Below, in pieces: positions 1-64,000 of a DNA stretch of 64,000 nt. A model generated the notes under the pieces. The model had not been told where the DNA came from. It worked only from the letters and a program-made list of their open reading frames with translations, and ran no database searches. Position 1 is the stretch's first letter. The number at the start of each line of letters is the position of its first letter. Location of the stretch: positions 1 to 64,000 of IMG/VR virus record IMGVR_UViG_3300024493_000235. The stretch is one strand, 5' to 3'. Source of the stretch: a virus. Taxonomy: Duplodnaviria; Caudoviricetes. The position numbers and the translations under genes are program-made.

Positions 1-133
1 TACCTACATTAGCTGAATAGCATGTATTAATAGCATATTATATCAAGAATATCTGCAAAAATCAGCATACAATATATTTTTAGTGCCGTGGAACATTTGT
101 GTAAATAACATCTTATACAAGGAGGCGCCGAAA

Positions 134-1720
134 ATGAAATGGCATAAAATACCTTGGCCTGCAGTTTTTTCTTTTATGTCACAAGAAACCATTTTAAATG
201 GCGTCTGCCGGCAGCATTTAGCTCATTTTTCGAAAAGTTTGTTTAAAACAAAATTTCTTAACAATAAAAGACAAATAGAATCTATGTATAGAGGCAAACA
301 GTATATGTCACCGCATAAAATGCCAGCAGTATTTTTAGGATACGAAATCGACGATAATTCAAAAAATACACAGATGACTTCTTCTTTTCCATACGAATCG
401 GGTGCGCATTTTATAGCTGGTCCTCTTTCTACATATTATTACAGGATATATTCGAACCCAAAAACAAAAGCAACCATATTTGCAAACTTCATCCGTAAAA
501 AATTTACGGTACATGTACGATACGTATTTCCAGACAGATATCAACAGGATGATTTTTATAATTATCTTATAAATACTTTTCCGTATGAAGGCCCTGGAAT
601 AAAATTTAATGTTGATTCAAGAATATGGGCTCCGCTTCCCACAAACATGATCGAATATCTGGCTGTTATGCACGGATATAATTTGGCAGATCCAGCCTTC
701 GGCAAAAGACTCATTCGGGAAATGGAAGAATACTCCTCCGGTATCATTATGAGAAAGAGTGTAAACCTACAAAATAAGACAGCAATGTTTTTCTTTTGTT
801 ACAAAGATCCTTTAATGAAAATAATGCAACCTGAAAGACCAGAAAGAGACGATGGAGAACAAGTTGGACAAATAATGACTCGTTTCGGAATAACCGAAAC
901 GCTTGTATTTGAGCCGCATATTCCAACGATGTTTGTTACAAACGTTCCAGAGATTATTTTTAACAGAAAGGTTCCATCAGAATACAGACCTCAAACATTC
1001 GGAGGTTATGATATCGATCCAAGAAAATTTAACACTCGTTGTATGGACATTCCTACAATTATAAAATCTTCTTTGGATGAAAATGGTATAATTATCACAT
1101 CAGAAGAATTTGGTGTTGCAAAAGACGGAAAAGAAGTGATAAATCTTTTTGAGTTGATTTCCGCAGAGCATATAACTGTGCTTCAAATGATGTTAGATAG
1201 GTGCATCCCTCCATATCTGCGTGGGGAAACTGTTAACGGCATTATTTTACATCATAAATGCAGAATCGATACAAGAAGCGATCTTCCTACAACAGGAGTT
1301 GAATCCGGAGATTTGTATTACATCAAAGATGAAGGAATTTATGTGTATGCAAAAGTCAATAGTGATACAACTATTGAATGGGTGTATCACATTCCAAAGG
1401 TAACTTTCGAAATGATCGAGTATTTTATGGCTACAGCATCCAGTGCATACAAAATCGTAGTCTTTGGTTTTGGTACACAGTTAAAATATGGCATCGACTA
1501 TATCTTCGATTGGTATACAGGTGAGCTTATCATTTTCAATGCATCATCTGATGTAATGTATCGAATGCAAATCATTCGCAATAAAGCTCTCACCGATGCT
1601 TTTCTCAAGAACTTGCATATTCACGATGATAAAGTCTATCGGTCTGATATCACATACACCGTGAAATTAAATATAAACGGGATAATGTCTAATATACATG
1701 GAGGAGATAATGGCAATTAG
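134..1720 (+). CDS. Hypothetical protein, probably virion structural (baseplate/tail region)
   Basis: Long ORF; start moved to ATG 134 after AAGGAGG; late-type motif at 92-103; contains a DLPTTGVESGDLYYI tail-fibre-like motif; coupled to the downstream fibre genes. Confidence 0.55.
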   Translation: MKWHKIPWPAVFSFMSQETILNGVCRQHLAHFSKSLFKTKFLNNKRQIESMYRGKQYMSPHKMPAVFLGYEIDDNSKNTQMTSSFPYESGAHFIAGPLSTYYYRIYSNPKTKATIFANFIRKKFTVHVRYVFPDRYQQDDFYNYLINTFPYEGPGIKFNVDSRIWAPLPTNMIEYLAVMHGYNLADPAFGKRLIREMEEYSSGIIMRKSVNLQNKTAMFFFCYKDPLMKIMQPERPERDDGEQVGQIMTRFGITETLVFEPHIPTMFVTNVPEIIFNRKVPSEYRPQTFGGYDIDPRKFNTRCMDIPTIIKSSLDENGIIITSEEFGVAKDGKEVINLFELISAEHITVLQMMLDRCIPPYLRGETVNGIILHHKCRIDTRSDLPTTGVESGDLYYIKDEGIYVYAKVNSDTTIEWVYHIPKVTFEMIEYFMATASSAYKIVVFGFGTQLKYGIDYIFDWYTGELIIFNASSDVMYRMQIIRNKALTDAFLKNLHIHDDKVYRSDITYTVKLNINGIMSNIHGGDNGN

Positions 1721-4700
1721 TGGATTTACCCCGTCTATAAACGGGGACTATCAAGGGATAGATTTATTCGAACAAAATAAAATGGCATTTTCTCCTGCTA
1801 TGATGTTATGTGGTAGCGGAAATAACCATTTGCGTTTGGAAGTCCCGACAAATACCAAAATAGCGTTAGTATTAACTCCTGTAGGGCTTACAGGAGATAT
1901 AAAAAACGTTACGGCAGAATTAAATACAACTTTTGTTAACAACCTTTCTATGTATACCGAAAACAATGCGATATACTTATTTTTTTCTACGGTATCGACG
2001 GTATACAATAATAGCAGGGCAATTTTATTATCTTTTGATAACGCCGGAACATCCTATACTTTCGAATTAAAGTTTGCCCGTCTATTTGTTGATGTTACAA
2101 AAATAACTCTTACTTCTCCTGTATCCGTAGTTGCGTCAGAACAATTAACTCTTACTGCGACTGTGTCCCCATCGGATGCTACAAACAAAGATATTATTTG
2201 GAGTGTCGTAAGCGGACCTGGGGAAATTACAGGTGGCAATAAACTTAATGCTACAGAAATGGGAACTATTGTTGTAAGAGCTACAATCAATGAAGGTAAT
2301 CTCGACGGATCTGCATTCACAGAAGATTTCTCGATAGAAGCAGTTCCGGATGTAAACGGTATTCTCATTACATGTCCTTCGACAAAAAATGTTCGTAGCA
2401 TGCATGAGATTACAGCTCTTGTAAATACCAATTCAGGAAACAACAGCCGTGACATACTTTGGGAGATTTCTGATCCCGGTATAGCGGAGCCACAGCTTAA
2501 AACTGACGGAAACGGAAAGACGTTTTTATATACAAGATATGACGGTGTAGTCCTTATTAGGGGAAGAATAATCGATGGGATAGGACCCGGAGAAGATTTT
2601 GTTTCCCCAGATTTTGCAATCACGGCATCGTATCCTTCGGCTTTTGAAAAACTTACCGTCTTAAATGACGACATATTCATGGATGATACAGGCGTTGCAA
2701 AAATTCACACATTCTTCGATGGCGATATCACAAACGTCAAAGAGATTGAGTACATAATAGGAACATCTGCGAATCAGATTTTTGCACATTTTAAACACAA
2801 TGCAAGATGTATGCCTGGGGCTCTCTTTAAAATACAAAACTCTTGTTACATCGAAGGACAAAATAAGAAAGCGCAGTTAAATCTTGTATTCTATAATCCT
2901 GACAGAGATAATCCTGGAGAATTTACCATCATCGAAAAAACTCTAGGTCCAAATGCATCATGCTTTGTGTCATTTCATGAAACTGGAGCCAGGTATTATG
3001 TATACACACCATCTTCTGACGAAGTTGGCGAATGTGTCGCCATAAAAGATACAAGTCCAGATGTAGTAAAGAATCCATCTCCTGTTGTAACAAACATCGT
3101 GTATTCTTTACTTCGTTATATATCGAATGATACAGTATACAGAGTATATTTAGCAAAAGGGCCGACAAAAAATTATACCATACATCTTGAAAACGCATTC
3201 TACGGCCTTCTTGAAGTATATTACAAAGACGACGAAGGAGTTACAAAATTCCTTACAAACATAGATCCGTACTCAGGATGGTTTATGAGATGGAACGGTG
3301 CAACATATGTAACTACATCTCCAGGAACCGATGCCGAAATTGTTCAAAACAATGATTTTGCAAATGTCCTTGTAAACCAAAGTGTGCGTGAAGGAATTGC
3401 TCCAAATTCGTTTAACACTTCAATTCTTGAAGCTATGTATCCCGATCTCATTGGAAACAAACCTATTCTTGTAGAAGAGAATACAACTCTTAATAATCGT
3501 CTTGCATGCCGAAGATGTGTTATCATTAGAGGTTCAACAACAGAAGTTACGATAGATTGCACAGAGTTTATTCCAGGAAACGGGTTTATCATCTACAATG
3601 AATCAGAAAACCCCGTCGTTATTAATAAGAAAGTCGGTAATACTATAACACCTCTTCTGACGCTACAAACGTCAACAACTTCAAAGAATGTCGTTACGAT
3701 TGTAACGGATCATAATTTCGAAGTTGTATATGAAGAATATGATGTGCCTTTACTTATTGCGAAATGTCTTAAAGTCATTGATGATAAATTTGCATCCGGT
3801 ACTACAGGTGCTGGTGCGAGTATTATACTGACACAACCCGGGGCAGTTCCTCGCAATATTGGAAACTTTAATAAAACCTCTCAAATGCTTATCGATAATT
3901 TAATGAGGCGTTTATCTTCTATAAAGAATACGTCACAAAAAATTGATACAGCTAAAGCTATTGTACAGAGTGAATTCGAAACAGCTACAGCGCACAATGC
4001 AGAATTCATCGATGTCGAAAGTACTTTGTCCGAAAAGATAGCTGAACTCAAAGAAGACGATCTTAACCCGCTTTTCGATATTGCAAGTGAAGTCGTGCAA
4101 AAAGCTTCGACTGTAAATATCAAGTACAACACATGGAAAGGAGATCAAATTAAGTTCGAAAGAGAAAACATCGTATTTCTTGAGAATAACGGTGGGTTTA
4201 CTAACGGACAAAGTCCCGTTTACAATGAAGGCTCTTGTAGGGATATATTTGATGTATATGCTTCCGATGATCCGTCGATTGTTCATGCAAATCCAAGAGA
4301 ACTCAAATACGGATCAACGGATACCTTTATTTCAGAAGAAGATTATATCGAAAAAGAGTGTACAGCAATAAATGCAGCAGTTGCTCTTGCAAAAAATGAT
4401 ATATCAGGAAATCTTTATGCAAGGCGCAAGCTTCGTATCGGAGATTACTTTGATATTCCTCTTATCGATTGCTCTTTAAGTCCGACCATTCCAAACAAAG
4501 TGTACGATACCTTCAGAAATGGATTACTTCGTTTGGTTATCGTAGGTTTTAACACTTATACGAACGGAGATAATGATTTTCCGCATGCAATCGTAGCATT
4601 CAGAAACTGTATCGCAAAGATGACCATGGCAAATGCTATAGCACTTCTTTCTAGCGATAGTTTTAATATATCGTTAGCTTCTGCTTTGGGAACCACATAC

Positions 4701-5123
4701 AATACAAGTACAAAAACCTTTGCACAGTTTATAAAAAAGATAAAGATATCAACTCCTATAGCTTTCTTGCAGAAATTCTACGATAGGAAAGATGTTAACG
4801 TATTTTTACCGTCTTTAATGGAAATAACCGGCAGACCCTTTATTACACAAAATTATGCGCACATAAATCCGGATATTTCTCATGTGCATCTTCCGCTATT
4901 TTCAGGTTCAAAAGTCTATGCAAACAAAAGGATTTTCAGGGGTGCGTCTCCTACGTACTTCCAGGAGTTCCAATGGCAAGACAATATATCTTGGCTTCTT
5001 GAAAACAGGATAGATTCGTCAATGAAGGCGGTCTATGTTAGTGGAGCGGATTCTTCTAAGATTTTTCTTAGTAATCAAGAAGACGATGAATTTGGTGTAT
5101 CGCCGATGTTTGCGATAGGATAA
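1710..5123 (+). CDS. Putative tail fibre/adhesin with Ig-like (Big_2-type) domains and a C-terminal DUF6273/C-type-lectin-like domain
   Basis: LTATVSPSDATNKDIIWSV Ig-like motif; central coiled coil; C-terminal LRIGDYFD..LRLVIVGFNTY..WLLE..GVSPMFAIG; RBS GGAGGAG before ATG 1710. Confidence 0.6.
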   Translation: MAISGFTPSINGDYQGIDLFEQNKMAFSPAMMLCGSGNNHLRLEVPTNTKIALVLTPVGLTGDIKNVTAELNTTFVNNLSMYTENNAIYLFFSTVSTVYNNSRAILLSFDNAGTSYTFELKFARLFVDVTKITLTSPVSVVASEQLTLTATVSPSDATNKDIIWSVVSGPGEITGGNKLNATEMGTIVVRATINEGNLDGSAFTEDFSIEAVPDVNGILITCPSTKNVRSMHEITALVNTNSGNNSRDILWEISDPGIAEPQLKTDGNGKTFLYTRYDGVVLIRGRIIDGIGPGEDFVSPDFAITASYPSAFEKLTVLNDDIFMDDTGVAKIHTFFDGDITNVKEIEYIIGTSANQIFAHFKHNARCMPGALFKIQNSCYIEGQNKKAQLNLVFYNPDRDNPGEFTIIEKTLGPNASCFVSFHETGARYYVYTPSSDEVGECVAIKDTSPDVVKNPSPVVTNIVYSLLRYISNDTVYRVYLAKGPTKNYTIHLENAFYGLLEVYYKDDEGVTKFLTNIDPYSGWFMRWNGATYVTTSPGTDAEIVQNNDFANVLVNQSVREGIAPNSFNTSILEAMYPDLIGNKPILVEENTTLNNRLACRRCVIIRGSTTEVTIDCTEFIPGNGFIIYNESENPVVINKKVGNTITPLLTLQTSTTSKNVVTIVTDHNFEVVYEEYDVPLLIAKCLKVIDDKFASGTTGAGASIILTQPGAVPRNIGNFNKTSQMLIDNLMRRLSSIKNTSQKIDTAKAIVQSEFETATAHNAEFIDVESTLSEKIAELKEDDLNPLFDIASEVVQKASTVNIKYNTWKGDQIKFERENIVFLENNGGFTNGQSPVYNEGSCRDIFDVYASDDPSIVHANPRELKYGSTDTFISEEDYIEKECTAINAAVALAKNDISGNLYARRKLRIGDYFDIPLIDCSLSPTIPNKVYDTFRNGLLRLVIVGFNTYTNGDNDFPHAIVAFRNCIAKMTMANAIALLSSDSFNISLASALGTTYNTSTKTFAQFIKKIKISTPIAFLQKFYDRKDVNVFLPSLMEITGRPFITQNYAHINPDISHVHLPLFSGSKVYANKRIFRGASPTYFQEFQWQDNISWLLENRIDSSMKAVYVSGADSSKIFLSNQEDDEFGVSPMFAIG

Positions 5124-5138
5124 ATACAAACAAGGGAG

Positions 5139-6782
5139 ATGAATATGACAATACCTAATTTTTTAAAAGATCAAGGTATGTATGTGCCGAATTCAGCCAT
5201 CCGCAAAGAAGGCTTCGGAATAAATCCCATACAACTTGATACCGCTAAATTCGAAAGAATGTATCCTGATGCTATAAGAAGAAAACCTCTTCTTATAAGC
5301 GAGAACAATACTCGTGTTGATTACACATACCCTAACAGGGCAATACTTATTTCAAACGAAGTCGATAATATTGTATTCTGGATGCCTGATATGTCAAATA
5401 CATCTGGCAAGAAAGGCATTCTTAATACAGGATATTGGTATGAAATACATAATACGACAGACCATCCTGTAACACTCCAATTGGAAAATCAACAAAAAGA
5501 GTTTACAGCTTGTGTTCTTAATATCGAAGAGACCGGCATGGTTCATTTTGTTGCAGGGGTTTGGGAGTTTATGCCATATAGCTTTCTCACCCTGTATGAG
5601 TTCGTACAAACCCAAGTCCAGTTGTTTTCAGACCAAAATATTGGGGATATTATCGATGTTATGAACCAGATTCTTGAGTTTAACGAAGCTATACAGATAG
5701 TTACAACAGAAGTACTGGATGCATCGAACATCGTAAATCAAACTCAACAAGAAGTTTTAAATCTTGCAGAATCTATCACAGCCTTAGAGCAAACCATTCA
5801 GAATCAAAAGGCATTGGTGCAATCAAACTGTTCAATAGTCGACGGATTCCAGAAAAGCATTCAGGATTCTATAAAGGATACTGAAAATGCTTTGAAAGAA
5901 GTTGACAGACGGCTTAAGATAGTCGTTGACCAACAAATGGATATTGAAGTTCATCAGAAAGATATTCTTGAATTCCAAGATGGAGACGGCTCGCTCTTCT
6001 CAACAGGAGCTGACGCTGTTTACAGTGATAAGTTTGCAAGAGATATCTTTAAAGTATTAAACATCAAAGAGCCTACAGTTGGAAGCGAGTACACCTTAGT
6101 GCCATTATTCGAAGAATTGCAAACTCGTCTTACAGATTACAATGTACGGCATCTTAAAATTGGAGATATACTTAACCTTAAGTGTTATGACGGTTTCCAA
6201 GATACTCAAGCCATGATAGCAGGTTTTAATCCTTACAAAGATACCATTAACACAAAAAACCACATCATATTCGCTTTCCGTCATGCTCCATTCACAGGAA
6301 ACACAATTAATCTTTCACAAAACGATAAGACACCACAGCAATTAGCCACACGTGTAAAAAACAGCCTTATATATGCAAATCTCTTTAATGCAGTGGGTGG
6401 AAGGACAGATTTCTTTTATTCATTGCAAAGAACCCGTTGCGGGCAATCCTTTGCAACTGAGATAGGTCTTCTGTCAGAATTTGAAGTAACCGGAACTTCT
6501 GTATATGGATACGATGCTTTAGGAGATCCTTTAAGTTACGGCGTAGGATTTGAAAATCAGATACACCTCCCTTTATTTGCAAGCTCGACTTATATGAGAT
6601 GCAAAACCCGTGACGGTATCAGATCTCCTTGGTTACTTGAAACTTCTCTTAATACACAGAAATACGGCTCTTTATTCCCAAGTTGCACAACGCTAAGTGT
6701 AACTGAAAACGGGATTCTTCTTCCCGTTATTGTACATCCGAGTATTTCGATATCTCCGTGGTTTGCTATCTGCGGAAAATAA
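5139..6782 (+). CDS. Putative fibre/adhesin, paralogue of the C-terminal half of 1710-5123
   Basis: Shares EG..P...MYPD..KP.L..EN, coiled coil, LKIGD..IAGFN.Y..WLLE..ISPWFAI motifs with the upstream gene. Confidence 0.6.
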   Translation: MNMTIPNFLKDQGMYVPNSAIRKEGFGINPIQLDTAKFERMYPDAIRRKPLLISENNTRVDYTYPNRAILISNEVDNIVFWMPDMSNTSGKKGILNTGYWYEIHNTTDHPVTLQLENQQKEFTACVLNIEETGMVHFVAGVWEFMPYSFLTLYEFVQTQVQLFSDQNIGDIIDVMNQILEFNEAIQIVTTEVLDASNIVNQTQQEVLNLAESITALEQTIQNQKALVQSNCSIVDGFQKSIQDSIKDTENALKEVDRRLKIVVDQQMDIEVHQKDILEFQDGDGSLFSTGADAVYSDKFARDIFKVLNIKEPTVGSEYTLVPLFEELQTRLTDYNVRHLKIGDILNLKCYDGFQDTQAMIAGFNPYKDTINTKNHIIFAFRHAPFTGNTINLSQNDKTPQQLATRVKNSLIYANLFNAVGGRTDFFYSLQRTRCGQSFATEIGLLSEFEVTGTSVYGYDALGDPLSYGVGFENQIHLPLFASSTYMRCKTRDGIRSPWLLETSLNTQKYGSLFPSCTTLSVTENGILLPVIVHPSISISPWFAICGK

Positions 6783-6794
6783 CAACAATGAGAT

Positions 6795-6829
6795 ACCCTT
6801 GTGGGAAAACTCCCACAAGGGTTATTTTT
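6795..6829 (+). terminator. Intrinsic terminator-like hairpin
   Basis: ACCCTTGTGGGA-AAAC-TCCCACAAGGGT followed by T-rich tract. Confidence 0.7.
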
Positions 6830-6844
6830 AAGAAGGAGATAACT

Positions 6845-7360
6845 ATGGAAAACAAAGAATACGAAGAGATGATTAAAAGACAAGCAAGTGTAAACAAAAC
6901 TCCGAGTAATACTATTCCTATGCTTATAATCTGGCTTGTATACACGGCGGCCATTATCATATGGAGAATGTTTTTTACCTCTGAAGAAAACGATGGTACC
7001 AAATTCGATCTACAAACACTTGTATGGGTTGCAGGTGGAGCTACGTTTTCATATATGGTAGGAGGCCATGTCGCAGATTTTATTAAAAACAAAGGACTTC
7101 CTAAGGATATAGGAGAAATAAAAGATATTCAAAGATATAAAGCATTAACATATTTTTGGATTGTCTTATCTCTTATATCTTCTATCGCATATTTTAAATT
7201 CAACGTGCAGATGCTTCCGCATACAGATATACTTATCATTGCAGGCGTCATAAGTTGTGAGTATATCGCCGGAAATAGAGCAAACAAAATCGCAACAATA
7301 CTCGAGCCTCCAGAAGAAGAGTGTGAATGCAAAAAAGAAAAGAAAAGTGCAGAATCGTAA
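6845..7360 (+). CDS. Four-TM membrane protein (holin-like), internally duplicated
   Basis: Four hydrophobic segments in two similar halves (..AGGATFSYMVGG.. / ..AGVISCEYIAGN..); charged C-tail; RBS AAGGAG before ATG 6845. Confidence 0.5.
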   Translation: MENKEYEEMIKRQASVNKTPSNTIPMLIIWLVYTAAIIIWRMFFTSEENDGTKFDLQTLVWVAGGATFSYMVGGHVADFIKNKGLPKDIGEIKDIQRYKALTYFWIVLSLISSIAYFKFNVQMLPHTDILIIAGVISCEYIAGNRANKIATILEPPEEECECKKEKKSAES

Positions 7361-7370
7361 CACAATAAAT

Positions 7371-7412
7371 AAGACTCTAGGAATATTCCTAGAGTCTTAA
7401 ACTTTCTTTTTT
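7371..7412 (+). terminator. Intrinsic terminator
   Basis: AAGACTCTAGGAA-TA-TTCCTAGAGTCTT inverted repeat plus T-tract. Confidence 0.7.
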
Positions 7413-7464
7413 GTTTATATGACAAACATCAGGATAATTCTAATCTTTTAACAAGGAGAAAATC

Positions 7465-8403
7465 ATGTTAAAATTTGCATATGGGGAACCTGAAAATAAA
7501 GATATATCTATTATCAATGTGGACACAGGAGAGCCTGAGTATCAGCTTCCATGGGTATTAAGAGAGCAACTTCCTGATGGAAATATAGATGTCTCTGTTG
7601 ATAAAGAAGGTATTTGGAAAGTTGTTGATTCATCTGGAAAAATATTGTTTCATAGCGAAACTAAACCAAAAGTATCAATACAAAATTCTGCATCTTTTTT
7701 ATCAGGACTAGCTTCCGGTTCCACATACCTTAGTGCACAAGGAAAGCATGCGTTTATAGATGTCACATCTCCTGCTACTGTAACAGGCCTTAAACATATC
7801 GCAGGGAATGCGTCTATAAGTCTATCTTCATTGTCAATTCCAGATGGCGCAGTTCTTGTAATAGATTCTGGAGTGCATATTATTCTGTCTTCGTTATCAC
7901 AGCTTAATATTTCCGGTACTCTTATACTAAGAGGCGGATCAAGATTCACAGTGGATGATATAGCACCAAGCTCACTAATTATGACAAGAATGACAGGATC
8001 TGGAAAAATGATAAACTTCTCCGGTTCTGCTTTTGATGACGATATTTTTATATCCAACAGGGTTGATATTTCATCGAATTCTATTCTTATAACAGGAACT
8101 ATGTGTCTATTAAATGATCGTGTAATAAATTGCGACATTTCGTTTGCGGAGAATGGACAACTTATACTTGGAAAAGGTGTAAATCTCACAGTTGGCGGTG
8201 CTGGAATTCTGAATACAGATACTGGGGATATTTTAGGTGAACGTGGTAGTACTACTAAAATAACCATGTTATCTGGAAGTACAATTACAAAAGACACCGA
8301 TAACGGACTTAAAAAAGGAACTATTGGCGCTCCAGTTGAAGATGGTGGAACAGCTCCTCCCGCAAGTTATACATGGAATCAATCTACAAAAAAATGGGCT
8401 TAA
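7465..8403 (+). CDS. Hypothetical protein with beta-helix-like C-terminal half
   Basis: Gly/Ile/Leu/Ser beta-solenoid periodicity (IPDGAVLVIDSGVHIIL..LNISGTLIL); RBS AAGGAG; late-type motif 7425-7436. Confidence 0.5.
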   Translation: MLKFAYGEPENKDISIINVDTGEPEYQLPWVLREQLPDGNIDVSVDKEGIWKVVDSSGKILFHSETKPKVSIQNSASFLSGLASGSTYLSAQGKHAFIDVTSPATVTGLKHIAGNASISLSSLSIPDGAVLVIDSGVHIILSSLSQLNISGTLILRGGSRFTVDDIAPSSLIMTRMTGSGKMINFSGSAFDDDIFISNRVDISSNSILITGTMCLLNDRVINCDISFAENGQLILGKGVNLTVGGAGILNTDTGDILGERGSTTKITMLSGSTITKDTDNGLKKGTIGAPVEDGGTAPPASYTWNQSTKKWA

Positions 8404-8408
8404 AATTA

Positions 8409-8436
8409 AATATCCGGAGCCACGGCTCCGGATATT
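8409..8436. terminator. Bidirectional terminator between convergent genes
   Basis: AATATCCGGAGCC-AC-GGCTCCGGATATT. Confidence 0.75.
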
Positions 8437-8443
8437 CTTTTGT

Positions 8444-9718
8444 TTATAGCAAATCCTTTTTCTTGAGATCCTTAAGATACATTGTCATAAGAGATTCCTT
8501 ATTATTAATAAGGTCGACAATCTTTTCAACCCCAAGGTCTTTTAAAATTCCAGAAGCCGTATTTGAAAGAATAGACACTATCGGGTTTACTATAACTAAA
8601 TTTTCCCTAAGTCTTTTTCTTATAATACGATGAGTTAAAGTATTGCAGCCAGTTCCTTCCAAAAACATGTTAAAGAGTACCACGTGTTCAGGAGTTCTAG
8701 GATATGTTTCCCAGTATAACCCTTTTTTACGTTCAGGAAGAAATATGTTAATCTCTCCTATTGTAAAGTTATACTTAACCCCAAATTCCCGGCATCCTTT
8801 CTCTCCATATCCCGAAGTATCAATATCGTGCTTTTTTAATGTCGAAAGTAATACCATAGGCTCATAATGTTCTTTGCCATATATTAAGATCTTTTTAAGT
8901 TCTTTGTACCTGTTTGCACAAGTCCACTCAAGACCTTTTACTTCGGCGCATTTATTGAACACATATTGAGCGCATCTTGTGGCACCTTTTTGAGTGCAAC
9001 TTTGTAAAACACCGGCTCCTTTACCTGAAACTGGAGATATATTAAATTCCCTACACATCCATTCTACGATAGTGACATAATCTTTTCTGATCATTTCACT
9101 TAATGGATAGAAATTCTGATGATCTGCCCTACCTCCAAGTTTTGCAAGTCCTTGTAATGTGCCTAATAACACTGGTTCCGGTATAACAAGTAGAGAGTTT
9201 ATTTTATCGAGGATTTGATTTTTTGCGCTTTTTATAGAATCCGCAGCACCTTTGTCTAATGCTCTAACTGTATTATCCATTTTCTTAACTGCGGTCTTTT
9301 TTGTCTTTTCCCATTGCTTTTCAATAGCTTTTTGAGGATCTGTTATTACATCAAGTTTTTTATCAAGTTTAGTATTTCCTGTCTTTGCAGTTTCTAAACC
9401 TTCCATAGATTTTCCGAAGTTACTTGCAGCACTTGATGTTTTTGGAAAAGCTTTTTCAGGATTTGTTGATAATAAATTTTTTGTAGGTCCTGATGAATAT
9501 TTAGAAAGTGCTGATTCTTTTCCTGAATCTGCTTTTGAAGTCGTTGCTGTAGATGATCCTGTAAACCTAGGAGAATCATCTACATTTTGCCAAAGTTGTG
9601 TTGGAGCATCTATTCCTCTCCATGCTTTTGTACTTGGATCGTAATGGACTTCAGTTTGATATGGCGTTCGAACTACATTTGCAGAACCGGATTCTGATCC
9701 TTCGGATTCTATACCCAT
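8444..9718 (-). CDS. Hypothetical protein
   Basis: 424-aa ORF, Ser/Thr/Lys-rich N-terminus; late-type motif 9775-9786 upstream. Confidence 0.7.
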   Translation of the reverse strand: MGIESEGSESGSANVVRTPYQTEVHYDPSTKAWRGIDAPTQLWQNVDDSPRFTGSSTATTSKADSGKESALSKYSSGPTKNLLSTNPEKAFPKTSSAASNFGKSMEGLETAKTGNTKLDKKLDVITDPQKAIEKQWEKTKKTAVKKMDNTVRALDKGAADSIKSAKNQILDKINSLLVIPEPVLLGTLQGLAKLGGRADHQNFYPLSEMIRKDYVTIVEWMCREFNISPVSGKGAGVLQSCTQKGATRCAQYVFNKCAEVKGLEWTCANRYKELKKILIYGKEHYEPMVLLSTLKKHDIDTSGYGEKGCREFGVKYNFTIGEINIFLPERKKGLYWETYPRTPEHVVLFNMFLEGTGCNTLTHRIIRKRLRENLVIVNPIVSILSNTASGILKDLGVEKIVDLINNKESLMTMYLKDLKKKDLL

Positions 9719-9797
9719 ATTTATTTCCTTCTTAGTACAAAAAAATAACAGGTAATCGTTTTAGAACTACCTGTTATTTACATGTTTTCACGCCTTT

Positions 9798-11042
9798 TTA
9801 TATCCAACCTTCTGGATTATTATCATCTTTTGGGTTAGTTATGGGTGTGTAATACACTGTTTCAATATTTGCGCGTCCCGGTTCATCGTACGAAGAGTCG
9901 CCCTGATGTTTTGGTAATGCTGTGCGATATTTAGGAGGTGGTAGTGCAAGGACTTCTTGGCTTCTTGGTAACACTTCCTCCTCAATGATGTGGATAACTT
10001 CATAATCGGTACTGAGAGGGATATCCTCTTCTGTTTCTGTATCCAAGGTGTCGAACGAGATACGATCCTGTATGTCGTCTTGCATCGATTCAAGAACCAA
10101 AGACTCGGTATCATCTTCCGTATCCTGTGCACTTTGTACTTCTTCAGTAACTTGGTCATCGGGAACTTGCTCTTGTGGTTCCACTTGTTCATCTTCTTCC
10201 TCCACATCATCCACGTCATCAAAACCACACCAGCCGAATAGAGTATCTATTTCTTTGTCGGTGAAGTCGTTATCGATAAACGATTCTTTGCCGATGATTT
10301 CATCTTCTTTTTCGAAATCCTCATCGGTTAATTCCGTTGCAAGGTCGTCATCAGTATATTCAAATACCGGATCCTTTTGTTCGTCAGCTTCATCTGCAAA
10401 ATTCTCAAATTCCTCTTCGACTTCAGGTCCTTGGAAGATTTCTCCTTTGGCGTACAATGCTTGCTTCCTACTAAAAGCTCCCATTTCTTGGATTCTTTTA
10501 TATTCATCCCAAGCACTTTCTATTGTGACTACCATTCCTTTGAATGTCGATTCGTTTATGAAAGATGATTTCCATAAGTAATCAAGAACAGCTATTGTAA
10601 CTGCAATCGACGATTCTTCATGAACTCCGTGTCCGCAGACCTTTTGATGTTCGTCGACGATTTCGACTTCGACGATTTCTTTATCGTAGTACACACCGTT
10701 TTCATCCTGTGTGATGACTGTTGTGTTTATTGTGTAATCAGCTTCTTCTGCCGTTTTCTCTTTTAACTCTCCTGCGAAGATTCTTGCATATACAGCTAGT
10801 TGCATCAAGAACTGTGCGTGATCTTCCCTTGCCAGGGGATTGAACGCCATATAATCGTTTTTGTGCTTCTTTCCGATATCAACACAGAGTATTTTTTCAT
10901 TTATCTTGATATTCACATCGGGTTCCTCAGGATAGTAAATTCTACCATCCTGAGGATCGATATCGAGTCCGATGATGTCTAAGAGTTTAATAATCGTGTG
11001 TTTCTGGATGTCGTGTTTCTGTAGCCCTGCTATTATACTCAA
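9798..11042 (-). CDS. Hypothetical protein with highly acidic C-terminal half
   Basis: 414-aa ORF; TTG start with GGAGGAG RBS; D/E-rich tract. Confidence 0.7.
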   Translation of the reverse strand: MSIIAGLQKHDIQKHTIIKLLDIIGLDIDPQDGRIYYPEEPDVNIKINEKILCVDIGKKHKNDYMAFNPLAREDHAQFLMQLAVYARIFAGELKEKTAEEADYTINTTVITQDENGVYYDKEIVEVEIVDEHQKVCGHGVHEESSIAVTIAVLDYLWKSSFINESTFKGMVVTIESAWDEYKRIQEMGAFSRKQALYAKGEIFQGPEVEEEFENFADEADEQKDPVFEYTDDDLATELTDEDFEKEDEIIGKESFIDNDFTDKEIDTLFGWCGFDDVDDVEEEDEQVEPQEQVPDDQVTEEVQSAQDTEDDTESLVLESMQDDIQDRISFDTLDTETEEDIPLSTDYEVIHIIEEEVLPRSQEVLALPPPKYRTALPKHQGDSSYDEPGRANIETVYYTPITNPKDDNNPEGWI

Positions 11043-11053
11043 AGCTTCTCCTC

Positions 11054-12475
11054 CTATCCTTGCCAGCCAAACAAATTATTCATTGTTGCTTGCTTTTGTT
11101 CAAACGATCCTAATTGTGGATTTAAATATTCTTTAAATCCTCTTTCATCCGAGATACCCGTAAGATGAGAAAAATATTCTTCACCCAAAGACTTTATTAC
11201 GTTTTTCTCTTCGGATTTATTTCTGTGGTTATTATGAAGATATGACGAAGTCCCATTTAACAGTTGTCCTGGGAACGACTGGTGTCTTTCTTCCATATCA
11301 AAGAGTATCGGATTGTTTACAGTCTCAAGAGCTACAAATAATCTTAATGTCGGAGCATACTCTGATATAAAGCTAATTGTAACTAATGCAGGGGTTATAC
11401 TCATTTTGCAATATAAGTTTCCTACATATTGATGAAACAAACCTCTTTGAGCAATATTCTTCATCATTTCAACCACATGCATGATTTTGTTATTATAGTC
11501 TGGAATATGAAGAAGAGGATCCTTGATATTTGGAATATACTCATGCCGCGGAATATCAATAGCTCCACGATATGAATCCATCACAAGAACTATGTGCTTT
11601 GGCATTAAGATATTCAATACCCCGTGAGCAAAATAATTGAGTTGTAAGATTACAGAGCTCATATCAGCGAATGTCGGTTTTCCCGCTGCTTGCGAATAAC
11701 TGTGAATATTATCAAAAGCTTGAAGTCCTTTATTGTTTATACTAAACTGCAAGAACTCAGGATTCTTAGCATCATTGGTTACAAGTGCATCTGAACATCC
11801 TGCAGGATCACATGTCCAATTTTCACAGAAAGCAGATCTGTCATCGAAGAACCAATCTGCATCTCCTATCTGGTTTGCTGCAAAACCCGGATCACAAGTC
11901 TTTAATGCAAATATCTGTGGAGCTAACAATACTAAGCCTTTATCTGCATCAAGCAAATCCTGTTTTGTGAAGTATGAATCATATTCGTGCGGATCTTTAT
12001 CAGACAATTTTCCTGCTACGATTGAAGTTTGAATAAGGCCGTCTTTTGTGTTCATTTCTATTCTGTGAACAGCCGCAACCCTTGATCCTTGTGGATCCAC
12101 AAAGATATTATTCTTTAAGAACACTCTTCCTAAAGAGACAAGTCTATCAAAGTCTTCTCTTTTATAATTCGTATCCTGAAGGACCCTCTTTTCAAATCCT
12201 CCATATGTCGTTAGGTACAAATCGTCACCCTCTGAATATCCGTCATCATATGCATCCATCGGTAATACCTCCTCATTTGGGCAAAGCATTTTAAACATTT
12301 TTACCGGATTTACAGGCATTAATAGCACACATTCCTTCCAGCAATTAGATAGCGCGTTTTGGTACATATTGTACTCTTCATATTCTCTTATTTCACGTAA
12401 TTTGAGGAGATTGTTTCTTTCGAAATGATTGGGAACTCCTTTAGGGAGTTCCCTTTGTTTATGTTTTGTTGTCAT
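11054..12475 (-). CDS. Hypothetical protein
   Basis: Long ORF; start at 12475 gives an ATGA overlap with the upstream stop. Confidence 0.7.
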   Translation of the reverse strand: MTTKHKQRELPKGVPNHFERNNLLKLREIREYEEYNMYQNALSNCWKECVLLMPVNPVKMFKMLCPNEEVLPMDAYDDGYSEGDDLYLTTYGGFEKRVLQDTNYKREDFDRLVSLGRVFLKNNIFVDPQGSRVAAVHRIEMNTKDGLIQTSIVAGKLSDKDPHEYDSYFTKQDLLDADKGLVLLAPQIFALKTCDPGFAANQIGDADWFFDDRSAFCENWTCDPAGCSDALVTNDAKNPEFLQFSINNKGLQAFDNIHSYSQAAGKPTFADMSSVILQLNYFAHGVLNILMPKHIVLVMDSYRGAIDIPRHEYIPNIKDPLLHIPDYNNKIMHVVEMMKNIAQRGLFHQYVGNLYCKMSITPALVTISFISEYAPTLRLFVALETVNNPILFDMEERHQSFPGQLLNGTSSYLHNNHRNKSEEKNVIKSLGEEYFSHLTGISDERGFKEYLNPQLGSFEQKQATMNNLFGWQG

Positions 12476-13125
12476 ATCATTTTCTTCACCATTGCACAAC
12501 CATGATAGTATGTATACGTTGTTTCCGTTGTACACATCTTTTCTATGGCTTTGAAGGTTACTTTCTCCAAAAATCGTAGTCTACTTTTAGATAATATAGA
12601 CTTTATTTTGTCTTTGATATATACGTTAGCAATTATTTTCCCATTTGGTGAGGACCTAAGCATGTCCTTTGTATGCTGAGCAAACGTCGGAAACGATATC
12701 ACACGAAAAGCTACAAGTGACGTAAGATTCTTATTTTGTCCTGTACGGTCTTTTTTCTTCGGTTTTGCAACTTTGTATACGGCTATAGTAAACAAACCAG
12801 TCTGATCTTCTGTTATTCCACGGAATGATACAGAGATAATAAAATCTCCTTTTATTGCATGGAATACAAATGATTTTTTACTTACGAGTAAGTCATTTCT
12901 TAAGAATGATTTCTTTCGAAATACATAGATAGGTTTCTTTGTAGAACCTTTATAATTGCAGATTATTTTAGCATAACCTTTTAAAGGAGGCCTATTTGAA
13001 ACTAAGCCTCCTTCTTCACAAAATGCGATTTTGTTCTGTTTAGTATTAACAAGAGCTGGTTGCATGTATAATGGGACTTCCAATTTTCGTTTTGTTTTTT
13101 GGTTATTCGGCCGTTTTTTATCCAT
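12472..13125 (-). CDS. Basic hypothetical protein
   Basis: 217-aa Lys/Arg-rich ORF; GGAGG RBS; early-type motif 13149-13158. Confidence 0.65.
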   Translation of the reverse strand: MDKKRPNNQKTKRKLEVPLYMQPALVNTKQNKIAFCEEGGLVSNRPPLKGYAKIICNYKGSTKKPIYVFRKKSFLRNDLLVSKKSFVFHAIKGDFIISVSFRGITEDQTGLFTIAVYKVAKPKKKDRTGQNKNLTSLVAFRVISFPTFAQHTKDMLRSSPNGKIIANVYIKDKIKSILSKSRLRFLEKVTFKAIEKMCTTETTYTYYHGCAMVKKMI

Positions 13126-13185
13126 ACAACCTCCATTCTTCTACTATGATTATATATACATATAATCATAATTGAGATTTTATTT

Positions 13186-13497
13186 TTACTGCTTAAAAAC
13201 GAGTACCTGAACAACCTTATCAAGGTCGAGAAAATGCATCATCGGCATTTGTGGGCCTTGCTGAGTTTGAATATTTTGGGAATACTTAAGGGTATTCGTA
13301 TCCTCATCAATTGTCCACGGTTCAGGAATTTCAACACCTTCTTGAGGTTTAGGAGGTTTTCCATCCAGTGACAATGCCGTAGTAAATATAATGTCCCTTC
13401 CGTCGTTTAACTTAAGACCGTAAAGATATCGTTTATCTGGTTTTCCGTTCTCTTTTGGAAAAGTATCGATAATTTTCTTTATATTTGTGAGTGTCAT
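13186..13497 (-). CDS. Small protein homologous to a domain of 21076-21945
   Basis: YLYGLKLNDGRDIIF..W.IDEDTNTL..GPQ...HFLDLDKVVQVLVF matches FIYGFKVTDGKDVIF..WKVNRDANSI..GPQ...HYLDIDKITEVMVF; late-type motif 13529-13540. Confidence 0.7.
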   Translation of the reverse strand: MTLTNIKKIIDTFPKENGKPDKRYLYGLKLNDGRDIIFTTALSLDGKPPKPQEGVEIPEPWTIDEDTNTLKYSQNIQTQQGPQMPMMHFLDLDKVVQVLVFKQ

Positions 13498-13568
13498 AGC
13501 ATTTTCTCCTTATAAAATGATTGAACTTTATCAAGATGTTTTGGGCTATAATTTATAAAAAATAAAGA

Positions 13569-13592
13569 AATAGCCGCATTTCTGCGGCTATT
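13569..13592 (-). terminator. Terminator hairpin
   Basis: AATAGCCGCA-TTTC-TGCGGCTATT with T-tract on the minus strand. Confidence 0.65.
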
Positions 13593-13603
13593 ATATCAAA
13601 ATA

Positions 13604-14125
13604 TCATTCAACTTTAATGTACGTATGGATCTCTGCACTCTCAAGATAGTTGGATAAATATTTTTGGAAACCTTTTTGAGGATAATTTATTTTTCCCGAT
13701 TGTACATATTTAATCCACCATTTGCCAGTGGATCCGCAAATTTTTATTCTAACACAATGTACATAATCAGAAGCAGGATTATCATACGGCTTTATCATTC
13801 CAAGAATTTAGAATTGATTCAGGCCGCAATCAAGACGTACCGCACACGGATCATAAATCGCAAGTCTCGCGCGATAAAAGGAATATCCTTTTCCTTCACC
13901 ACAATCTGTGATATTTAGATTGCTTTTATGTCTGTGCCATATAAAAATAAAAGTATCCTGTGTTTCTTTTATATAGTCAGTAACTACAATCTGTTGTGAA
14001 GGATGTTTATCCTTTCCTTCTTCTTTGTTCCATAGTGCGTCATACGAATTTTTATACTCATCACCAACACCATGATATTCGTGTTTAAATAAAAAATCTT
14101 CTGGATCTAGCGGATTTTTAGGCAT
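13604..14125 (-). pseudogene. BrnT-like paralogue interrupted by an in-frame TAA (13808-13810)
   Basis: N-part aligns with 14168-14830 (HG.GD.YK.S..A.W.K.E..KET...F.F.W....SN.NI...YSFYRAR.A..D.C); the frame continues past TAA as ILGMIKPY..YVHCVRIKI. Confidence 0.55.
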
Positions 14126-14167
14126 GTTTATTATCCTTTTGATTTTTTTATAATCATACTATGATGA

Positions 14168-14830
14168 TTATATTATACGATAGGTTAGACCGTCATCATT
14201 CTCATCCTCGTCAGATTCTTCATCATCCAAATTTGTTTCCGAAAGAGGTACGTAGACAAATCCGAATTTTTTACATTCAGTTTCGGCTGCCTCAAATGAC
14301 ATCCATTTAAGAACATTTTCATCATATGCATGTTCTTCTAATAGTCTTATCATTTCAGCATAGCAGCATCGTCTATCCACATACGGTATAATCTGTTCAT
14401 CCATTATATCTACAGAAAATGCCGAAATAATGCGTATTCGACCGTCCTCTTTTTGTTTTGTATGTATCACGATTCCGATTTCGTCATACATTTGACTATG
14501 TTCATTTTTATATACTCTGCCTACGAATGCGGTTTGTGTGTCTCGAAATTTTTCTTCTACGATCTCCGGGATCTCTAATCCACATCTGTCAGAAAATGCT
14601 TTTCGTGCACGATAAAAACTATACGGGTCATGTCTGCTAAATTCAATACGTTTTTCGATATTAGCATTACTATCACCTCTTTTCCAGACAAAATAAAATA
14701 ATTCGCCTGTTTCTTTTGCTCGATCGTCGATTTGTACATCTTGATCCTCAGGACCTTGTTCATCCTTTTTCCAAAACGCCTCTTCGGAGATCTTATAGGT
14801 GTCTCCGATACCATGAAATGTTGTTTCCAT
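14168..14830 (-). CDS. BrnT-like (RelE-fold) ribonuclease toxin with extensions
   Basis: FVW...SNANIEK....SF..A..AFSD...AFVGR...IVIHT....GRIRIISA matches the BrnT signature; acidic C-tail. Confidence 0.6.
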   Translation of the reverse strand: METTFHGIGDTYKISEEAFWKKDEQGPEDQDVQIDDRAKETGELFYFVWKRGDSNANIEKRIEFSRHDPYSFYRARKAFSDRCGLEIPEIVEEKFRDTQTAFVGRVYKNEHSQMYDEIGIVIHTKQKEDGRIRIISAFSVDIMDEQIIPYVDRRCCYAEMIRLLEEHAYDENVLKWMSFEAAETECKKFGFVYVPLSETNLDDEESDEDENDDGLTYRII

Positions 14831-14859
14831 ACCTTGATTATATATATTCAAAATTGTGA

Positions 14860-15069
14860 TTATATTTTAGATATTCCTTCCACAGTTTCTAAGTACGTTT
14901 TCAGCATATGTACGTACTGTTTATTCCGCGACCTTGATTCTCTCTTTGCAAGTTCAGCTATTTTATCAGCCATTGATTCGGGAAGTCTAATCCTGAACTC
15001 GGTTTCGTATTCCTTGTCTTCGGATAACAACTTAGACCTAAGACTAAATGGGTTCTTTTCTGGATTCAT
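14860..15069 (-). CDS. Arc-family ribbon-helix-helix DNA-binding protein
   Basis: FRIRLPESMADKIAELAKRESRSRNKQYVHML is an Arc-like RHH pattern. Confidence 0.75.
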   Translation of the reverse strand: MNPEKNPFSLRSKLLSEDKEYETEFRIRLPESMADKIAELAKRESRSRNKQYVHMLKTYLETVEGISKI

Positions 15070-15071
15070 TT

Positions 15072-15287
15072 TTAACCCTCCTGACCTATATATTTTTCGA
15101 TATCTTTTAACAATGTATCTGTTTCATATCCACTGATACATATATTTGCGACGCCTCTTTTCTTTGCAAAACGAATGGCGGTAGCCAATGTTTCTATGGT
15201 CATATTTTGAGCTTGTACTTTAACATGATGACACGGTCCGTCAGTAGCAAACTGAATACGAATATCTTCTATCGCTTCTATTGTCAT
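15072..15287 (-). CDS. Small hypothetical protein
   Basis: 71 aa; AAGGAG RBS; early-type motif 15312-15321. Confidence 0.6.
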   Translation of the reverse strand: MTIEAIEDIRIQFATDGPCHHVKVQAQNMTIETLATAIRFAKKRGVANICISGYETDTLLKDIEKYIGQEG

Positions 15288-15349
15288 AATTCATCTCCTT
15301 ATTCTGGTATAATTATATATATATTTAAAGTATACATTATACTAATAGG

Positions 15350-15472
15350 ATGCCATCAGAAAAAGACTTTGATATCGAACGCGAGATAATCAAAAGCGTT
15401 GAAAAACTTAATTACGATAATTATCAAAGTCATAGCTTTCATGTACTTGCAAAAGAGTTTAACTTAGAGTAA
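15350..15472 (+). CDS. 40-aa hypothetical peptide (not in ORF track)
   Basis: MPSEKDFDIEREIIKSVEKLNYDNYQSHSFHVLAKEFNLE*; TATACATTAT at 15331-15340 upstream, terminator downstream. Confidence 0.4.
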   Translation: MPSEKDFDIEREIIKSVEKLNYDNYQSHSFHVLAKEFNLE

Positions 15473-15477
15473 CATAC

Positions 15478-15506
15478 AATCCCCGGGCCACTATGGCCTG
15501 GGGATT
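15478..15506. terminator. Bidirectional terminator with GGCCACTATGGCC core
   Basis: AATCCCCGGGCCA-CTA-TGGCCTGGGGATT. Confidence 0.7.
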
Positions 15507-15511
15507 ATGAT

Positions 15512-15643
15512 TTATTTCTTTTCGTCGCGTATTTTTTTATTGAGCCTATGTGCGATTACTGCAACTGATATAGTGACAATAATCTGTAAGATATTAACCA
15601 CCAGTATCGAAAATGATAAGTATTGTACAGGTATATTTTCCAT
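15512..15643 (-). CDS. 43-aa single-TM membrane peptide (not in ORF track)
   Basis: MENIPVQYLSFSILVVNILQIIVTISVAVIAHRLNKKIRDEKK*; AAAGGA RBS right after the C1q-fibre stop. Confidence 0.55.
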   Translation of the reverse strand: MENIPVQYLSFSILVVNILQIIVTISVAVIAHRLNKKIRDEKK

Positions 15644-15654
15644 GTCCAAATCCT

Positions 15655-18600
15655 TTAATCTGGATATATCGCAGTGATACAGAAGTTTGAAACACTGTTA
15701 GGATCTACGCCTGTCTGTGCTATAGCACAATAAATCCAAAATTCGATTATATCATTTTTTTCAAGATATATCTCATACGACAAATCAGGTGCAAGTACTG
15801 TTGGAGAAGCTGGCATATAAAAGTTTCGAGCAATGGCGTCTTGTGTAGTGATAACTTGTCCTTGTGGTACATTTTTTGACAAAGCGATATAACAATATGT
15901 TTGTTGATTATTTACTCCTCCATAGCGAACGGAAAATCGATATACGCCCTCTTTTGGAACAACGAATCTTCCATTTGCATCGATAGTAGTTGTATCACCT
16001 CTATTTGGTACGTACTTAACTCGTGTCCATATTAAAGCGGCAATAGACGAAAGTCGTTCCATACTACCTGATACATGAAATGGTTTAGAATCTTTCCCGG
16101 TAATAGGAACGAAGTTAAACCGTGAAAAATTTGAACTGGGAGTTGTTGTTTGCGCAACGTTTGTAAATACCCATACTTCAATTTTATCATCTTTCTGCAG
16201 GTATTCTACCGTGGTAAGTGTTTGTGTATATATCACATTAAACGATCCTCGTGCTATAACACAGCTACCTTGTATACTTCCTGCTGGATTATTTTTTGTT
16301 ATATAAAAATATGATTCTCCAGTTGGAGTTGTAGCAACACGTTCTAGGAAAGCTGATAACATATAGTTTCCTGATCGAGGTGCAATATATACTCCATTTA
16401 CAATATCTTGAGTATTTCCTACATCTGCTATAAGGGGAAAACGGGTAACAACACCTGCAGATATAGGTATCGATTGGTCTATATGACCTCGTACACCAAG
16501 TGTGATAGGTTCATCAAGTATCGCTTTTCGTGTAATAGAGAAGTTAGACACATCTATTGAATGAGCGGAAGTTTGTGTAGTATGGCAATATATCCATAAT
16601 TCGACAATATCATCCTTTTGAAAATATCCAGAATAGGTTATCGGATTAGTGAATGCATTAATTTGATCGGTACGCGTCGATATAGCAGCAGATAACGTTT
16701 TGTCTGTATTTACCGATTGTCCTGCTGGATTATTTTTTGATAACCTCATCATGTTAAAATAAGTACTTGTTGCTCCTTGTATATATCCGTAGTATGCATA
16801 TATATCATAAAAACCATCCTCAGGTACTACGAATGCACCTTGAGCATTGATAAGATTTTTAAACCCTTGTGTTGGTATGAACTTAACTTTTGTAAACGTA
16901 TTTGCTGTAATAGCAGTTAATTGCTGTATTTTACCTAATACGGCAAAAGGACCTAAGCAATCAAGAGTTCCAAATAATTGTTCTGAGTATTCGTTCGCTT
17001 CTGCTTTTGCGGTTACAATATCTTCACGTATATCACTGTGGGTAGTTTTTGATATATTATGTGCAGACAAAAGTCCTTGTAATGAGCTGGCTAAAGAGGT
17101 TAGTTCTTCGGTAAGATCATCATACGATATTCCGTCACTTCCGCCTGAACCTACAGGGCAAATAGTAAAATGCGAATAATCGCTTGAATATTCTGCTGAT
17201 TGCGCAGATGATGTATATATCCAGAATTCAACTTTATCACCTTTCTGAAGGTGTTTCGTAATAGTTGCAATCGGCGTCGCCCTAGTATTTCCTGACGCAG
17301 GACATTTTAATGGAAAGAATCCTTGTGTACATGCATTAGTCTTTGTAGGAGGATTCGTAGGATTATTAATCGTAAAGGTAACCCATATATCGACAGCAGT
17401 TGTATTTATAAATCCGTAACACGCGGATAGTATATAGTCTCCTGTCTTAGGGACTATAAAAACACCATTTACAATATCTTGTGTTTTTCCTCGTGTCGGT
17501 AAAAATTTAGCTCGTGTCCAAGTATCAGCAATGATTGAAGTAAGCTGTTCAATAGTTCCAGAGATACCGTTACTCATAGGTTCATCAAGCCATGTTTTAA
17601 GGGTGAAGGCAAAATGAGATACATCTTTAGAGGGCTTTGCAGATTGCGCGACATCTACATATATCCATAATTCGATTATATCTCCTGCACGTAAATATAC
17701 ATGCGTCGAAAGTACGGTAGAATGTTTTAATGTGGCGTTATTTCTTGCTGCAGTGCAAGTAGCTATAAAATAATCCCCGTTGCAAGTTCCAGCAGGATTG
17801 TTTTTAGTAAACGCAAAGATTGATGCGTTAGTTGCTGCATCTAATGTTCCGTAATATGCCGATAGATCGTATATGCCATCTTTCGGAACAACAAACTGTC
17901 CACTGGCATTAATATAATCGGTAAATCCGTTTGTTGGTATAAACTTAACTCGTGTCCATACATTTAATGTTAAAGAAGTAAATTGTTGTAAAGTACCCCA
18001 TACACCGAGAGGTCCTGAATATTCTGCATCGTGAAATAATTGATCAATATGTTGTCTATTCACAAGATCTTTTGCATCAAGTTCCTCGTGTAAAACAGTA
18101 TGTGCTAAAGGATCGCCGTTGTGAGCAGTAGTTGTATCTTCTGCAATTTGGCGTACTTGAGATTCAGTAACATCTCCTATACCAGAACCGTTTCCAGATA
18201 TTGGACATATGTTAAACCATGATTCGTTTCGTGCATTAGCAGTATTTTGTGCTGTTGTACTATATATCCATACTTCGATTTTATCACCTTTCTGAAGATA
18301 CACGGTAAATGATATATGAGGAAGTGTTTGATCACCATGAGATGATCCGATTCGTTTATTCCAGTCGGCGTTTCCTGCAGGATTATTTTTAGTACAGAAA
18401 AACCATGCTGATGTGGAAGTTGAACCGAGTACTCCATAATGAGCTGAAATACTATAAATACCTGTTTTAGGAACAATAAACGCACCGCTAGCGTCGATGT
18501 CTTGTGTATTACCTTGTGTTGGAAGAAACTTTACTCTAGTGCCAGAACTGGCAACTATAGAAGTAAGTTGTTGTATTGTTCCTCTTACCCCTCCTGTAAT

Positions 18601-20262
18601 AGGTTCATCAAGGTATGCTTTCTTTACAATAGTAAAATTAGATGTATCATTAGCTGAAGCTTGTGTTTGCGCAGTTATTACGCGAATCCAGCATTCAACA
18701 ATATCTCCTTGTTGCAAGAATTTACTTACTGAAAGTACTGATGTTCCACCCGTAGCAACCGCTGAAGATTGAATGGTTTGAGCTATTTGATATTGAGATG
18801 TAAGAGCTCCTGCCGGGTTATTAACTGAGAAAAACATTCTAAAATCAGTTGTCGGTGTTCCTAATACCCCATAAAATGCTGATATATCATATATACCATC
18901 TTCAGGAACTATAAATTGTCCTTGTGCATTTACAAGATTAGTAAGGCCGTTTGTAGGAACAAATTTTACTCGTTCTGAATTATTTGCGGGAAACGATGTA
19001 TGTTGTTCTAGTGTTCCGAATACACCGACAGCGCCAGTAAATTCAAAATCATCTATTACTTCTCTCGTGAATTCATTTGCCCGAGTTATTGCTTCTGTTT
19101 TTGCAGTGGATATAGTATTTTGTAAAGCTGTTGTGGCAGAAGAAATAGCGGCAGAGGCAGCAGATGCTACATCACTTATTTCCTGACGTATTGCAGGATG
19201 TGATGCAGCATCCTCGTTATGTGCATTTAGTGCATCTTCGATCGCTTTCAGTACTTGAGAGGTAGTGACATCACCACCTCCGATCTCTCCACTTACTAAT
19301 GGAGTAATAAAGAATTTCGAAGTATTGGTAGCTTGAGCTGTCGCATATGCGACATCTGTATATAACCAAAATGATATGGTGTCTCCTTTTTGAAGGTGTT
19401 CGATAGTAAAAACTGTATCTGTTCCTCCAGAATTACCCGAGAATGAGCGAGAAATAATATCTCCCATAGTGGTATTATCAGGATGATTTTTTGAGATATA
19501 CTGATACGAATTTGATGTAGCAGTTCCTTTTGCACCGTAATACATCGATATAAGATAATCTCCTGTTTTCGGAACTATGTATACACCATTTTTAACGTCT
19601 TGGGTATTTCCATTTTGCGCAATAAGATCGACCCTTTTTCTGGTATTTGCAACGAAGGTTGTCATCTGGAACTGTCCGCGAACTCCCTGCGTTAACGCTT
19701 CGTCAAGATACGCGTTCAGTACAATCGAGAATGAAGAATTTCCGGTCATTGCGGCCGATTGAGCTGTGTCAACCCATATCCACAATTCAATGACATCGCC
19801 TTCATGTAAAAATAAAACCGCAGTTTCTGTTCCTGGTACTTTTGATTGTGTTGTCGAAGTTGTCGCAGTATTTGCCTTTGATATTGTACAACTCGAATTA
19901 AGAGCTCCAGCAGGATTATTTTTAGTAATACTGGTGTTACATACTGTAAAACTTGCAGTAACAAATATTCCGAGATATGCCGATATCGTATAAATACCGT
20001 CTTTCGGCACAATAAATTTTCCATTATCAATAGTGCCTTGTAAACCATTATCAGGCACAAATTTTACCCGATACCAGGTATTTGCAGTTATCGATGCGAT
20101 TCTTTCCGTCGTACCGGTAACTGCAAAAGGACCTCGTAATTCTATATCGTCGTGAACTTTTCTTTCGAGGGTCCTACCATCCCTCACCCGTAAAAGGTGG
20201 TTATCTTCGGTAGGAGCAGCCTCCATATTAATCTGATTTTTGAACGGAATAGAAGAAGCCAT
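15655..20262 (-). CDS. Large fibre with nine tandem C1q/TNF-like beta-sandwich domains
   Basis: Nine copies of G.(F/Y)(I/V)(V/A)P..G.Y.(I/L/F)S.. and L.KGD.(I/V)E.W; helical linkers with HN....H..IR tail-fibre motifs. Confidence 0.7.
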   Translation of the reverse strand: MASSIPFKNQINMEAAPTEDNHLLRVRDGRTLERKVHDDIELRGPFAVTGTTERIASITANTWYRVKFVPDNGLQGTIDNGKFIVPKDGIYTISAYLGIFVTASFTVCNTSITKNNPAGALNSSCTISKANTATTSTTQSKVPGTETAVLFLHEGDVIELWIWVDTAQSAAMTGNSSFSIVLNAYLDEALTQGVRGQFQMTTFVANTRKRVDLIAQNGNTQDVKNGVYIVPKTGDYLISMYYGAKGTATSNSYQYISKNHPDNTTMGDIISRSFSGNSGGTDTVFTIEHLQKGDTISFWLYTDVAYATAQATNTSKFFITPLVSGEIGGGDVTTSQVLKAIEDALNAHNEDAASHPAIRQEISDVASAASAAISSATTALQNTISTAKTEAITRANEFTREVIDDFEFTGAVGVFGTLEQHTSFPANNSERVKFVPTNGLTNLVNAQGQFIVPEDGIYDISAFYGVLGTPTTDFRMFFSVNNPAGALTSQYQIAQTIQSSAVATGGTSVLSVSKFLQQGDIVECWIRVITAQTQASANDTSNFTIVKKAYLDEPITGGVRGTIQQLTSIVASSGTRVKFLPTQGNTQDIDASGAFIVPKTGIYSISAHYGVLGSTSTSAWFFCTKNNPAGNADWNKRIGSSHGDQTLPHISFTVYLQKGDKIEVWIYSTTAQNTANARNESWFNICPISGNGSGIGDVTESQVRQIAEDTTTAHNGDPLAHTVLHEELDAKDLVNRQHIDQLFHDAEYSGPLGVWGTLQQFTSLTLNVWTRVKFIPTNGFTDYINASGQFVVPKDGIYDLSAYYGTLDAATNASIFAFTKNNPAGTCNGDYFIATCTAARNNATLKHSTVLSTHVYLRAGDIIELWIYVDVAQSAKPSKDVSHFAFTLKTWLDEPMSNGISGTIEQLTSIIADTWTRAKFLPTRGKTQDIVNGVFIVPKTGDYILSACYGFINTTAVDIWVTFTINNPTNPPTKTNACTQGFFPLKCPASGNTRATPIATITKHLQKGDKVEFWIYTSSAQSAEYSSDYSHFTICPVGSGGSDGISYDDLTEELTSLASSLQGLLSAHNISKTTHSDIREDIVTAKAEANEYSEQLFGTLDCLGPFAVLGKIQQLTAITANTFTKVKFIPTQGFKNLINAQGAFVVPEDGFYDIYAYYGYIQGATSTYFNMMRLSKNNPAGQSVNTDKTLSAAISTRTDQINAFTNPITYSGYFQKDDIVELWIYCHTTQTSAHSIDVSNFSITRKAILDEPITLGVRGHIDQSIPISAGVVTRFPLIADVGNTQDIVNGVYIAPRSGNYMLSAFLERVATTPTGESYFYITKNNPAGSIQGSCVIARGSFNVIYTQTLTTVEYLQKDDKIEVWVFTNVAQTTTPSSNFSRFNFVPITGKDSKPFHVSGSMERLSSIAALIWTRVKYVPNRGDTTTIDANGRFVVPKEGVYRFSVRYGGVNNQQTYCYIALSKNVPQGQVITTQDAIARNFYMPASPTVLAPDLSYEIYLEKNDIIEFWIYCAIAQTGVDPNSVSNFCITAIYPD

Positions 20263-20288
20263 AATAACCACCTTTTACATTGGGATTT

Positions 20289-21032
20289 TTAGACGGGATT
20301 AACCTGCGCATGAAGCATCAAGGTATATTTCTTCCCATCTTCAGGGGCAACGCCGAAATATACTCCGACGTTATCTTCGTCAATTCTTTTGAATACTGCG
20401 ATAACAGTCTCGCCAGAATCTTCATCCACGAGTTCATGGATGATATTTTTAGTTCCAAGAGCGTGTTCAATTTCAAACCCGGTTTCTTCACCATCACCGA
20501 CAAGTTCAATGACAAATTCAACAACTTTGGTAACATCGACGATGACCTTGTTGAATTCAATGATTGAAGTATCTAGGGTGAATGGGGTATCTGGGGCAGA
20601 AAGCTTCCAATTACTTCCGGCATGAAGGGTGCCTTCACGTACCGGAATAAGAGTCCCGTTGCTAATTTCCTTGGACTCGTTGAAATTATCTGCCCTTTTC
20701 ATTTTCGCTTTGGTTGAAGCGCTTCCTGCATCGATAACAATGTATACGCCGTTGTACTGTTTGTCATCAAGACCGGCTACAATGAGGCGATCTCCAACAC
20801 CCAAAGGAACGCCATCGGCAACAAGCTCGCCGTCATCATCGAGGGTAAGTGTTTGAGTTGCCGAATTGTAAGTTACGTCAACAGCTTCGTTGAAAACTGC
20901 GCGTACGGATTCTGCAGTGTTCGCCTCGATATATTCCTTCATGTCCTTAAGACGGACAAGATGGGTTTCTTCGGTTGGCGGCACTTGCATGTCGATTTGA
21001 GTTAAATACTTCAAAGATAAAGTATCAGCCAT
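20289..21032 (-). CDS. Phage structural/fibre-associated protein
   Basis: DGVPLGVGDRLIVAG......NGVYIV motif typical of phage fibre/decoration proteins; IEHALGT C-terminal domain; AAGGAG RBS before ATG 21032. Confidence 0.55.
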   Translation of the reverse strand: MADTLSLKYLTQIDMQVPPTEETHLVRLKDMKEYIEANTAESVRAVFNEAVDVTYNSATQTLTLDDDGELVADGVPLGVGDRLIVAGLDDKQYNGVYIVIDAGSASTKAKMKRADNFNESKEISNGTLIPVREGTLHAGSNWKLSAPDTPFTLDTSIIEFNKVIVDVTKVVEFVIELVGDGEETGFEIEHALGTKNIIHELVDEDSGETVIAVFKRIDEDNVGVYFGVAPEDGKKYTLMLHAQVNPV

Positions 21033-21075
21033 AGTAGTCTCCTTAACAAAAGATATCGGTCTCAAAAAAAACCGA

Positions 21076-21945
21076 TTAAATAAAAGCTTTTCCAGCAACA
21101 GCTTGGCTAAAGCGTATTACTAGCGTATTCTCGTCGGAAGCTGCATAATCACACATTCCGATTATTTGTCGACCTAAAGTATCAAGAGTAAGCACACTGA
21201 TAATTGTTTTATCAAGATTATGCTCAATTGTCCAAGTATTTGACGGTTCTTCTTGTTCGTAAATATATCCTTTTTGATTTCCGATGTTTTGTGTCAACCC
21301 TTTAAGTAGTTCCTCAAGTTCATCTTTTCTTACAAAATCACTGGTACCTAATGTATCCCCTAAGCCAAGAATTTCTTTAAGTTTTTCATCTAACTCCTTT
21401 TTCGTATAAATGTCTTTAACCCATGATAATGGAGTATAACGAGAAAGAGCGTCGTCTAATTCTTCTTTGGTAATAGCATTATTTGCTTTTAAAAGAAGTT
21501 TAATTATATTTTCGCTTAAGTTGTTAAGAGTAATCATTTCGACAACAAGTTCATCTGTAAGTCCAGGTATTGTGTAATTTTCTGGGTATGCGCCTGGAAA
21601 TACCATGACTTCGGTAATTTTATCGATATCGAGATAATGTATGACATCGACTTGCGGGCCATCAACAGTGTTCGCTATGTAATGATACGCTATACTATTT
21701 GCGTCTCTGTTAACTTTCCAATTGGTGTTAGTAAATTCAGGAAGAAACGATTTTGAAAAAATAACGTCTTTTCCATCAGTTACTTTAAAGCCGTATATAA
21801 ATTGTTTCGCTAAATTAATTTTTGCTTCGATATCTTCTGGCGACAAGGCTTCGATAGCATCTTTTTCCTCTTGAGTAAGACATTTTTGATCAGGATCTAT
21901 TTTTGCTATCGCTTTCAGTATTGCTTCAAGCACATATAATTTCAT
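21076..21945 (-). CDS. Structural protein with C-terminal PSNTWTIEHNL domain
   Basis: 289-aa ORF at the head of the fibre operon; late-type motif 21970-21981. Confidence 0.6.
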   Translation of the reverse strand: MKLYVLEAILKAIAKIDPDQKCLTQEEKDAIEALSPEDIEAKINLAKQFIYGFKVTDGKDVIFSKSFLPEFTNTNWKVNRDANSIAYHYIANTVDGPQVDVIHYLDIDKITEVMVFPGAYPENYTIPGLTDELVVEMITLNNLSENIIKLLLKANNAITKEELDDALSRYTPLSWVKDIYTKKELDEKLKEILGLGDTLGTSDFVRKDELEELLKGLTQNIGNQKGYIYEQEEPSNTWTIEHNLDKTIISVLTLDTLGRQIIGMCDYAASDENTLVIRFSQAVAGKAFI

Positions 21946-22075
21946 TTTTCTACCACCTTTTTACGGCTTTATATTGATGTTTTTTACATGCTAAGATAAC
22001 CTTTACAACATAGAAATAGCCCAGAATCTTAAACAAATTTATGGGTATATATCATTTATAACAAGGAGAACTATC

Positions 22076-24466
22076 GTGTTAACAAACGAACGCACATATA
22101 CTTCTGATAACATTAAAAGCATAGACGGCATATCACAAATAAGAGCTAAGCCTACAATTTTTATGGGAAGTTTGGGCCCCGAAGGTGTGTACAGATTATT
22201 CACTGAGATTTATGCAAATATAGTCGACGAATTCAATGAAGGTCGTGGAAATAAAATGATTGTCAAAATCAATTCCCAGGATCATACAATATATGTCGAA
22301 GACAACTGTTCGGGAATTCCAATCGAGAAATTCGAAGATGTCATATTACGCCCATTTACAGGCGGCAAATATGACAAAAATGCATATCTTACATCTTCAG
22401 GAACTAATGGTGTTGGATGCAAACTTGTTGCCGCAGCATCTGATATGCTTATAGTCGATACATATAGAGACGGTAAGCACGCTCACGGAGAATTTGCAAA
22501 GGGGATAAAAATAAAGATCGAAGTAACTGAAGATAAAAAACATGCTTCAGGAACTATCTTTTTCTTTAGGCCTGATATTACACTTCTTAAAGATATCTCA
22601 ATGAGTTATCAGAAATATCGAGATACTTTAGAGATTTGCTCGTACATGAACCCCGGTCTTACAATTGATTTTACATTCGATGACAATCAACACTTTTATC
22701 ATCATCCGAAAGGGTTGATCGAGTATTACGAAAAACGCATCATAGATTTACGAAAATATAATGTTGTAAATCAAGCAATTCACTTCTGTGGTGAAACTCT
22801 TAATAGTGAAAAGCTGGCTTTAACAGGAAGTGATGAGCAAACCGATACACCGATTTTCATAAAGTATGAGGCTTTTGTATCTTGGGCTACAAACGTAAGG
22901 CAAGCGAACGTTGAATCGTATGTCAACGGATTAAAAACCAAAGATGGAGGAACTCATGTTAAAGGAGTTACAAGTGCAATCCAAGATTCCATCAAAAAGC
23001 ACATCGCAAAATACAACTTGTGGAATAATTCCCAATACAACATTGAAGGATTGGATATCCTCGAAAACTGTGTCATCCTTGTTGACGCAAAACACTCAGT
23101 GCCATTGTACTCTACCCAAATTAAAGACGAACTTACCAATGAGGACATGCGAGTGTTTGTCAAAGAAGACTTCTCTGCAAAATTCACAGAATGGCTGGAA
23201 TTAAATCAAGCTCCAACAAAACGAATTATTGATTTAATCATCTTAGCTGCAAAAGCAAGATTTGCCGCAAGTAATGCGCGAAAAGCCGTAAGAGCTAATG
23301 CTGCAACAACTAATACATCTGCTCTTATAGGAATCGAAGCATATAGGGCGTGCCGTTCAAAAGATCCTGAAAAATGTGAACTGTTTATAGTTGAAGGGGA
23401 ATCCGCTGGAGGATCTGCAAAATCAGGTTGTGACGATAACTATCAAGCGATATACATGTTAAAAGGGGTTCCTCCGAATACCTATAATAGTAAGGATATT
23501 CTAAAATATCTTAACGATTCAAAATCTGTCATAGGGAATCTTGTGAAGGTGCTTCGTTGCGGAATGGGAAGCTCTTTAGATCTATCAAAGTTGGGCTTTC
23601 ATAAAATTATCATCATGGCAGACGCCGATCCAGACGGCTCTCACATCATAGCATTACTCTTAGGATTCTTCTTTCAGTTCTATCCCGAACTTATAGCAGA
23701 AGGAAAAATCTACATTGCCAATCCTCCGTTATTCAGATTCAGTTTTTCCAAAAATAAACACATGTATGTGTCAAATATGGATATGTACTGGAATATCCTT
23801 GATGCCGCTGTAATTGAAGACTTTAATATCTGTTACATATTTGACAAAAAGGTTTACCCGATTCAAAACCCTGACTTCTTTAAGGGATATTTAATGGCAA
23901 TTCGTGATTATGATAATATCGTAAACATCGCAGGGACACAGACAAACATTCATCCTGAGTTACTCGAATACATCATCATCAACTACGATTCTATCATTAA
24001 ATCAAAATCGTTTAGGCTTAAAAACTTCGAGCTCACAAGATTTTTCTCTAAAGAATTAAACTGTGACTGTATCGAAGGCATCTTCAATAACGTTTTTCAT
24101 CATATCGAACTCACGGGCCATTTATTTCAATTATGTGCTAAAATACTTGAATCTCTTCATGTCATTAAATGGAGCAATCTTGTGTTACAGCATAAAAAAT
24201 CAAAGACAATTCTCGGTCCTTCTCCTTATCAAGTTGCAAATACGATATCTAAGCTTGTAAAAAATGGAGCTGATATAACCCGTATGAAAGGCTTAGGGGA
24301 AATGAGACCGAAGGAGTTGTATGAAACGACTATGAATCCTGAAACACGGACATTAACACAAGTGTCTATGGATTCAGAGAAAATCCAGCAAATTATATCA
24401 AAACTCGATACCTTCATAGGAAGTGATATCCAGTCAAGAAAGCAGTTTTACAGTCAGTACTTGTAA
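22076..24466 (+). CDS. gyrB: Type IIA topoisomerase B subunit (GyrB/ParE family)
   Basis: GHKL motifs EIYANIVDE, DNCSGIP, GGKY..SSGTNGVG; TOPRIM ELFIVEGESAGGSA, MADADPDGSHI; RMKGLGEM..LYETTMNPETR. Confidence 0.93.
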   Translation: MLTNERTYTSDNIKSIDGISQIRAKPTIFMGSLGPEGVYRLFTEIYANIVDEFNEGRGNKMIVKINSQDHTIYVEDNCSGIPIEKFEDVILRPFTGGKYDKNAYLTSSGTNGVGCKLVAAASDMLIVDTYRDGKHAHGEFAKGIKIKIEVTEDKKHASGTIFFFRPDITLLKDISMSYQKYRDTLEICSYMNPGLTIDFTFDDNQHFYHHPKGLIEYYEKRIIDLRKYNVVNQAIHFCGETLNSEKLALTGSDEQTDTPIFIKYEAFVSWATNVRQANVESYVNGLKTKDGGTHVKGVTSAIQDSIKKHIAKYNLWNNSQYNIEGLDILENCVILVDAKHSVPLYSTQIKDELTNEDMRVFVKEDFSAKFTEWLELNQAPTKRIIDLIILAAKARFAASNARKAVRANAATTNTSALIGIEAYRACRSKDPEKCELFIVEGESAGGSAKSGCDDNYQAIYMLKGVPPNTYNSKDILKYLNDSKSVIGNLVKVLRCGMGSSLDLSKLGFHKIIIMADADPDGSHIIALLLGFFFQFYPELIAEGKIYIANPPLFRFSFSKNKHMYVSNMDMYWNILDAAVIEDFNICYIFDKKVYPIQNPDFFKGYLMAIRDYDNIVNIAGTQTNIHPELLEYIIINYDSIIKSKSFRLKNFELTRFFSKELNCDCIEGIFNNVFHHIELTGHLFQLCAKILESLHVIKWSNLVLQHKKSKTILGPSPYQVANTISKLVKNGADITRMKGLGEMRPKELYETTMNPETRTLTQVSMDSEKIQQIISKLDTFIGSDIQSRKQFYSQYL

Positions 24467-24477
24467 AGGAGAGTATT

Positions 24478-25212
24478 ATGACAAAAAAGAAAACCAAAGA
24501 GGAAGAAATAATTCCTCGTTCCACAGAAGGAAAACCCGTATGGGGCGATTTTGTAAAGCACAGAATAAGAGATCTGCATATAAGAAAAAGGCAGCATCTT
24601 GAGAAATTCAGTGCATGGATTTCCGATATGGTTGAATACGGAGCTAAAGGTTTTGCTGAAGAAATATCTTTAGCCCTTTCAACAGCAGCGCACACAACAC
24701 GTAAATGTAATACACCGTTTCCAATTGATTTGAACGGTGATGTTATATTCTTCTTTGAACTGAAGCCTGCGAAGAAACAAGTTAACCTTCAGCGCATGAT
24801 AAGGGACAAAAACAAAATTGAAACCTTCAAAGATGCGTTTGAAAAGCATAAATTCTTATTTGCGCATTTAATGTACGCTGACAGTGTAAATCCTGATCAT
24901 AACTCACTCATGGATATTTACAAAAGTAAAAAAATTGTAAATACGGCCGAATGGAAACAACAAGAATACGAATGGCTTTGCACACAAACACAATTTTTCC
25001 CACCGTATTGCAATAATCCCGTACGCGAAAAATACGGAGATCATGTTTGGCTTTTAAGTATTATCTCCGAAAGAACGCTGAAAATCCTGCAAGCCGAAGA
25101 TCCCAAAATTACTCATGTGGAAATTGCATACGATGATAAAAAGGCTGGAATATCATCCAATTTGATGGAAGGGTTTGATGTGTTGATATCGTTTAATATT
25201 GACGATTGCTAG
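24478..25212 (+). CDS. Hypothetical protein
   Basis: 244-aa ORF, AAGGAG RBS. Confidence 0.7.
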   Translation: MTKKKTKEEEIIPRSTEGKPVWGDFVKHRIRDLHIRKRQHLEKFSAWISDMVEYGAKGFAEEISLALSTAAHTTRKCNTPFPIDLNGDVIFFFELKPAKKQVNLQRMIRDKNKIETFKDAFEKHKFLFAHLMYADSVNPDHNSLMDIYKSKKIVNTAEWKQQEYEWLCTQTQFFPPYCNNPVREKYGDHVWLLSIISERTLKILQAEDPKITHVEIAYDDKKAGISSNLMEGFDVLISFNIDDC

Positions 25213-25338
25213 TATCTATACATCCTTTGAGTATACATAATATATGTAGGAGCACTTAATGATACTTACTTCCTTGACGAAAGAGTTGTTAACTCGTGTC
25301 GTGAAGAAGTATTTTGTGTTTCTATAAGGAGGTATAAT

Positions 25339-25854
25339 ATGTGCACATATTATACGCACACAAACCCGCTACTTGCCAACATTTGCCTTGTCCCAAATCC
25401 CTGTACTGCAGATATAGATTCTGTATACAAAGGGAGATGCATACAAGTAGATGTGAGCGAAATATGTGAAGCGAACGGAATCCCATACGATACAGAAATG
25501 CTTGTTTGTGAAATAAATATCTTTCATCCTGACAACGCAGATCTTGATTATCAAAGTCATCCGCCGAAAGTAGAAAACATCGATATCTGGATTCACAAAG
25601 TACCAAAGTTCATTCCGTACACTCTTATTGAAAACTTACAAGAAGGAGATACAATCGATCTTAACCTACCAATCGACTATATCGACTCGGATCAGTTATA
25701 CGTTGGTTCATTTCGAACATCCGCAATGTGCTGTGCAAGATTTACAGCGTGTCAGACAAAGTCAAAGTTTGCAAGATTCGGGAAGTTTCAAGACGCTGTT
25801 CGTTTCGTAATGAAAAGAAGTCAAGTTGCGCAGTGTTCAGAACTCGCAAGTTAA
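25339..25854 (+). CDS. Hypothetical protein (Cys-rich)
   Basis: 171-aa ORF; AAGGAGG RBS; early-type motif 25232-25241; terminator 25859-25888. Confidence 0.65.
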   Translation: MCTYYTHTNPLLANICLVPNPCTADIDSVYKGRCIQVDVSEICEANGIPYDTEMLVCEINIFHPDNADLDYQSHPPKVENIDIWIHKVPKFIPYTLIENLQEGDTIDLNLPIDYIDSDQLYVGSFRTSAMCCARFTACQTKSKFARFGKFQDAVRFVMKRSQVAQCSELAS

Positions 25855-26011
25855 ATGATATATCGCAGCGGTTTTCCGCTGCGATATTTTTTTGCATCAA
25901 CTAAAAAGTTGAGTATATATCATATTAGTGAGATATAAAAATATATCTTCCCAGTCCGGTATGGATGTAGGGTATTTCTTGTTAGCCTTATAAAAGGCAA
26001 AGAGGTTTATT

Positions 26012-26512
26012 ATGAAATACTTGGCAACAAAGTTTAACGTGTCAAAATGCAAGAACAATGCGTTGTTCAGAATGTTGGAGGACATTATTGCATGGTATCA
26101 TCGCCCGCAGAATGCAGATGAAGGGAAAGGCTCACGAGTCACCGTTGTCAACATTCCGATTACCATGGCAACAGGAGAGTTGTATTATGCCTACATAACA
26201 ATCGAATTTGTTGTGAATGACATAACATTGAGAGCCCATCTCCTCGGTTCGACAATCTGCGGTGACAGCAAATTTGATTTCGTAATCTTGATGCAAGAAG
26301 ATACATCAGAATACAAAATCGACATGACAAGCTCCCTTCGGCATGTCATACAAGATTCTCTTCCAGGATGCAAAATATCGGAGCCCGTTTCAAACGACTA
26401 CCTTGAATGGTTTTTATCTGAGTTGGATCATATCGAAGAAGTCAACGAAGAGATAATTCCGAAGGTATATGGCACCATATTTAACGAACACTTGAAAGGT
26501 ATCTTCGAATAA
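26012..26512 (+). CDS. Hypothetical protein
   Basis: 166-aa ORF; early-type motif 25914-25923; terminator 26518-26543. Confidence 0.65.
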   Translation: MKYLATKFNVSKCKNNALFRMLEDIIAWYHRPQNADEGKGSRVTVVNIPITMATGELYYAYITIEFVVNDITLRAHLLGSTICGDSKFDFVILMQEDTSEYKIDMTSSLRHVIQDSLPGCKISEPVSNDYLEWFLSELDHIEEVNEEIIPKVYGTIFNEHLKGIFE

Positions 26513-26656
26513 CAAACATACCCCGGGCATATGCCCGGGGTATAGTACTTTTTTTAATTAGTCTAACTTTTTTGTGAGTATATATAATATATGTAGCTTA
26601 TGATACATATCCTAACATAGTAGGTAAGTTCACTATTTATTTTAGGAGGATTTTAA

Positions 26657-26926
26657 ATGGGCGGTAAAACGTATCACAACTATGAAGTTAATGATTTTGG
26701 AAAGAGTGTTATCACCACCGATGATCGTGGTGTGATTGTTGAAACGGGAGCAATCCACCTTCAAAAGTACAAAGGTCAAAAAATCGATGATGCTATACGC
26801 GATCTTGAAGACAGAAGATCTGCAAGAAAATCGGACAAATACCAAGGTACAAGAGATCTTGGCAAAACTCAAGGGTCCAGAGTCATAGGATCAAGTGATG
26901 GAACAAAACCGAGAGTTCCAAAATAA
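26657..26926 (+). CDS. Small basic hypothetical protein
   Basis: AGGAGG RBS; early-type motif 26579-26588. Confidence 0.65.
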   Translation: MGGKTYHNYEVNDFGKSVITTDDRGVIVETGAIHLQKYKGQKIDDAIRDLEDRRSARKSDKYQGTRDLGKTQGSRVIGSSDGTKPRVPK

Positions 26927-26928
26927 TC

Positions 26929-27498
26929 ATGTCTGAAAACCTCTTGAAAAACGCACAAGCTAATGTAGTGCAAGATCTAATGCGGTTTGTGCGTTTAGCT
27001 AATGAAGAATTAAAAATAGTGCAGTTTAAAAACGATGAACAGATGAAAAGGTATACTGCACGAAAAGACTCTGTATTTATCCGAAACGAAAAAGGTTGCT
27101 CATTTGAGTTTGTCAACTATTTATATCAAAGGGAATACAATTGGATTCCAAAAGCATATATGCTTGAATTCGAAAATGAATCCCAAGTACGCATGTATTC
27201 TTCTGTTATAATATTTTTTGGCAAATGGGTTATTATCCCTAATGCGTTTAGAACTTCTCATACAAAAATGCATAAAGTAAAAAATCGTAAAGAGGCGTTT
27301 GAAGTTGTAGCACAATTTGAAAATAAAATAAATCCTGTAACACTCTTGTCAGTATATCAATATACGCCTAAAAACAAAGATATGAATATATCTGTGCTCA
27401 TAAAAGACATAATCAATATTGGAAAACGAATATACTTAAAACGAAACGAAGGAGGCCGAGATTGCTCACAAACGCAATTGAACTTTCAACAGCCGTAG
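26929..27498 (+). CDS. Hypothetical protein
   Basis: 189-aa ORF overlapping the gyrA start. Confidence 0.6.
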   Translation: MSENLLKNAQANVVQDLMRFVRLANEELKIVQFKNDEQMKRYTARKDSVFIRNEKGCSFEFVNYLYQREYNWIPKAYMLEFENESQVRMYSSVIIFFGKWVIIPNAFRTSHTKMHKVKNRKEAFEVVAQFENKINPVTLLSVYQYTPKNKDMNISVLIKDIINIGKRIYLKRNEGGRDCSQTQLNFQQP

Positions 27499-29810
27499 AA
27501 GAAAATATGATCGATTTCGCAAAATCAGGTTTTGTAGATAGATACCCGGAAATTGTTGATGGGCTTAAACCCGTTTTGCGAAGAATATTGTATGCAATGA
27601 CTTCTGAAGCTCACCTTACAGATAAAAGCGGAACTATAAAGTGCGCTAAAGTTGTAGGGGACACTATCGGAACATTTCATCCGCATGGAGACACTTCAGC
27701 ATATGGATCTTTAGTTGCAGCCGCTCAAAACTTCACGATAAATTATCCTCTTATAGACGGACAAGGGAATTTCGGAAGTATATTAGGGGACGGACCTGCA
27801 GCATATAGATACACAGAATGCAGATTTTCGAAATATGGCTACCAATGTCTTATAAAGGATTTAAATGAAGAATCGGTTGAATTTGTCCCAACGTTTGACA
27901 ATAGAGCAACTGAACCTTCTGTCCTTCCGTCAGCAGTTCCTAATTTAATTATAAATGGAACCTACGCAATAGCCCCAGCAGCTTTCAATACAAGTATTCC
28001 TCCACATAATTTGGGAGAAGTAATTGATATCACAATAGCCCTCATAAAAGATCCTACAATTTCTAATGACACCATAGGGGATAACTTACTTCCAGACTTT
28101 CCATTCGGAGGAATATTAGTAAATCCTGAAGAAGTGCGTGAGTATTATAAAAATGGAACTCCAGCTTCTATCAAGATGGTAGCTAAATACGAAATCGACA
28201 GAGACAAACACGAGATTCATATATATGAACTTCCGTATCTTGTTGATGGAAACACACTCAAAAATGAAATAAACACTAAGTTCCCAAAGCTAAAAGAGGT
28301 TGGCATAGATGACATAACTCCTGGCTGTACTGAAAACGAAATGGATTTTGTTATCACGTACAGTAAAAATGCCAATCCTGATAAGCTTATACAACTTCTT
28401 ATGCAAAAGACACGCCTATCTGCTACAGCTCAATTGATGTTTACGTGCACTTTATTTGGTAAACTCAAAGTGAACGTAACATTGAAAGAGATGTTTACAG
28501 AATGGATTGCTTTCAGGCGGGGTGTTGTAAGAAAGAATATCATGCATCAGATGCAAAAGATATTCAGGGAAATGCACATCTTAGAAGCTCTAATAAATAG
28601 CTTCGACAAACTCGATCAAATAATCGCCATGATACGGAAAGCGTCGTCCAAAGATGAAATCGTACAGAACTTAATTAACAGCTACAAATGGACTGTTCTT
28701 CAGGCGAATGCGATAGCATCGATGAAACTCTTTGAATTATCAAGACGCAGTAAGGATGAACTTATCACAACTCATGGCAAGTTACAACAAGAAATGGTTC
28801 GTCTACGGGCGAGCATAGGATCAAAGGCAATAGATGATGCAATCATAGCAGAACTTGAGGCGTTTAAGAGCGAATTTGCTCGTCCTAGACGCACCCAAAT
28901 ACAATTTGGTAACGTTCAAGGAAATGTCTCAAATCTTGATCATGATTATCTTATCGCAACTCTCACCGATACAAAAGACGTAAACATTTTAAGGTTGGAT
29001 GCTGTATCTCACGGAAGTAAACGAATGGCTAACATCGGCAAAACGAAAAAGATAAAGAGAGTGTACAAATATAATCCTCATAAAGATTATCTGTTTGCCG
29101 TAAGTAACTTCGGATACATTTACAAAGTGCAGGACATTCAAGAATACATAACAATATCGACACTTGATATAACTTCTTGGAGACCTGTTACAATTGACTT
29201 ATCTCCAAGAATAGGAGAAATGTTAGTCGACATTATCGTTATTCCAAAGGCGTTATACGAAAGTGGAACAGGATATCTTATTGCTTACGATAGCGAACAC
29301 ATGATTAGAAAAATTCCCATATCGAGTGTTCCACAGAGATTCTCGAAGACAGGGTATCAAATTGTGAAGTTCAAAGGAAACGAAAGCGTTATCCTTGGTA
29401 AGTATATACCGTATCAAAAAGACACGCTTATAGGATACGGAAATAGCTCAGGGTACGTGCATGTATATCCTTTGACTTTACTTCCTGATGCTACAAAATT
29501 AACAGGAGCTGTAAAAATATCATCCAGTTCACTTCCAGTGTTCCCACCTTCAATCTTCGACAAAAAAGACAAATACTATTTTGTGTTAGCAGGAGGAACG
29601 ATAGTAACAGGGGATGTGGAAAATGTTGCTATACGAAAATTCGGTTCAACTCCGGCTTCTTTGCATATAGCAGGAAGAAAACAGCCACATATGATTGCAA
29701 TCCACTTCGGATGCCTACCAAAAAATGGTGTCGCTTTAATTGCGGCAGATGGAAATGTATATATAGGCAGTACCCCGCCTCAAGGATGTGTCGGTTCTGT
29801 GGAACTTTAA
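27462..29810 (+). CDS. gyrA: Type IIA topoisomerase A subunit (GyrA/ParC family)
   Basis: DGLKPVLRRILYAM, FHPHGD, DGQGNFGS, catalytic PAAYRYTE, IPPHNLGE, PDFPFGG; TTG start after AAGGAGG. Confidence 0.93.
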   Translation: MLTNAIELSTAVEENMIDFAKSGFVDRYPEIVDGLKPVLRRILYAMTSEAHLTDKSGTIKCAKVVGDTIGTFHPHGDTSAYGSLVAAAQNFTINYPLIDGQGNFGSILGDGPAAYRYTECRFSKYGYQCLIKDLNEESVEFVPTFDNRATEPSVLPSAVPNLIINGTYAIAPAAFNTSIPPHNLGEVIDITIALIKDPTISNDTIGDNLLPDFPFGGILVNPEEVREYYKNGTPASIKMVAKYEIDRDKHEIHIYELPYLVDGNTLKNEINTKFPKLKEVGIDDITPGCTENEMDFVITYSKNANPDKLIQLLMQKTRLSATAQLMFTCTLFGKLKVNVTLKEMFTEWIAFRRGVVRKNIMHQMQKIFREMHILEALINSFDKLDQIIAMIRKASSKDEIVQNLINSYKWTVLQANAIASMKLFELSRRSKDELITTHGKLQQEMVRLRASIGSKAIDDAIIAELEAFKSEFARPRRTQIQFGNVQGNVSNLDHDYLIATLTDTKDVNILRLDAVSHGSKRMANIGKTKKIKRVYKYNPHKDYLFAVSNFGYIYKVQDIQEYITISTLDITSWRPVTIDLSPRIGEMLVDIIVIPKALYESGTGYLIAYDSEHMIRKIPISSVPQRFSKTGYQIVKFKGNESVILGKYIPYQKDTLIGYGNSSGYVHVYPLTLLPDATKLTGAVKISSSSLPVFPPSIFDKKDKYYFVLAGGTIVTGDVENVAIRKFGSTPASLHIAGRKQPHMIAIHFGCLPKNGVALIAADGNVYIGSTPPQGCVGSVEL

Positions 29811-29814
29811 CGAT

Positions 29815-29854
29815 AAAATCGGGGATAACTTTTATATAAGGAATCCCCGATTTT
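29815..29854 (+). terminator. Hairpin after gyrA
   Basis: AAAATCGGGGAT...ATCCCCGATTTT inverted repeat. Confidence 0.55.
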
Positions 29855-29916
29855 AATATGAGGTATACTTATATATAATCTTCAATGAACAAAATATCAG
29901 TGTCAAGGAGGCACAC

Positions 29917-31068
29917 ATGATACCAAACGGAGGTATGACTCCAGGATTTATGCCGGGGATTAATGATTATCCTCCCCAGTTTGTAACATCCTCGGGCTAC
30001 AATATCAAGTTTTACAACTATACTGCGAATACCATCTATATAAGTGATGGTAGTAAAACTAAGCCGAGAATGTTAGAACCGCTTTTAGACAGAGCTACAG
30101 GAGTCCCAAAAGGACAAATGCCGCAGGGAGCGAGTGGAAAAGTGATTGCAATAAGGTCAATTGCACATGAAACTCCCAGTAACTCTGGAAATCTCACCGC
30201 AATCAATTACCAAGACGCATTTTGGGATAAAATATGCACACCGCCTGCACATCCTGGGCCGGAACTTGAAAATTGGTGTCATATTTCAAAAGAGTATAAC
30301 ATTGTATTAGCAGGGAGTCCAAAAATTCTTGATAATTTTATTAAGACATATGGAACTGTGTATGAATACATTAAATGCACAGACTTTGCAACACAATTTG
30401 AAAACACTCTCAACTACGGTATTATGAATTGTACAGGCAAACATCTGTATCAAGTCGATGATACAGGAAGTGACGATATCGGAACTGCCGATATTATAGC
30501 AATACCGTTTGGAAACAATCTTCCTGTTCCACTTTGGGATCAACAAATTGCGAATGAAAGGTTTAATGTCGACACATCACGGCCATTTATAAGAACTTTT
30601 CGATATGAGCTTATAAACGTAAATGAAACGAGTTATACAGGAAGCATGAGGGAACGAATTTTCTATTGGGATGCCGATACTCTCAGTGCAGACGGCTTTT
30701 TGTATATACCTCAGTTCCACGTATGCATATTTGAAAGGTATGACGACGCATTGGAATTTATAAGACAGCACAAAACAGTCGAATCATGGGAAAAATCGAC
30801 CATAAAGAATGAAATGGTTGATATAATCGATGCTCATTGCTCGGAGATAGAATCAAAACTCGCCATAAGAAATCGCATTATTGTAAAAGGCGCCACAATT
30901 TTAGTGTCTCTCCAGATAGCTTGGAAACTGGGAGAACTAATAATCTGGGCTGCTAGAAACAAAGCGGAGAAAAGAAAGCAAACAAAAACCGGTGAAAACA
31001 AATTTTCATCAGGATTTTATAATGGGGCCGAAAATCTCTCCAATTCCATCGGATCTGTGTTCTTGTAA
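29917..31068 (+). CDS. Hypothetical protein with C-terminal TM anchor
   Basis: AAGGAGG RBS; early-type motif 29870-29879; hydrophobic ATILVSLQIAWKLGELIIWAA. Confidence 0.65.
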   Translation: MIPNGGMTPGFMPGINDYPPQFVTSSGYNIKFYNYTANTIYISDGSKTKPRMLEPLLDRATGVPKGQMPQGASGKVIAIRSIAHETPSNSGNLTAINYQDAFWDKICTPPAHPGPELENWCHISKEYNIVLAGSPKILDNFIKTYGTVYEYIKCTDFATQFENTLNYGIMNCTGKHLYQVDDTGSDDIGTADIIAIPFGNNLPVPLWDQQIANERFNVDTSRPFIRTFRYELINVNETSYTGSMRERIFYWDADTLSADGFLYIPQFHVCIFERYDDALEFIRQHKTVESWEKSTIKNEMVDIIDAHCSEIESKLAIRNRIIVKGATILVSLQIAWKLGELIIWAARNKAEKRKQTKTGENKFSSGFYNGAENLSNSIGSVFL

Positions 31069-31125
31069 TTTGCGTAACAACAAAACTTACAATTATACAT
31101 AATTTAAGTAAGAAGGGAGAAATCA

Positions 31126-31911
31126 ATGGATACGAGAATTAGCTTTATGCTAGAGGTTGTACGAAAGAAGTTAGACAACCTTAAATCGCATTACAAGAGC
31201 CCCATAAAGCTCAAGAAGGATGCGTTTCGGTGGATTCCAGACGATGGAACTCCCGAAGATTTAATCGACATGGTCAACCTTTCGCTTAACGATAGCGGGA
31301 ACAAAGGCGTAGAACAAGAAAGCATAGTATACGCCTGCAAAGAAGAATTCTTATGTTCATGCGACGATGAAGCGAAAGCGGAGACCGTAAAATCGCACTT
31401 AGAAGATCCTGTCAGGATTGAACGTGCGTTTCGGTGGATACCAGATGATGGAGCCCCCGAAGATTTCAAAGCGATAGTCAAGTTAAGCCTCTTAAGACCC
31501 GAACATGCAAGATGCGACCCACAGGAAGTGGTGAGAGTCTGCAAAGAGAACTTTTTAGTTTCTCTTCGGGAACTAGAGCTTGAATTGGCAACAAAGGAGA
31601 GGGATATGTCAGGAACAACCCAAAACCCCACAGACGCGGTAACAGATGCAGCCGCGAAGACCGCTGATGCGGTAAAAGATGCCGCACAGGCAACGACTGA
31701 AGCCGCCACGCAGGTCGTCAGAAAATGGAAGATGCCGGGTTCCATCAAGACCAAAACGGCCATCATCATTGAAATCGCAGCCTTCGGCGGCGGTGTCGCG
31801 CTCGGAAGATTCGCGTTACCGAAAATCGAATCTGCGATCAAAGGAAATGGCAAGAAGGACAAACCGGCCGGGAAAGCAGCTTTCGGGGGATTCGGTTCCA
31901 CGACGTTTTAG
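31126..31911 (+). CDS. Protein with a 68-aa internal duplication fused to a GC-rich membrane segment (possible internal start 31606)
   Basis: AFRWIPDDG.PED twice (31221, 31425); in-frame AAGGAG..ATG at 31606; terminator 31962-31986. Confidence 0.55.
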   Translation: MDTRISFMLEVVRKKLDNLKSHYKSPIKLKKDAFRWIPDDGTPEDLIDMVNLSLNDSGNKGVEQESIVYACKEEFLCSCDDEAKAETVKSHLEDPVRIERAFRWIPDDGAPEDFKAIVKLSLLRPEHARCDPQEVVRVCKENFLVSLRELELELATKERDMSGTTQNPTDAVTDAAAKTADAVKDAAQATTEAATQVVRKWKMPGSIKTKTAIIIEIAAFGGGVALGRFALPKIESAIKGNGKKDKPAGKAAFGGFGSTTF

Positions 31912-32007
31912 CCAAATTCGTCAGTTTCCGGAAGCCGACGACTTTTTCCCGAAAAAGGAGAGACTCAGCAGCGAAAGCTGCTGGGTCATTTTTCTTTCTT
32001 TTTGTTT

Positions 32008-32751
32008 TTATGCGGCTATCGATATATAATCGATTTGTTTTTGCATCACTTCCTGTTCTGTAAGTTGTGATGTATTATAAAGGGCAAGACCGTCATATTG
32101 GATTAACGTGTATTTTACTTCAAGAGATTGTGGAATATTTCCAGGACATGTATTATCCCATTCTGCCAAACGTTCTAATACGAGATTTCCCGTATCTGTA
32201 AAGAATTCTTTGTATTCTTCGATATATTGTTTCCACATTCCATATACTAAAGCTGGATGTACATCAAATTCATCATGATGAATCATTTCATGACAAGATT
32301 TTGACACAGGAACTAATCCTATTAAGTTTCTGTAATGAAGAGCCATTACTTCGTCTCCAACTTTAAACTCATCGGCATATCCGTGATCTATAATATGCTT
32401 ATTGCATATTGTACGAACAATATCATCAAGTTTAAAAGGTGTATGATGAATATCTATCTGTACAGAAGCTACGGATTTGGTTGAAATATCGCTTGTTATA
32501 CCAGGAAGAAACATGCAACGGGTAAAATTCATGTTTTGTTTTAAATATCTCATGTATTGTTTGTATTCCATCGATTGACGAATGAGAGTTATCATTTTAT
32601 GCACATTGTCATTTTGGGCATCTGTAACATATGTATTATTTACAAACGAAGGAATCGATTGTAATACAATTTTTTGCATAGTATCTGTTGCAATCTTTTT
32701 TCCAACAGAATCTATCGCAAGAGTTTTATTATTTTTTTTGCATTTACACAT
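32008..32751 (-). CDS. HNH-like nuclease-fold protein
   Basis: IDIHHTPF ... LVPVSKSCHEMIHH resembles the beta-beta-alpha-Me motif; start moved to 32751 (AAGGAG RBS). Confidence 0.5.
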   Translation of the reverse strand: MCKCKKNNKTLAIDSVGKKIATDTMQKIVLQSIPSFVNNTYVTDAQNDNVHKMITLIRQSMEYKQYMRYLKQNMNFTRCMFLPGITSDISTKSVASVQIDIHHTPFKLDDIVRTICNKHIIDHGYADEFKVGDEVMALHYRNLIGLVPVSKSCHEMIHHDEFDVHPALVYGMWKQYIEEYKEFFTDTGNLVLERLAEWDNTCPGNIPQSLEVKYTLIQYDGLALYNTSQLTEQEVMQKQIDYISIAA

Positions 32752-32823
32752 TATGTACTCCTTTTTATATCGATGTTTTTGTATAAACATTTGGGTAAAA
32801 CTTTTATACAAAGGTGTTTTATT

Positions 32824-35124
32824 ATGGAAAAAAATACTATATGGGAAGACACACTTCATACTCTTCACTATGAAGAATATGAGATTATAGATGAACCTAA
32901 AAACGAATTTGGCGAGTTCAGACAAGTTCTTAAATTTACTTTATACGATTATCAAGGACAAGAAGATTTTGAGCATATCACAACAATTAAAGATGATATA
33001 GGAACGATTACGTTTACAGACGTGTGTTCTGTACACAATATACTCGAGACTTATACAAGAAGACCTTTAAGCGATTTTGACAAAGTCATTATAGAGCTTG
33101 ACGGTTCTAAAGAAGGAAAAGATATTAATCTCGATTTTTCAGCATTAACTCGCATAGAAGAATGCAAGGTATTGCACATCGTAAACACCTCTGCTGTAAG
33201 ACGATTGTTTGTAACTATGAATATGTCCGCAACTCACGATGCTGAAGGCAATGTAGAAAAAGAAGCAATGTTTGATGATGTAACATTCCTTCGCTTTGAA
33301 AATTGTGTGTTCCCACAAGGAATTAAAGCAAATGACAGAGATAAACTTATCATTGAATTTGCGGGCTGTGATATGTACGAAAACCTTATATTCTTTGATA
33401 GTAGGATTCCAGCTCCTATTTCTACGTTAAGCGTAAAATTTGAAAACTGTTCGTTCTATGATATGAAAACAATTCTTGTCAATAGGGCGATAAATTTCAT
33501 TCTTGCAGACTGCACAATGATGAACAAAAAGATACCCGATAAATATTATGAGACTGCAGAAAATCTTAACATCGGCGACTTTATTAACCCTTCTTTACGT
33601 GTTGAAAACTGCGAGAATGTGGAAGTGATAAAGTTTAGATACATTAATATGGTAACAGGTATTGAGTTCTCTAAATGCAAAAACTTTCTTATGGCAAGTG
33701 TAATAGGAAGTCACGTATTGGCAAGTAAAGCGATATCAAGAACTATAAGTGTATCAGAATGTGATTCTGTAAAAATAGCTGATATCGAAATAAACGGTGT
33801 TATAGTTGATTCTTGCAAAGATGTTAATATCGCAGGGGTTACTATATCAAGAAAAACAGCATCTCGTGCTGCATTCGGTATACAAGTAATTAGATGCACA
33901 GAAAAAATAACAATATGCGGAATAAAACCTGAAGCAGATTCTGTAATTACAGGAGTATCTGTTTCCATGTGTGAAGGGGAAGTGTCGTTAGGAGATTGTA
34001 TATTCGAAGGAATTGCAATCGGTGCTATGTTCGCAGGAATGGAAAAAGATATAACTATCGTATCCACGGTATGTACGGATATTACAGAATGTGCATTTGT
34101 TTTCAAAACATGTTTCGGTTCATCCAAACTTATCGACACCGTGATAAAAACTTCCCGTGCCGCAGTTCAAGCCACTGAAGGAGACGAGTTGCAACTAATA
34201 GGATGTACTATACACGGATTTACTTCAGATGGACCAACAAGACTCTTAAGGGATATTGCATGTAAAGCATATAAATCCTTTTCGATAGTAAAAGAGACAT
34301 ATGTCACAGGACTTTCGATATCACTTGATACTGTACAAGAATGTATATTTGAAAATGCTGTTATTGAAAGGTCGTATTTAGATAGCGACACGGTATCGGA
34401 ATTCATGCAAAAAAATGTCAAATATTCTGCAGAAGATGTTACTGTAAAAGATGAAGAATCTGCAGTGCAATTAAAATCCATTGAAAAGCTTGATATGAGA
34501 TCGTGTCTATTCGAAGATTTTTATCCGATATTTTTATATGTCGACACTGTACTTATATCAAAATCTGTATTCTCCTGCGGTCTCAGACTTGATTTCTCTG
34601 GAGATACAGATTCGGAATTCTCCGAGAATCAGATAGGGCATGACGGGTCTGCTCGTTATGCGAAAGACATTCAAGCTCTTTTCTTAACCGCATGCAAAGG
34701 ACTTACTATTTCGGAAAATACATTTTTCTCGAAAAGTAATACAACGTGTATTGATATGAGATATTGCTTTTGTTGTATCCTCAACAATGATAACACTTAT
34801 AAAAACCCTAATACTTCTATCAATGTAGTTCCAAGTGAAATCAATTGTAACCATTTCACAATGTTTACAAAAGCGTATGCTGAACTTGAGAGGTTAAATC
34901 AACCAAGTATTTCGACAACTTCGGTATTCAAAGAACTCTTGTATTTTCAAGCAAAGGCTGAATACTTACGAAGATATAGGGAACTTCCTAATTTTGAAGA
35001 AGAATTTGATGTATATGAAACACATAAAAACATCGTATCCTTTTCCAACCCTGAAGATGGCTGGGCACCATATTTCATCTCTAGTGTAAACAAAACTGTC
35101 AAAGCCATTTGTAAGTCTATATAA
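32824..35124 (+). CDS. Right-handed beta-helix repeat protein
   Basis: Repeated (L/F).FENC.F and I.V..C..V.I patterns; start 32824; late-type motif 32786-32797. Confidence 0.55.
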   Translation: MEKNTIWEDTLHTLHYEEYEIIDEPKNEFGEFRQVLKFTLYDYQGQEDFEHITTIKDDIGTITFTDVCSVHNILETYTRRPLSDFDKVIIELDGSKEGKDINLDFSALTRIEECKVLHIVNTSAVRRLFVTMNMSATHDAEGNVEKEAMFDDVTFLRFENCVFPQGIKANDRDKLIIEFAGCDMYENLIFFDSRIPAPISTLSVKFENCSFYDMKTILVNRAINFILADCTMMNKKIPDKYYETAENLNIGDFINPSLRVENCENVEVIKFRYINMVTGIEFSKCKNFLMASVIGSHVLASKAISRTISVSECDSVKIADIEINGVIVDSCKDVNIAGVTISRKTASRAAFGIQVIRCTEKITICGIKPEADSVITGVSVSMCEGEVSLGDCIFEGIAIGAMFAGMEKDITIVSTVCTDITECAFVFKTCFGSSKLIDTVIKTSRAAVQATEGDELQLIGCTIHGFTSDGPTRLLRDIACKAYKSFSIVKETYVTGLSISLDTVQECIFENAVIERSYLDSDTVSEFMQKNVKYSAEDVTVKDEESAVQLKSIEKLDMRSCLFEDFYPIFLYVDTVLISKSVFSCGLRLDFSGDTDSEFSENQIGHDGSARYAKDIQALFLTACKGLTISENTFFSKSNTTCIDMRYCFCCILNNDNTYKNPNTSINVVPSEINCNHFTMFTKAYAELERLNQPSISTTSVFKELLYFQAKAEYLRRYRELPNFEEEFDVYETHKNIVSFSNPEDGWAPYFISSVNKTVKAICKSI

Positions 35125-35146
35125 TAAATAGTGAGGAAAAGAAAAC

Positions 35147-35938
35147 ATGGAATCATCACAATTCTATATCAATAAAAATATCGAATTTCTTGTCAACAAA
35201 AGGATTTACGAATATGATATAAATAAAGCCGGTGTTACAGCTTTAAAGAACTCTGGTATTATATCAGAAGATACATATAACTTGTGGGTAAATACATCTA
35301 AAGAGCGTACAGTAAAAACAGTTGGCAGAAATCTTGCGCAGGAAATGGACATAATAAACGAAAAGATAGCTAAGGCTGTTGATACGTTTTTACGAATTAA
35401 CGAAGTACCAAAGTCTGCTGTAATATCGAAGAAGCGAGATGCGGTTTTTATATACAATAACCGAGTTCTTAAAAATGAAGTCGATGGATTCACATTTACA
35501 ATAAAACACAAATATACATCCTACTTTAAATTCGACGATTTTGAGCTATATTATAATAGCTTAAAAAATAAACTTGATATTAAAGGATTAAAAGAGGAGT
35601 TTTATGAATTGCATCTTTTAATTCCTTATATCAAAAAATGCATTAAAATGTTTGAACAGCTAGATCAGAGATATCTTAGCTACTCTGAAGTGTATTCGTA
35701 TGTACATACTCTTCGTACAAAGTACGTTACATGTAAACTTCCTACAGGTTGTTATAGAGAGTTAGCTACAGGATCTCCATTTTTAGTGTACGATAAAAAA
35801 GAAAATCAAACAATGGAATGTGCAATGATTCCAAAGGGAGAAAACTATTCCCTTGTAATCAATTACAACTTTGTAAAGTTTATCATTCCGTTCATTAACC
35901 TTTTATCACAATACAGCTTTAGCACATTTAGGAGATAG
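35147..35938 (+). CDS. Small polymerase palm-like protein (divergent)
   Basis: IYEYDINKAG and VISKKRDAVF resemble DNA polymerase motifs A and C; LDIKGL resembles the KG motif. Confidence 0.35.
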   Translation: MESSQFYINKNIEFLVNKRIYEYDINKAGVTALKNSGIISEDTYNLWVNTSKERTVKTVGRNLAQEMDIINEKIAKAVDTFLRINEVPKSAVISKKRDAVFIYNNRVLKNEVDGFTFTIKHKYTSYFKFDDFELYYNSLKNKLDIKGLKEEFYELHLLIPYIKKCIKMFEQLDQRYLSYSEVYSYVHTLRTKYVTCKLPTGCYRELATGSPFLVYDKKENQTMECAMIPKGENYSLVINYNFVKFIIPFINLLSQYSFSTFRR

Positions 35939-35943
35939 ATTCC

Positions 35944-36408
35944 ATGGAAAAAGACTTACGATATTTAACAGTTGTTGACGTAACTTTTCCTGAAATCGTT
36001 ACAGCTTGTGCATTTGGAGACATGGCATTTATGGGTAAACATCTAAAGAATATGAAATTACATAAAAATGACTTTATCCAATTATGTAGGACAGCGATCG
36101 ACATATCAAACGAAGCTGTTTTAAGATTTCTCTTAGATGCGTATTATCAATATTGGACAACCGAAGTTTTCAAAAAGTTGTACGATTACGCACGACTTAA
36201 AAAAGCATGGCAATTTTTCAGGTTTCTTGATATATACATTGACAATGCCAATGCCAAAATCGAAGCCACCGAAAAGAAACTAGAAGAACAAAGGCTCAAA
36301 GAGGAAAAGAAAAATAAAAAGAAGTACCGTAATAGATGGTATCGTTTATACAATTTTATTAAACGATATATATCCTTTGGGTTCTTTCCAGAGTTAAAAG
36401 AACGTTAA
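35944..36408 (+). CDS. Hypothetical protein
   Basis: 154-aa ORF; AGGAG RBS; terminator 36415-36445. Confidence 0.6.
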   Translation: MEKDLRYLTVVDVTFPEIVTACAFGDMAFMGKHLKNMKLHKNDFIQLCRTAIDISNEAVLRFLLDAYYQYWTTEVFKKLYDYARLKKAWQFFRFLDIYIDNANAKIEATEKKLEEQRLKEEKKNKKKYRNRWYRLYNFIKRYISFGFFPELKER

Positions 36409-36446
36409 AAAAATAACCTCCACAGCCATTTGGCTGTGGAGTTTTA

Positions 36447-36800
36447 TTATTCGTTATATTGTTTAACAGCAAACGAAAGGTTATGATTGGGACAATCTGC
36501 CATGTGAGTGTATCCGACAAGACCCATAGTAGCAAAACCGTATACAGGATATTCAAGATAATAACAATTACTTATTCGTACTATCCATGTATCAGCTTTT
36601 ATCTGCTTAATCTTTTTATAGATCGGTGCAGTTTCAGTGGCGACAGGTTCAGCATTTGCAGATACCTGTTGATTCTTGATTGCAATTTCGACTTCTCGTC
36701 TTGGTCTTTCTACGCAACTTGTAATAACCCATACTAATGCTACACAAGCGGCAATCACAACAGACAGTTTTAAATTGTAAAGTTTCTCTCTATCGTACAT
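36447..36800 (-). CDS. Membrane-anchored small protein, paralogue 1
   Basis: N-terminal TM; C-terminal WIVRISNCYYLEYP..GYTHMADCPNH. Confidence 0.65.
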   Translation of the reverse strand: MYDREKLYNLKLSVVIAACVALVWVITSCVERPRREVEIAIKNQQVSANAEPVATETAPIYKKIKQIKADTWIVRISNCYYLEYPVYGFATMGLVGYTHMADCPNHNLSFAVKQYNE

Positions 36801-36801
36801 A

Positions 36802-37095
36802 TTATTCTCCTTTATGATTAGGGCAATTTCCTATATGGGTATACCCATTAAGATATGATGTTGTAGGATATTCAAGATAATAACAACCTTCAATTTCAAC
36901 GATCCAAATTTCTGAATTAGGATTACTCTCAGATTTATACGGTTTAATCCTGCGCATATAGGTTTCAGTATCTATTTCAGGAACTGTTACCATTTCCACA
37001 TCACTCCTGTCTTTACCTTTTGCAATTAACAAAGCCTGATTTAAAACCCCATAAATGAGAATAATACTTATAACGAAAACAAAGTATTTAAACAT
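36802..37095 (-). CDS. Membrane-anchored small protein, paralogue 2
   Basis: N-terminal TM (MFKYFVFVISIILIYG); WIVEIEGCYYLEYP..GYTHIGNCPNH; AGGAGG RBS; early-type motif 37114-37123. Confidence 0.65.
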   Translation of the reverse strand: MFKYFVFVISIILIYGVLNQALLIAKGKDRSDVEMVTVPEIDTETYMRRIKPYKSESNPNSEIWIVEIEGCYYLEYPTTSYLNGYTHIGNCPNHKGE

Positions 37096-37215
37096 TTTAT
37101 TCCTCCTATCAATATGATATATAACCATATATCATTTTAACGCAGAAAGTTCTGTAAGAAAATGAATTTAACAATCATATAGACAATAGGCTATTTTAAA
37201 CAAGGAGGCGCCATC

Positions 37216-39204
37216 TTGTCAAAAAAGGTAAAAGAGAAAAGACCCAGTTTACTTTCCAAAGAGCAACCTTTTGTAGGGGTTGTATCTGTGAAATCTTTTA
37301 ATTACAAAAGCGAACTGTACACCAAATTGTATACGCATTTATACGGAAATACGCTTTTAGATTATACATACCGAATGAGAAAAATACAGTTTCGTTTTGA
37401 AGATGGACAGCTTGTAACAACCCGTGTTCGTACAGCCATCATTAACCTTATCTTTTGGAAACCGTATATCGATTCAAAACGAACAATCCCTTCTACTGCA
37501 ATGTTTGATACAAATACTATCTGTGAAGATACGATAGCTAAAAAGCTCGACGAAATCATAATGGAATTTAAGCCGTATATGACAATCGAAGAGTTGAGTA
37601 AAACCGAAATGCATATCGTAGAATCTCTTGCAACGATTTCAAAGAACTTTTGTATTATTCAAGGAAACACAATCGATGTAAGGGATATAATAGATCTTGC
37701 AAACAAGAATCCTCGCTTTGATGAACTTATTCACACAGAGTATCCTGATACTATGCCGATGGCGGATATTGAAAAAGATATCATGCTTCGTACAGAAGAA
37801 GCAAGAGATATAATCATAAACGATCATATATCAAACATACGGCCATTCTTAAACGCTGGCGGAAATGTGAATATGGGACAGATGTCTCAATGCTTGATAT
37901 CCATAGGACCAAGATCCGATATATATGGCAATATATCCCCTGTAATTGTTAACACGAATTTTATTCGTGGACTTCGTAATGTATCGGATTATTACCTTGA
38001 ATCATACTCTGCACGTAAAGCCCTTATTGCAAATAAATATGCAATGAGCGATTCAGGATACACGGCAAGACAAATGGATCTTCTTGGAATAGATGCAACG
38101 CTCGTCGACATCGAAGATTGTGGAAGTAATCATGTAATGGAAGTCGAAGTTACAAACAAGAAAGTACTTAATATGCTTCGATATAAATATTACGTGTCTG
38201 CAAAGAAGAGAGATGGAACCTATAAATATACCGAAATAGTTCCAGAGAAACACGGGGATTTAATCGGTAAGATAATATTAGTTCGCACACATGTATTGTG
38301 CAATCTTCCCGAAGGTCAATATTGCAAGAAGTGTTATGGAGAACTCGCATATTTTAATTTAGGATATCACACAAATCTTCTTGCTATGCACGCGCTGTCG
38401 GAACCTGTAGGGCAGATGGTACTTTCTACGAAACACTTAACTAAAACTCGCACTAAAGCTGTTGAATGGCCTGAAATACTATACAAATATTTCCGCTGTG
38501 AAACCGATGCGATATATCCGAAAACTGAGATATGTAACGGACAATTTGAAATCGCATTTTATACAGGGGATGTCGAAGAATATCTTAATATGTTTGAATC
38601 TAACTCTAGTGATGACGATGAAGACTCTTCTGATGGCATTCTACTCGATTATGTATCTCGTTTTGAACTTCATATAAACGGGGAAGCTATCGTATTCGAT
38701 GTTGGAGAAAATGAGCTTTATATAAATAATGAATTTTTATTAAAGCTTGTAAAATCTAATAAAGTCGAAGATGAAAAAATCTTTGTAAGCTTCTCTGGAA
38801 TTGCGGACGATTCTCCTATTTTTGATCTTAACATCGAAAACATCGAAATCACGGCATACTTAAAAAGAGTACAACGTCTTATCGGTATTAAGAACAAAAC
38901 AGTTCCACAAACAATCGAAAGCATTATAAAGCAGCTTATCGATATTATAAATGAGCTTAATATTCCGATGAACTTCGCGCATATTGAATCTATTGTGTAT
39001 AACATGGTGCGAGATCCTGCGATGCCGATACATAGGCCTAAAAATATAGGAGATCCGTATATAATCGTTCCGACATGTACGGCTATAACAATGTCAAGAA
39101 GTCTTTCAACGAGTCTTTCGTTCGAAAGAATTGGGGAGGCCCTTCGCAATACATATACATACATGAAAAACGGGCACCACTTTATGGACTCTTTTTACAA
39201 ATAA
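37216..39204 (+). CDS. rpoC: Phage multisubunit RNA polymerase beta-prime C-terminal subunit (probably non-virion RNAP)
   Basis: Bridge-helix SARKAL...SDSGYTARQ, DCGS, Zn site LCN....YCKKCYG, trigger-loop SEPVGQMVLSTKH, AHIE. Confidence 0.88.
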   Translation: MSKKVKEKRPSLLSKEQPFVGVVSVKSFNYKSELYTKLYTHLYGNTLLDYTYRMRKIQFRFEDGQLVTTRVRTAIINLIFWKPYIDSKRTIPSTAMFDTNTICEDTIAKKLDEIIMEFKPYMTIEELSKTEMHIVESLATISKNFCIIQGNTIDVRDIIDLANKNPRFDELIHTEYPDTMPMADIEKDIMLRTEEARDIIINDHISNIRPFLNAGGNVNMGQMSQCLISIGPRSDIYGNISPVIVNTNFIRGLRNVSDYYLESYSARKALIANKYAMSDSGYTARQMDLLGIDATLVDIEDCGSNHVMEVEVTNKKVLNMLRYKYYVSAKKRDGTYKYTEIVPEKHGDLIGKIILVRTHVLCNLPEGQYCKKCYGELAYFNLGYHTNLLAMHALSEPVGQMVLSTKHLTKTRTKAVEWPEILYKYFRCETDAIYPKTEICNGQFEIAFYTGDVEEYLNMFESNSSDDDEDSSDGILLDYVSRFELHINGEAIVFDVGENELYINNEFLLKLVKSNKVEDEKIFVSFSGIADDSPIFDLNIENIEITAYLKRVQRLIGIKNKTVPQTIESIIKQLIDIINELNIPMNFAHIESIVYNMVRDPAMPIHRPKNIGDPYIIVPTCTAITMSRSLSTSLSFERIGEALRNTYTYMKNGHHFMDSFYK

Positions 39205-39210
39205 GGAGAG

Positions 39211-40719
39211 ATGTCAATGGATGATCCCAGAATAGAAGTGAAACTTCAAAGATGCCGTGCGATCATCCATTGCACGGATCCAAAGTTTTTAGTTCAAAAT
39301 AACTTGCATAATTTGTTTACCGTTTTTGACTTCAAAGCCCAAAAGCTTGATATCACTAAGAGATATGCGTATGTAACATCTCAAGGCGATATCGAACTTC
39401 CTAGGTGTACTAATTTAAATAAGTTAAGATCAAAATTACAGAACCTCGGAATTTACGATTTCTCTATAATTGATGATTTACAAGGGGATTTAGTTCCGCA
39501 TAAAATGTTTGTCTCAAAAATAGATATAAGAGAAGGATTTAAAATCCGAGATGAATTTCAAAAAGAGGCTATATCATATCTTTGTTCTCCTTTACATAAC
39601 AATATGCATGTACGCCTTTTATCTCTTCCAACAGGATATGGAAAAACGTTTTGCGCAATATATGCGATGTGTTTTTATAAAATGAAAACACTTGTTATAG
39701 TTTCATCGCTTACAAAACAGTGGATACAAGAACTCCTTGATAAAACGACATGTCCGTATAATCAAGTTTTTGAAATAGCGGAAAGTATCAATACCGTAAA
39801 GGATTTAATATCCGGAAAAATAAATGCAAACAAATATTCAGTCTTTGTAGCATCAACTAGAACACTTGCTAATGCAATCGAACAGGGATTGTATTTAAAG
39901 CTTCTGTATAAACTTGGAATAGGGCTTAAGATAATAGACGAATTTCATTTTGCAACGTATACAAACAACAAGTTTGATTTAGCATATAATGTAAATGAAA
40001 CTATTTATCTTACAGCTACAGCTATGAGAAGTAACCCGGCGGAAAATTACACATTTTCTTGTGCATATCACACTCTTCCTAAATTCGGAGGAGATATTCA
40101 AGAATATGCAAAGAAATATTTAAATACAATGTGGATAATGTACAATACAAATCCGACTGTAAAAGATTTAAAATCGTGCTCATCATTTTTCGGATTTAAT
40201 ACCGTAAAATTCTGTGAGCATATTTTCTCAGATGAGCATATAGATGATATTGTATACATAATCAAATATGTGCTCGATTTAACCCTTAATAAGATAGACT
40301 CTGATGAAAAAATACTTATCATCGTGGAGCTACTAAAATACTGCTCACAACTTGTTAATATCTTACGCAAGATTTATCCTAATGTAAGTATTGGTGAATA
40401 TACGACTAACATAAAAGCAGAAGATAAGAGGGACGAACTTAAAAATCAAATCATTATCGGAACCAACGAAGGCTTCGGTCAAGGGATTGATTTTAACAAT
40501 AAGCTTCGTATGCTTATAAATACGACAACGTATAATTCCAAAATAACGGCAACACAACTTCCAGGACGCATTAGGGACATCATAGGAAAAGATTGTTGGT
40601 ATGTCGATATTGTAAATAGGGGATTTAAAAGAGTCTGGGATCATTATGTAAAGCGAAAAAAGATAATAGACAGATTCTCCAAACGTGTCGTAGTCAAAAT
40701 CGCAAGAGAGGATTTCTAA
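39211..40719 (+). CDS. Superfamily 2 DNA/RNA helicase
   Basis: Walker A LPTGYGKT, DExH IIDEFH, motif III LTAT, motif VI QLPGRIR. Confidence 0.88.
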   Translation: MSMDDPRIEVKLQRCRAIIHCTDPKFLVQNNLHNLFTVFDFKAQKLDITKRYAYVTSQGDIELPRCTNLNKLRSKLQNLGIYDFSIIDDLQGDLVPHKMFVSKIDIREGFKIRDEFQKEAISYLCSPLHNNMHVRLLSLPTGYGKTFCAIYAMCFYKMKTLVIVSSLTKQWIQELLDKTTCPYNQVFEIAESINTVKDLISGKINANKYSVFVASTRTLANAIEQGLYLKLLYKLGIGLKIIDEFHFATYTNNKFDLAYNVNETIYLTATAMRSNPAENYTFSCAYHTLPKFGGDIQEYAKKYLNTMWIMYNTNPTVKDLKSCSSFFGFNTVKFCEHIFSDEHIDDIVYIIKYVLDLTLNKIDSDEKILIIVELLKYCSQLVNILRKIYPNVSIGEYTTNIKAEDKRDELKNQIIIGTNEGFGQGIDFNNKLRMLINTTTYNSKITATQLPGRIRDIIGKDCWYVDIVNRGFKRVWDHYVKRKKIIDRFSKRVVVKIAREDF

Positions 40720-40720
40720 T

Positions 40721-41416
40721 ATGGCATATTCCCCAGTAGAATCTTGCACAAAATATGTGTTTAATATAAATGACTATCTCAAACTTTCTGTTAAAGTCAC
40801 TTTAGCCTCAAGGGATATGGGACAGAGAAGAAGAAAATTTATGGTGCAAAAAGATTATCACAGTAATTGGTATAGGGACGTATCTTCCTTATCTTCTGTG
40901 TACATATCGACACAAGATTTCCTTCTTCTTGAATCCGATTTGCCATTCTCAAAAAGAGAAAACGTACAGGATTATAGGGTACATCGCATAGCATTTTCAT
41001 ACGATAATCTTCATGTACTTTTTCAAACACTTTCAAAGGCATATACATGGCTAGCTCAAGACGGAGTTTTTAAGACCGAAGATGATAACGATTTTCTATC
41101 AGTTGTTGGGACAACAATGCCCTATGCTCGCTGTGATAGCATGCACTTAAAACAAATGAGCGACATTGTATTAACTTTATCACCTACAATACAAACAAAC
41201 GCATTTAACAAAAATGAGAGAGCCGTTCTCTTCACATTTGGAGTAAATCCTCCAGTACAAGTAACGTCAATTACGTTACACCAACTATCTTCGATACTAT
41301 ATTTTCTACAGCATTTTGATTTATGCACCTGTGCAACCGCTATTGTAAATCAGACAATAGTGGGGTTGCCATTTCTTATAAAGAAAGAGGAGATAAATAA
41401 TGATAACAAGAGCTGA
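40721..41416 (+). CDS. Hypothetical protein
   Basis: 231-aa ORF coupled to the helicase. Confidence 0.7.
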   Translation: MAYSPVESCTKYVFNINDYLKLSVKVTLASRDMGQRRRKFMVQKDYHSNWYRDVSSLSSVYISTQDFLLLESDLPFSKRENVQDYRVHRIAFSYDNLHVLFQTLSKAYTWLAQDGVFKTEDDNDFLSVVGTTMPYARCDSMHLKQMSDIVLTLSPTIQTNAFNKNERAVLFTFGVNPPVQVTSITLHQLSSILYFLQHFDLCTCATAIVNQTIVGLPFLIKKEEINNDNKS

Positions 41417-42071
41417 ACGTTTTGACAGCAGTTCGGGAAAAACATATACCGAATATTCCGGTTGGGAAATGCACGACGACTATGTCGAAATTGCAGTAAA
41501 AAATTACAATGATACTTTCTCCGTAAGGCGCATTAAGAAAGATGCCCTTAAAGATGGAGATGCGACATATTTACACGACGATCCGTATCCGTCATATGAA
41601 AGCGATAGAGTAAACGGCTTTCCAAATCCGTTCAGATACGAAAAGAGCACTGACAGCTTTGAGCATGTTAATATGCTCGAATGGGCTTTGCTTCGAAGTT
41701 GCGGCAGGTTTCTTGGTATATCTTTTAACGGCATATACACTCAACTCACTGATGATAAACACAGCGACCAGAAGTTTGATATTTCAACTTCTGAAAAACT
41801 TAGGAAATATATCCTTGAGAATACAATATTCCTTCGGCTCTTGGAAATTGAAGTTATCGAAAGGGAGCCTGATACCCCGTTTGGATATACGGCAATCATT
41901 CACGTAAAACAAGCAGGCGAATCTCTTTACAAAGTGCTTCTCGAATTAGCGCAATTCTTTACGACATTCGAGAAAACACTCAACTACAAAAAGGATATCG
42001 TCACTGTAAAATTTGACGGTTGTCCTTGCAATTGTGAGAAGGAAAATGCAGAATCTGAAAGTAGTGAATAA
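41400..42071 (+). CDS. Hypothetical protein
   Basis: 223-aa ORF, GAGGAG RBS. Confidence 0.65.
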   Translation: MITRAERFDSSSGKTYTEYSGWEMHDDYVEIAVKNYNDTFSVRRIKKDALKDGDATYLHDDPYPSYESDRVNGFPNPFRYEKSTDSFEHVNMLEWALLRSCGRFLGISFNGIYTQLTDDKHSDQKFDISTSEKLRKYILENTIFLRLLEIEVIEREPDTPFGYTAIIHVKQAGESLYKVLLELAQFFTTFEKTLNYKKDIVTVKFDGCPCNCEKENAESESSE

Positions 42072-42462
42072 TACGGTTACAATACCGGGATCTTTTTCTA
42101 TATGGATAGACGGCGGAAAATACTTTATCAAGATATATTCAAGCCAATGCTCAACGATTACAAGCGCTCAGCATGATACGACTTTCTATATAAAGAAAGA
42201 TTCGGATCTTTTTACTTTGTTTAAAGATCACATTTTTAACTACTGCAACCTGTTTGACTTTAGACCTCTTTTTCTATGCGATGCGTATTTTTCAATTCGT
42301 ATGATTACAGAAAACATTTCCACTAAGCGTATACAAAACGATAATGGGACTGTATTTGGAATTTCGGCAGACAGGACTGCAAACGGACAAGAAGAGCTTA
42401 TCTATTGTGCTGCTGAAAAGTTCATTGAAGCTGTGAAAAAGAGGGTACAACTCTTGATATAA
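42046..42462 (+). CDS. Hypothetical protein
   Basis: Start moved to ATG 42046 after AAGGA. Confidence 0.55.
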   Translation: MQNLKVVNNTVTIPGSFSIWIDGGKYFIKIYSSQCSTITSAQHDTTFYIKKDSDLFTLFKDHIFNYCNLFDFRPLFLCDAYFSIRMITENISTKRIQNDNGTVFGISADRTANGQEELIYCAAEKFIEAVKKRVQLLI

Positions 42463-42504
42463 AAACATAAAGATAAGTATATATCATACAAACAGGAGAT
42501 TATC

Positions 42505-42936
42505 ATGGCAGAGGAAAACGCTGTTATTTTTGATGACAATCAAAAGAGGCTCACGAAAGAGCTTATTACATCAACCGTATCTTTTAACTCAACGGACATC
42601 AAAGCTTTTGCTACAATTGGGGCACTAAAGTACGAAGATGCCCAAGCTCTTCAAGGAGAACTCGCATCGCAAGTTGTTCCTGAAGAGAAGACAAAATGTT
42701 GTACGGCCCTTCATAAGAAAGCTGTACTCCTTACGGCCAAACAAAAACAAGATCCGTTATACGAAGAGTTCATAAAACTCTTTTCGGCCATTCAGAAAGT
42801 TTCGGACGACCTTGAAGCTAAGTATGGCGCTGAAGCAAGTGTAAATACAGGGAGCCTTATAGGGAAACTTGATAAGAGACTTTCCGACACACACGCATGC
42901 GAAGACACACGGCAAAAACTTGGGATATTTGCGTAA
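42505..42936 (+). CDS. Hypothetical helical protein
   Basis: CAGGAG RBS; both promoter motifs upstream (42464-42475, 42478-42487); terminator 42941-42971. Confidence 0.7.
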   Translation: MAEENAVIFDDNQKRLTKELITSTVSFNSTDIKAFATIGALKYEDAQALQGELASQVVPEEKTKCCTALHKKAVLLTAKQKQDPLYEEFIKLFSAIQKVSDDLEAKYGAEASVNTGSLIGKLDKRLSDTHACEDTRQKLGIFA

Positions 42937-43019
42937 AAATAATATGCAAGGCCATTATGGCCTTGCATATTTTATGTGTAAAGATAGGCTAACATGGAAA
43001 TAAACAAAAAGGAGCTATT

Positions 43020-43148
43020 GTGGTAAATGTGCTTATATCAGGTTTTATTTTACTGGCAGCGTTAGTCTTACTTGTGTATCCCGTTTGTAATAATAAATGG
43101 TTTGATGCAAAAGCTGACATTAAAAATGAACCTCAAGGAGAAGAATGA
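43020..43148 (+). CDS. 42-aa single-TM peptide (not in ORF track)
   Basis: GTG start after AAGGAG; MVNVLISGFILLAALVLLVYPVCNNKWF..; ATGA overlap with the polymerase gene. Confidence 0.5.
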   Translation: MVNVLISGFILLAALVLLVYPVCNNKWFDAKADIKNEPQGEE

Positions 43149-45112
43149 TGCATGTAACTGAAAACGCATTTCTTCAGAAATATATTCGTGAGGCCACTTG
43201 TATTATTTCTAGCATGTACAAGGATCTCGATGAATCTTTTATAGAAGCCTTTGTGAAAAAACAGATAGTTGCACATTGTAAAGATCAACCTGTGGCTATT
43301 TCAAATACATATACAGAAGAATCGGGAAGCTCATCGCTTTTAAATATACTTCACTATCTTGAAAGTCAAAAACCTATAATTACAAGTAACGGTGTTATAT
43401 ATAAACCTCATAGGGAACACGTAGCACCTGTTGTAACAATGATTATATCCATGCAGAAAGAAAGAAAAGATGTTAAGAAGGATATGTTTAAAGCGAAGAT
43501 GGAAAAGAATACAGATGATTACGAGAGACTGGATTTACTTCAAGCCAATATTAAAGTTTCTCTTAACTCCCTTTACGGTTCCATGGCAGAGAAAAACTCT
43601 TTTCCTTACAATGCATCTTGTGCCGCAGCTATTACAGGACAAGCTCGTACAATAATATCTGCAACAATGTGGTTTTTAGAAACGTTCTTAGCAAACAACG
43701 TATTTTTTCAAACGATAGATGAAATGACACATTACATGTATCTTATTCTGTCGGAAGAAAATAACCTTGAAAAATATAGTGTTATAAAAGAAGTTCCGTC
43801 TGTTGATACTATCGTTAAGTACTACATGAGTAAATACGAAAATGTCCAAGATAGGCAGTTAGCACAGGCGATTGTATATATGATAGCTTCGAATGCTACA
43901 GACACACAGAGAATAAAGTTGTACTATAAGTGCAATCTTTACGCGTTTATAAACGAATGTCCTGATGTAAAGGATATCATATTTTCAATCATACGAAGCG
44001 ACGTAGGATTCCATGATTCCAGTAAACCTCCTCCCGAATTTGAAGAGCCTCTTAGGGTTCTATGGGGTTTTATTGAGGAATTTGTATACATGGAAAACTA
44101 TATTCTCTACGATAAAATCGAGAGATACAAAACGCATACAAGAAAAGTTGTCTGTTATTCTGATACAGACTCTGTTTTTATATATACAGGGGATTGGTTA
44201 TTTCGCATTATGTGTGAAGATAAAAACATTGCGTTTTCTGACATAAAGATGACACAAATTGATATTCATTACGCAATGAAAACCATCAATATCCTCATGT
44301 ACATGATCAACACAGCAATCCATAAAACATACGGAACTTTGGCAAATAACTGCGGCGTAGCTCAAGAATACCATAAGTACCTTTCTATAAAGAATGAGTA
44401 TCTTATGGATAGATACATCTCATACGACATGCAGAAAAACTACATCTATCGTAACGTGGTTAACGAAGGTAACGTATTAGATCCTCCAGAATTTGAATCC
44501 AAAGGGATTCATCTTAACTCGAAATCAAAGAACTCAGTTGTAATGAAACGTCTTAAAGATATGGTAAAACATGTCACAATGGATTTCGACACAATACAAC
44601 CTGAAGTCTTGTTATACGAAATTTGCACGTTCAGAGACGAAATTATTTCATCTATTGAAAAAGGAGAAGTTAAATATCTTACTCCTGTAAAGATAAAAGA
44701 AATGGATTCGTATAAAAATCCCTATAGCATGTATACAGTACGAGCTATTGAAGCGTACAGAATTGCAACAAGGGATAAAAATCTCCAAATACCCGGAACG
44801 TTTTACATAATCGATATGAAAGGTTTAGAAACTGAAGAAAAGTTGGAACCTATACGAGCAGAATACCCTGACGTATATGATAGGTTAAAGACCGAATTCT
44901 TTGGTGATAAAAACTTAAGGAGATCCGGAATTGAATACATCGCAATTCCAATGAGATTCCAAGAGATACCCAGATGGATTATTCCTTATATTGATATCAC
45001 GGAAATTTGGAGAAAACATTTGAATCCTGCTATCGCGCTTCTTGGAAGTGTGGGGATACAGAAAAATGTCATTTCAGGAAAGCAGTATCATTCTACGGTA
45101 CTGAAATTTTAA
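43145..45112 (+). CDS. Family B DNA polymerase, polymerase subunit of a split phiKZ-like enzyme
   Basis: Motif B KVSLNSLYG, motif C YSDTDSVF, ITSNG, KNY..KG; no exonuclease domain or DxxSLYPS motif A seen. Confidence 0.85.
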   Translation: MMHVTENAFLQKYIREATCIISSMYKDLDESFIEAFVKKQIVAHCKDQPVAISNTYTEESGSSSLLNILHYLESQKPIITSNGVIYKPHREHVAPVVTMIISMQKERKDVKKDMFKAKMEKNTDDYERLDLLQANIKVSLNSLYGSMAEKNSFPYNASCAAAITGQARTIISATMWFLETFLANNVFFQTIDEMTHYMYLILSEENNLEKYSVIKEVPSVDTIVKYYMSKYENVQDRQLAQAIVYMIASNATDTQRIKLYYKCNLYAFINECPDVKDIIFSIIRSDVGFHDSSKPPPEFEEPLRVLWGFIEEFVYMENYILYDKIERYKTHTRKVVCYSDTDSVFIYTGDWLFRIMCEDKNIAFSDIKMTQIDIHYAMKTINILMYMINTAIHKTYGTLANNCGVAQEYHKYLSIKNEYLMDRYISYDMQKNYIYRNVVNEGNVLDPPEFESKGIHLNSKSKNSVVMKRLKDMVKHVTMDFDTIQPEVLLYEICTFRDEIISSIEKGEVKYLTPVKIKEMDSYKNPYSMYTVRAIEAYRIATRDKNLQIPGTFYIIDMKGLETEEKLEPIRAEYPDVYDRLKTEFFGDKNLRRSGIEYIAIPMRFQEIPRWIIPYIDITEIWRKHLNPAIALLGSVGIQKNVISGKQYHSTVLKF

Positions 45113-45128
45113 TAAAAGGAGAAAACGA

Positions 45129-45887
45129 ATGAGTTATAACAATTCACCTGGAGGCGGAAAATTATATTCGACCCCGTTTCTTAATGTCGATTTAGGAACT
45201 ACTTTCACAAGAGCCGGTAAAGCCTATAAACTTTCCATCACTAACAACTACAAGTTTAGGATTCAAGTTACGACCGCCAAGCAAGAAGCCGACGGGACAA
45301 AGAAATGGGATTTCTTACATAATTCCACAACTCTCGTTCTTTCATGGAACGATATGTATAGGCTTTATATGGCTGCAACAGAAATGGCAAAAATTTATGT
45401 TGCACGTACAAGCGGAAAAATCGACTTAACAGATCCGAAAAATAAAGTTTATACAACAAAGTCAATTCGTCTTCCATTGGTATCGGGAGCTACTGGTGCC
45501 ATATATGGCGAAATAATTGTAGGAGTATGTCAAGACCCGAACAGCCGAGGAGAAGAAACTTTTGCGTTTTCTTACAGCACAACGAACAAATCGAACGAGA
45601 CTACAAGGGATTCTATCATATTCGATAGGGCGCAGGGAAACGATGGAATATTCGAATATAACGATGGTCCTACAAAAATCCATGAATCCTTTAACACCAA
45701 TTTAGGATTTACGGACTTCGTAACACAACTTGAATCCTGCGTCAAATTCGGCAAAATCATATTCGGGTTGTATTCGGCTGGAAGTAGGTCTTCAAGTAAA
45801 GGAGGATATTCTTCAGGCGGAAGTCAAGGAGGAGATGCAGGCTCTTCGTCATCTCCATACGAAGACGACTCGAATTCGATATTCTAA
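45129..45887 (+). CDS. Putative single-stranded DNA-binding protein
   Basis: Beta-rich core, Gly/Ser-rich linker and acidic tip ending in Phe (PYEDDSNSIF); directly after the DNA polymerase. Confidence 0.5.
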   Translation: MSYNNSPGGGKLYSTPFLNVDLGTTFTRAGKAYKLSITNNYKFRIQVTTAKQEADGTKKWDFLHNSTTLVLSWNDMYRLYMAATEMAKIYVARTSGKIDLTDPKNKVYTTKSIRLPLVSGATGAIYGEIIVGVCQDPNSRGEETFAFSYSTTNKSNETTRDSIIFDRAQGNDGIFEYNDGPTKIHESFNTNLGFTDFVTQLESCVKFGKIIFGLYSAGSRSSSKGGYSSGGSQGGDAGSSSSPYEDDSNSIF

Positions 45888-45888
45888 T

Positions 45889-46734
45889 ATGAAGTACGAT
45901 CAAGACGATTCAGGGCTCGCTTATTTGGCACAATGTATTAGAGAAAATATTGTGCCAAATATAGTGGGTACCGGATCTAAAAGCGTTCTTGAAAAACAAT
46001 CATTCATAATCCAATGGGAAATGATTCAATCTCTTGAAACAGGCATTCTATTTATGCTAGGGTTAATTCATAATTCAGGAGATGAAATTGTTAGAATGCT
46101 TGATACAGAAATCGTAAGTAAAATTTCTTTTTCCGATGTGTGGCATAGAAAAGAGGATACCGTATTTGATCTTATCTTTGCACGTCACGAAGAGAAAGGG
46201 ATCATAATCTCACAAGAACACAAAGATTATATCAAGAATAAAGTATTTAAGACCATTCAAAACGATCCTTCAGGACTTTTGTATTCGGTGTCCCCCTTCT
46301 TAGTATTCTTAAACGCCCTTATTAATCTATATTCTGACAGGATGATAAAAAAAATGATTTTGGTTATACCAAAAGAATATACACATCCTGCAAACGAAAA
46401 ACCTTTTAAAATCATGGCGCCATACTTTCCACAGGATGAATCATACCCTATTTATATCGACATAACAGAAAAATCGTTTTGTGATTATATTTTGAGCTTT
46501 TCTAAAAAAGACTTAGACGAATCTGTAATTGTAACGGATTCTAAAGAGTTGCTTGAAAAATCCGTTGAAGCTGATATCATAACAAACGCATCTTTTGTAT
46601 TTCCAGAATGTGAAAGATCCGGTTTTGACCTTCAATATCAAGACGCTCTTTTAATCACAAAACCTGCAAATGAATATATTCTGTATACGCAAAAAGCTCT
46701 CCTTATGAGAGATAAAAACAAAAAGCCTTTTTGA
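45889..46734 (+). CDS. Hypothetical protein
   Basis: Start moved to ATG 45889, adjacent to the upstream stop. Confidence 0.65.
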   Translation: MKYDQDDSGLAYLAQCIRENIVPNIVGTGSKSVLEKQSFIIQWEMIQSLETGILFMLGLIHNSGDEIVRMLDTEIVSKISFSDVWHRKEDTVFDLIFARHEEKGIIISQEHKDYIKNKVFKTIQNDPSGLLYSVSPFLVFLNALINLYSDRMIKKMILVIPKEYTHPANEKPFKIMAPYFPQDESYPIYIDITEKSFCDYILSFSKKDLDESVIVTDSKELLEKSVEADIITNASFVFPECERSGFDLQYQDALLITKPANEYILYTQKALLMRDKNKKPF

Positions 46735-46811
46735 GTATATATAATATACAGTAAGGAGGAAGTGAATCAGTAGATTCATTTATTATATTTTCGTGCAAGG
46801 AGTTTAAAAAC

Positions 46812-47171
46812 ATGAATATTATCAATTTGACCGGAGCCGCTGTTCGAATATTACGGTGCCCGAATACAGACGATAAAAGCGTCTTGATGTTTCCGCCGTA
46901 TGTAGATAACGGAAAACTCGTAACATGTGATGCCACACAAAGTAACGTACAGCTCGGATTCTTTGACAACGTTCCTGTGGAAACTGTGAATATAACTCCA
47001 GTTCTTCCACAACAATTGGACAATACGTTATTCATCGTACCAGAATATGTCGCCGCCGCGTGTCCTTGGAGAAACGATTTAATCTTTCCTAAGGATATTG
47101 CTATTCCATCAAAACAAGAAAACGGCCTTGATGTCTACAGGACATTCCAACGATACAATATCGTCACCTAA
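46812..47171 (+). CDS. Hypothetical protein
   Basis: AAGGAG RBS; early-type motif 46736-46745; terminator 47184-47206. Confidence 0.65.
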   Translation: MNIINLTGAAVRILRCPNTDDKSVLMFPPYVDNGKLVTCDATQSNVQLGFFDNVPVETVNITPVLPQQLDNTLFIVPEYVAAACPWRNDLIFPKDIAIPSKQENGLDVYRTFQRYNIVT

Positions 47172-47240
47172 ATCTAAATCTCACTCTGGGGCGTTTTGCC
47201 CCAGAGCTAAATTTTTTGAAAACCTTTTAAGGAGGGATAC

Positions 47241-47606
47241 GTGAAAAAATTATTGAACCTATCTTATGCACAAAAATGGACAATAATGCAAGACATGTTT
47301 GACGGTACTTTCCGAAAAAATCTCAGTGATAAAGAACTTTATACTGCGGAAGAGAAATGGTGTAAGAAAAACAATTACTCGTATGAAGAGATGCAAAAAG
47401 TGTGCGCGATATTTGAAAACATCTCTGATACGTTCGGCATACACGATCCGATAGATTATAACAGCAAAAATCGCAAAGAAAGTTTCTTTTCTTTTGCTAC
47501 CGATTTAAAGGACATATGCAAGGATATGTTAGATGACATGGCAATCATTTTCATTGAGAATGATATAGATTTTCACTTTGCGCAAAAAGGAGTTACAGAC
47601 GCATGA
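47241..47606 (+). CDS. Hypothetical protein, paralogue A
   Basis: LSYAQKW..WCKKNNY..FENISDTFGIHDP. Confidence 0.65.
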   Translation: MKKLLNLSYAQKWTIMQDMFDGTFRKNLSDKELYTAEEKWCKKNNYSYEEMQKVCAIFENISDTFGIHDPIDYNSKNRKESFFSFATDLKDICKDMLDDMAIIFIENDIDFHFAQKGVTDA

Positions 47607-47968
47607 AAAACACCAATGATTTAACTTGGAGAGAAAAATGGGCTATTATCTGTGACTTCGTCGATTTTCTTTTTCCTGAAAGTAAAATTGCCGAAGAAAA
47701 CAAAGGAAGATTGCTTGATATCGATTTCGATAAAAGCATGGCTGCGTTTTGCGAGAAAAACGATTATAATCCGGAATCTGTTACGGATTTATGGAGGGAC
47801 TTCGAAGATCTCTCAAACATGTTTGGGGTTCGATCTCCCACAGAATTTGACAGAACCGCCGATGATTATAAGGATACAAGTTTTGACGTATTCGCATACG
47901 AGCTTGCGGAGCTTTCTGATTATCATATCAAGATGATCTCCGGTATTATATCCGAAGGTAAAGGCTAA
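47603..47968 (+). CDS. Hypothetical protein, paralogue B
   Basis: LTWREKW..FCEKNDY..FEDLSNMFGVRSP; same length (121 aa). Confidence 0.65.
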   Translation: MKNTNDLTWREKWAIICDFVDFLFPESKIAEENKGRLLDIDFDKSMAAFCEKNDYNPESVTDLWRDFEDLSNMFGVRSPTEFDRTADDYKDTSFDVFAYELAELSDYHIKMISGIISEGKG

Positions 47969-48213
47969 TGAAACCTTTAATACGCTATGACTTCTTTATG
48001 AGAGCGTGGGCATTACCGGATTATTGTTGGACAACACATCCTGAAAGAGGAGGATATTCTGCTAGATATTTCTGGAACAAAACAAGGGCAAAAAAGGCGC
48101 TTAAATTATATCGAAAACTCGGTCGATGCCTCACGATAAAAGACGTGGAGGATATGGAAAGAGAACTCGACGCACACCTTGATAAAGTTCCCAGAAAAGG
48201 CAGAAGATGGTAA
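47968..48213 (+). CDS. Small basic hypothetical protein
   Basis: 81 aa; TAATG coupling; terminator 48218-48238. Confidence 0.55.
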   Translation: MKPLIRYDFFMRAWALPDYCWTTHPERGGYSARYFWNKTRAKKALKLYRKLGRCLTIKDVEDMERELDAHLDKVPRKGRRW

Positions 48214-48581
48214 CTATATAGGGCGATTTTCGCCCTATTTTTTGTTTAAAACAAAGAAAAATTAGATTATACATATTGGATTTATTCAAAGGATTTGTGG
48301 AACCAATATCAAGATGAACTCACAATATCCCAATTGCGGTATAGGGATAATTGGAATAATCCAACTATTCAGAGAACAATCGATTATGCTATATACTGCT
48401 GGGAAAACAGAGAGAAATTATTCGGATAAAGTACGCAATTACTGACGCGCCGCTTTATGCGGCGCTCAGTTTTTATTTGTTTTCCTGTACATAATAAAGG
48501 TAGTAATGCATTCTATGGGTTATTTTATTTTTTTTGGCCGTTTTTAACATCTTTATAAACTCGTATAACAAGAGGTGAATC

Positions 48582-50171
48582 ATGATTCTTGATATTATGG
48601 ATGTCGATAAATTTGTAGCAACCAATTATTTACAAGAAGTGACATCCAATTTATATTTTGATGATGCAGGAAATCCCGATCCTGATGGACTTCTCTCCAT
48701 CAGAATTTTTGGGCCTCCTGGAAGCCCAGAAAGAAAACTACGTATGGCATATATAGATTTAAAGCATCAATATTTACATCCGCATGTATACACAATATTG
48801 ACCCAAATGGACAAAAAAATGGGATCTCTTATATCCGGGTCAAAATACTTTAAATTCGATGATAAAACTAAGTTCTTCGTAGAAGCTTCCGATGACGATC
48901 CTGCATCCGGTACTGGACTTGATTTTTTGTATCTTCATTGGGATAACCTATTCTTTAAAAGAACCGGTTCGATGAAAAGAGAAAACAGACTTCATATGTT
49001 ATCTTTACTTAAAAAGAACGAAGTTTTTATTACAAAACAGGTTATAATTCCAGCTTTCTTTAGAGATATGACTGGAAACCGTGATAAAATAAATCCTATT
49101 AATACTCTTTATAAACAGCTTTTTAATGGTGTGAGTGTATTAAAAACCCTTGGTACAACAAATTTTACATACAATTTATCCAGAGCCGGGGTACAACTAA
49201 CAATCAATAAAATATTTGATTATTTTATGGATCTTCTTAAATTAAAAGAAGGATTCTTACAAGCATCTGTTATGTCAAAATCTATTGATTATGGCGTACG
49301 TACCCTTATTACAGCTCCAACATTTTCAGCAAATTCTTGGAAGGATATGCCTGCAGATTATGAGCATATTGCAGTTCCACTTGTACAATGTATATCAGAA
49401 TTTACGATAGCAATTATTACATGGATTGAACAATGGGTAAATTCGATTGTCCAAGGAAGGGTTAATATGTACATTTGGGATACAGCAGAACAAAAAGCTG
49501 TGTTAAAAAACCTTTCAGAAGATTGGAAAAGTGATTTCTCGTCAGAAGCAATTGAGAAAAAAATATACGAATTTGCTATGACACCAGAGATGCGGTTTTA
49601 TCCTGTCACAATAAAATTTGAAAACGAAGAGCGAAAACCGTTTGCATTTATATCAGATAACAAAGACCTTGTAATGGAATCCGGAACAATCGATCCTGAA
49701 AAAATGAAAAAAATCCGATATTACACATGGACGGATGTTTTTTTCTTAGCCGCAATGGAGTGTGCAGCAGATATGGCAATCTATACAACACGATATCCCG
49801 TAACAACTCATCACAGTCAATATTTTGCAAAGTGTCGAGTTCGCTCTACATTTAGGACAATGGAAATGCTCATAGGTGGAACAAAGTATACAAATTATCC
49901 TGTTGTGGATATTACAGCTCCGACAGATACAATCGAATCGATGTTCATAGATTCTCTTGAGTTATTTCCGCCATATATCGGAACTCTTGGTGCCGACCAT
50001 GATGGGGATCAAGTTTGTTGTAGGGGATTGTATTCCTATGAAGCGAATAAATGGGTTGACCAGTATGTATCTTCTCCCGCAAATGCTATCGGTATGGATG
50101 GAGGATCTGTTAGAACTTCTGGAGATGTTGGAACCCATACATTGTATAATCTTCTGCGAAATCCCGATTAA
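48582..50171 (+). CDS. rpoC: Phage RNA polymerase beta-prime N-terminal/catalytic subunit (probably virion RNAP)
   Basis: PDGLLSIRIFGP, RMAYIDL, SKSIDYGVR, TRYP, catalytic LGADHDGDQ; late-type motif 48546-48557. Confidence 0.88.
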   Translation: MILDIMDVDKFVATNYLQEVTSNLYFDDAGNPDPDGLLSIRIFGPPGSPERKLRMAYIDLKHQYLHPHVYTILTQMDKKMGSLISGSKYFKFDDKTKFFVEASDDDPASGTGLDFLYLHWDNLFFKRTGSMKRENRLHMLSLLKKNEVFITKQVIIPAFFRDMTGNRDKINPINTLYKQLFNGVSVLKTLGTTNFTYNLSRAGVQLTINKIFDYFMDLLKLKEGFLQASVMSKSIDYGVRTLITAPTFSANSWKDMPADYEHIAVPLVQCISEFTIAIITWIEQWVNSIVQGRVNMYIWDTAEQKAVLKNLSEDWKSDFSSEAIEKKIYEFAMTPEMRFYPVTIKFENEERKPFAFISDNKDLVMESGTIDPEKMKKIRYYTWTDVFFLAAMECAADMAIYTTRYPVTTHHSQYFAKCRVRSTFRTMEMLIGGTKYTNYPVVDITAPTDTIESMFIDSLELFPPYIGTLGADHDGDQVCCRGLYSYEANKWVDQYVSSPANAIGMDGGSVRTSGDVGTHTLYNLLRNPD

Positions 50172-50176
50172 AAACT

Positions 50177-50201
50177 ATCCAGGGCCATTATGGCCCTGGA
50201 T
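50177..50201. terminator. Bidirectional terminator with GGCCATTATGGCC core
   Basis: ATCCAGGGCCA-TTA-TGGCCCTGGAT between convergent genes. Confidence 0.75.
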
Positions 50202-50211
50202 GTTATTTTTG

Positions 50212-51612
50212 TTATATAGCTTTATGAAAAGTGAGAACAGACATGCTGCTCATGGGTTCATTTTCTTGAGCTGATATCGCGTGTCTTGCATCATACAGTT
50301 TATAATCTCCGCCGTATTCGGCTTCAACAATCGGATCCATCAAGAATGTGATTTTATAACTGCGATTAAATGTGAATATTGTATAATCAGCATCAGAAAG
50401 TTGCATGACAATAGCTCTTTGAGAAAATTGAAGATTCAAGATGTATTCGTCCAGAAGATAATTATTAGATAGCTCATTATGAAAGTATCGCACTTTATCT
50501 TTTGCATCCGGATTTGATCCCTTTATGCCAGTATTGAATTGTGGCATTGCAGGTGAGCCACCCCATTTTTCATCATCGAATGTAACCGATCCTTCAGCGT
50601 ATTGAGATGCAAAAACTTTAATGATGCTTCCTTGCAACTCTTTTAACGCTTCTGCTGTATTTATAGGTGTGAAACATTCAGGTCCTCCACATGTTACAAT
50701 GTACCTAGAACCGTCTGAATCTTTGTAGTATCCTATTGTATTCGGATACACTTGATTTGGAGGAACCACAAAGATGTGAACTTTATCAAACTCATCTTTT
50801 GGAACAGCATATTTATTAGAGTATTTTGGAATGACATACAAGTATTTTAAATCCTGGTATATCAAAAGTCCTGTAGAATAAATACCATACACAGTTTGCA
50901 TAAACGAACAAAAGTCACGTAAGTTCCACGGTGGAACTGTTACTTGCATTTCTTTGTTGTCGTTATCAGGATTTTGCAATATTACAGAATCTTTTTCTTT
51001 TACAAAGAATGATATCCCATATGCTAGTACATCAAATGGGCGAACGTTTTTTCCAGCGCCAGGTTTTAAAGCATTTAAATTTACAGCATTTTTAAACCTG
51101 TTGCGATGAGCGATACAACTTAAATTAAGGGTTATATCTTTTAGTTGTTGTGCTACACTCGGATCCGCATTATAAGTGCCGTCTTCATTTTCTGTAATAG
51201 TCGGATTTTCTGTTATAGACAATGTCACATCTTCCGGTGTTTCTATAAGAGCTTGAAATATATTTGAGAATAATATCCTCTCTTCTACTATGGCGTCTTT
51301 TTCACTGATAATATTCTCATTGGACCTTTGTTCATCGTATACAACCATAGAAAGGGACACAGATAAATCCTCACGATAATTCATCATTTGTATATGCTGA
51401 TCTTTGTCGACAGTGATAACTACACGTAAAACAGGAAATGTCACAGCCCCAGAATCCAGCACTTCATATGGCGCATCCTGTTTTAGTATAGCTTTTATGA
51501 CAACTTTGTCTTTTGCTTGTACAATAGTTTTTCCATCAGAAGTTCCGTATATATGAAGGTCGTAACCGTAACGAGCCTTACATATTTTTTCTACTTCAGG
51601 CATGTCTGACAT
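50212..51612 (-). CDS. Probable virion structural protein (baseplate-hub-like)
   Basis: 466 aa, beta-rich, in a late-motif operon; the hub resemblance is a recollection only. Confidence 0.4.
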   Translation of the reverse strand: MSDMPEVEKICKARYGYDLHIYGTSDGKTIVQAKDKVVIKAILKQDAPYEVLDSGAVTFPVLRVVITVDKDQHIQMMNYREDLSVSLSMVVYDEQRSNENIISEKDAIVEERILFSNIFQALIETPEDVTLSITENPTITENEDGTYNADPSVAQQLKDITLNLSCIAHRNRFKNAVNLNALKPGAGKNVRPFDVLAYGISFFVKEKDSVILQNPDNDNKEMQVTVPPWNLRDFCSFMQTVYGIYSTGLLIYQDLKYLYVIPKYSNKYAVPKDEFDKVHIFVVPPNQVYPNTIGYYKDSDGSRYIVTCGGPECFTPINTAEALKELQGSIIKVFASQYAEGSVTFDDEKWGGSPAMPQFNTGIKGSNPDAKDKVRYFHNELSNNYLLDEYILNLQFSQRAIVMQLSDADYTIFTFNRSYKITFLMDPIVEAEYGGDYKLYDARHAISAQENEPMSSMSVLTFHKAI

Positions 51613-51619
51613 ATTTTCC

Positions 51620-52639
51620 TCACTCCGTATAGCACAATTGGGCTATATCTATCGGAATGTTACGGAAGATATTTTCATTGAGCTTTTCGATAGAATAATC
51701 GATGTTATCAACATGCCAAAGTATCATATAATTATCTAATTCTTTAGCATGATTTTGTAACTGCAAAGACATTGAAAGCCGTTCGAATTCTTTTGTAAGG
51801 CCACACATTTTATACAGACCTTCACAATCGATAGTGGAGCATGTTCCATCCCTTATACATGCAAAGATATTTTTCTTTGCATCTCTTATATTCTCCACAT
51901 GCTCAAATTTTGATTTCTTCGGATATATCAGTAGCCCTGATAAGAATAGGTCTATAAATAAAAACCTTATAGCATATGCTCTATTAAGGTCTTGTAAGTG
52001 TTTGTCTTTAAAAAGCCAGTCTGTTATAATCGTATGCTCTGTAAAAAGGCCTTTTCCAAGACCAAGTCTGTTTATACTGTAACGAATTTTGCTTTCATAT
52101 TGTAGTTGGCATACGGTATAATCCAGCGCATTATTTGATACAAGAAGTACAAATAACGGACAAGACTTTTTCTTTTGGATGTGCAGTTGCACATTATAGG
52201 ATATACTGACATAATCCGGCATATCCTTAGTATGTATATAATATACTTTAGGTATAAATATACATATCTGTGGAAGTAAAGTATCAAGAGCTTCATTTAT
52301 GGCCTTCTCGTATTTAGGATTTCCGTATTCAAGCGCTTTATCGCCCCTGTAGAAATAAATATTGGCGTGTCTTCTTGCTTTTCTAAAGTGAATCGCAATC
52401 TCAAGAATACATGCAACTATATATTCCTTAGTTAGATATGGTGAGCTTTTATCGTATGATTTTAATAGGGATTCCCATGTGCGAAATATTCCGTAGACAG
52501 AGATATAGATATGGATATCTCCCTTATTTTTTTCTTTTGGAAGAACCTGATCTATCATCTCGTATTTCGTCATTAGGCATGTACAGGCCACTTTAAACAA
52601 GTTAGCCTGGGTACGGTCGTCTTCCTTATGAAAGTACAT
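51620..52639 (-). CDS. Hypothetical protein (possibly degenerate 5'-3' nuclease fold)
   Basis: Start moved to 52639 (AAGGAG RBS); IHIYISV..AIHFR..IYFY topology. Confidence 0.5.
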   Translation of the reverse strand: MYFHKEDDRTQANLFKVACTCLMTKYEMIDQVLPKEKNKGDIHIYISVYGIFRTWESLLKSYDKSSPYLTKEYIVACILEIAIHFRKARRHANIYFYRGDKALEYGNPKYEKAINEALDTLLPQICIFIPKVYYIHTKDMPDYVSISYNVQLHIQKKKSCPLFVLLVSNNALDYTVCQLQYESKIRYSINRLGLGKGLFTEHTIITDWLFKDKHLQDLNRAYAIRFLFIDLFLSGLLIYPKKSKFEHVENIRDAKKNIFACIRDGTCSTIDCEGLYKMCGLTKEFERLSMSLQLQNHAKELDNYMILWHVDNIDYSIEKLNENIFRNIPIDIAQLCYTE

Positions 52640-52692
52640 GTTTTTCTCCTTAATCTTAGGCCTTTTTAGGCCATTTTTCCTATTAAAAAAGC

Positions 52693-52710
52693 CTATTAAC
52701 ATGTTAATAG
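52693..52710. promoter_or_regulatory. Palindromic bidirectional late-type promoter
   Basis: CTATTAACATGTTAATAG reads AACA-TGTTAA-TA on both strands, between divergent genes. Confidence 0.65.
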
Positions 52711-52744
52711 AGCAAGTTATATTGAAATAACAAGAGGTATTTTT

Positions 52745-53587
52745 ATGGTATATACACTTGAAGATGTCTTAAATCCAAAGGACATGCATCCGGCCACGAA
52801 AAATATAGTTTTGCAGGCATATTCACAAAGATATAGTGTACTTCGAGGCAGAATTTTGTGGGCATGTTGTCAATACAAAACGTCATATTTTATACATATG
52901 AGAATCCCTTCGGAAAGTCCATATTGTACAAAGATATGGTATGATGTCGTATTTGAATTTTATCCTTTATCAGACTCTGATATAACAGCGGGAACTTTAA
53001 AAAATTATGGAGTTAAAGCATATTCAAATTATCCACCGTTTTTATTTTCATTTACATATGTGTATAATAAACATAATTTACTTATTCCGTGGCTTAAAAC
53101 AAAGTGTTCAAAGAAAGCACTTTTTGATGCCCCTGTAAAAACAAACCCGCACCAAGTGTTAGGTTCCGATATTAAAATGTGGTTTGCGATGTATCACATT
53201 AAAATGATAGGCCTTACAGATAAACGAAAGTTCAAGATAATGATTAATACATCTATAGGGCATATTGCGAAAGTTGTACTGTCACAGGAAACCATGCTTG
53301 TTTTAAGAACAAGAGCTGAAAGGTTTGGAAAAGAAACTGTGAAAGCTCAAGCTAAACAAAAGGCAAAACGAGCTGATTACAATAACAGACAAAGACTTGA
53401 AAAAGCCGCTATAAAAGGTATTGAAAGTCATCTTCGAAAAGAAGCTAACAGAACGGGAGAGCATATTGGATATACGCATACCATGGCGAAAAATCTTGTG
53501 AAGTTAGCTAAGAGTGCAAAAACGGCAAGGGTCATAAACAGAGCGAGAAGTCCAAAGCAATCAAGACAAGCTCGTAGACCTAAGTGA
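52745..53587 (+). CDS. Jumbo-phage hypothetical protein with basic C-terminal tail
   Basis: 280 aa; RIPSES..YDVVFEF..YSNYPPFLFSFTYVY; K/R-rich tail. Confidence 0.65.
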   Translation: MVYTLEDVLNPKDMHPATKNIVLQAYSQRYSVLRGRILWACCQYKTSYFIHMRIPSESPYCTKIWYDVVFEFYPLSDSDITAGTLKNYGVKAYSNYPPFLFSFTYVYNKHNLLIPWLKTKCSKKALFDAPVKTNPHQVLGSDIKMWFAMYHIKMIGLTDKRKFKIMINTSIGHIAKVVLSQETMLVLRTRAERFGKETVKAQAKQKAKRADYNNRQRLEKAAIKGIESHLRKEANRTGEHIGYTHTMAKNLVKLAKSAKTARVINRARSPKQSRQARRPK

Positions 53588-53669
53588 TGCACTTTATATC
53601 TGTTTTGATTATATATAATTGCAACTAAGGATGCAATTATATATAAACGTATAGGAGGGGCACAACCAA

Positions 53670-55235
53670 TTGAAAAAGATTAAGCCTACATTCTCTAATT
53701 CGAAGATATTTTCAGGAGGGGTACATGTAAACTTCTCTAAGTTGTTTGAAAATAATCTTTCGGATTATGAGGACTTTGATCTTTCAGGAAAAAGAACCTA
53801 TAGCAATAATCAAGACTTAATAATCAAATCTCTTAACTCAACGATCAAACTCGACGAAGATAGTGAAATAATAACCAACTATCTTATGGTCATGCACAAA
53901 ATCATAAAACAAAGATTCAAAACCCCAGAATCTTTCGTCGACTCTGTAGCAACAGAAATTTTAAAAGACTGGTTTGTAGCGAATGTAAAAGAATGGGTTG
54001 AAAAAGAATACACTTCAAAGTGTAAATCGCTAAACCGGGAAGCTGCAGAATTTGTAAAAAGGCATGATCCTTCAGTTGTTTTTACAGACGATCATAGCAT
54101 TTTGTTATATCAGCTATCTTATCTGTTTCGTTTTGTCATTCCTCTGTGTACTCATTTTATTAAAGTGTATTCTGATATGATAAGCATGCAGGATACAAGT
54201 GAATTCTATATTGATGCCTACGGTCAGACGTATAAGAACGCGCAGGATGCTATGATACACGGGCAAAAATTATTTAATAAAACAACCTTTCTTTTGACTG
54301 TATGTCAGGTGTGTATTTGGGCTCTTACTAAAGATACTCCAAGTATGAATATTTATGGTAAGTTAAATCACTACATTACGATGATGGTTAAAGGTACTGG
54401 TTACTCCGATGCTGAAATGTGGAATAAACTTATCATGAGGAGCACAAGTAAATACAACCAAGTTGACATAATAATGGCTAAGGTACTTATTGATATTATT
54501 CCAAAAGCTTCTTTTGCCAAAAACATCATCGCTTACATTATTACAACTTGTGAAAGCCATCTTAAGTGGAGCTTCCATATGGATTTTAATATTAACTATA
54601 ATATGATAAATCCTATTTCCGAAGATTCAGACTTCTCCGACGCCGATCGTTTTGATATTAACAGTGTGAAGACCGATGAGCTTAAAAAGATACTCCAAGA
54701 TAACTTCATGGATGACACAATCGATATAATCTTTGAAAGAAAACAATTCGTTGTTGATCCGGATGAATATTCTTGGTATCTTAAGAATAATCGAGTGCAG
54801 CCAATACAAGAAATTATGATACGAAATTTCTTTTCCATACCGTTTGGAGGATATGGCAATTTAGATGGTGTAAACGAAACACAATATACAAAGCTTTTAT
54901 GCTATCTAATCCATTATCTTAAATCTAACGCACAGTTTAAAGTGCTTCCAAAAATTTTAACAGGTGTTATCGCAACTGTAAACGAGAAAAGGCTTTTATC
55001 TAGGCCCATAGAAAGGCGCATTAGAGAATCGAGCCGTTATCAGAATATTGTTTCGAAATATCGTTTTACAGGTAACGTACTACAAAAATCAAACGTCATA
55101 GAACAAACAATTATGACTATCCTTAATTCCAAGATTTTATACAACGAATGGAAGTACAGAAAAAATGGAACTGATATACAACTTTTGGTTGAAGACGTAT
55201 GCGAAGAATACCTTATGTTTTTAGAAAATTTATAA
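53670..55235 (+). CDS. Probable sigma-like promoter-specificity subunit of non-virion RNAP (AR9 gp226 / phiKZ gp68-like)
   Basis: 521 aa, all-helical; FTDDH..L..LS....VIPL..HF, N.YGKL, FGGY.NL, LPKILTG, EEYL.FL recall the gp226 family (from memory); early-type motif upstream; RNAP context. Confidence 0.55.
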   Translation: MKKIKPTFSNSKIFSGGVHVNFSKLFENNLSDYEDFDLSGKRTYSNNQDLIIKSLNSTIKLDEDSEIITNYLMVMHKIIKQRFKTPESFVDSVATEILKDWFVANVKEWVEKEYTSKCKSLNREAAEFVKRHDPSVVFTDDHSILLYQLSYLFRFVIPLCTHFIKVYSDMISMQDTSEFYIDAYGQTYKNAQDAMIHGQKLFNKTTFLLTVCQVCIWALTKDTPSMNIYGKLNHYITMMVKGTGYSDAEMWNKLIMRSTSKYNQVDIIMAKVLIDIIPKASFAKNIIAYIITTCESHLKWSFHMDFNINYNMINPISEDSDFSDADRFDINSVKTDELKKILQDNFMDDTIDIIFERKQFVVDPDEYSWYLKNNRVQPIQEIMIRNFFSIPFGGYGNLDGVNETQYTKLLCYLIHYLKSNAQFKVLPKILTGVIATVNEKRLLSRPIERRIRESSRYQNIVSKYRFTGNVLQKSNVIEQTIMTILNSKILYNEWKYRKNGTDIQLLVEDVCEEYLMFLENL

Positions 55236-55239
55236 AGAG

Positions 55240-56178
55240 GTGTTTATGAGATTGCTGAAAGAAAACGCCAATCTTAATGCACTTTGTCAAAGCGATCTAT
55301 TCAGATGGTATATGGACTTTGTGTTGAATGTCGGTAAAAATAACAATATCGAAATAAGAGGCATAAACGAATTTGATATCAATCTTTTGTTAAAAGATCA
55401 TACTAACGTGGACACAACGTCTGCTGCTATTATAAAAGAGGTGTTAAAACCTATAGATGGCATATCCAAAATTGAATGGATACGAAACAAGTTCACTTTC
55501 GTAGTCTATACAGGGTATTGTCACGATTCACAGACACATATTTCGTTTGTGCCAATACAAGGATATATTGGAAACAACGCACAAGTTCATCAAAATCTGT
55601 GTTCAATGTATACAGGTATCATTTCAGTAGAAAATATCGTTAAGGAAAACTTACAAAATATAGCTCCACAAGAAATGCCAAGATATGCAACGTACTTTAT
55701 GGGAAAAATTCTTGACGAAAAAGATATCTCTGTAACAAAGCATTACTTCGATGAAAACCCGAAACAGAAAATACAAGTTGATAAAGTGTTCAGATTTAAT
55801 GTTAACAACGATTATCTTTTTAACCCGTTAGTTCCGTGCTGTCATCCTATATATCTACAACACAAATTAAATACATTTTGGAATAGATCGCATGAACCTG
55901 AAACTTGGACAAAATTTATAACAGACTCCAGTTATAAATACAAGTGTAATTGCATAATCATAGCTGGAGGACTTAAGTTTTATAGATTTAATCCGAAGTT
56001 ACAATGTATCGAAACACGATACGTTTTACAAGTCCCATTTGCAATTCATCGCATCGATGTAAAATACGTAGGAACTAGGTTATTCAAACTGATTCCGAAA
56101 TTGAGACCTAAAAATACTCAACGAGACGATGATGGTAATACGGACAAAGATGATCTTGAAAGTGAGACACAAGAATAA
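55240..56178 (+). CDS. Hypothetical protein
   Basis: 312-aa ORF. Confidence 0.65.
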   Translation: MFMRLLKENANLNALCQSDLFRWYMDFVLNVGKNNNIEIRGINEFDINLLLKDHTNVDTTSAAIIKEVLKPIDGISKIEWIRNKFTFVVYTGYCHDSQTHISFVPIQGYIGNNAQVHQNLCSMYTGIISVENIVKENLQNIAPQEMPRYATYFMGKILDEKDISVTKHYFDENPKQKIQVDKVFRFNVNNDYLFNPLVPCCHPIYLQHKLNTFWNRSHEPETWTKFITDSSYKYKCNCIIIAGGLKFYRFNPKLQCIETRYVLQVPFAIHRIDVKYVGTRLFKLIPKLRPKNTQRDDDGNTDKDDLESETQE

Positions 56179-56189
56179 GGAAACTTGAT

Positions 56190-56774
56190 ATGCTCGAAAA
56201 TGGGTTTGATGGGAATCTCAAGCTTCCCATACAAGATTATGATAAAGACGGACATCCTAAAGGAGACTGTAGAGTTGTTTCATTGAAAGAATGGTTTGAT
56301 GAATACGATGCTCTTTCTATCGAGGAGAAAAAGAAACCGAAATACAGAATCCTACAAACTGAAAATATATTTGTGGACGCTATTCCGCATAAAATTTGTG
56401 TACGCGTAAGAACACATCTTCAAAAAGTTATACTGCGTTTTGTACACGATGATGTATTTGCAAATACTGTACCAATATATTGTGGGAAAGATGTAAAATT
56501 TCCATGTCTTGGCGGTGGTATAACAAGGGTAGAGCATTATGGAAATTTTCGCAACGTAAGGGTTCCTGTGAATACATGGTGGTTATACAAAAATATGATG
56601 GCATACAAGAAAGACGCGGTAAACCTATCGGTATTTTCAAACTTGGAAGATGTCCATATTGATCGAAATTTATGTGTCGAACCTCCTGAAGGGATGTATA
56701 CTGTTCGTTTTAAGAAAAAGGATTATGTGTCTTTTACACTTGATAATTCTCTTATCATGTTAGGCACATATTAA
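56190..56774 (+). CDS. Hypothetical protein
   Basis: 194-aa ORF, AAGGA RBS. Confidence 0.65.
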   Translation: MLENGFDGNLKLPIQDYDKDGHPKGDCRVVSLKEWFDEYDALSIEEKKKPKYRILQTENIFVDAIPHKICVRVRTHLQKVILRFVHDDVFANTVPIYCGKDVKFPCLGGGITRVEHYGNFRNVRVPVNTWWLYKNMMAYKKDAVNLSVFSNLEDVHIDRNLCVEPPEGMYTVRFKKKDYVSFTLDNSLIMLGTY

Positions 56775-56777
56775 AAA

Positions 56778-56809
56778 GAATTACGGAGGGCGTTTGCCCT
56801 CCGTAATTT
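56778..56809. terminator. Bidirectional terminator
   Basis: GAATTACGGAGGGC-GTTT-GCCCTCCGTAATTT. Confidence 0.75.
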
Positions 56810-56820
56810 CTTATTTTTTG

Positions 56821-59800
56821 TTACGGATGTTCTTCTTCATACTCATCGATCTTGTTCTGGACGGATGTCCATGTCGGACCTATAATAGAGTTCACCATAC
56901 GAATGATGTCCTCATCATTATCCGCTTCAAGTTCCAACTGAGTTTTTATATCCGCAAGTTTTTGCTTCATTTCCGCAAGGTTCTCTTCTGTGATTTCAAG
57001 TTCACTTATGTCTGCATCGAGAAGCTCATGGTAATCGGCTTTAAGTCTTGTTACAATGTTTTGAGCATTCTGAATCATTGTTACATACTTCGTAAGGATG
57101 TCACTCCTTCCTTGGAATGTCGCAATTGATTCAGTTATTGCGCTTGGTATCTTCGCAAAAAGCGTTTGGACCGCGGTAATCTTTTCAAGGCTGTCAATTT
57201 CGACATCCGAATCGAATGTAATATCATCAGAGAAGTCGCTCCACACCGAATCGTAGATGTCAACAATCGCATCCCGTGCTTGATTCTGATACCCAGCATT
57301 ATCAAGAATATCATCCGCAAGGTCATTTTGAATGTCTTCGAATGCGCTATACAATGACAGAGCAGCATCAAGATCCGAATTCTCAACATCATCAGCTTCG
57401 AGTTTATCGAGTATATCTTTATGCTCTTCAATGAAGGTGAGTACAGCGCATATACCATCGTAGGTATCGTTTACGTTGTCATACGCTTCTTTTACAAAGC
57501 CAAAGACCACACTATCGTTATAAACGTTTTCGTATTCGGTTTTGAAGATTTTGAGTATATCAACAACATCCGGATCCGATATATTTACAGTTTCCGGGGA
57601 ATCGAGGATACCAACTTTATACTCATCGATGAATTCCTGCGCGAGTGTCCGTTTCGGAAGATCTATCACTGCCAGAAGTCCTTCAAGAGTATCCTGCATA
57701 TCAAAGAGAATGTCGGAGATGATATCGCAGTCATTTCCGTAAATGGTTTCGGCAATCCTTTCGATAGCGGCAGTGAGTTCATTGCGGTCATCTTCCGCTA
57801 TATTGGTTTCGTCCTTTTCGAGGAGTTCTTCATAGTCGTCTTTGATGGACAGTACGGTATTAAGGGCCTGAATTATTTTCATGAAGTCTTCTTCGCTGTA
57901 ATCACTCAATTCATCTTTTACTTCCTGTGCAAGGTCGGAGAATACGTTGTGCGCTTCAATGAATTCATCACGCAACGTTTCGATATCGTCGATATTAATT
58001 GCAGGATCGTAATACCCGTCAATGATGTCAATATATTTCTTGTATTCAGCGGTGAATTGTGCGGCCTTCTCTTGCGGAGTTGGATTCGGTGTCTTAATGG
58101 AATCGAGGTACCCAAGAAGAGCCGTTAAATCGTAATATACCCCTGAAAGAATTGTTGAAGCGCCTTCATCGATAAAGTTAAGCCATTCATCAATAGCTTC
58201 GCTTATCTTGTCACGGTTGTCTTCTGTGATATCACTTTCGGTAAGGTAAACCACATCGCTGTAATCAGCAAGATATTCCTCAACGATTTCAAGAGAGTTA
58301 CGGTAACTCACTAAAGACGCATATACATCTGCAATCTCTTCCTGATCCTCTGTTGACATTTTGTGATATTCTGTAATGGCGCCTTTTACAGCAACAAGCG
58401 TATCAGATACATCTTCAAGATACAAAGTTGTGTTTCCATCAACGATATCGATTAAGTCAGCAAATGCCGAAAGGAATCCGGCAGCATCATAACCGTCATC
58501 TTCATTTCCGGGAGTAGTGCCACCACCAGGATTATCACCACCTGAATCGCCACCATTGTCTTCGCCGTTATCGCCTCCTGTATTGTCTTCCGTACTTTCG
58601 GCAATTTCTTTGAGTTCAAGAAGAACGGTGTGCTCACTTTCAAGTAAGCGTTGTACGTTGACATCAAGAAGTTCGTACCTTTCAATGGCTTCAATGATTT
58701 CATCAAGAAGATCCACGATCGTTTGCTTCTCATCATCAGCCGAAAGTGAAAATACCTCAGGATACGTATTCTTGTAATTCTTAAGAGCGATAAAAAGTCT
58801 TCTAAGGACTTTCAAGTGTTCGAGTTCGTCTTCAAGAAGTTTTTGTACTTCCTCGTCAAGACTATCGTATGCACTGAATGCATATGTGATTTGGAATCTG
58901 TCTTCACGGGTTACATTGTCAACAGTCTTGGCCAAAATACTGGCGTATGTGGTTCTGAAGGTTTGAGCAGCTTCTTCAACAGTTTCGCTGCCTATATCTT
59001 CTCCACCGGATTCATCTCCTCCAGTTCCTCCTTCGTCGGGATCACTGCCACCTCCCTCATTTCCACCGGACTCTTCATCGCCGCCACCATTACCAGTGCC
59101 ACCGCCAGGATTATCACCACCAGAATTGCCGCCGTTTTCATTCGGATCTCCTCCTCCTTCACCTTCATTCGGGTCAGTGCTGTTGTTCGGATCTTCAGGA
59201 TCAACAACAGGTTCACCACCACCGTCGCCTTCTCCGGAATTATCTTCCTCTTCTCGAAGTTCGGCCTTAAGCTCGATATCAAGAATGAAATTAATTCCGT
59301 ATTCAGGAATGTCTTCGATTTTTATATCATCAAAGACAATCTTGCAATACGGAGCGACGTTTACTATTTCGGATGTTGGATGTACTTGAGTTGTGAAAGA
59401 TATATTTTCTCCCCTGGAACCTGATGTGCTCGATACGCTGACTCTGGATCCGACATACAAGCACAATTCATTTATAACGGCTGGACTGTCAACTTTCTTA
59501 AGGTTAAATGCAGCTTGAATTTCGGATTTCGTGATATTACACACAAGATGCTGAATCTTTACAGGGATATCATCTTTATCAAGTGTGCTCATGATATTCA
59601 TTTCGATCGGGCGTTTTGCATAAAACATCCTCATCCACTGGGAGTTATGCATAAACGGCGCATACATGCGATATGCTTCGTATTTCAAAAAGGACATTTG
59701 GGCCGTACAAATCGGAATGGGATTTCCCAATCCGCCGAATAATCCGCCATAGGTGTCAATATCAGAAAATTTGGCAACTGATGGGTATTTTACAAACCTG

Positions 59801-60054
59801 TCCCATGTTACTTTATTTTCTTTATAATCTTCTGTAGTAAGATTCGCCCCATTTCCTACAGCGAATACAATTTCATTGATATTGATGTCTACTGTGTTTG
59901 GGTTATATTGAACGGCTAAATTCAATTTCTTTTCTAACGGCACTAACCATGTAGAAACGCGCTTAATTCCGAATACCGTATTGAGGTATGCATCACGACT
60001 CTGTATTTCGAGTGTGGACATCCTATCCAGGTATTTAAGAGAAAATTTGCTCAT
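56821..60054 (-). CDS. Large acidic virion protein: tail-collar-like N-domain, G/D/E/N-rich linkers, helical repeats
   Basis: FAVGNGA..INELCLY N-domain; GGNSGGDNPGGG-type linkers; repeats like AQTFRTTYASILAKTVDNVTRED; late-type motif 60086-60097. Confidence 0.55.
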   Translation of the reverse strand: MSKFSLKYLDRMSTLEIQSRDAYLNTVFGIKRVSTWLVPLEKKLNLAVQYNPNTVDININEIVFAVGNGANLTTEDYKENKVTWDRFVKYPSVAKFSDIDTYGGLFGGLGNPIPICTAQMSFLKYEAYRMYAPFMHNSQWMRMFYAKRPIEMNIMSTLDKDDIPVKIQHLVCNITKSEIQAAFNLKKVDSPAVINELCLYVGSRVSVSSTSGSRGENISFTTQVHPTSEIVNVAPYCKIVFDDIKIEDIPEYGINFILDIELKAELREEEDNSGEGDGGGEPVVDPEDPNNSTDPNEGEGGGDPNENGGNSGGDNPGGGTGNGGGDEESGGNEGGGSDPDEGGTGGDESGGEDIGSETVEEAAQTFRTTYASILAKTVDNVTREDRFQITYAFSAYDSLDEEVQKLLEDELEHLKVLRRLFIALKNYKNTYPEVFSLSADDEKQTIVDLLDEIIEAIERYELLDVNVQRLLESEHTVLLELKEIAESTEDNTGGDNGEDNGGDSGGDNPGGGTTPGNEDDGYDAAGFLSAFADLIDIVDGNTTLYLEDVSDTLVAVKGAITEYHKMSTEDQEEIADVYASLVSYRNSLEIVEEYLADYSDVVYLTESDITEDNRDKISEAIDEWLNFIDEGASTILSGVYYDLTALLGYLDSIKTPNPTPQEKAAQFTAEYKKYIDIIDGYYDPAINIDDIETLRDEFIEAHNVFSDLAQEVKDELSDYSEEDFMKIIQALNTVLSIKDDYEELLEKDETNIAEDDRNELTAAIERIAETIYGNDCDIISDILFDMQDTLEGLLAVIDLPKRTLAQEFIDEYKVGILDSPETVNISDPDVVDILKIFKTEYENVYNDSVVFGFVKEAYDNVNDTYDGICAVLTFIEEHKDILDKLEADDVENSDLDAALSLYSAFEDIQNDLADDILDNAGYQNQARDAIVDIYDSVWSDFSDDITFDSDVEIDSLEKITAVQTLFAKIPSAITESIATFQGRSDILTKYVTMIQNAQNIVTRLKADYHELLDADISELEITEENLAEMKQKLADIKTQLELEADNDEDIIRMVNSIIGPTWTSVQNKIDEYEEEHP

Positions 60055-60155
60055 ATATTCTTCTCCTTTAATAAGATAAGGTCTTTATACACATGTTTTA
60101 AGAGCCAATTCTCAATATCACTTTTACGTATATATAATAGATTTAAGGAGATAAC

Positions 60156-60827
60156 ATGAAAAACGAGCTTAAATCCAAGATATACCATCACCTTGAAGAA
60201 CGAGAAAAACTTGTACAGAAAATGCGTGAACAACGTGAAGAGAAGGCAAAAAACTTCATAAAATGGTTTAAATGCACCCTTGAAGAAGTCGCTATTGCTG
60301 TCCATAAACTTGCCGCGGAGGAGATTACAAATCTTTGCGAACAACCGGCAATACATCCTGATAAAGTGGACTATGGTGAGCATTCAATAAAGTTTAAATT
60401 GCTCATTCCACGAAAAAACATCGAATTTCGTCTTGATAAAGGAAAAATTAACACCTTCTCCGCCGGTATGCATTTTAATTCCGAAATGTGTATTTCATGG
60501 GATGAGTTATTTAAGAAAGTTTGCAGGAAAGGGCATATATTCTTTAGAACTCAAACTATGAAAGAATTTGGAATTGTGCCAACTCAGAAAAGCAGCGATG
60601 ATGCAGATACATGCCCTCAAATAGCGTGTAAGTATCTAAGCGAATACGTCTTCGATTTATTTAAATCAGAAGAAGAATCTACAGGAGCGTGTGTTATATC
60701 ACGAACTGATAATGATACATACGCTGTTCTTATAGGCAGAAACTTTGAAGGTTTAAACGTTCATATTCAATTTCACGTTGCGAATCCTGTTTTAGATCCA
60801 GACGTTAAAGTCTACGGATACGATTAA
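60156..60827 (+). CDS. Hypothetical protein (family member 1)
   Basis: AAGGAG RBS; early-type motif 60129-60138. Confidence 0.7.
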   Translation: MKNELKSKIYHHLEEREKLVQKMREQREEKAKNFIKWFKCTLEEVAIAVHKLAAEEITNLCEQPAIHPDKVDYGEHSIKFKLLIPRKNIEFRLDKGKINTFSAGMHFNSEMCISWDELFKKVCRKGHIFFRTQTMKEFGIVPTQKSSDDADTCPQIACKYLSEYVFDLFKSEEESTGACVISRTDNDTYAVLIGRNFEGLNVHIQFHVANPVLDPDVKVYGYD

Positions 60828-60842
60828 TCGTAAAGGAAAATT

Positions 60843-61539
60843 ATGAAAAACGAAATCAAAGCGTATATAGACAAGCACTTGGATAAAAGAAAGCAGTCTA
60901 TAAAAGATGATGAAGCATCTATTGAACCCGAAGCAGTGCGTTTCATAGAATGGTTTAAAGAAACCCTTCATAATTTGGCGTTAAACGTGTACGATATTAC
61001 GTATAACGAAATTAAAACCATTTGCGAACAAACTGATCAAAAATCGGACAAAATTGCATATTATCAGGATAGCATTATTTTCAAAATAGCTATTCCAAAA
61101 AGCCGTAATAGATCCGCTATTGCTGCGTATTGGGGTACATGTCAAGATATTTAATCTACGACAAAGTGATAATGGTATATCTTGGTATGAATTGTTTTGG
61201 ATCAACGGAGCTGTTACAAATAAAGTTGGCAGTTTCTTTGAAGCGCGAGCCATGAAAGACTTCGGGTTTAAATATAATCTACCAAATGACGACAGAGAGA
61301 TTAATAACTGTTCCGATTTGGCATGTTATTATTTAGCAGATTATGTCGGCGATTTATTTAAGTAAAACGAAGATGCCTTCATAAACTGCAACGTATATAC
61401 CTCAACTCTTTCATCTTTACCGGATTGTGCCATTGTTCTAAATGTCGAATTTAAAGTCGATAAACCTATACCTGGAGCATCTCAAAAACTTTGTGAGACA
61501 TCCGGCACATCAAGAAGAATTATCGTACCGAACGGATAA
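60843..61539 (+). pseudogene. Disrupted paralogue of 60156-60827 (frameshift plus nonsense)
   Basis: MKNEIK..FIEWFK.TL..ICEQ, then frameshift in the A-run 61097-61101 to ..ISWYELF..MKDFG..LAC.YL..YV.DLFK, TAA 61363-61365, then in-frame ..LNVEFKVDKP. Confidence 0.7.
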
Positions 61540-61553
61540 AACAAAAAGAGTCA

Positions 61554-61744
61554 GGGAGGGCAGAACGCCCTCCCTAAACCATCTTGATGTATCCATGCCT
61601 GGTTAATTGAGACGGTTTTCTCTCACCTCTTGTAGCGCAAGGGGATCTTTGTGAACCGGACACCTAATATGAAGACAACGGAGGTAGGAATCTGGTTCTA
61701 AATTTCTTCTCAGAGATCGTGGCGACGGTCTCTATTGTAATGTT
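61554..61744. ncRNA. Candidate structured non-coding RNA / regulatory leader
   Basis: ORF-free, GC-richer segment with several stems; flanked by a hairpin (61554-61575) and a minus-strand AACA-TTACAA-TA (61733-61744). Confidence 0.4.
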
Positions 61745-61760
61745 TTAAAGGAGCTAAAAA

Positions 61761-62369
61761 ATGGGGTTTAAAAGAGGCGACAAATTCGAAATACGAAATC
61801 TTTCGATGAAAACAAAGATTTCTGTCAAAGCTTGTATAGTCCGTACAAGCGATAACCATTGTGTCAGGATGACAACAAAGACAATCGATCAGATTCCTTT
61901 TGAATTGAAGTTTCGTGATGTTATAATTGATAACACAAACGGCGTTGGCAATAACTTCTTGGGATTCTTTCTTATAAAAGATTTTATAAAAGATACTTTC
62001 GAAAGCAACGAAAAGCACAATCGTAAAATCTCTAACATCAAGCAGATTGTAACCTTTAATGAAGAAAACGTTGGTATTGAGGACGATAAAGAATTTCTTG
62101 ATATCGTTCTTCAAACTGTCGCATTCCCACTAAAAGATGCCACATTGTGTATACAAGGAGATGATTTCACAAACTTAGAATTTATAGTTTGCGATATAGA
62201 TAAATGCAAACAAAAGATGGCGGCAGGAACCAAAGAAGGACACATAACCGTTCCTGAAATTTCTCGCACATTTGTGTTTGCATATTTGACAATTACAAAT
62301 ATCAAGATAGTGTCTCACGAATTTAATCTCGATATCGACAATTATCATACAAACATGAAGGAGGAATAA
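61761..62369 (+). CDS. Hypothetical protein
   Basis: AAGGAG RBS; 202 aa. Confidence 0.65.
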   Translation: MGFKRGDKFEIRNLSMKTKISVKACIVRTSDNHCVRMTTKTIDQIPFELKFRDVIIDNTNGVGNNFLGFFLIKDFIKDTFESNEKHNRKISNIKQIVTFNEENVGIEDDKEFLDIVLQTVAFPLKDATLCIQGDDFTNLEFIVCDIDKCKQKMAAGTKEGHITVPEISRTFVFAYLTITNIKIVSHEFNLDIDNYHTNMKEE

Positions 62370-62370
62370 C

Positions 62371-62958
62371 GTGTTTGAACAGAAAGGGCGTGTGCTTATT
62401 ATTGGCGCACAGTTAACTCTCGAGATGACTTTGCATATTTGCCTTGACAAACGTGCTGAAAAAGAGGTCGTCAAAGACAGTGATTCGGATTTTGCTGAAC
62501 CAAAATACTTTCCAAGCATAAGGAAAATAAATGTGCCGAAACTTGAATTCACAATTTTCCTTCCTCATATGCTGGAAATCCACCTTGATCGGCATGTAAA
62601 AGATTGCGCCATAGATTTCAGGTGTCCATTGGACGGCAGCTTTGAGCCTATGTTTAACAAAACAAAATTTTCTGTCATAATGAAAGTCAAAGGCGATTGC
62701 TTTGATAATCACACAATTACATCATACGATCTTTTTGAGGTTCCATTGGAAGATGCGCGTATTGCCGTAACCGAATTAATAAAGTCCGCCGAAGCTGTTA
62801 TAACCGGTGAAGATATCAAGAACCTTGACATTTCGTTGAATACATCAAACATGCAGACAAGTTATTATGTCGATGCTTCTGAAGGGACGACCCCTTGTAG
62901 GGGCATGCATGTTTCGATATCCGACATCGCAATTAAAGAAACCGTGTATCATTACTAG
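62371..62958 (+). CDS. Hypothetical protein
   Basis: GTG start after AGGAGG; terminator 62966-63005. Confidence 0.65.
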   Translation: MFEQKGRVLIIGAQLTLEMTLHICLDKRAEKEVVKDSDSDFAEPKYFPSIRKINVPKLEFTIFLPHMLEIHLDRHVKDCAIDFRCPLDGSFEPMFNKTKFSVIMKVKGDCFDNHTITSYDLFEVPLEDARIAVTELIKSAEAVITGEDIKNLDISLNTSNMQTSYYVDASEGTTPCRGMHVSISDIAIKETVYHY

Positions 62959-63136
62959 CGCAAAAAAATAACTCTATAGGAATTTCTTTCTTGTAGAGTT
63001 ATTTTTTGTTTTTAAAGGAACAATACTTTTTTCACGTATATATTATACAATTAAGATATATAGAGAATAGACTATTAGAGCCTTGAATCGTTGATTCGTG
63101 CTTATAGCAATATCCTATATTATCTTGAGGTACGGT

Positions 63137-63604
63137 ATGAAGCTATGGGTATTTTGGGGCGATATCCCAAAATCGTTTGAACGGGAAGATGGGCACAGTA
63201 TTTGGGAGTACCCTGAACTTAAAGAGTATGAGCCTGAGAAAGGCAAACGGCCAGACCATCCTGATAACATCATTGAGCGCGTGAAAGACATGGGCAAAAA
63301 GATAATAAGGCTCAATGTCGAAAACGGATTTCAAAACGCTTATCTTACAACGTATTCAGAACTTGTCTTAGCACAAATACGGTTTCTATCTCTTAATGCG
63401 TATGTGCAGCCAAAAGAAGCAGGAGACCAAGAGTTTCCATACTATGATCAAATTGTTTTTATCATTCCGGATAAAGACGGTATTGATTATAATGTGTGCG
63501 CCATGACAGAGTTCTGCACGCTTGAAGGCTGGCCGGATAAATCTGCCACAAAGGTTGTTGGTATCGAACAGGATATCGCAACCTTGCAAAAAGAACTAGC
63601 ATAA
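63137..63604 (+). CDS. Stand-alone ABC/AAA-ATPase C-terminal (DUF3696-like) fragment
   Basis: EYPE...HP, LTTYSELVLAQIR, TLEGWPD resemble E.PE.HLHP / .ETHS..I...R / G.L..WP; no Walker A. Confidence 0.4.
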   Translation: MKLWVFWGDIPKSFEREDGHSIWEYPELKEYEPEKGKRPDHPDNIIERVKDMGKKIIRLNVENGFQNAYLTTYSELVLAQIRFLSLNAYVQPKEAGDQEFPYYDQIVFIIPDKDGIDYNVCAMTEFCTLEGWPDKSATKVVGIEQDIATLQKELA

Positions 63605-63707
63605 CGTATATTAAGGGGCTCAAAAAGCCTCTTAATTTTATTTATTTTTTTAACAGTCAAAATTAAATATACTTATATATAATAGCTATAGCTAGGAGGC
63701 GTAGAAG

Positions 63708-64000
63708 ATGGTTATAACTGACATTATTTTTGAGCAGAGGGATGAATATTTTAATACCGACCCCGAAGGACTTGAAGAGCGTAAAAATAACGCTGCCGAA
63801 ACATTTATCGATGAGTACCTTGGTGTACTAAACGATATTGTCTATGGAATGTACAATGAAATAATCACGCAGGTTAAAAATTATATGCACAGAATGTCGA
63901 TATACGGATATAAACCGAGTCGATTTCGTAACATGTATTTTTCAAACAAAAGCAAGGATCCGAAGTTAGCAAACGATGACACCGTAAATAACACCGTCAT
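63708..64000 (+). CDS. Partial ORF running off the window, probable third member of the 60156 family
   Basis: AGGAGG RBS; early-type motif 63674-63683; AAETFIDEYLGVLNDIVYGMYNEI resembles AKNFIKWFKCTLEEVA / AVRFIEWFKETLHNLA. Confidence 0.55.
   Translation, partial: MVITDIIFEQRDEYFNTDPEGLEERKNNAAETFIDEYLGVLNDIVYGMYNEIITQVKNYMHRMSIYGYKPSRFRNMYFSNKSKDPKLANDDTVNNTV

Follow-up and report, generated by a model that had tools for sequence, protein, structure and literature searches.

Putative AR9-type late promoters in an uncultured termite-gut jumbo phage with probable thymine DNA

Introduction

Does an uncultured jumbo phage carry late promoters of the type found in Bacillus phage AR9 and, if so, would its polymerase read them in uracil- or in thymine-containing DNA? 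To our knowledge, AR9 is so far the only jumbo phage in which a late promoter of this type has been mapped. In AR9/PBS1 it has the form 5′-A(−11)ACA-N6-T-A/G(+1), and the holoenzyme of non-virion RNA polymerase (nvRNAP) and gp226 reads it from the template strand (PMC5312081, PMC5449584, PMC9209446). The AR9 late promoters were mapped by dRNA-seq, and the gene g226 lies behind two early boxes (PMC5312081). The dependence of the AR9 enzyme on template uracils has hitherto been taken as the purpose of the system, namely to discriminate phage from host DNA. According to a review, sequence alone does not allow the late promoters of such phages to be predicted (PMC7598289); in Staphylococcus jumbo phages a MEME search did not find them (10.1101/2020.12.14.422802).

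The stretch of DNA analysed here (the window, 64,000 nucleotides) belongs to the 268-kb genome of an uncultured giant (jumbo) phage from the termite gut. The record is about 91% complete, so that genes scored absent could sit in the missing part. Uracil is written as T in sequence records, and the base composition of the DNA was judged from gene content and from the gp226 recognition helix. A first-pass annotation of the window had listed 15 sites AACA-N6-TA, referred to the AR9 system, whose facts it gave correctly (PMC5312081, PMC9209446), and proposed that the phage uses the AR9 late promoter code and may have T-to-U substituted DNA. The first proposal is supported here and the second is not. 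Taken together, the data speak, with a probability of roughly 0.75, for AACA-N6-TA being the late promoters of the phage, read in an AR9-like manner by its nvRNAP with a gp226 homologue in thymine-containing DNA.

Distribution of the motif

All 15 listed sites exist, all are intergenic and all are oriented toward the following gene, 14 of them reading AACAT-N5-TA and one being an AACAA variant. One more intergenic AACAT-N5-TA (61733-61744, minus strand) raises the AACAT-type total of the window to 15. Across the whole window the bare AACA-N6-TA is not enriched (56 versus 61 ± 8 in shuffles); the signal is therefore the placement of the sites, that is, the split between intergenic and coding DNA. 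Fifteen of the 19 AACAT-N5-TA in the window lie in the 7.2% of the DNA that is intergenic (binomial p = 2e-14), and dinucleotide-shuffled intergenic DNA of the window contains only 1.6 ± 1.2 of them (maximum 7). The same holds for the genome, where 50 of 68 AACAT-N5-TA fall within the 8% intergenic DNA (p = 8e-40; shuffles 7.6 ± 2.7) and where 43 are oriented to a gene start at most 120 nt away, as against 0-13 for 39 letter-permuted control motifs.

Oriented intergenic sites in the genome amount to 62 AACA-N6-TA and 7 AACA-N6-TG; with a spacer of N5 or N7 there are only 4 and 9, respectively. AR9, run through the same pipeline as positive control, gave 274 sites in total, 85 intergenic and 64 oriented (phage: 211, 78 and 62), with counts of 64 for TA, 13 for TG, 3 for N5 and 5 for N7. 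The phage thus matches AR9 in consensus, spacing and orientation. An early-type promoter motif, GTATATAT[A/C]AT, is also present, and the late motif, the early motif or both stand before 103 of the 147 genes whose upstream gap measures 40 nt or more.

The consensus of the late elements is a-AACAT-N5-TA-R. The T at position 5, which the first-pass annotation had considered a possible invariant extension, is a real preference with many exceptions (T46, A15, C6 and G2 in 69 oriented AACA-N6-T[A/G]), and variants such as AACAC precede true late genes, among them the portal gene; in AR9 this position is A or T. The base after TA is always a purine in the phage (A40 and G10 of 50; no pyrimidine). 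Neither the purine nor the T is kept in relatives (AACAC in L013, AACAA or AACAG in L014), and both are therefore lineage preferences rather than features of the family.

Within genes AACAT-N5-TA is depleted 3-6-fold, the sense strand having 10 copies versus 37.6 ± 6.1 and the antisense strand 5 versus 33.3 ± 4.7 in synonymous-codon shuffles. Of 1023 pentamers ranked by depletion in genes AACAT is 18th and ATGTT 11th; AACAA, AACAC and AACAG are not among the most avoided. Since controls with another spacing show a roughly 2-fold depletion in genes as well, part of the effect is due to the pentamer AACAT itself and not to the full spaced motif. The pentamer is strongly avoided in the genes of the phage, but not in those of AR9. 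The idea that the extended consensus compensates for a lost uracil discrimination was considered and rejected: outside the six fixed positions the consensus holds only about 0.9 bit more information than that of AR9, which is too little to support it.

The promoters and the genes behind them

The putative late promoter AACATTTGTGTA (92..103, plus strand) lies 30 nt 5′ of the ATG of gene 134-1720, and AACATCAGGATA (7425..7436, plus) precedes gene 7465-8403, with a terminator-like hairpin (7370-7399) upstream; no assembled transcripts or contigs carrying this late gene are on record. On the minus strand, AACATGTAAATA (9775..9786) precedes gene 8444-9718 and overlaps with its 3′ end the 5′ arm of a terminator-like hairpin (9779-9743), AACATCTTGATA (13529..13540) precedes gene 13186-13497, and AACATGTGTATA (60086..60097) precedes a gene for a protein of 1077 aa (56821-60054).

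Some of the sites are arranged divergently. AACATCAATATA (21970..21981, minus) precedes gene 21076-21945 and is paired with AACATAGAAATA (22007..22018, plus), which precedes a type II topoisomerase/GyrB-like gene (22076-24466); between this late site and the gene lies an early-type box (about 22047), the arrangement of genes called continuously expressed in AR9. AACATCGATATA (32766..32777, minus), which precedes the homologue of AR9 g242 (32008-32751), has as its divergent partner AACATTTGGGTA (32786..32797, plus), which precedes gene 32824-35124. The palindrome TATTAACATGTTAATA (52694..52709, both strands) contains two overlapping late promoters, the minus copy (52694) facing gene 51620-52639 and the plus copy (52698) facing gene 52745-53587; the plus copy is kept in relatives.

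Two plus-strand sites follow each other closely: AACATAAAGATA (42464..42475) precedes gene 42505-42936 and has an early-type box at about 42479, and AACATGGAAATA (42991..43002) lies 5′ of a short ORF and the catalytic gene of a family B DNA polymerase (43145-45112), a homologue of AR9 g152. A candidate internal late promoter, AACATTCCGATA (51650..51661, minus), absent from the first-pass list, sits within the 3′ end of gene 51620-52639, 35 nt 5′ of the ATG of gene 50212-51612.

Across the genome late sites are found 22-25 nt before three of the four virion RNA polymerase subunit genes; with the portal gene included the range is 22-27 nt, and the site of the sheath gene lies 88 nt before it. 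AACA-N6-TA is kept before the virion β′N gene (site 48546, at the orthologous position) and before the homologue of g227 in four relatives with gp226 homologues that share 47-62% identity with that of the phage, while spacer and flanks diverge. A late code under visible selection can be read straight from the phage genome, and late transcription units of uncultured jumbo phages could be annotated by this practical rule.

The polymerases and the gp226-like subunit

The phage encodes all four split nvRNAP subunits, homologues of AR9 g154, g270, g089 and g105; besides 37216-39204 their genes occupy genome positions 164936-166444, 223744-225771 and 239408-240934. The β′ C-terminal subunit (37216..39204, plus; homologue of g154) has the AACAA variant AACAATCATATA (37170..37181, plus) 34 nt 5′ of its gene and an early-type box 80 nt upstream; of the four nvRNAP subunit genes, two have early-type promoters upstream. 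The gene with the catalytic motif ADHDGD (48582..50171, plus), before which the first-pass annotation had noted a late motif, does have one, AACATCTTTATA (48546..48557, plus), 24 nt upstream. Its best match in AR9 is g145, which belongs to the virion and not to the non-virion enzyme; as β′ N-terminal subunit of the virion RNA polymerase it is a sensible late gene.

The fifth subunit, the sigma-like specificity factor, is represented by a gp226-like protein of 521 aa (53670..55235, plus), whose gene is directly preceded by early motifs only, in two boxes. It is 23.5% identical to AR9 gp226 over residues 14-451 (BLASTP, E = 4e-14); a profile of its clade matches PDB 7S01_A with E = 1.8e-19, and a Foldseek search with its AF2 model finds AR9 gp226 first (7S01_A, E = 1e-15) and phiKZ gp68 next (8QUE_B, E = 7e-7). 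The genome has no sigma-70 family gene, and matches to sigma-70-type promoters show no enrichment.

In AR9, helix 2.1bis of gp226 has the sequence D204-V-V-I-W208-T-Y, and its Val206, called absolutely conserved, excludes thymine by a steric clash (PMC9209446). The equivalent in the phage is D247-A-E-M-W251-N-K, for which the AF2 model predicts a short helix at 247-254. D247 and W251 align with D204 and W208 and are invariant in 19 sequences. Val206, Ile207 and Tyr210 are replaced by Glu (Glu249), Met and Lys, so that the protein lacks the signature of the uracil-phage subfamily: gp226 of AR9, BpSp, LPJP1, S6, SA1 and phiR1-37 has D-x-V-I-W, whereas the clade of the phage has D-x-E/D-M/I-W-x-K, with Glu or Asp at position 206 in 17 of 18 leaves. 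This clade forms a monophyletic group with a support of 0.993 in the gp226 tree, where it branches outside that of the six cultured uracil-type phages. The atom said to clash with the methyl group of thymine in AR9 is Cβ (PMC9209446), which Glu retains; the replacement therefore indicates an altered pocket rather than acceptance of T. In the gp105 homologue, R363, which in AR9 stacks on the −10 base, is conserved. In a pairwise alignment K375 of gp105 seems to be replaced, close to a gap; we do not rely on it.

Uracil or thymine

If the DNA of the phage were T-to-U substituted, with the same late promoters and with a polymerase that needs template uracils at −11 and −10 as in AR9, the promoter core identical to that of AR9 and the conserved R363 would find a simple explanation. 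The closest cultured relatives, AR9/PBS1, BpSp, LPJP1, S6 and phiR1-37, have uracil DNA, shown or presumed (PMC7598289, PMC8460666); it has been shown for AR9/PBS1, phiR1-37 and S6, is reported for BpSp in a review (PMC7598289) and is presumed for LPJP1. The phage has, moreover, neither ThyA nor ThyX, a finding that is compatible with either type of DNA.

Against uracil stands first of all a dUTPase of 160 aa (genome positions 167118-167600; PF00692, 76.5 bits), which has all five motifs and most closely matches dut and trimeric dUTPases of solved structure. The gene is intact, lies behind a late promoter and is syntenic in a relative, where it is preceded by AACATATAGTTA. An active dUTPase would destroy the dUTP pool that a phage with uracil DNA must keep, and AR9, BpSp, LPJP1, S6 and phiR1-37 indeed have none. 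A clear dUTPase is absent from all eight complete genomes with the Val signature that were scored. To search for the two gp226 types, the helix 2.1bis peptide was turned into degenerate DNA patterns. The pattern for the Glu type hit mostly short AT-rich contigs that lacked a gp226-like signature in a peptide-motif check and were left out. Two Glu-type records were scored; one IMG/VR relative (67.7 kb, 28% complete) is too fragmentary for a dUTPase call.

Other genes typical of the phages with uracil DNA were not found in the phage either. A dCMP deaminase (PF00383), present in all five cultured relatives, is absent from the genome, and tblastn revealed no homologue of the AR9 HAD deoxyribonucleotidase. 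Nor did it reveal a homologue of AR9 Ugi (gp104) at E up to 1; small DNA mimics of this kind diverge beyond recognition (PMC10303552), and this negative therefore means little. A tubulin gene is present in the phage and in none of the five cultured relatives. Together with the Glu in place of Val206 and the position of the clade outside that of the six cultured phages, the gene content makes T-to-U substituted DNA unlikely, and the phage DNA probably contains thymine. The argument that uracil DNA escapes standard metagenomics, so that the assembly of a genome itself speaks for thymine (an idea from 10.1101/2020.12.14.422802), was dropped: complete Val-type genomes of 259-268 kb have also been assembled in IMG/VR.

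Less probable still is that the promoters are as described and that some other non-canonical base alters the polymerase's view of the DNA. One candidate would be partial substitution by 2-aminoadenine via a PurZ-like gene (72442-73503), another a post-replicative modification of thymine contacted by the Glu of helix 2.1bis; an acidic residue facing C5 of the −10 pyrimidine could conceivably hydrogen-bond a polar substituent there. A ThyA-family dUMP hydroxymethylase, needed by the known 5-hmdU pathways, is missing from the phage, and nothing in the sequence requires a modification.

The −10 element of Bacillus σK and σE is CATA---TA, which CAT...TA of the motif resembles, and the sites lie where any promoter or operator might lie. 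It is nevertheless very improbable that the motif is read by the host RNA polymerase with a sporulation-type sigma factor or serves as operator for a phage DNA-binding regulator. Compared with the σK consensus, the gap between CAT and TA has one extra base, and the stretch from −24 to −1 shows nothing conserved that resembles a −35 element. The phage has a complete nvRNAP set and no sigma-70 family gene, A-A-C-A is invariant and N6 specific in agreement with the protein-DNA contacts in AR9, and in AR9 it is the nvRNAP holoenzyme that reads this motif in vitro (PMC5449584).

Proposed mechanism and relation to known systems

From homology and motif statistics we propose that a five-subunit phage nvRNAP, composed of the split β/β′ homologues and the gp226-like subunit, reads the late elements, that it would recognize the template-strand complement of AACA (−11 to −8) and that transcription would start at the A of TA. 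Early-type promoters, presumably read by the injected virion RNA polymerase, would drive synthesis of the gp226 homologue; the late promoters would then activate the virion genes, among them those for three of the four subunits of the virion RNA polymerase. As the DNA most likely contains thymine, the lineage would read T rather than U opposite the two A's, with a recognition helix carrying Glu for the thymine-excluding Val206.

The likeness to AR9 extends to the four invariant letters, the 6-nt spacer and the T-A at which transcription presumably starts (G in place of A being much rarer), to the placement before virion genes and, beside an AT-rich early box, before continuously expressed genes, and to the four split nvRNAP subunits with a gp226 homologue behind two early boxes. 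The phage differs from AR9 in having dUTPase and tubulin and in lacking dCMP deaminase and a recognizable Ugi, which points to thymine-containing DNA.

In phiKZ, the nvRNAP with gp68 reads TATG late promoters (PMC4666361, PDB 8QUE). The phage shares with phiKZ the genes for a polymerase of five subunits, the fifth being homologous in the two, that would work independently of the host, probably the thymine DNA, and the tubulin gene found in nucleus-forming phiKZ-like phages; the Pfam chimallin model has no match in its genome. It differs in its code, AACA-N6-TA and not TATG, and in its polymerase subunits, which are nearer to those of the AR9 group (β′N 272 versus 125 bits).

The AR9 holoenzyme tolerates thymine at −10 when its gp226 carries the engineered change V206G (PMC9209446). 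In the phage this residue of helix 2.1bis is changed as well, with the same AACA element and possibly likewise in T-containing DNA; the change is, however, natural, fixed in the clade and to Glu or Asp rather than Gly, and it may affect U/T discrimination. Glu249 is thus a concrete natural variant with which the gp226 pocket can be probed.

The phage's genes thus suggest that an AR9-type promoter system need not be tied to uracil: the code is common to a separate uncultured lineage with probably thymine DNA and another residue where the choice between U and T is made. At slightly better than even odds, the AR9 template-strand system has in this clade a natural form that reads thymine, with the same code, a homologous subunit and a rebuilt recognition helix, in a phage that shares a tubulin with the phiKZ-like phages. 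If so, template-strand recognition of a "−10" element would predate uracil DNA or have no link with it, the need for uracil would be a later specialization of one branch, and the strong purging of AACAT from its own genes would be the way in which the lineage limits stray initiation. The gp226-like family comprises 442 clusters at 50% identity, within which position 206 varies, and the question therefore extends well beyond one phage.

Genome and polymerase genes

The source record, of which the window forms the first 64 kb, is a single linear IMG/VR virus sequence of 268,442 bp with 36.8% G+C, about 91% complete according to CheckV; about 9% may be lacking from the record, which bears on the gene absences reported here. 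No GenBank phage is similar to it at the DNA level. By protein, judged from one RNA polymerase (RNAP) subunit, it is closest, among cultured phages, to the AR9/PBS1-like jumbo phages that infect Firmicutes (about 27-31% identity), and the phiKZ-like phages rank well behind these.

RNAP homologues were assigned by tblastn against the whole AR9 genome. The subunits of the non-virion RNAP (nvRNAP) are homologues of AR9 g154 (β'C, window 37216-39204), g270 (β'N, genome 164936-166444, with the motif DFDGD), g089 (βC, genome 223744-225771) and g105 (βN, genome 239408-240934). Virion RNAP homologues were found in the same way; the "ADHDGD" gene at 48582-50171, which the first-pass annotation had called an RNAP gene without assigning it, is indeed one and specifically encodes virion β'N (AR9 match g145).

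The homologue of gp226, the sigma-like specificity subunit of the nvRNAP (here gp226h; window 53670-55235 (+), 521 aa), is 23.5% identical to AR9 gp226 across almost its entire length (E = 4e-14), and a profile of its clade matches 7S01_A, the solved AR9 gp226 chain (E = 1.8e-19). An AlphaFold model of gp226h (mean pLDDT 76) has AR9 gp226 as best and phiKZ gp68 as second match, the structure search yielding no significant match beyond these two. No sigma-70 family gene was found in the phage genome, nor is there enrichment of sigma-70-type promoter matches.

The late motif

All 15 AACA-N6-TA sites listed in the first-pass annotation are present, intergenic and directed toward the next gene. 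Over the whole window the bare pattern is not enriched relative to shuffles (56 vs 61±8), so that it is the location of the copies which matters, and intergenic placement is enriched. On a gene map made independently in the present analysis, 15 of the 19 AACAT-N5-TA copies in the window are intergenic, intergenic DNA making up 7.2% (binomial p = 2e-14); dinucleotide-shuffled intergenic DNA of the window contains 1.6±1.2. These 15 are the 14 recorded before and one at 61733-61744 (-). Genome-wide the count is 50 of 68 (p = 8e-40; shuffles 7.6±2.7), and 43 copies point to a gene start at most 120 nt away, as compared with 0-13 for 39 letter-permuted control motifs. Shortening or lengthening the spacer by one base reduces the oriented AACA-N6-TA copies from 62 to 4-9. 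The aligned sites, a median of 29 nt from the start codon, give the consensus a-AACAT-N5-TA-R with no conservation farther upstream. The T at position 5, suspected to be invariant, proved to be only strongly preferred: AACAC and AACAA sites precede clear late genes, e.g. the portal gene.

AR9 late promoters mapped by dRNA-seq read AACA-N6-T-A/G, the final base being the start site (PMC5312081). With AR9 as positive control, the identical motif pipeline found 274 copies of AACA-N6-TA, 85 intergenic and 64 oriented, the present phage having 211, 78 and 62, respectively; spacer specificity and the bias of A over G at the presumed start are alike in both. In each of four metagenomic relatives that conserve the gene order and have gp226 homologues 47-62% identical to gp226h, the virion RNAP β'N gene and the g227 homologue are both preceded by AACA-N6-TA in the corresponding position, and spacer, flanks and fifth base vary (AACAC in L013, AACAA in L014, AACAT in L015 and L016).

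Within genes AACAT-N5-TA is found 10 times in sense orientation (37.6±6.1 in synonymous shuffles, which keep every protein and codon usage) and 5 times in antisense (33.3±4.7). Part of this depletion is avoidance of the pentamer AACAT itself: in coding regions of the whole genome AACAT is at 0.67x and its complement ATGTT at 0.73x of synonymous-shuffle expectation, ranking 18th and 11th in depletion among 1023 pentamers, and the same test finds no coding depletion of AACAA, AACAC or AACAG. AR9, unlike the present phage, does not show the AACAT/ATGTT depletion. Most of the remaining strongly depleted coding pentamers contain TAG.

A perfect palindrome, TATTAACATGTTAATA (window 52694-52709), is predicted to hold two late promoters that overlap and diverge. 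Further divergent late pairs, 20-60 nt apart, are found at window 21970/22007 and 32766/32786 and, beyond the window, at 79085/79146, 100377/100414, 153157/153192 and 254852/254900. At window 9743-9786 (-) and 6784-6822 (+) the late motif directly adjoins or overlaps a terminator-like hairpin. Transcripts derived from upstream could terminate at such hairpins; since the predicted start of the site at 9775 falls within the 5' arm of the stem, RNA initiated at that promoter could not fold into the complete hairpin. The gene at window 21076-21945 (-), behind a late promoter and adjoining the topoisomerase gene, matches with its C-terminal 110 residues PHROG families that include HNH endonuclease. 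In about 10 genes (window 122-133, 7453-7464, 22064-22075, 48568-48581, 52733-52744 and others) the ribosome-binding region is extended and reads AACAAG(G/A)..., with AACA again just 5' of the Shine-Dalgarno core; this may reflect a leader element common to these genes or simply a strong Shine-Dalgarno context.

The early-type motif and regulatory logic

A second motif, (T-rich)-GT-ATATAT[A/C]AT, is strongly enriched upstream of genes, about 20 nt before start codons, with 72 intergenic copies genome-wide; those in the window are at 13150(-), 15313(-), 22047, 25915, 26580, 29871, 37115(-), 37127, 42479, 46737, 53611, 53639, 60130 and 63675. Its box, GTATATAT[A/C]AT, resembles AR9 AAATATATATTAT, and the motif the AR9 early (virion RNAP) promoter, AAATATATATTAT-N6-G. 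Of the 147 genes whose upstream gap is 40 nt or longer, 103 are covered by the late and early-type motifs together.

The regulatory logic fits that of AR9. Late sites precede three of the four virion RNAP subunit genes at a distance of 22-25 nt, and both motifs stand before the GyrB-like gene. gp226h is preceded by two early-type boxes and lacks a late site next to it, a pattern also reported for AR9 g226 (PMC5312081). The two gp226h boxes are in inverted arrangement.

Uracil or thymine

The present system is homologous to AR9 late transcription and would work alike; the testable features that define the uracil-DNA subgroup are lacking in the present phage. Four proxies for the DNA type were used: pocket residue, dUTPase, dCMP deaminase and tubulin. 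We put the probability that the phage has thymine DNA at roughly 80%. The T-to-U substituted DNA considered in the first-pass annotation has all four against it.

The AR9 enzyme requires template-strand deoxyuridine at both -11 and -10, and the -10 base has its C5 3.9 Å from Cβ of gp226 Val206; the V206G enzyme accepts thymine, and Val206 is reported to be absolutely conserved in homologues from uracil-DNA phages (PMC9209446). In a helix alignment anchored on the invariant Asp204 and Trp208, all six cultured phages (AR9, BpSp, LPJP1, S6, SA1, phiR1-37) read D-x-V-I-W-x-Y/F. D-x-E/D-M/I-W-x-K is the reading in the present phage, which has Glu249 at the Val206 position, and in 16 of the 17 remaining members of its clade; P0121, with Ser, is the one that deviates. 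This clade is monophyletic in the 155-member gp226 family tree (support 0.993) and falls outside a clade of 39 leaves that includes all six cultured phages and has Val in 26 of its leaves. Glu retains Cβ, so the substitution alone does not predict thymine acceptance, and conservation of gp105 Arg363 is a further caveat to the thymine reading.

The gene set is ill suited to building uracil DNA, because dUTP would be hydrolysed and dC not deaminated. The genome encodes an intact trimeric-type dUTPase of 160 aa with all five motifs (genome 167118-167600, outside the window), which scores 95 bits with the dut model vs 25 bits with the dCTP deaminase model and whose top PDB matches are all dUTPases. 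The gene lies just downstream of that for nvRNAP β'N and is preceded by a predicted late promoter, AACATTTGAATA. A 197-kb relative has a 47%-identical dUTPase at the same place after nvRNAP β'N, likewise behind AACAT-N5-TA and followed by a class II ribonucleotide reductase. A dUTPase match is lacking in all five reference phages (AR9, BpSp, LPJP1, S6 and phiR1-37), and three further complete genomes with a Val-type subunit have no dUTPase or only a marginal 22.8-bit match in a 215-aa ORF. dCMP deaminase, found in all five reference phages, is absent from the present genome (about 91% complete), as are UDG, thymidylate kinase, ThyA and ThyX; AR9 Ugi and HAD deoxyribonucleotidase have no detectable homologue there. 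A tubulin-family (PhuZ-like) gene lies beyond the window, within a 401-aa ORF (genome about 187995-188180), and has no counterpart in the five reference phages; a review ties tubulin to thymine-DNA, nucleus-forming phages (PMC7598289). The Pfam chimallin model has no match in the present genome.

In the papers searched we came across neither a thymine-DNA phage with an AR9-type late promoter code nor a naturally occurring gp226 that differs at Val206. The main value of the present phage is that it provides a concrete, testable natural variant of the pocket discriminating uracil from thymine; the motif, in addition, offers annotation of late units in uncultured jumbo phages from sequence only.

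The AR9-type helix signature YSD-x-VIW-x-YL was also seen in high-G+C virus contigs (51-66% G+C; IMG/VR L021, L023, L024, L026 and L035). One high-G+C Val-type contig, 259 kb long and with terminal repeats, is a complete genome; it has no dCMP deaminase and just a marginal dUTPase/dCTP-deaminase-like match. Val-type subunits thus occur beyond the low-G+C phages of Firmicutes.
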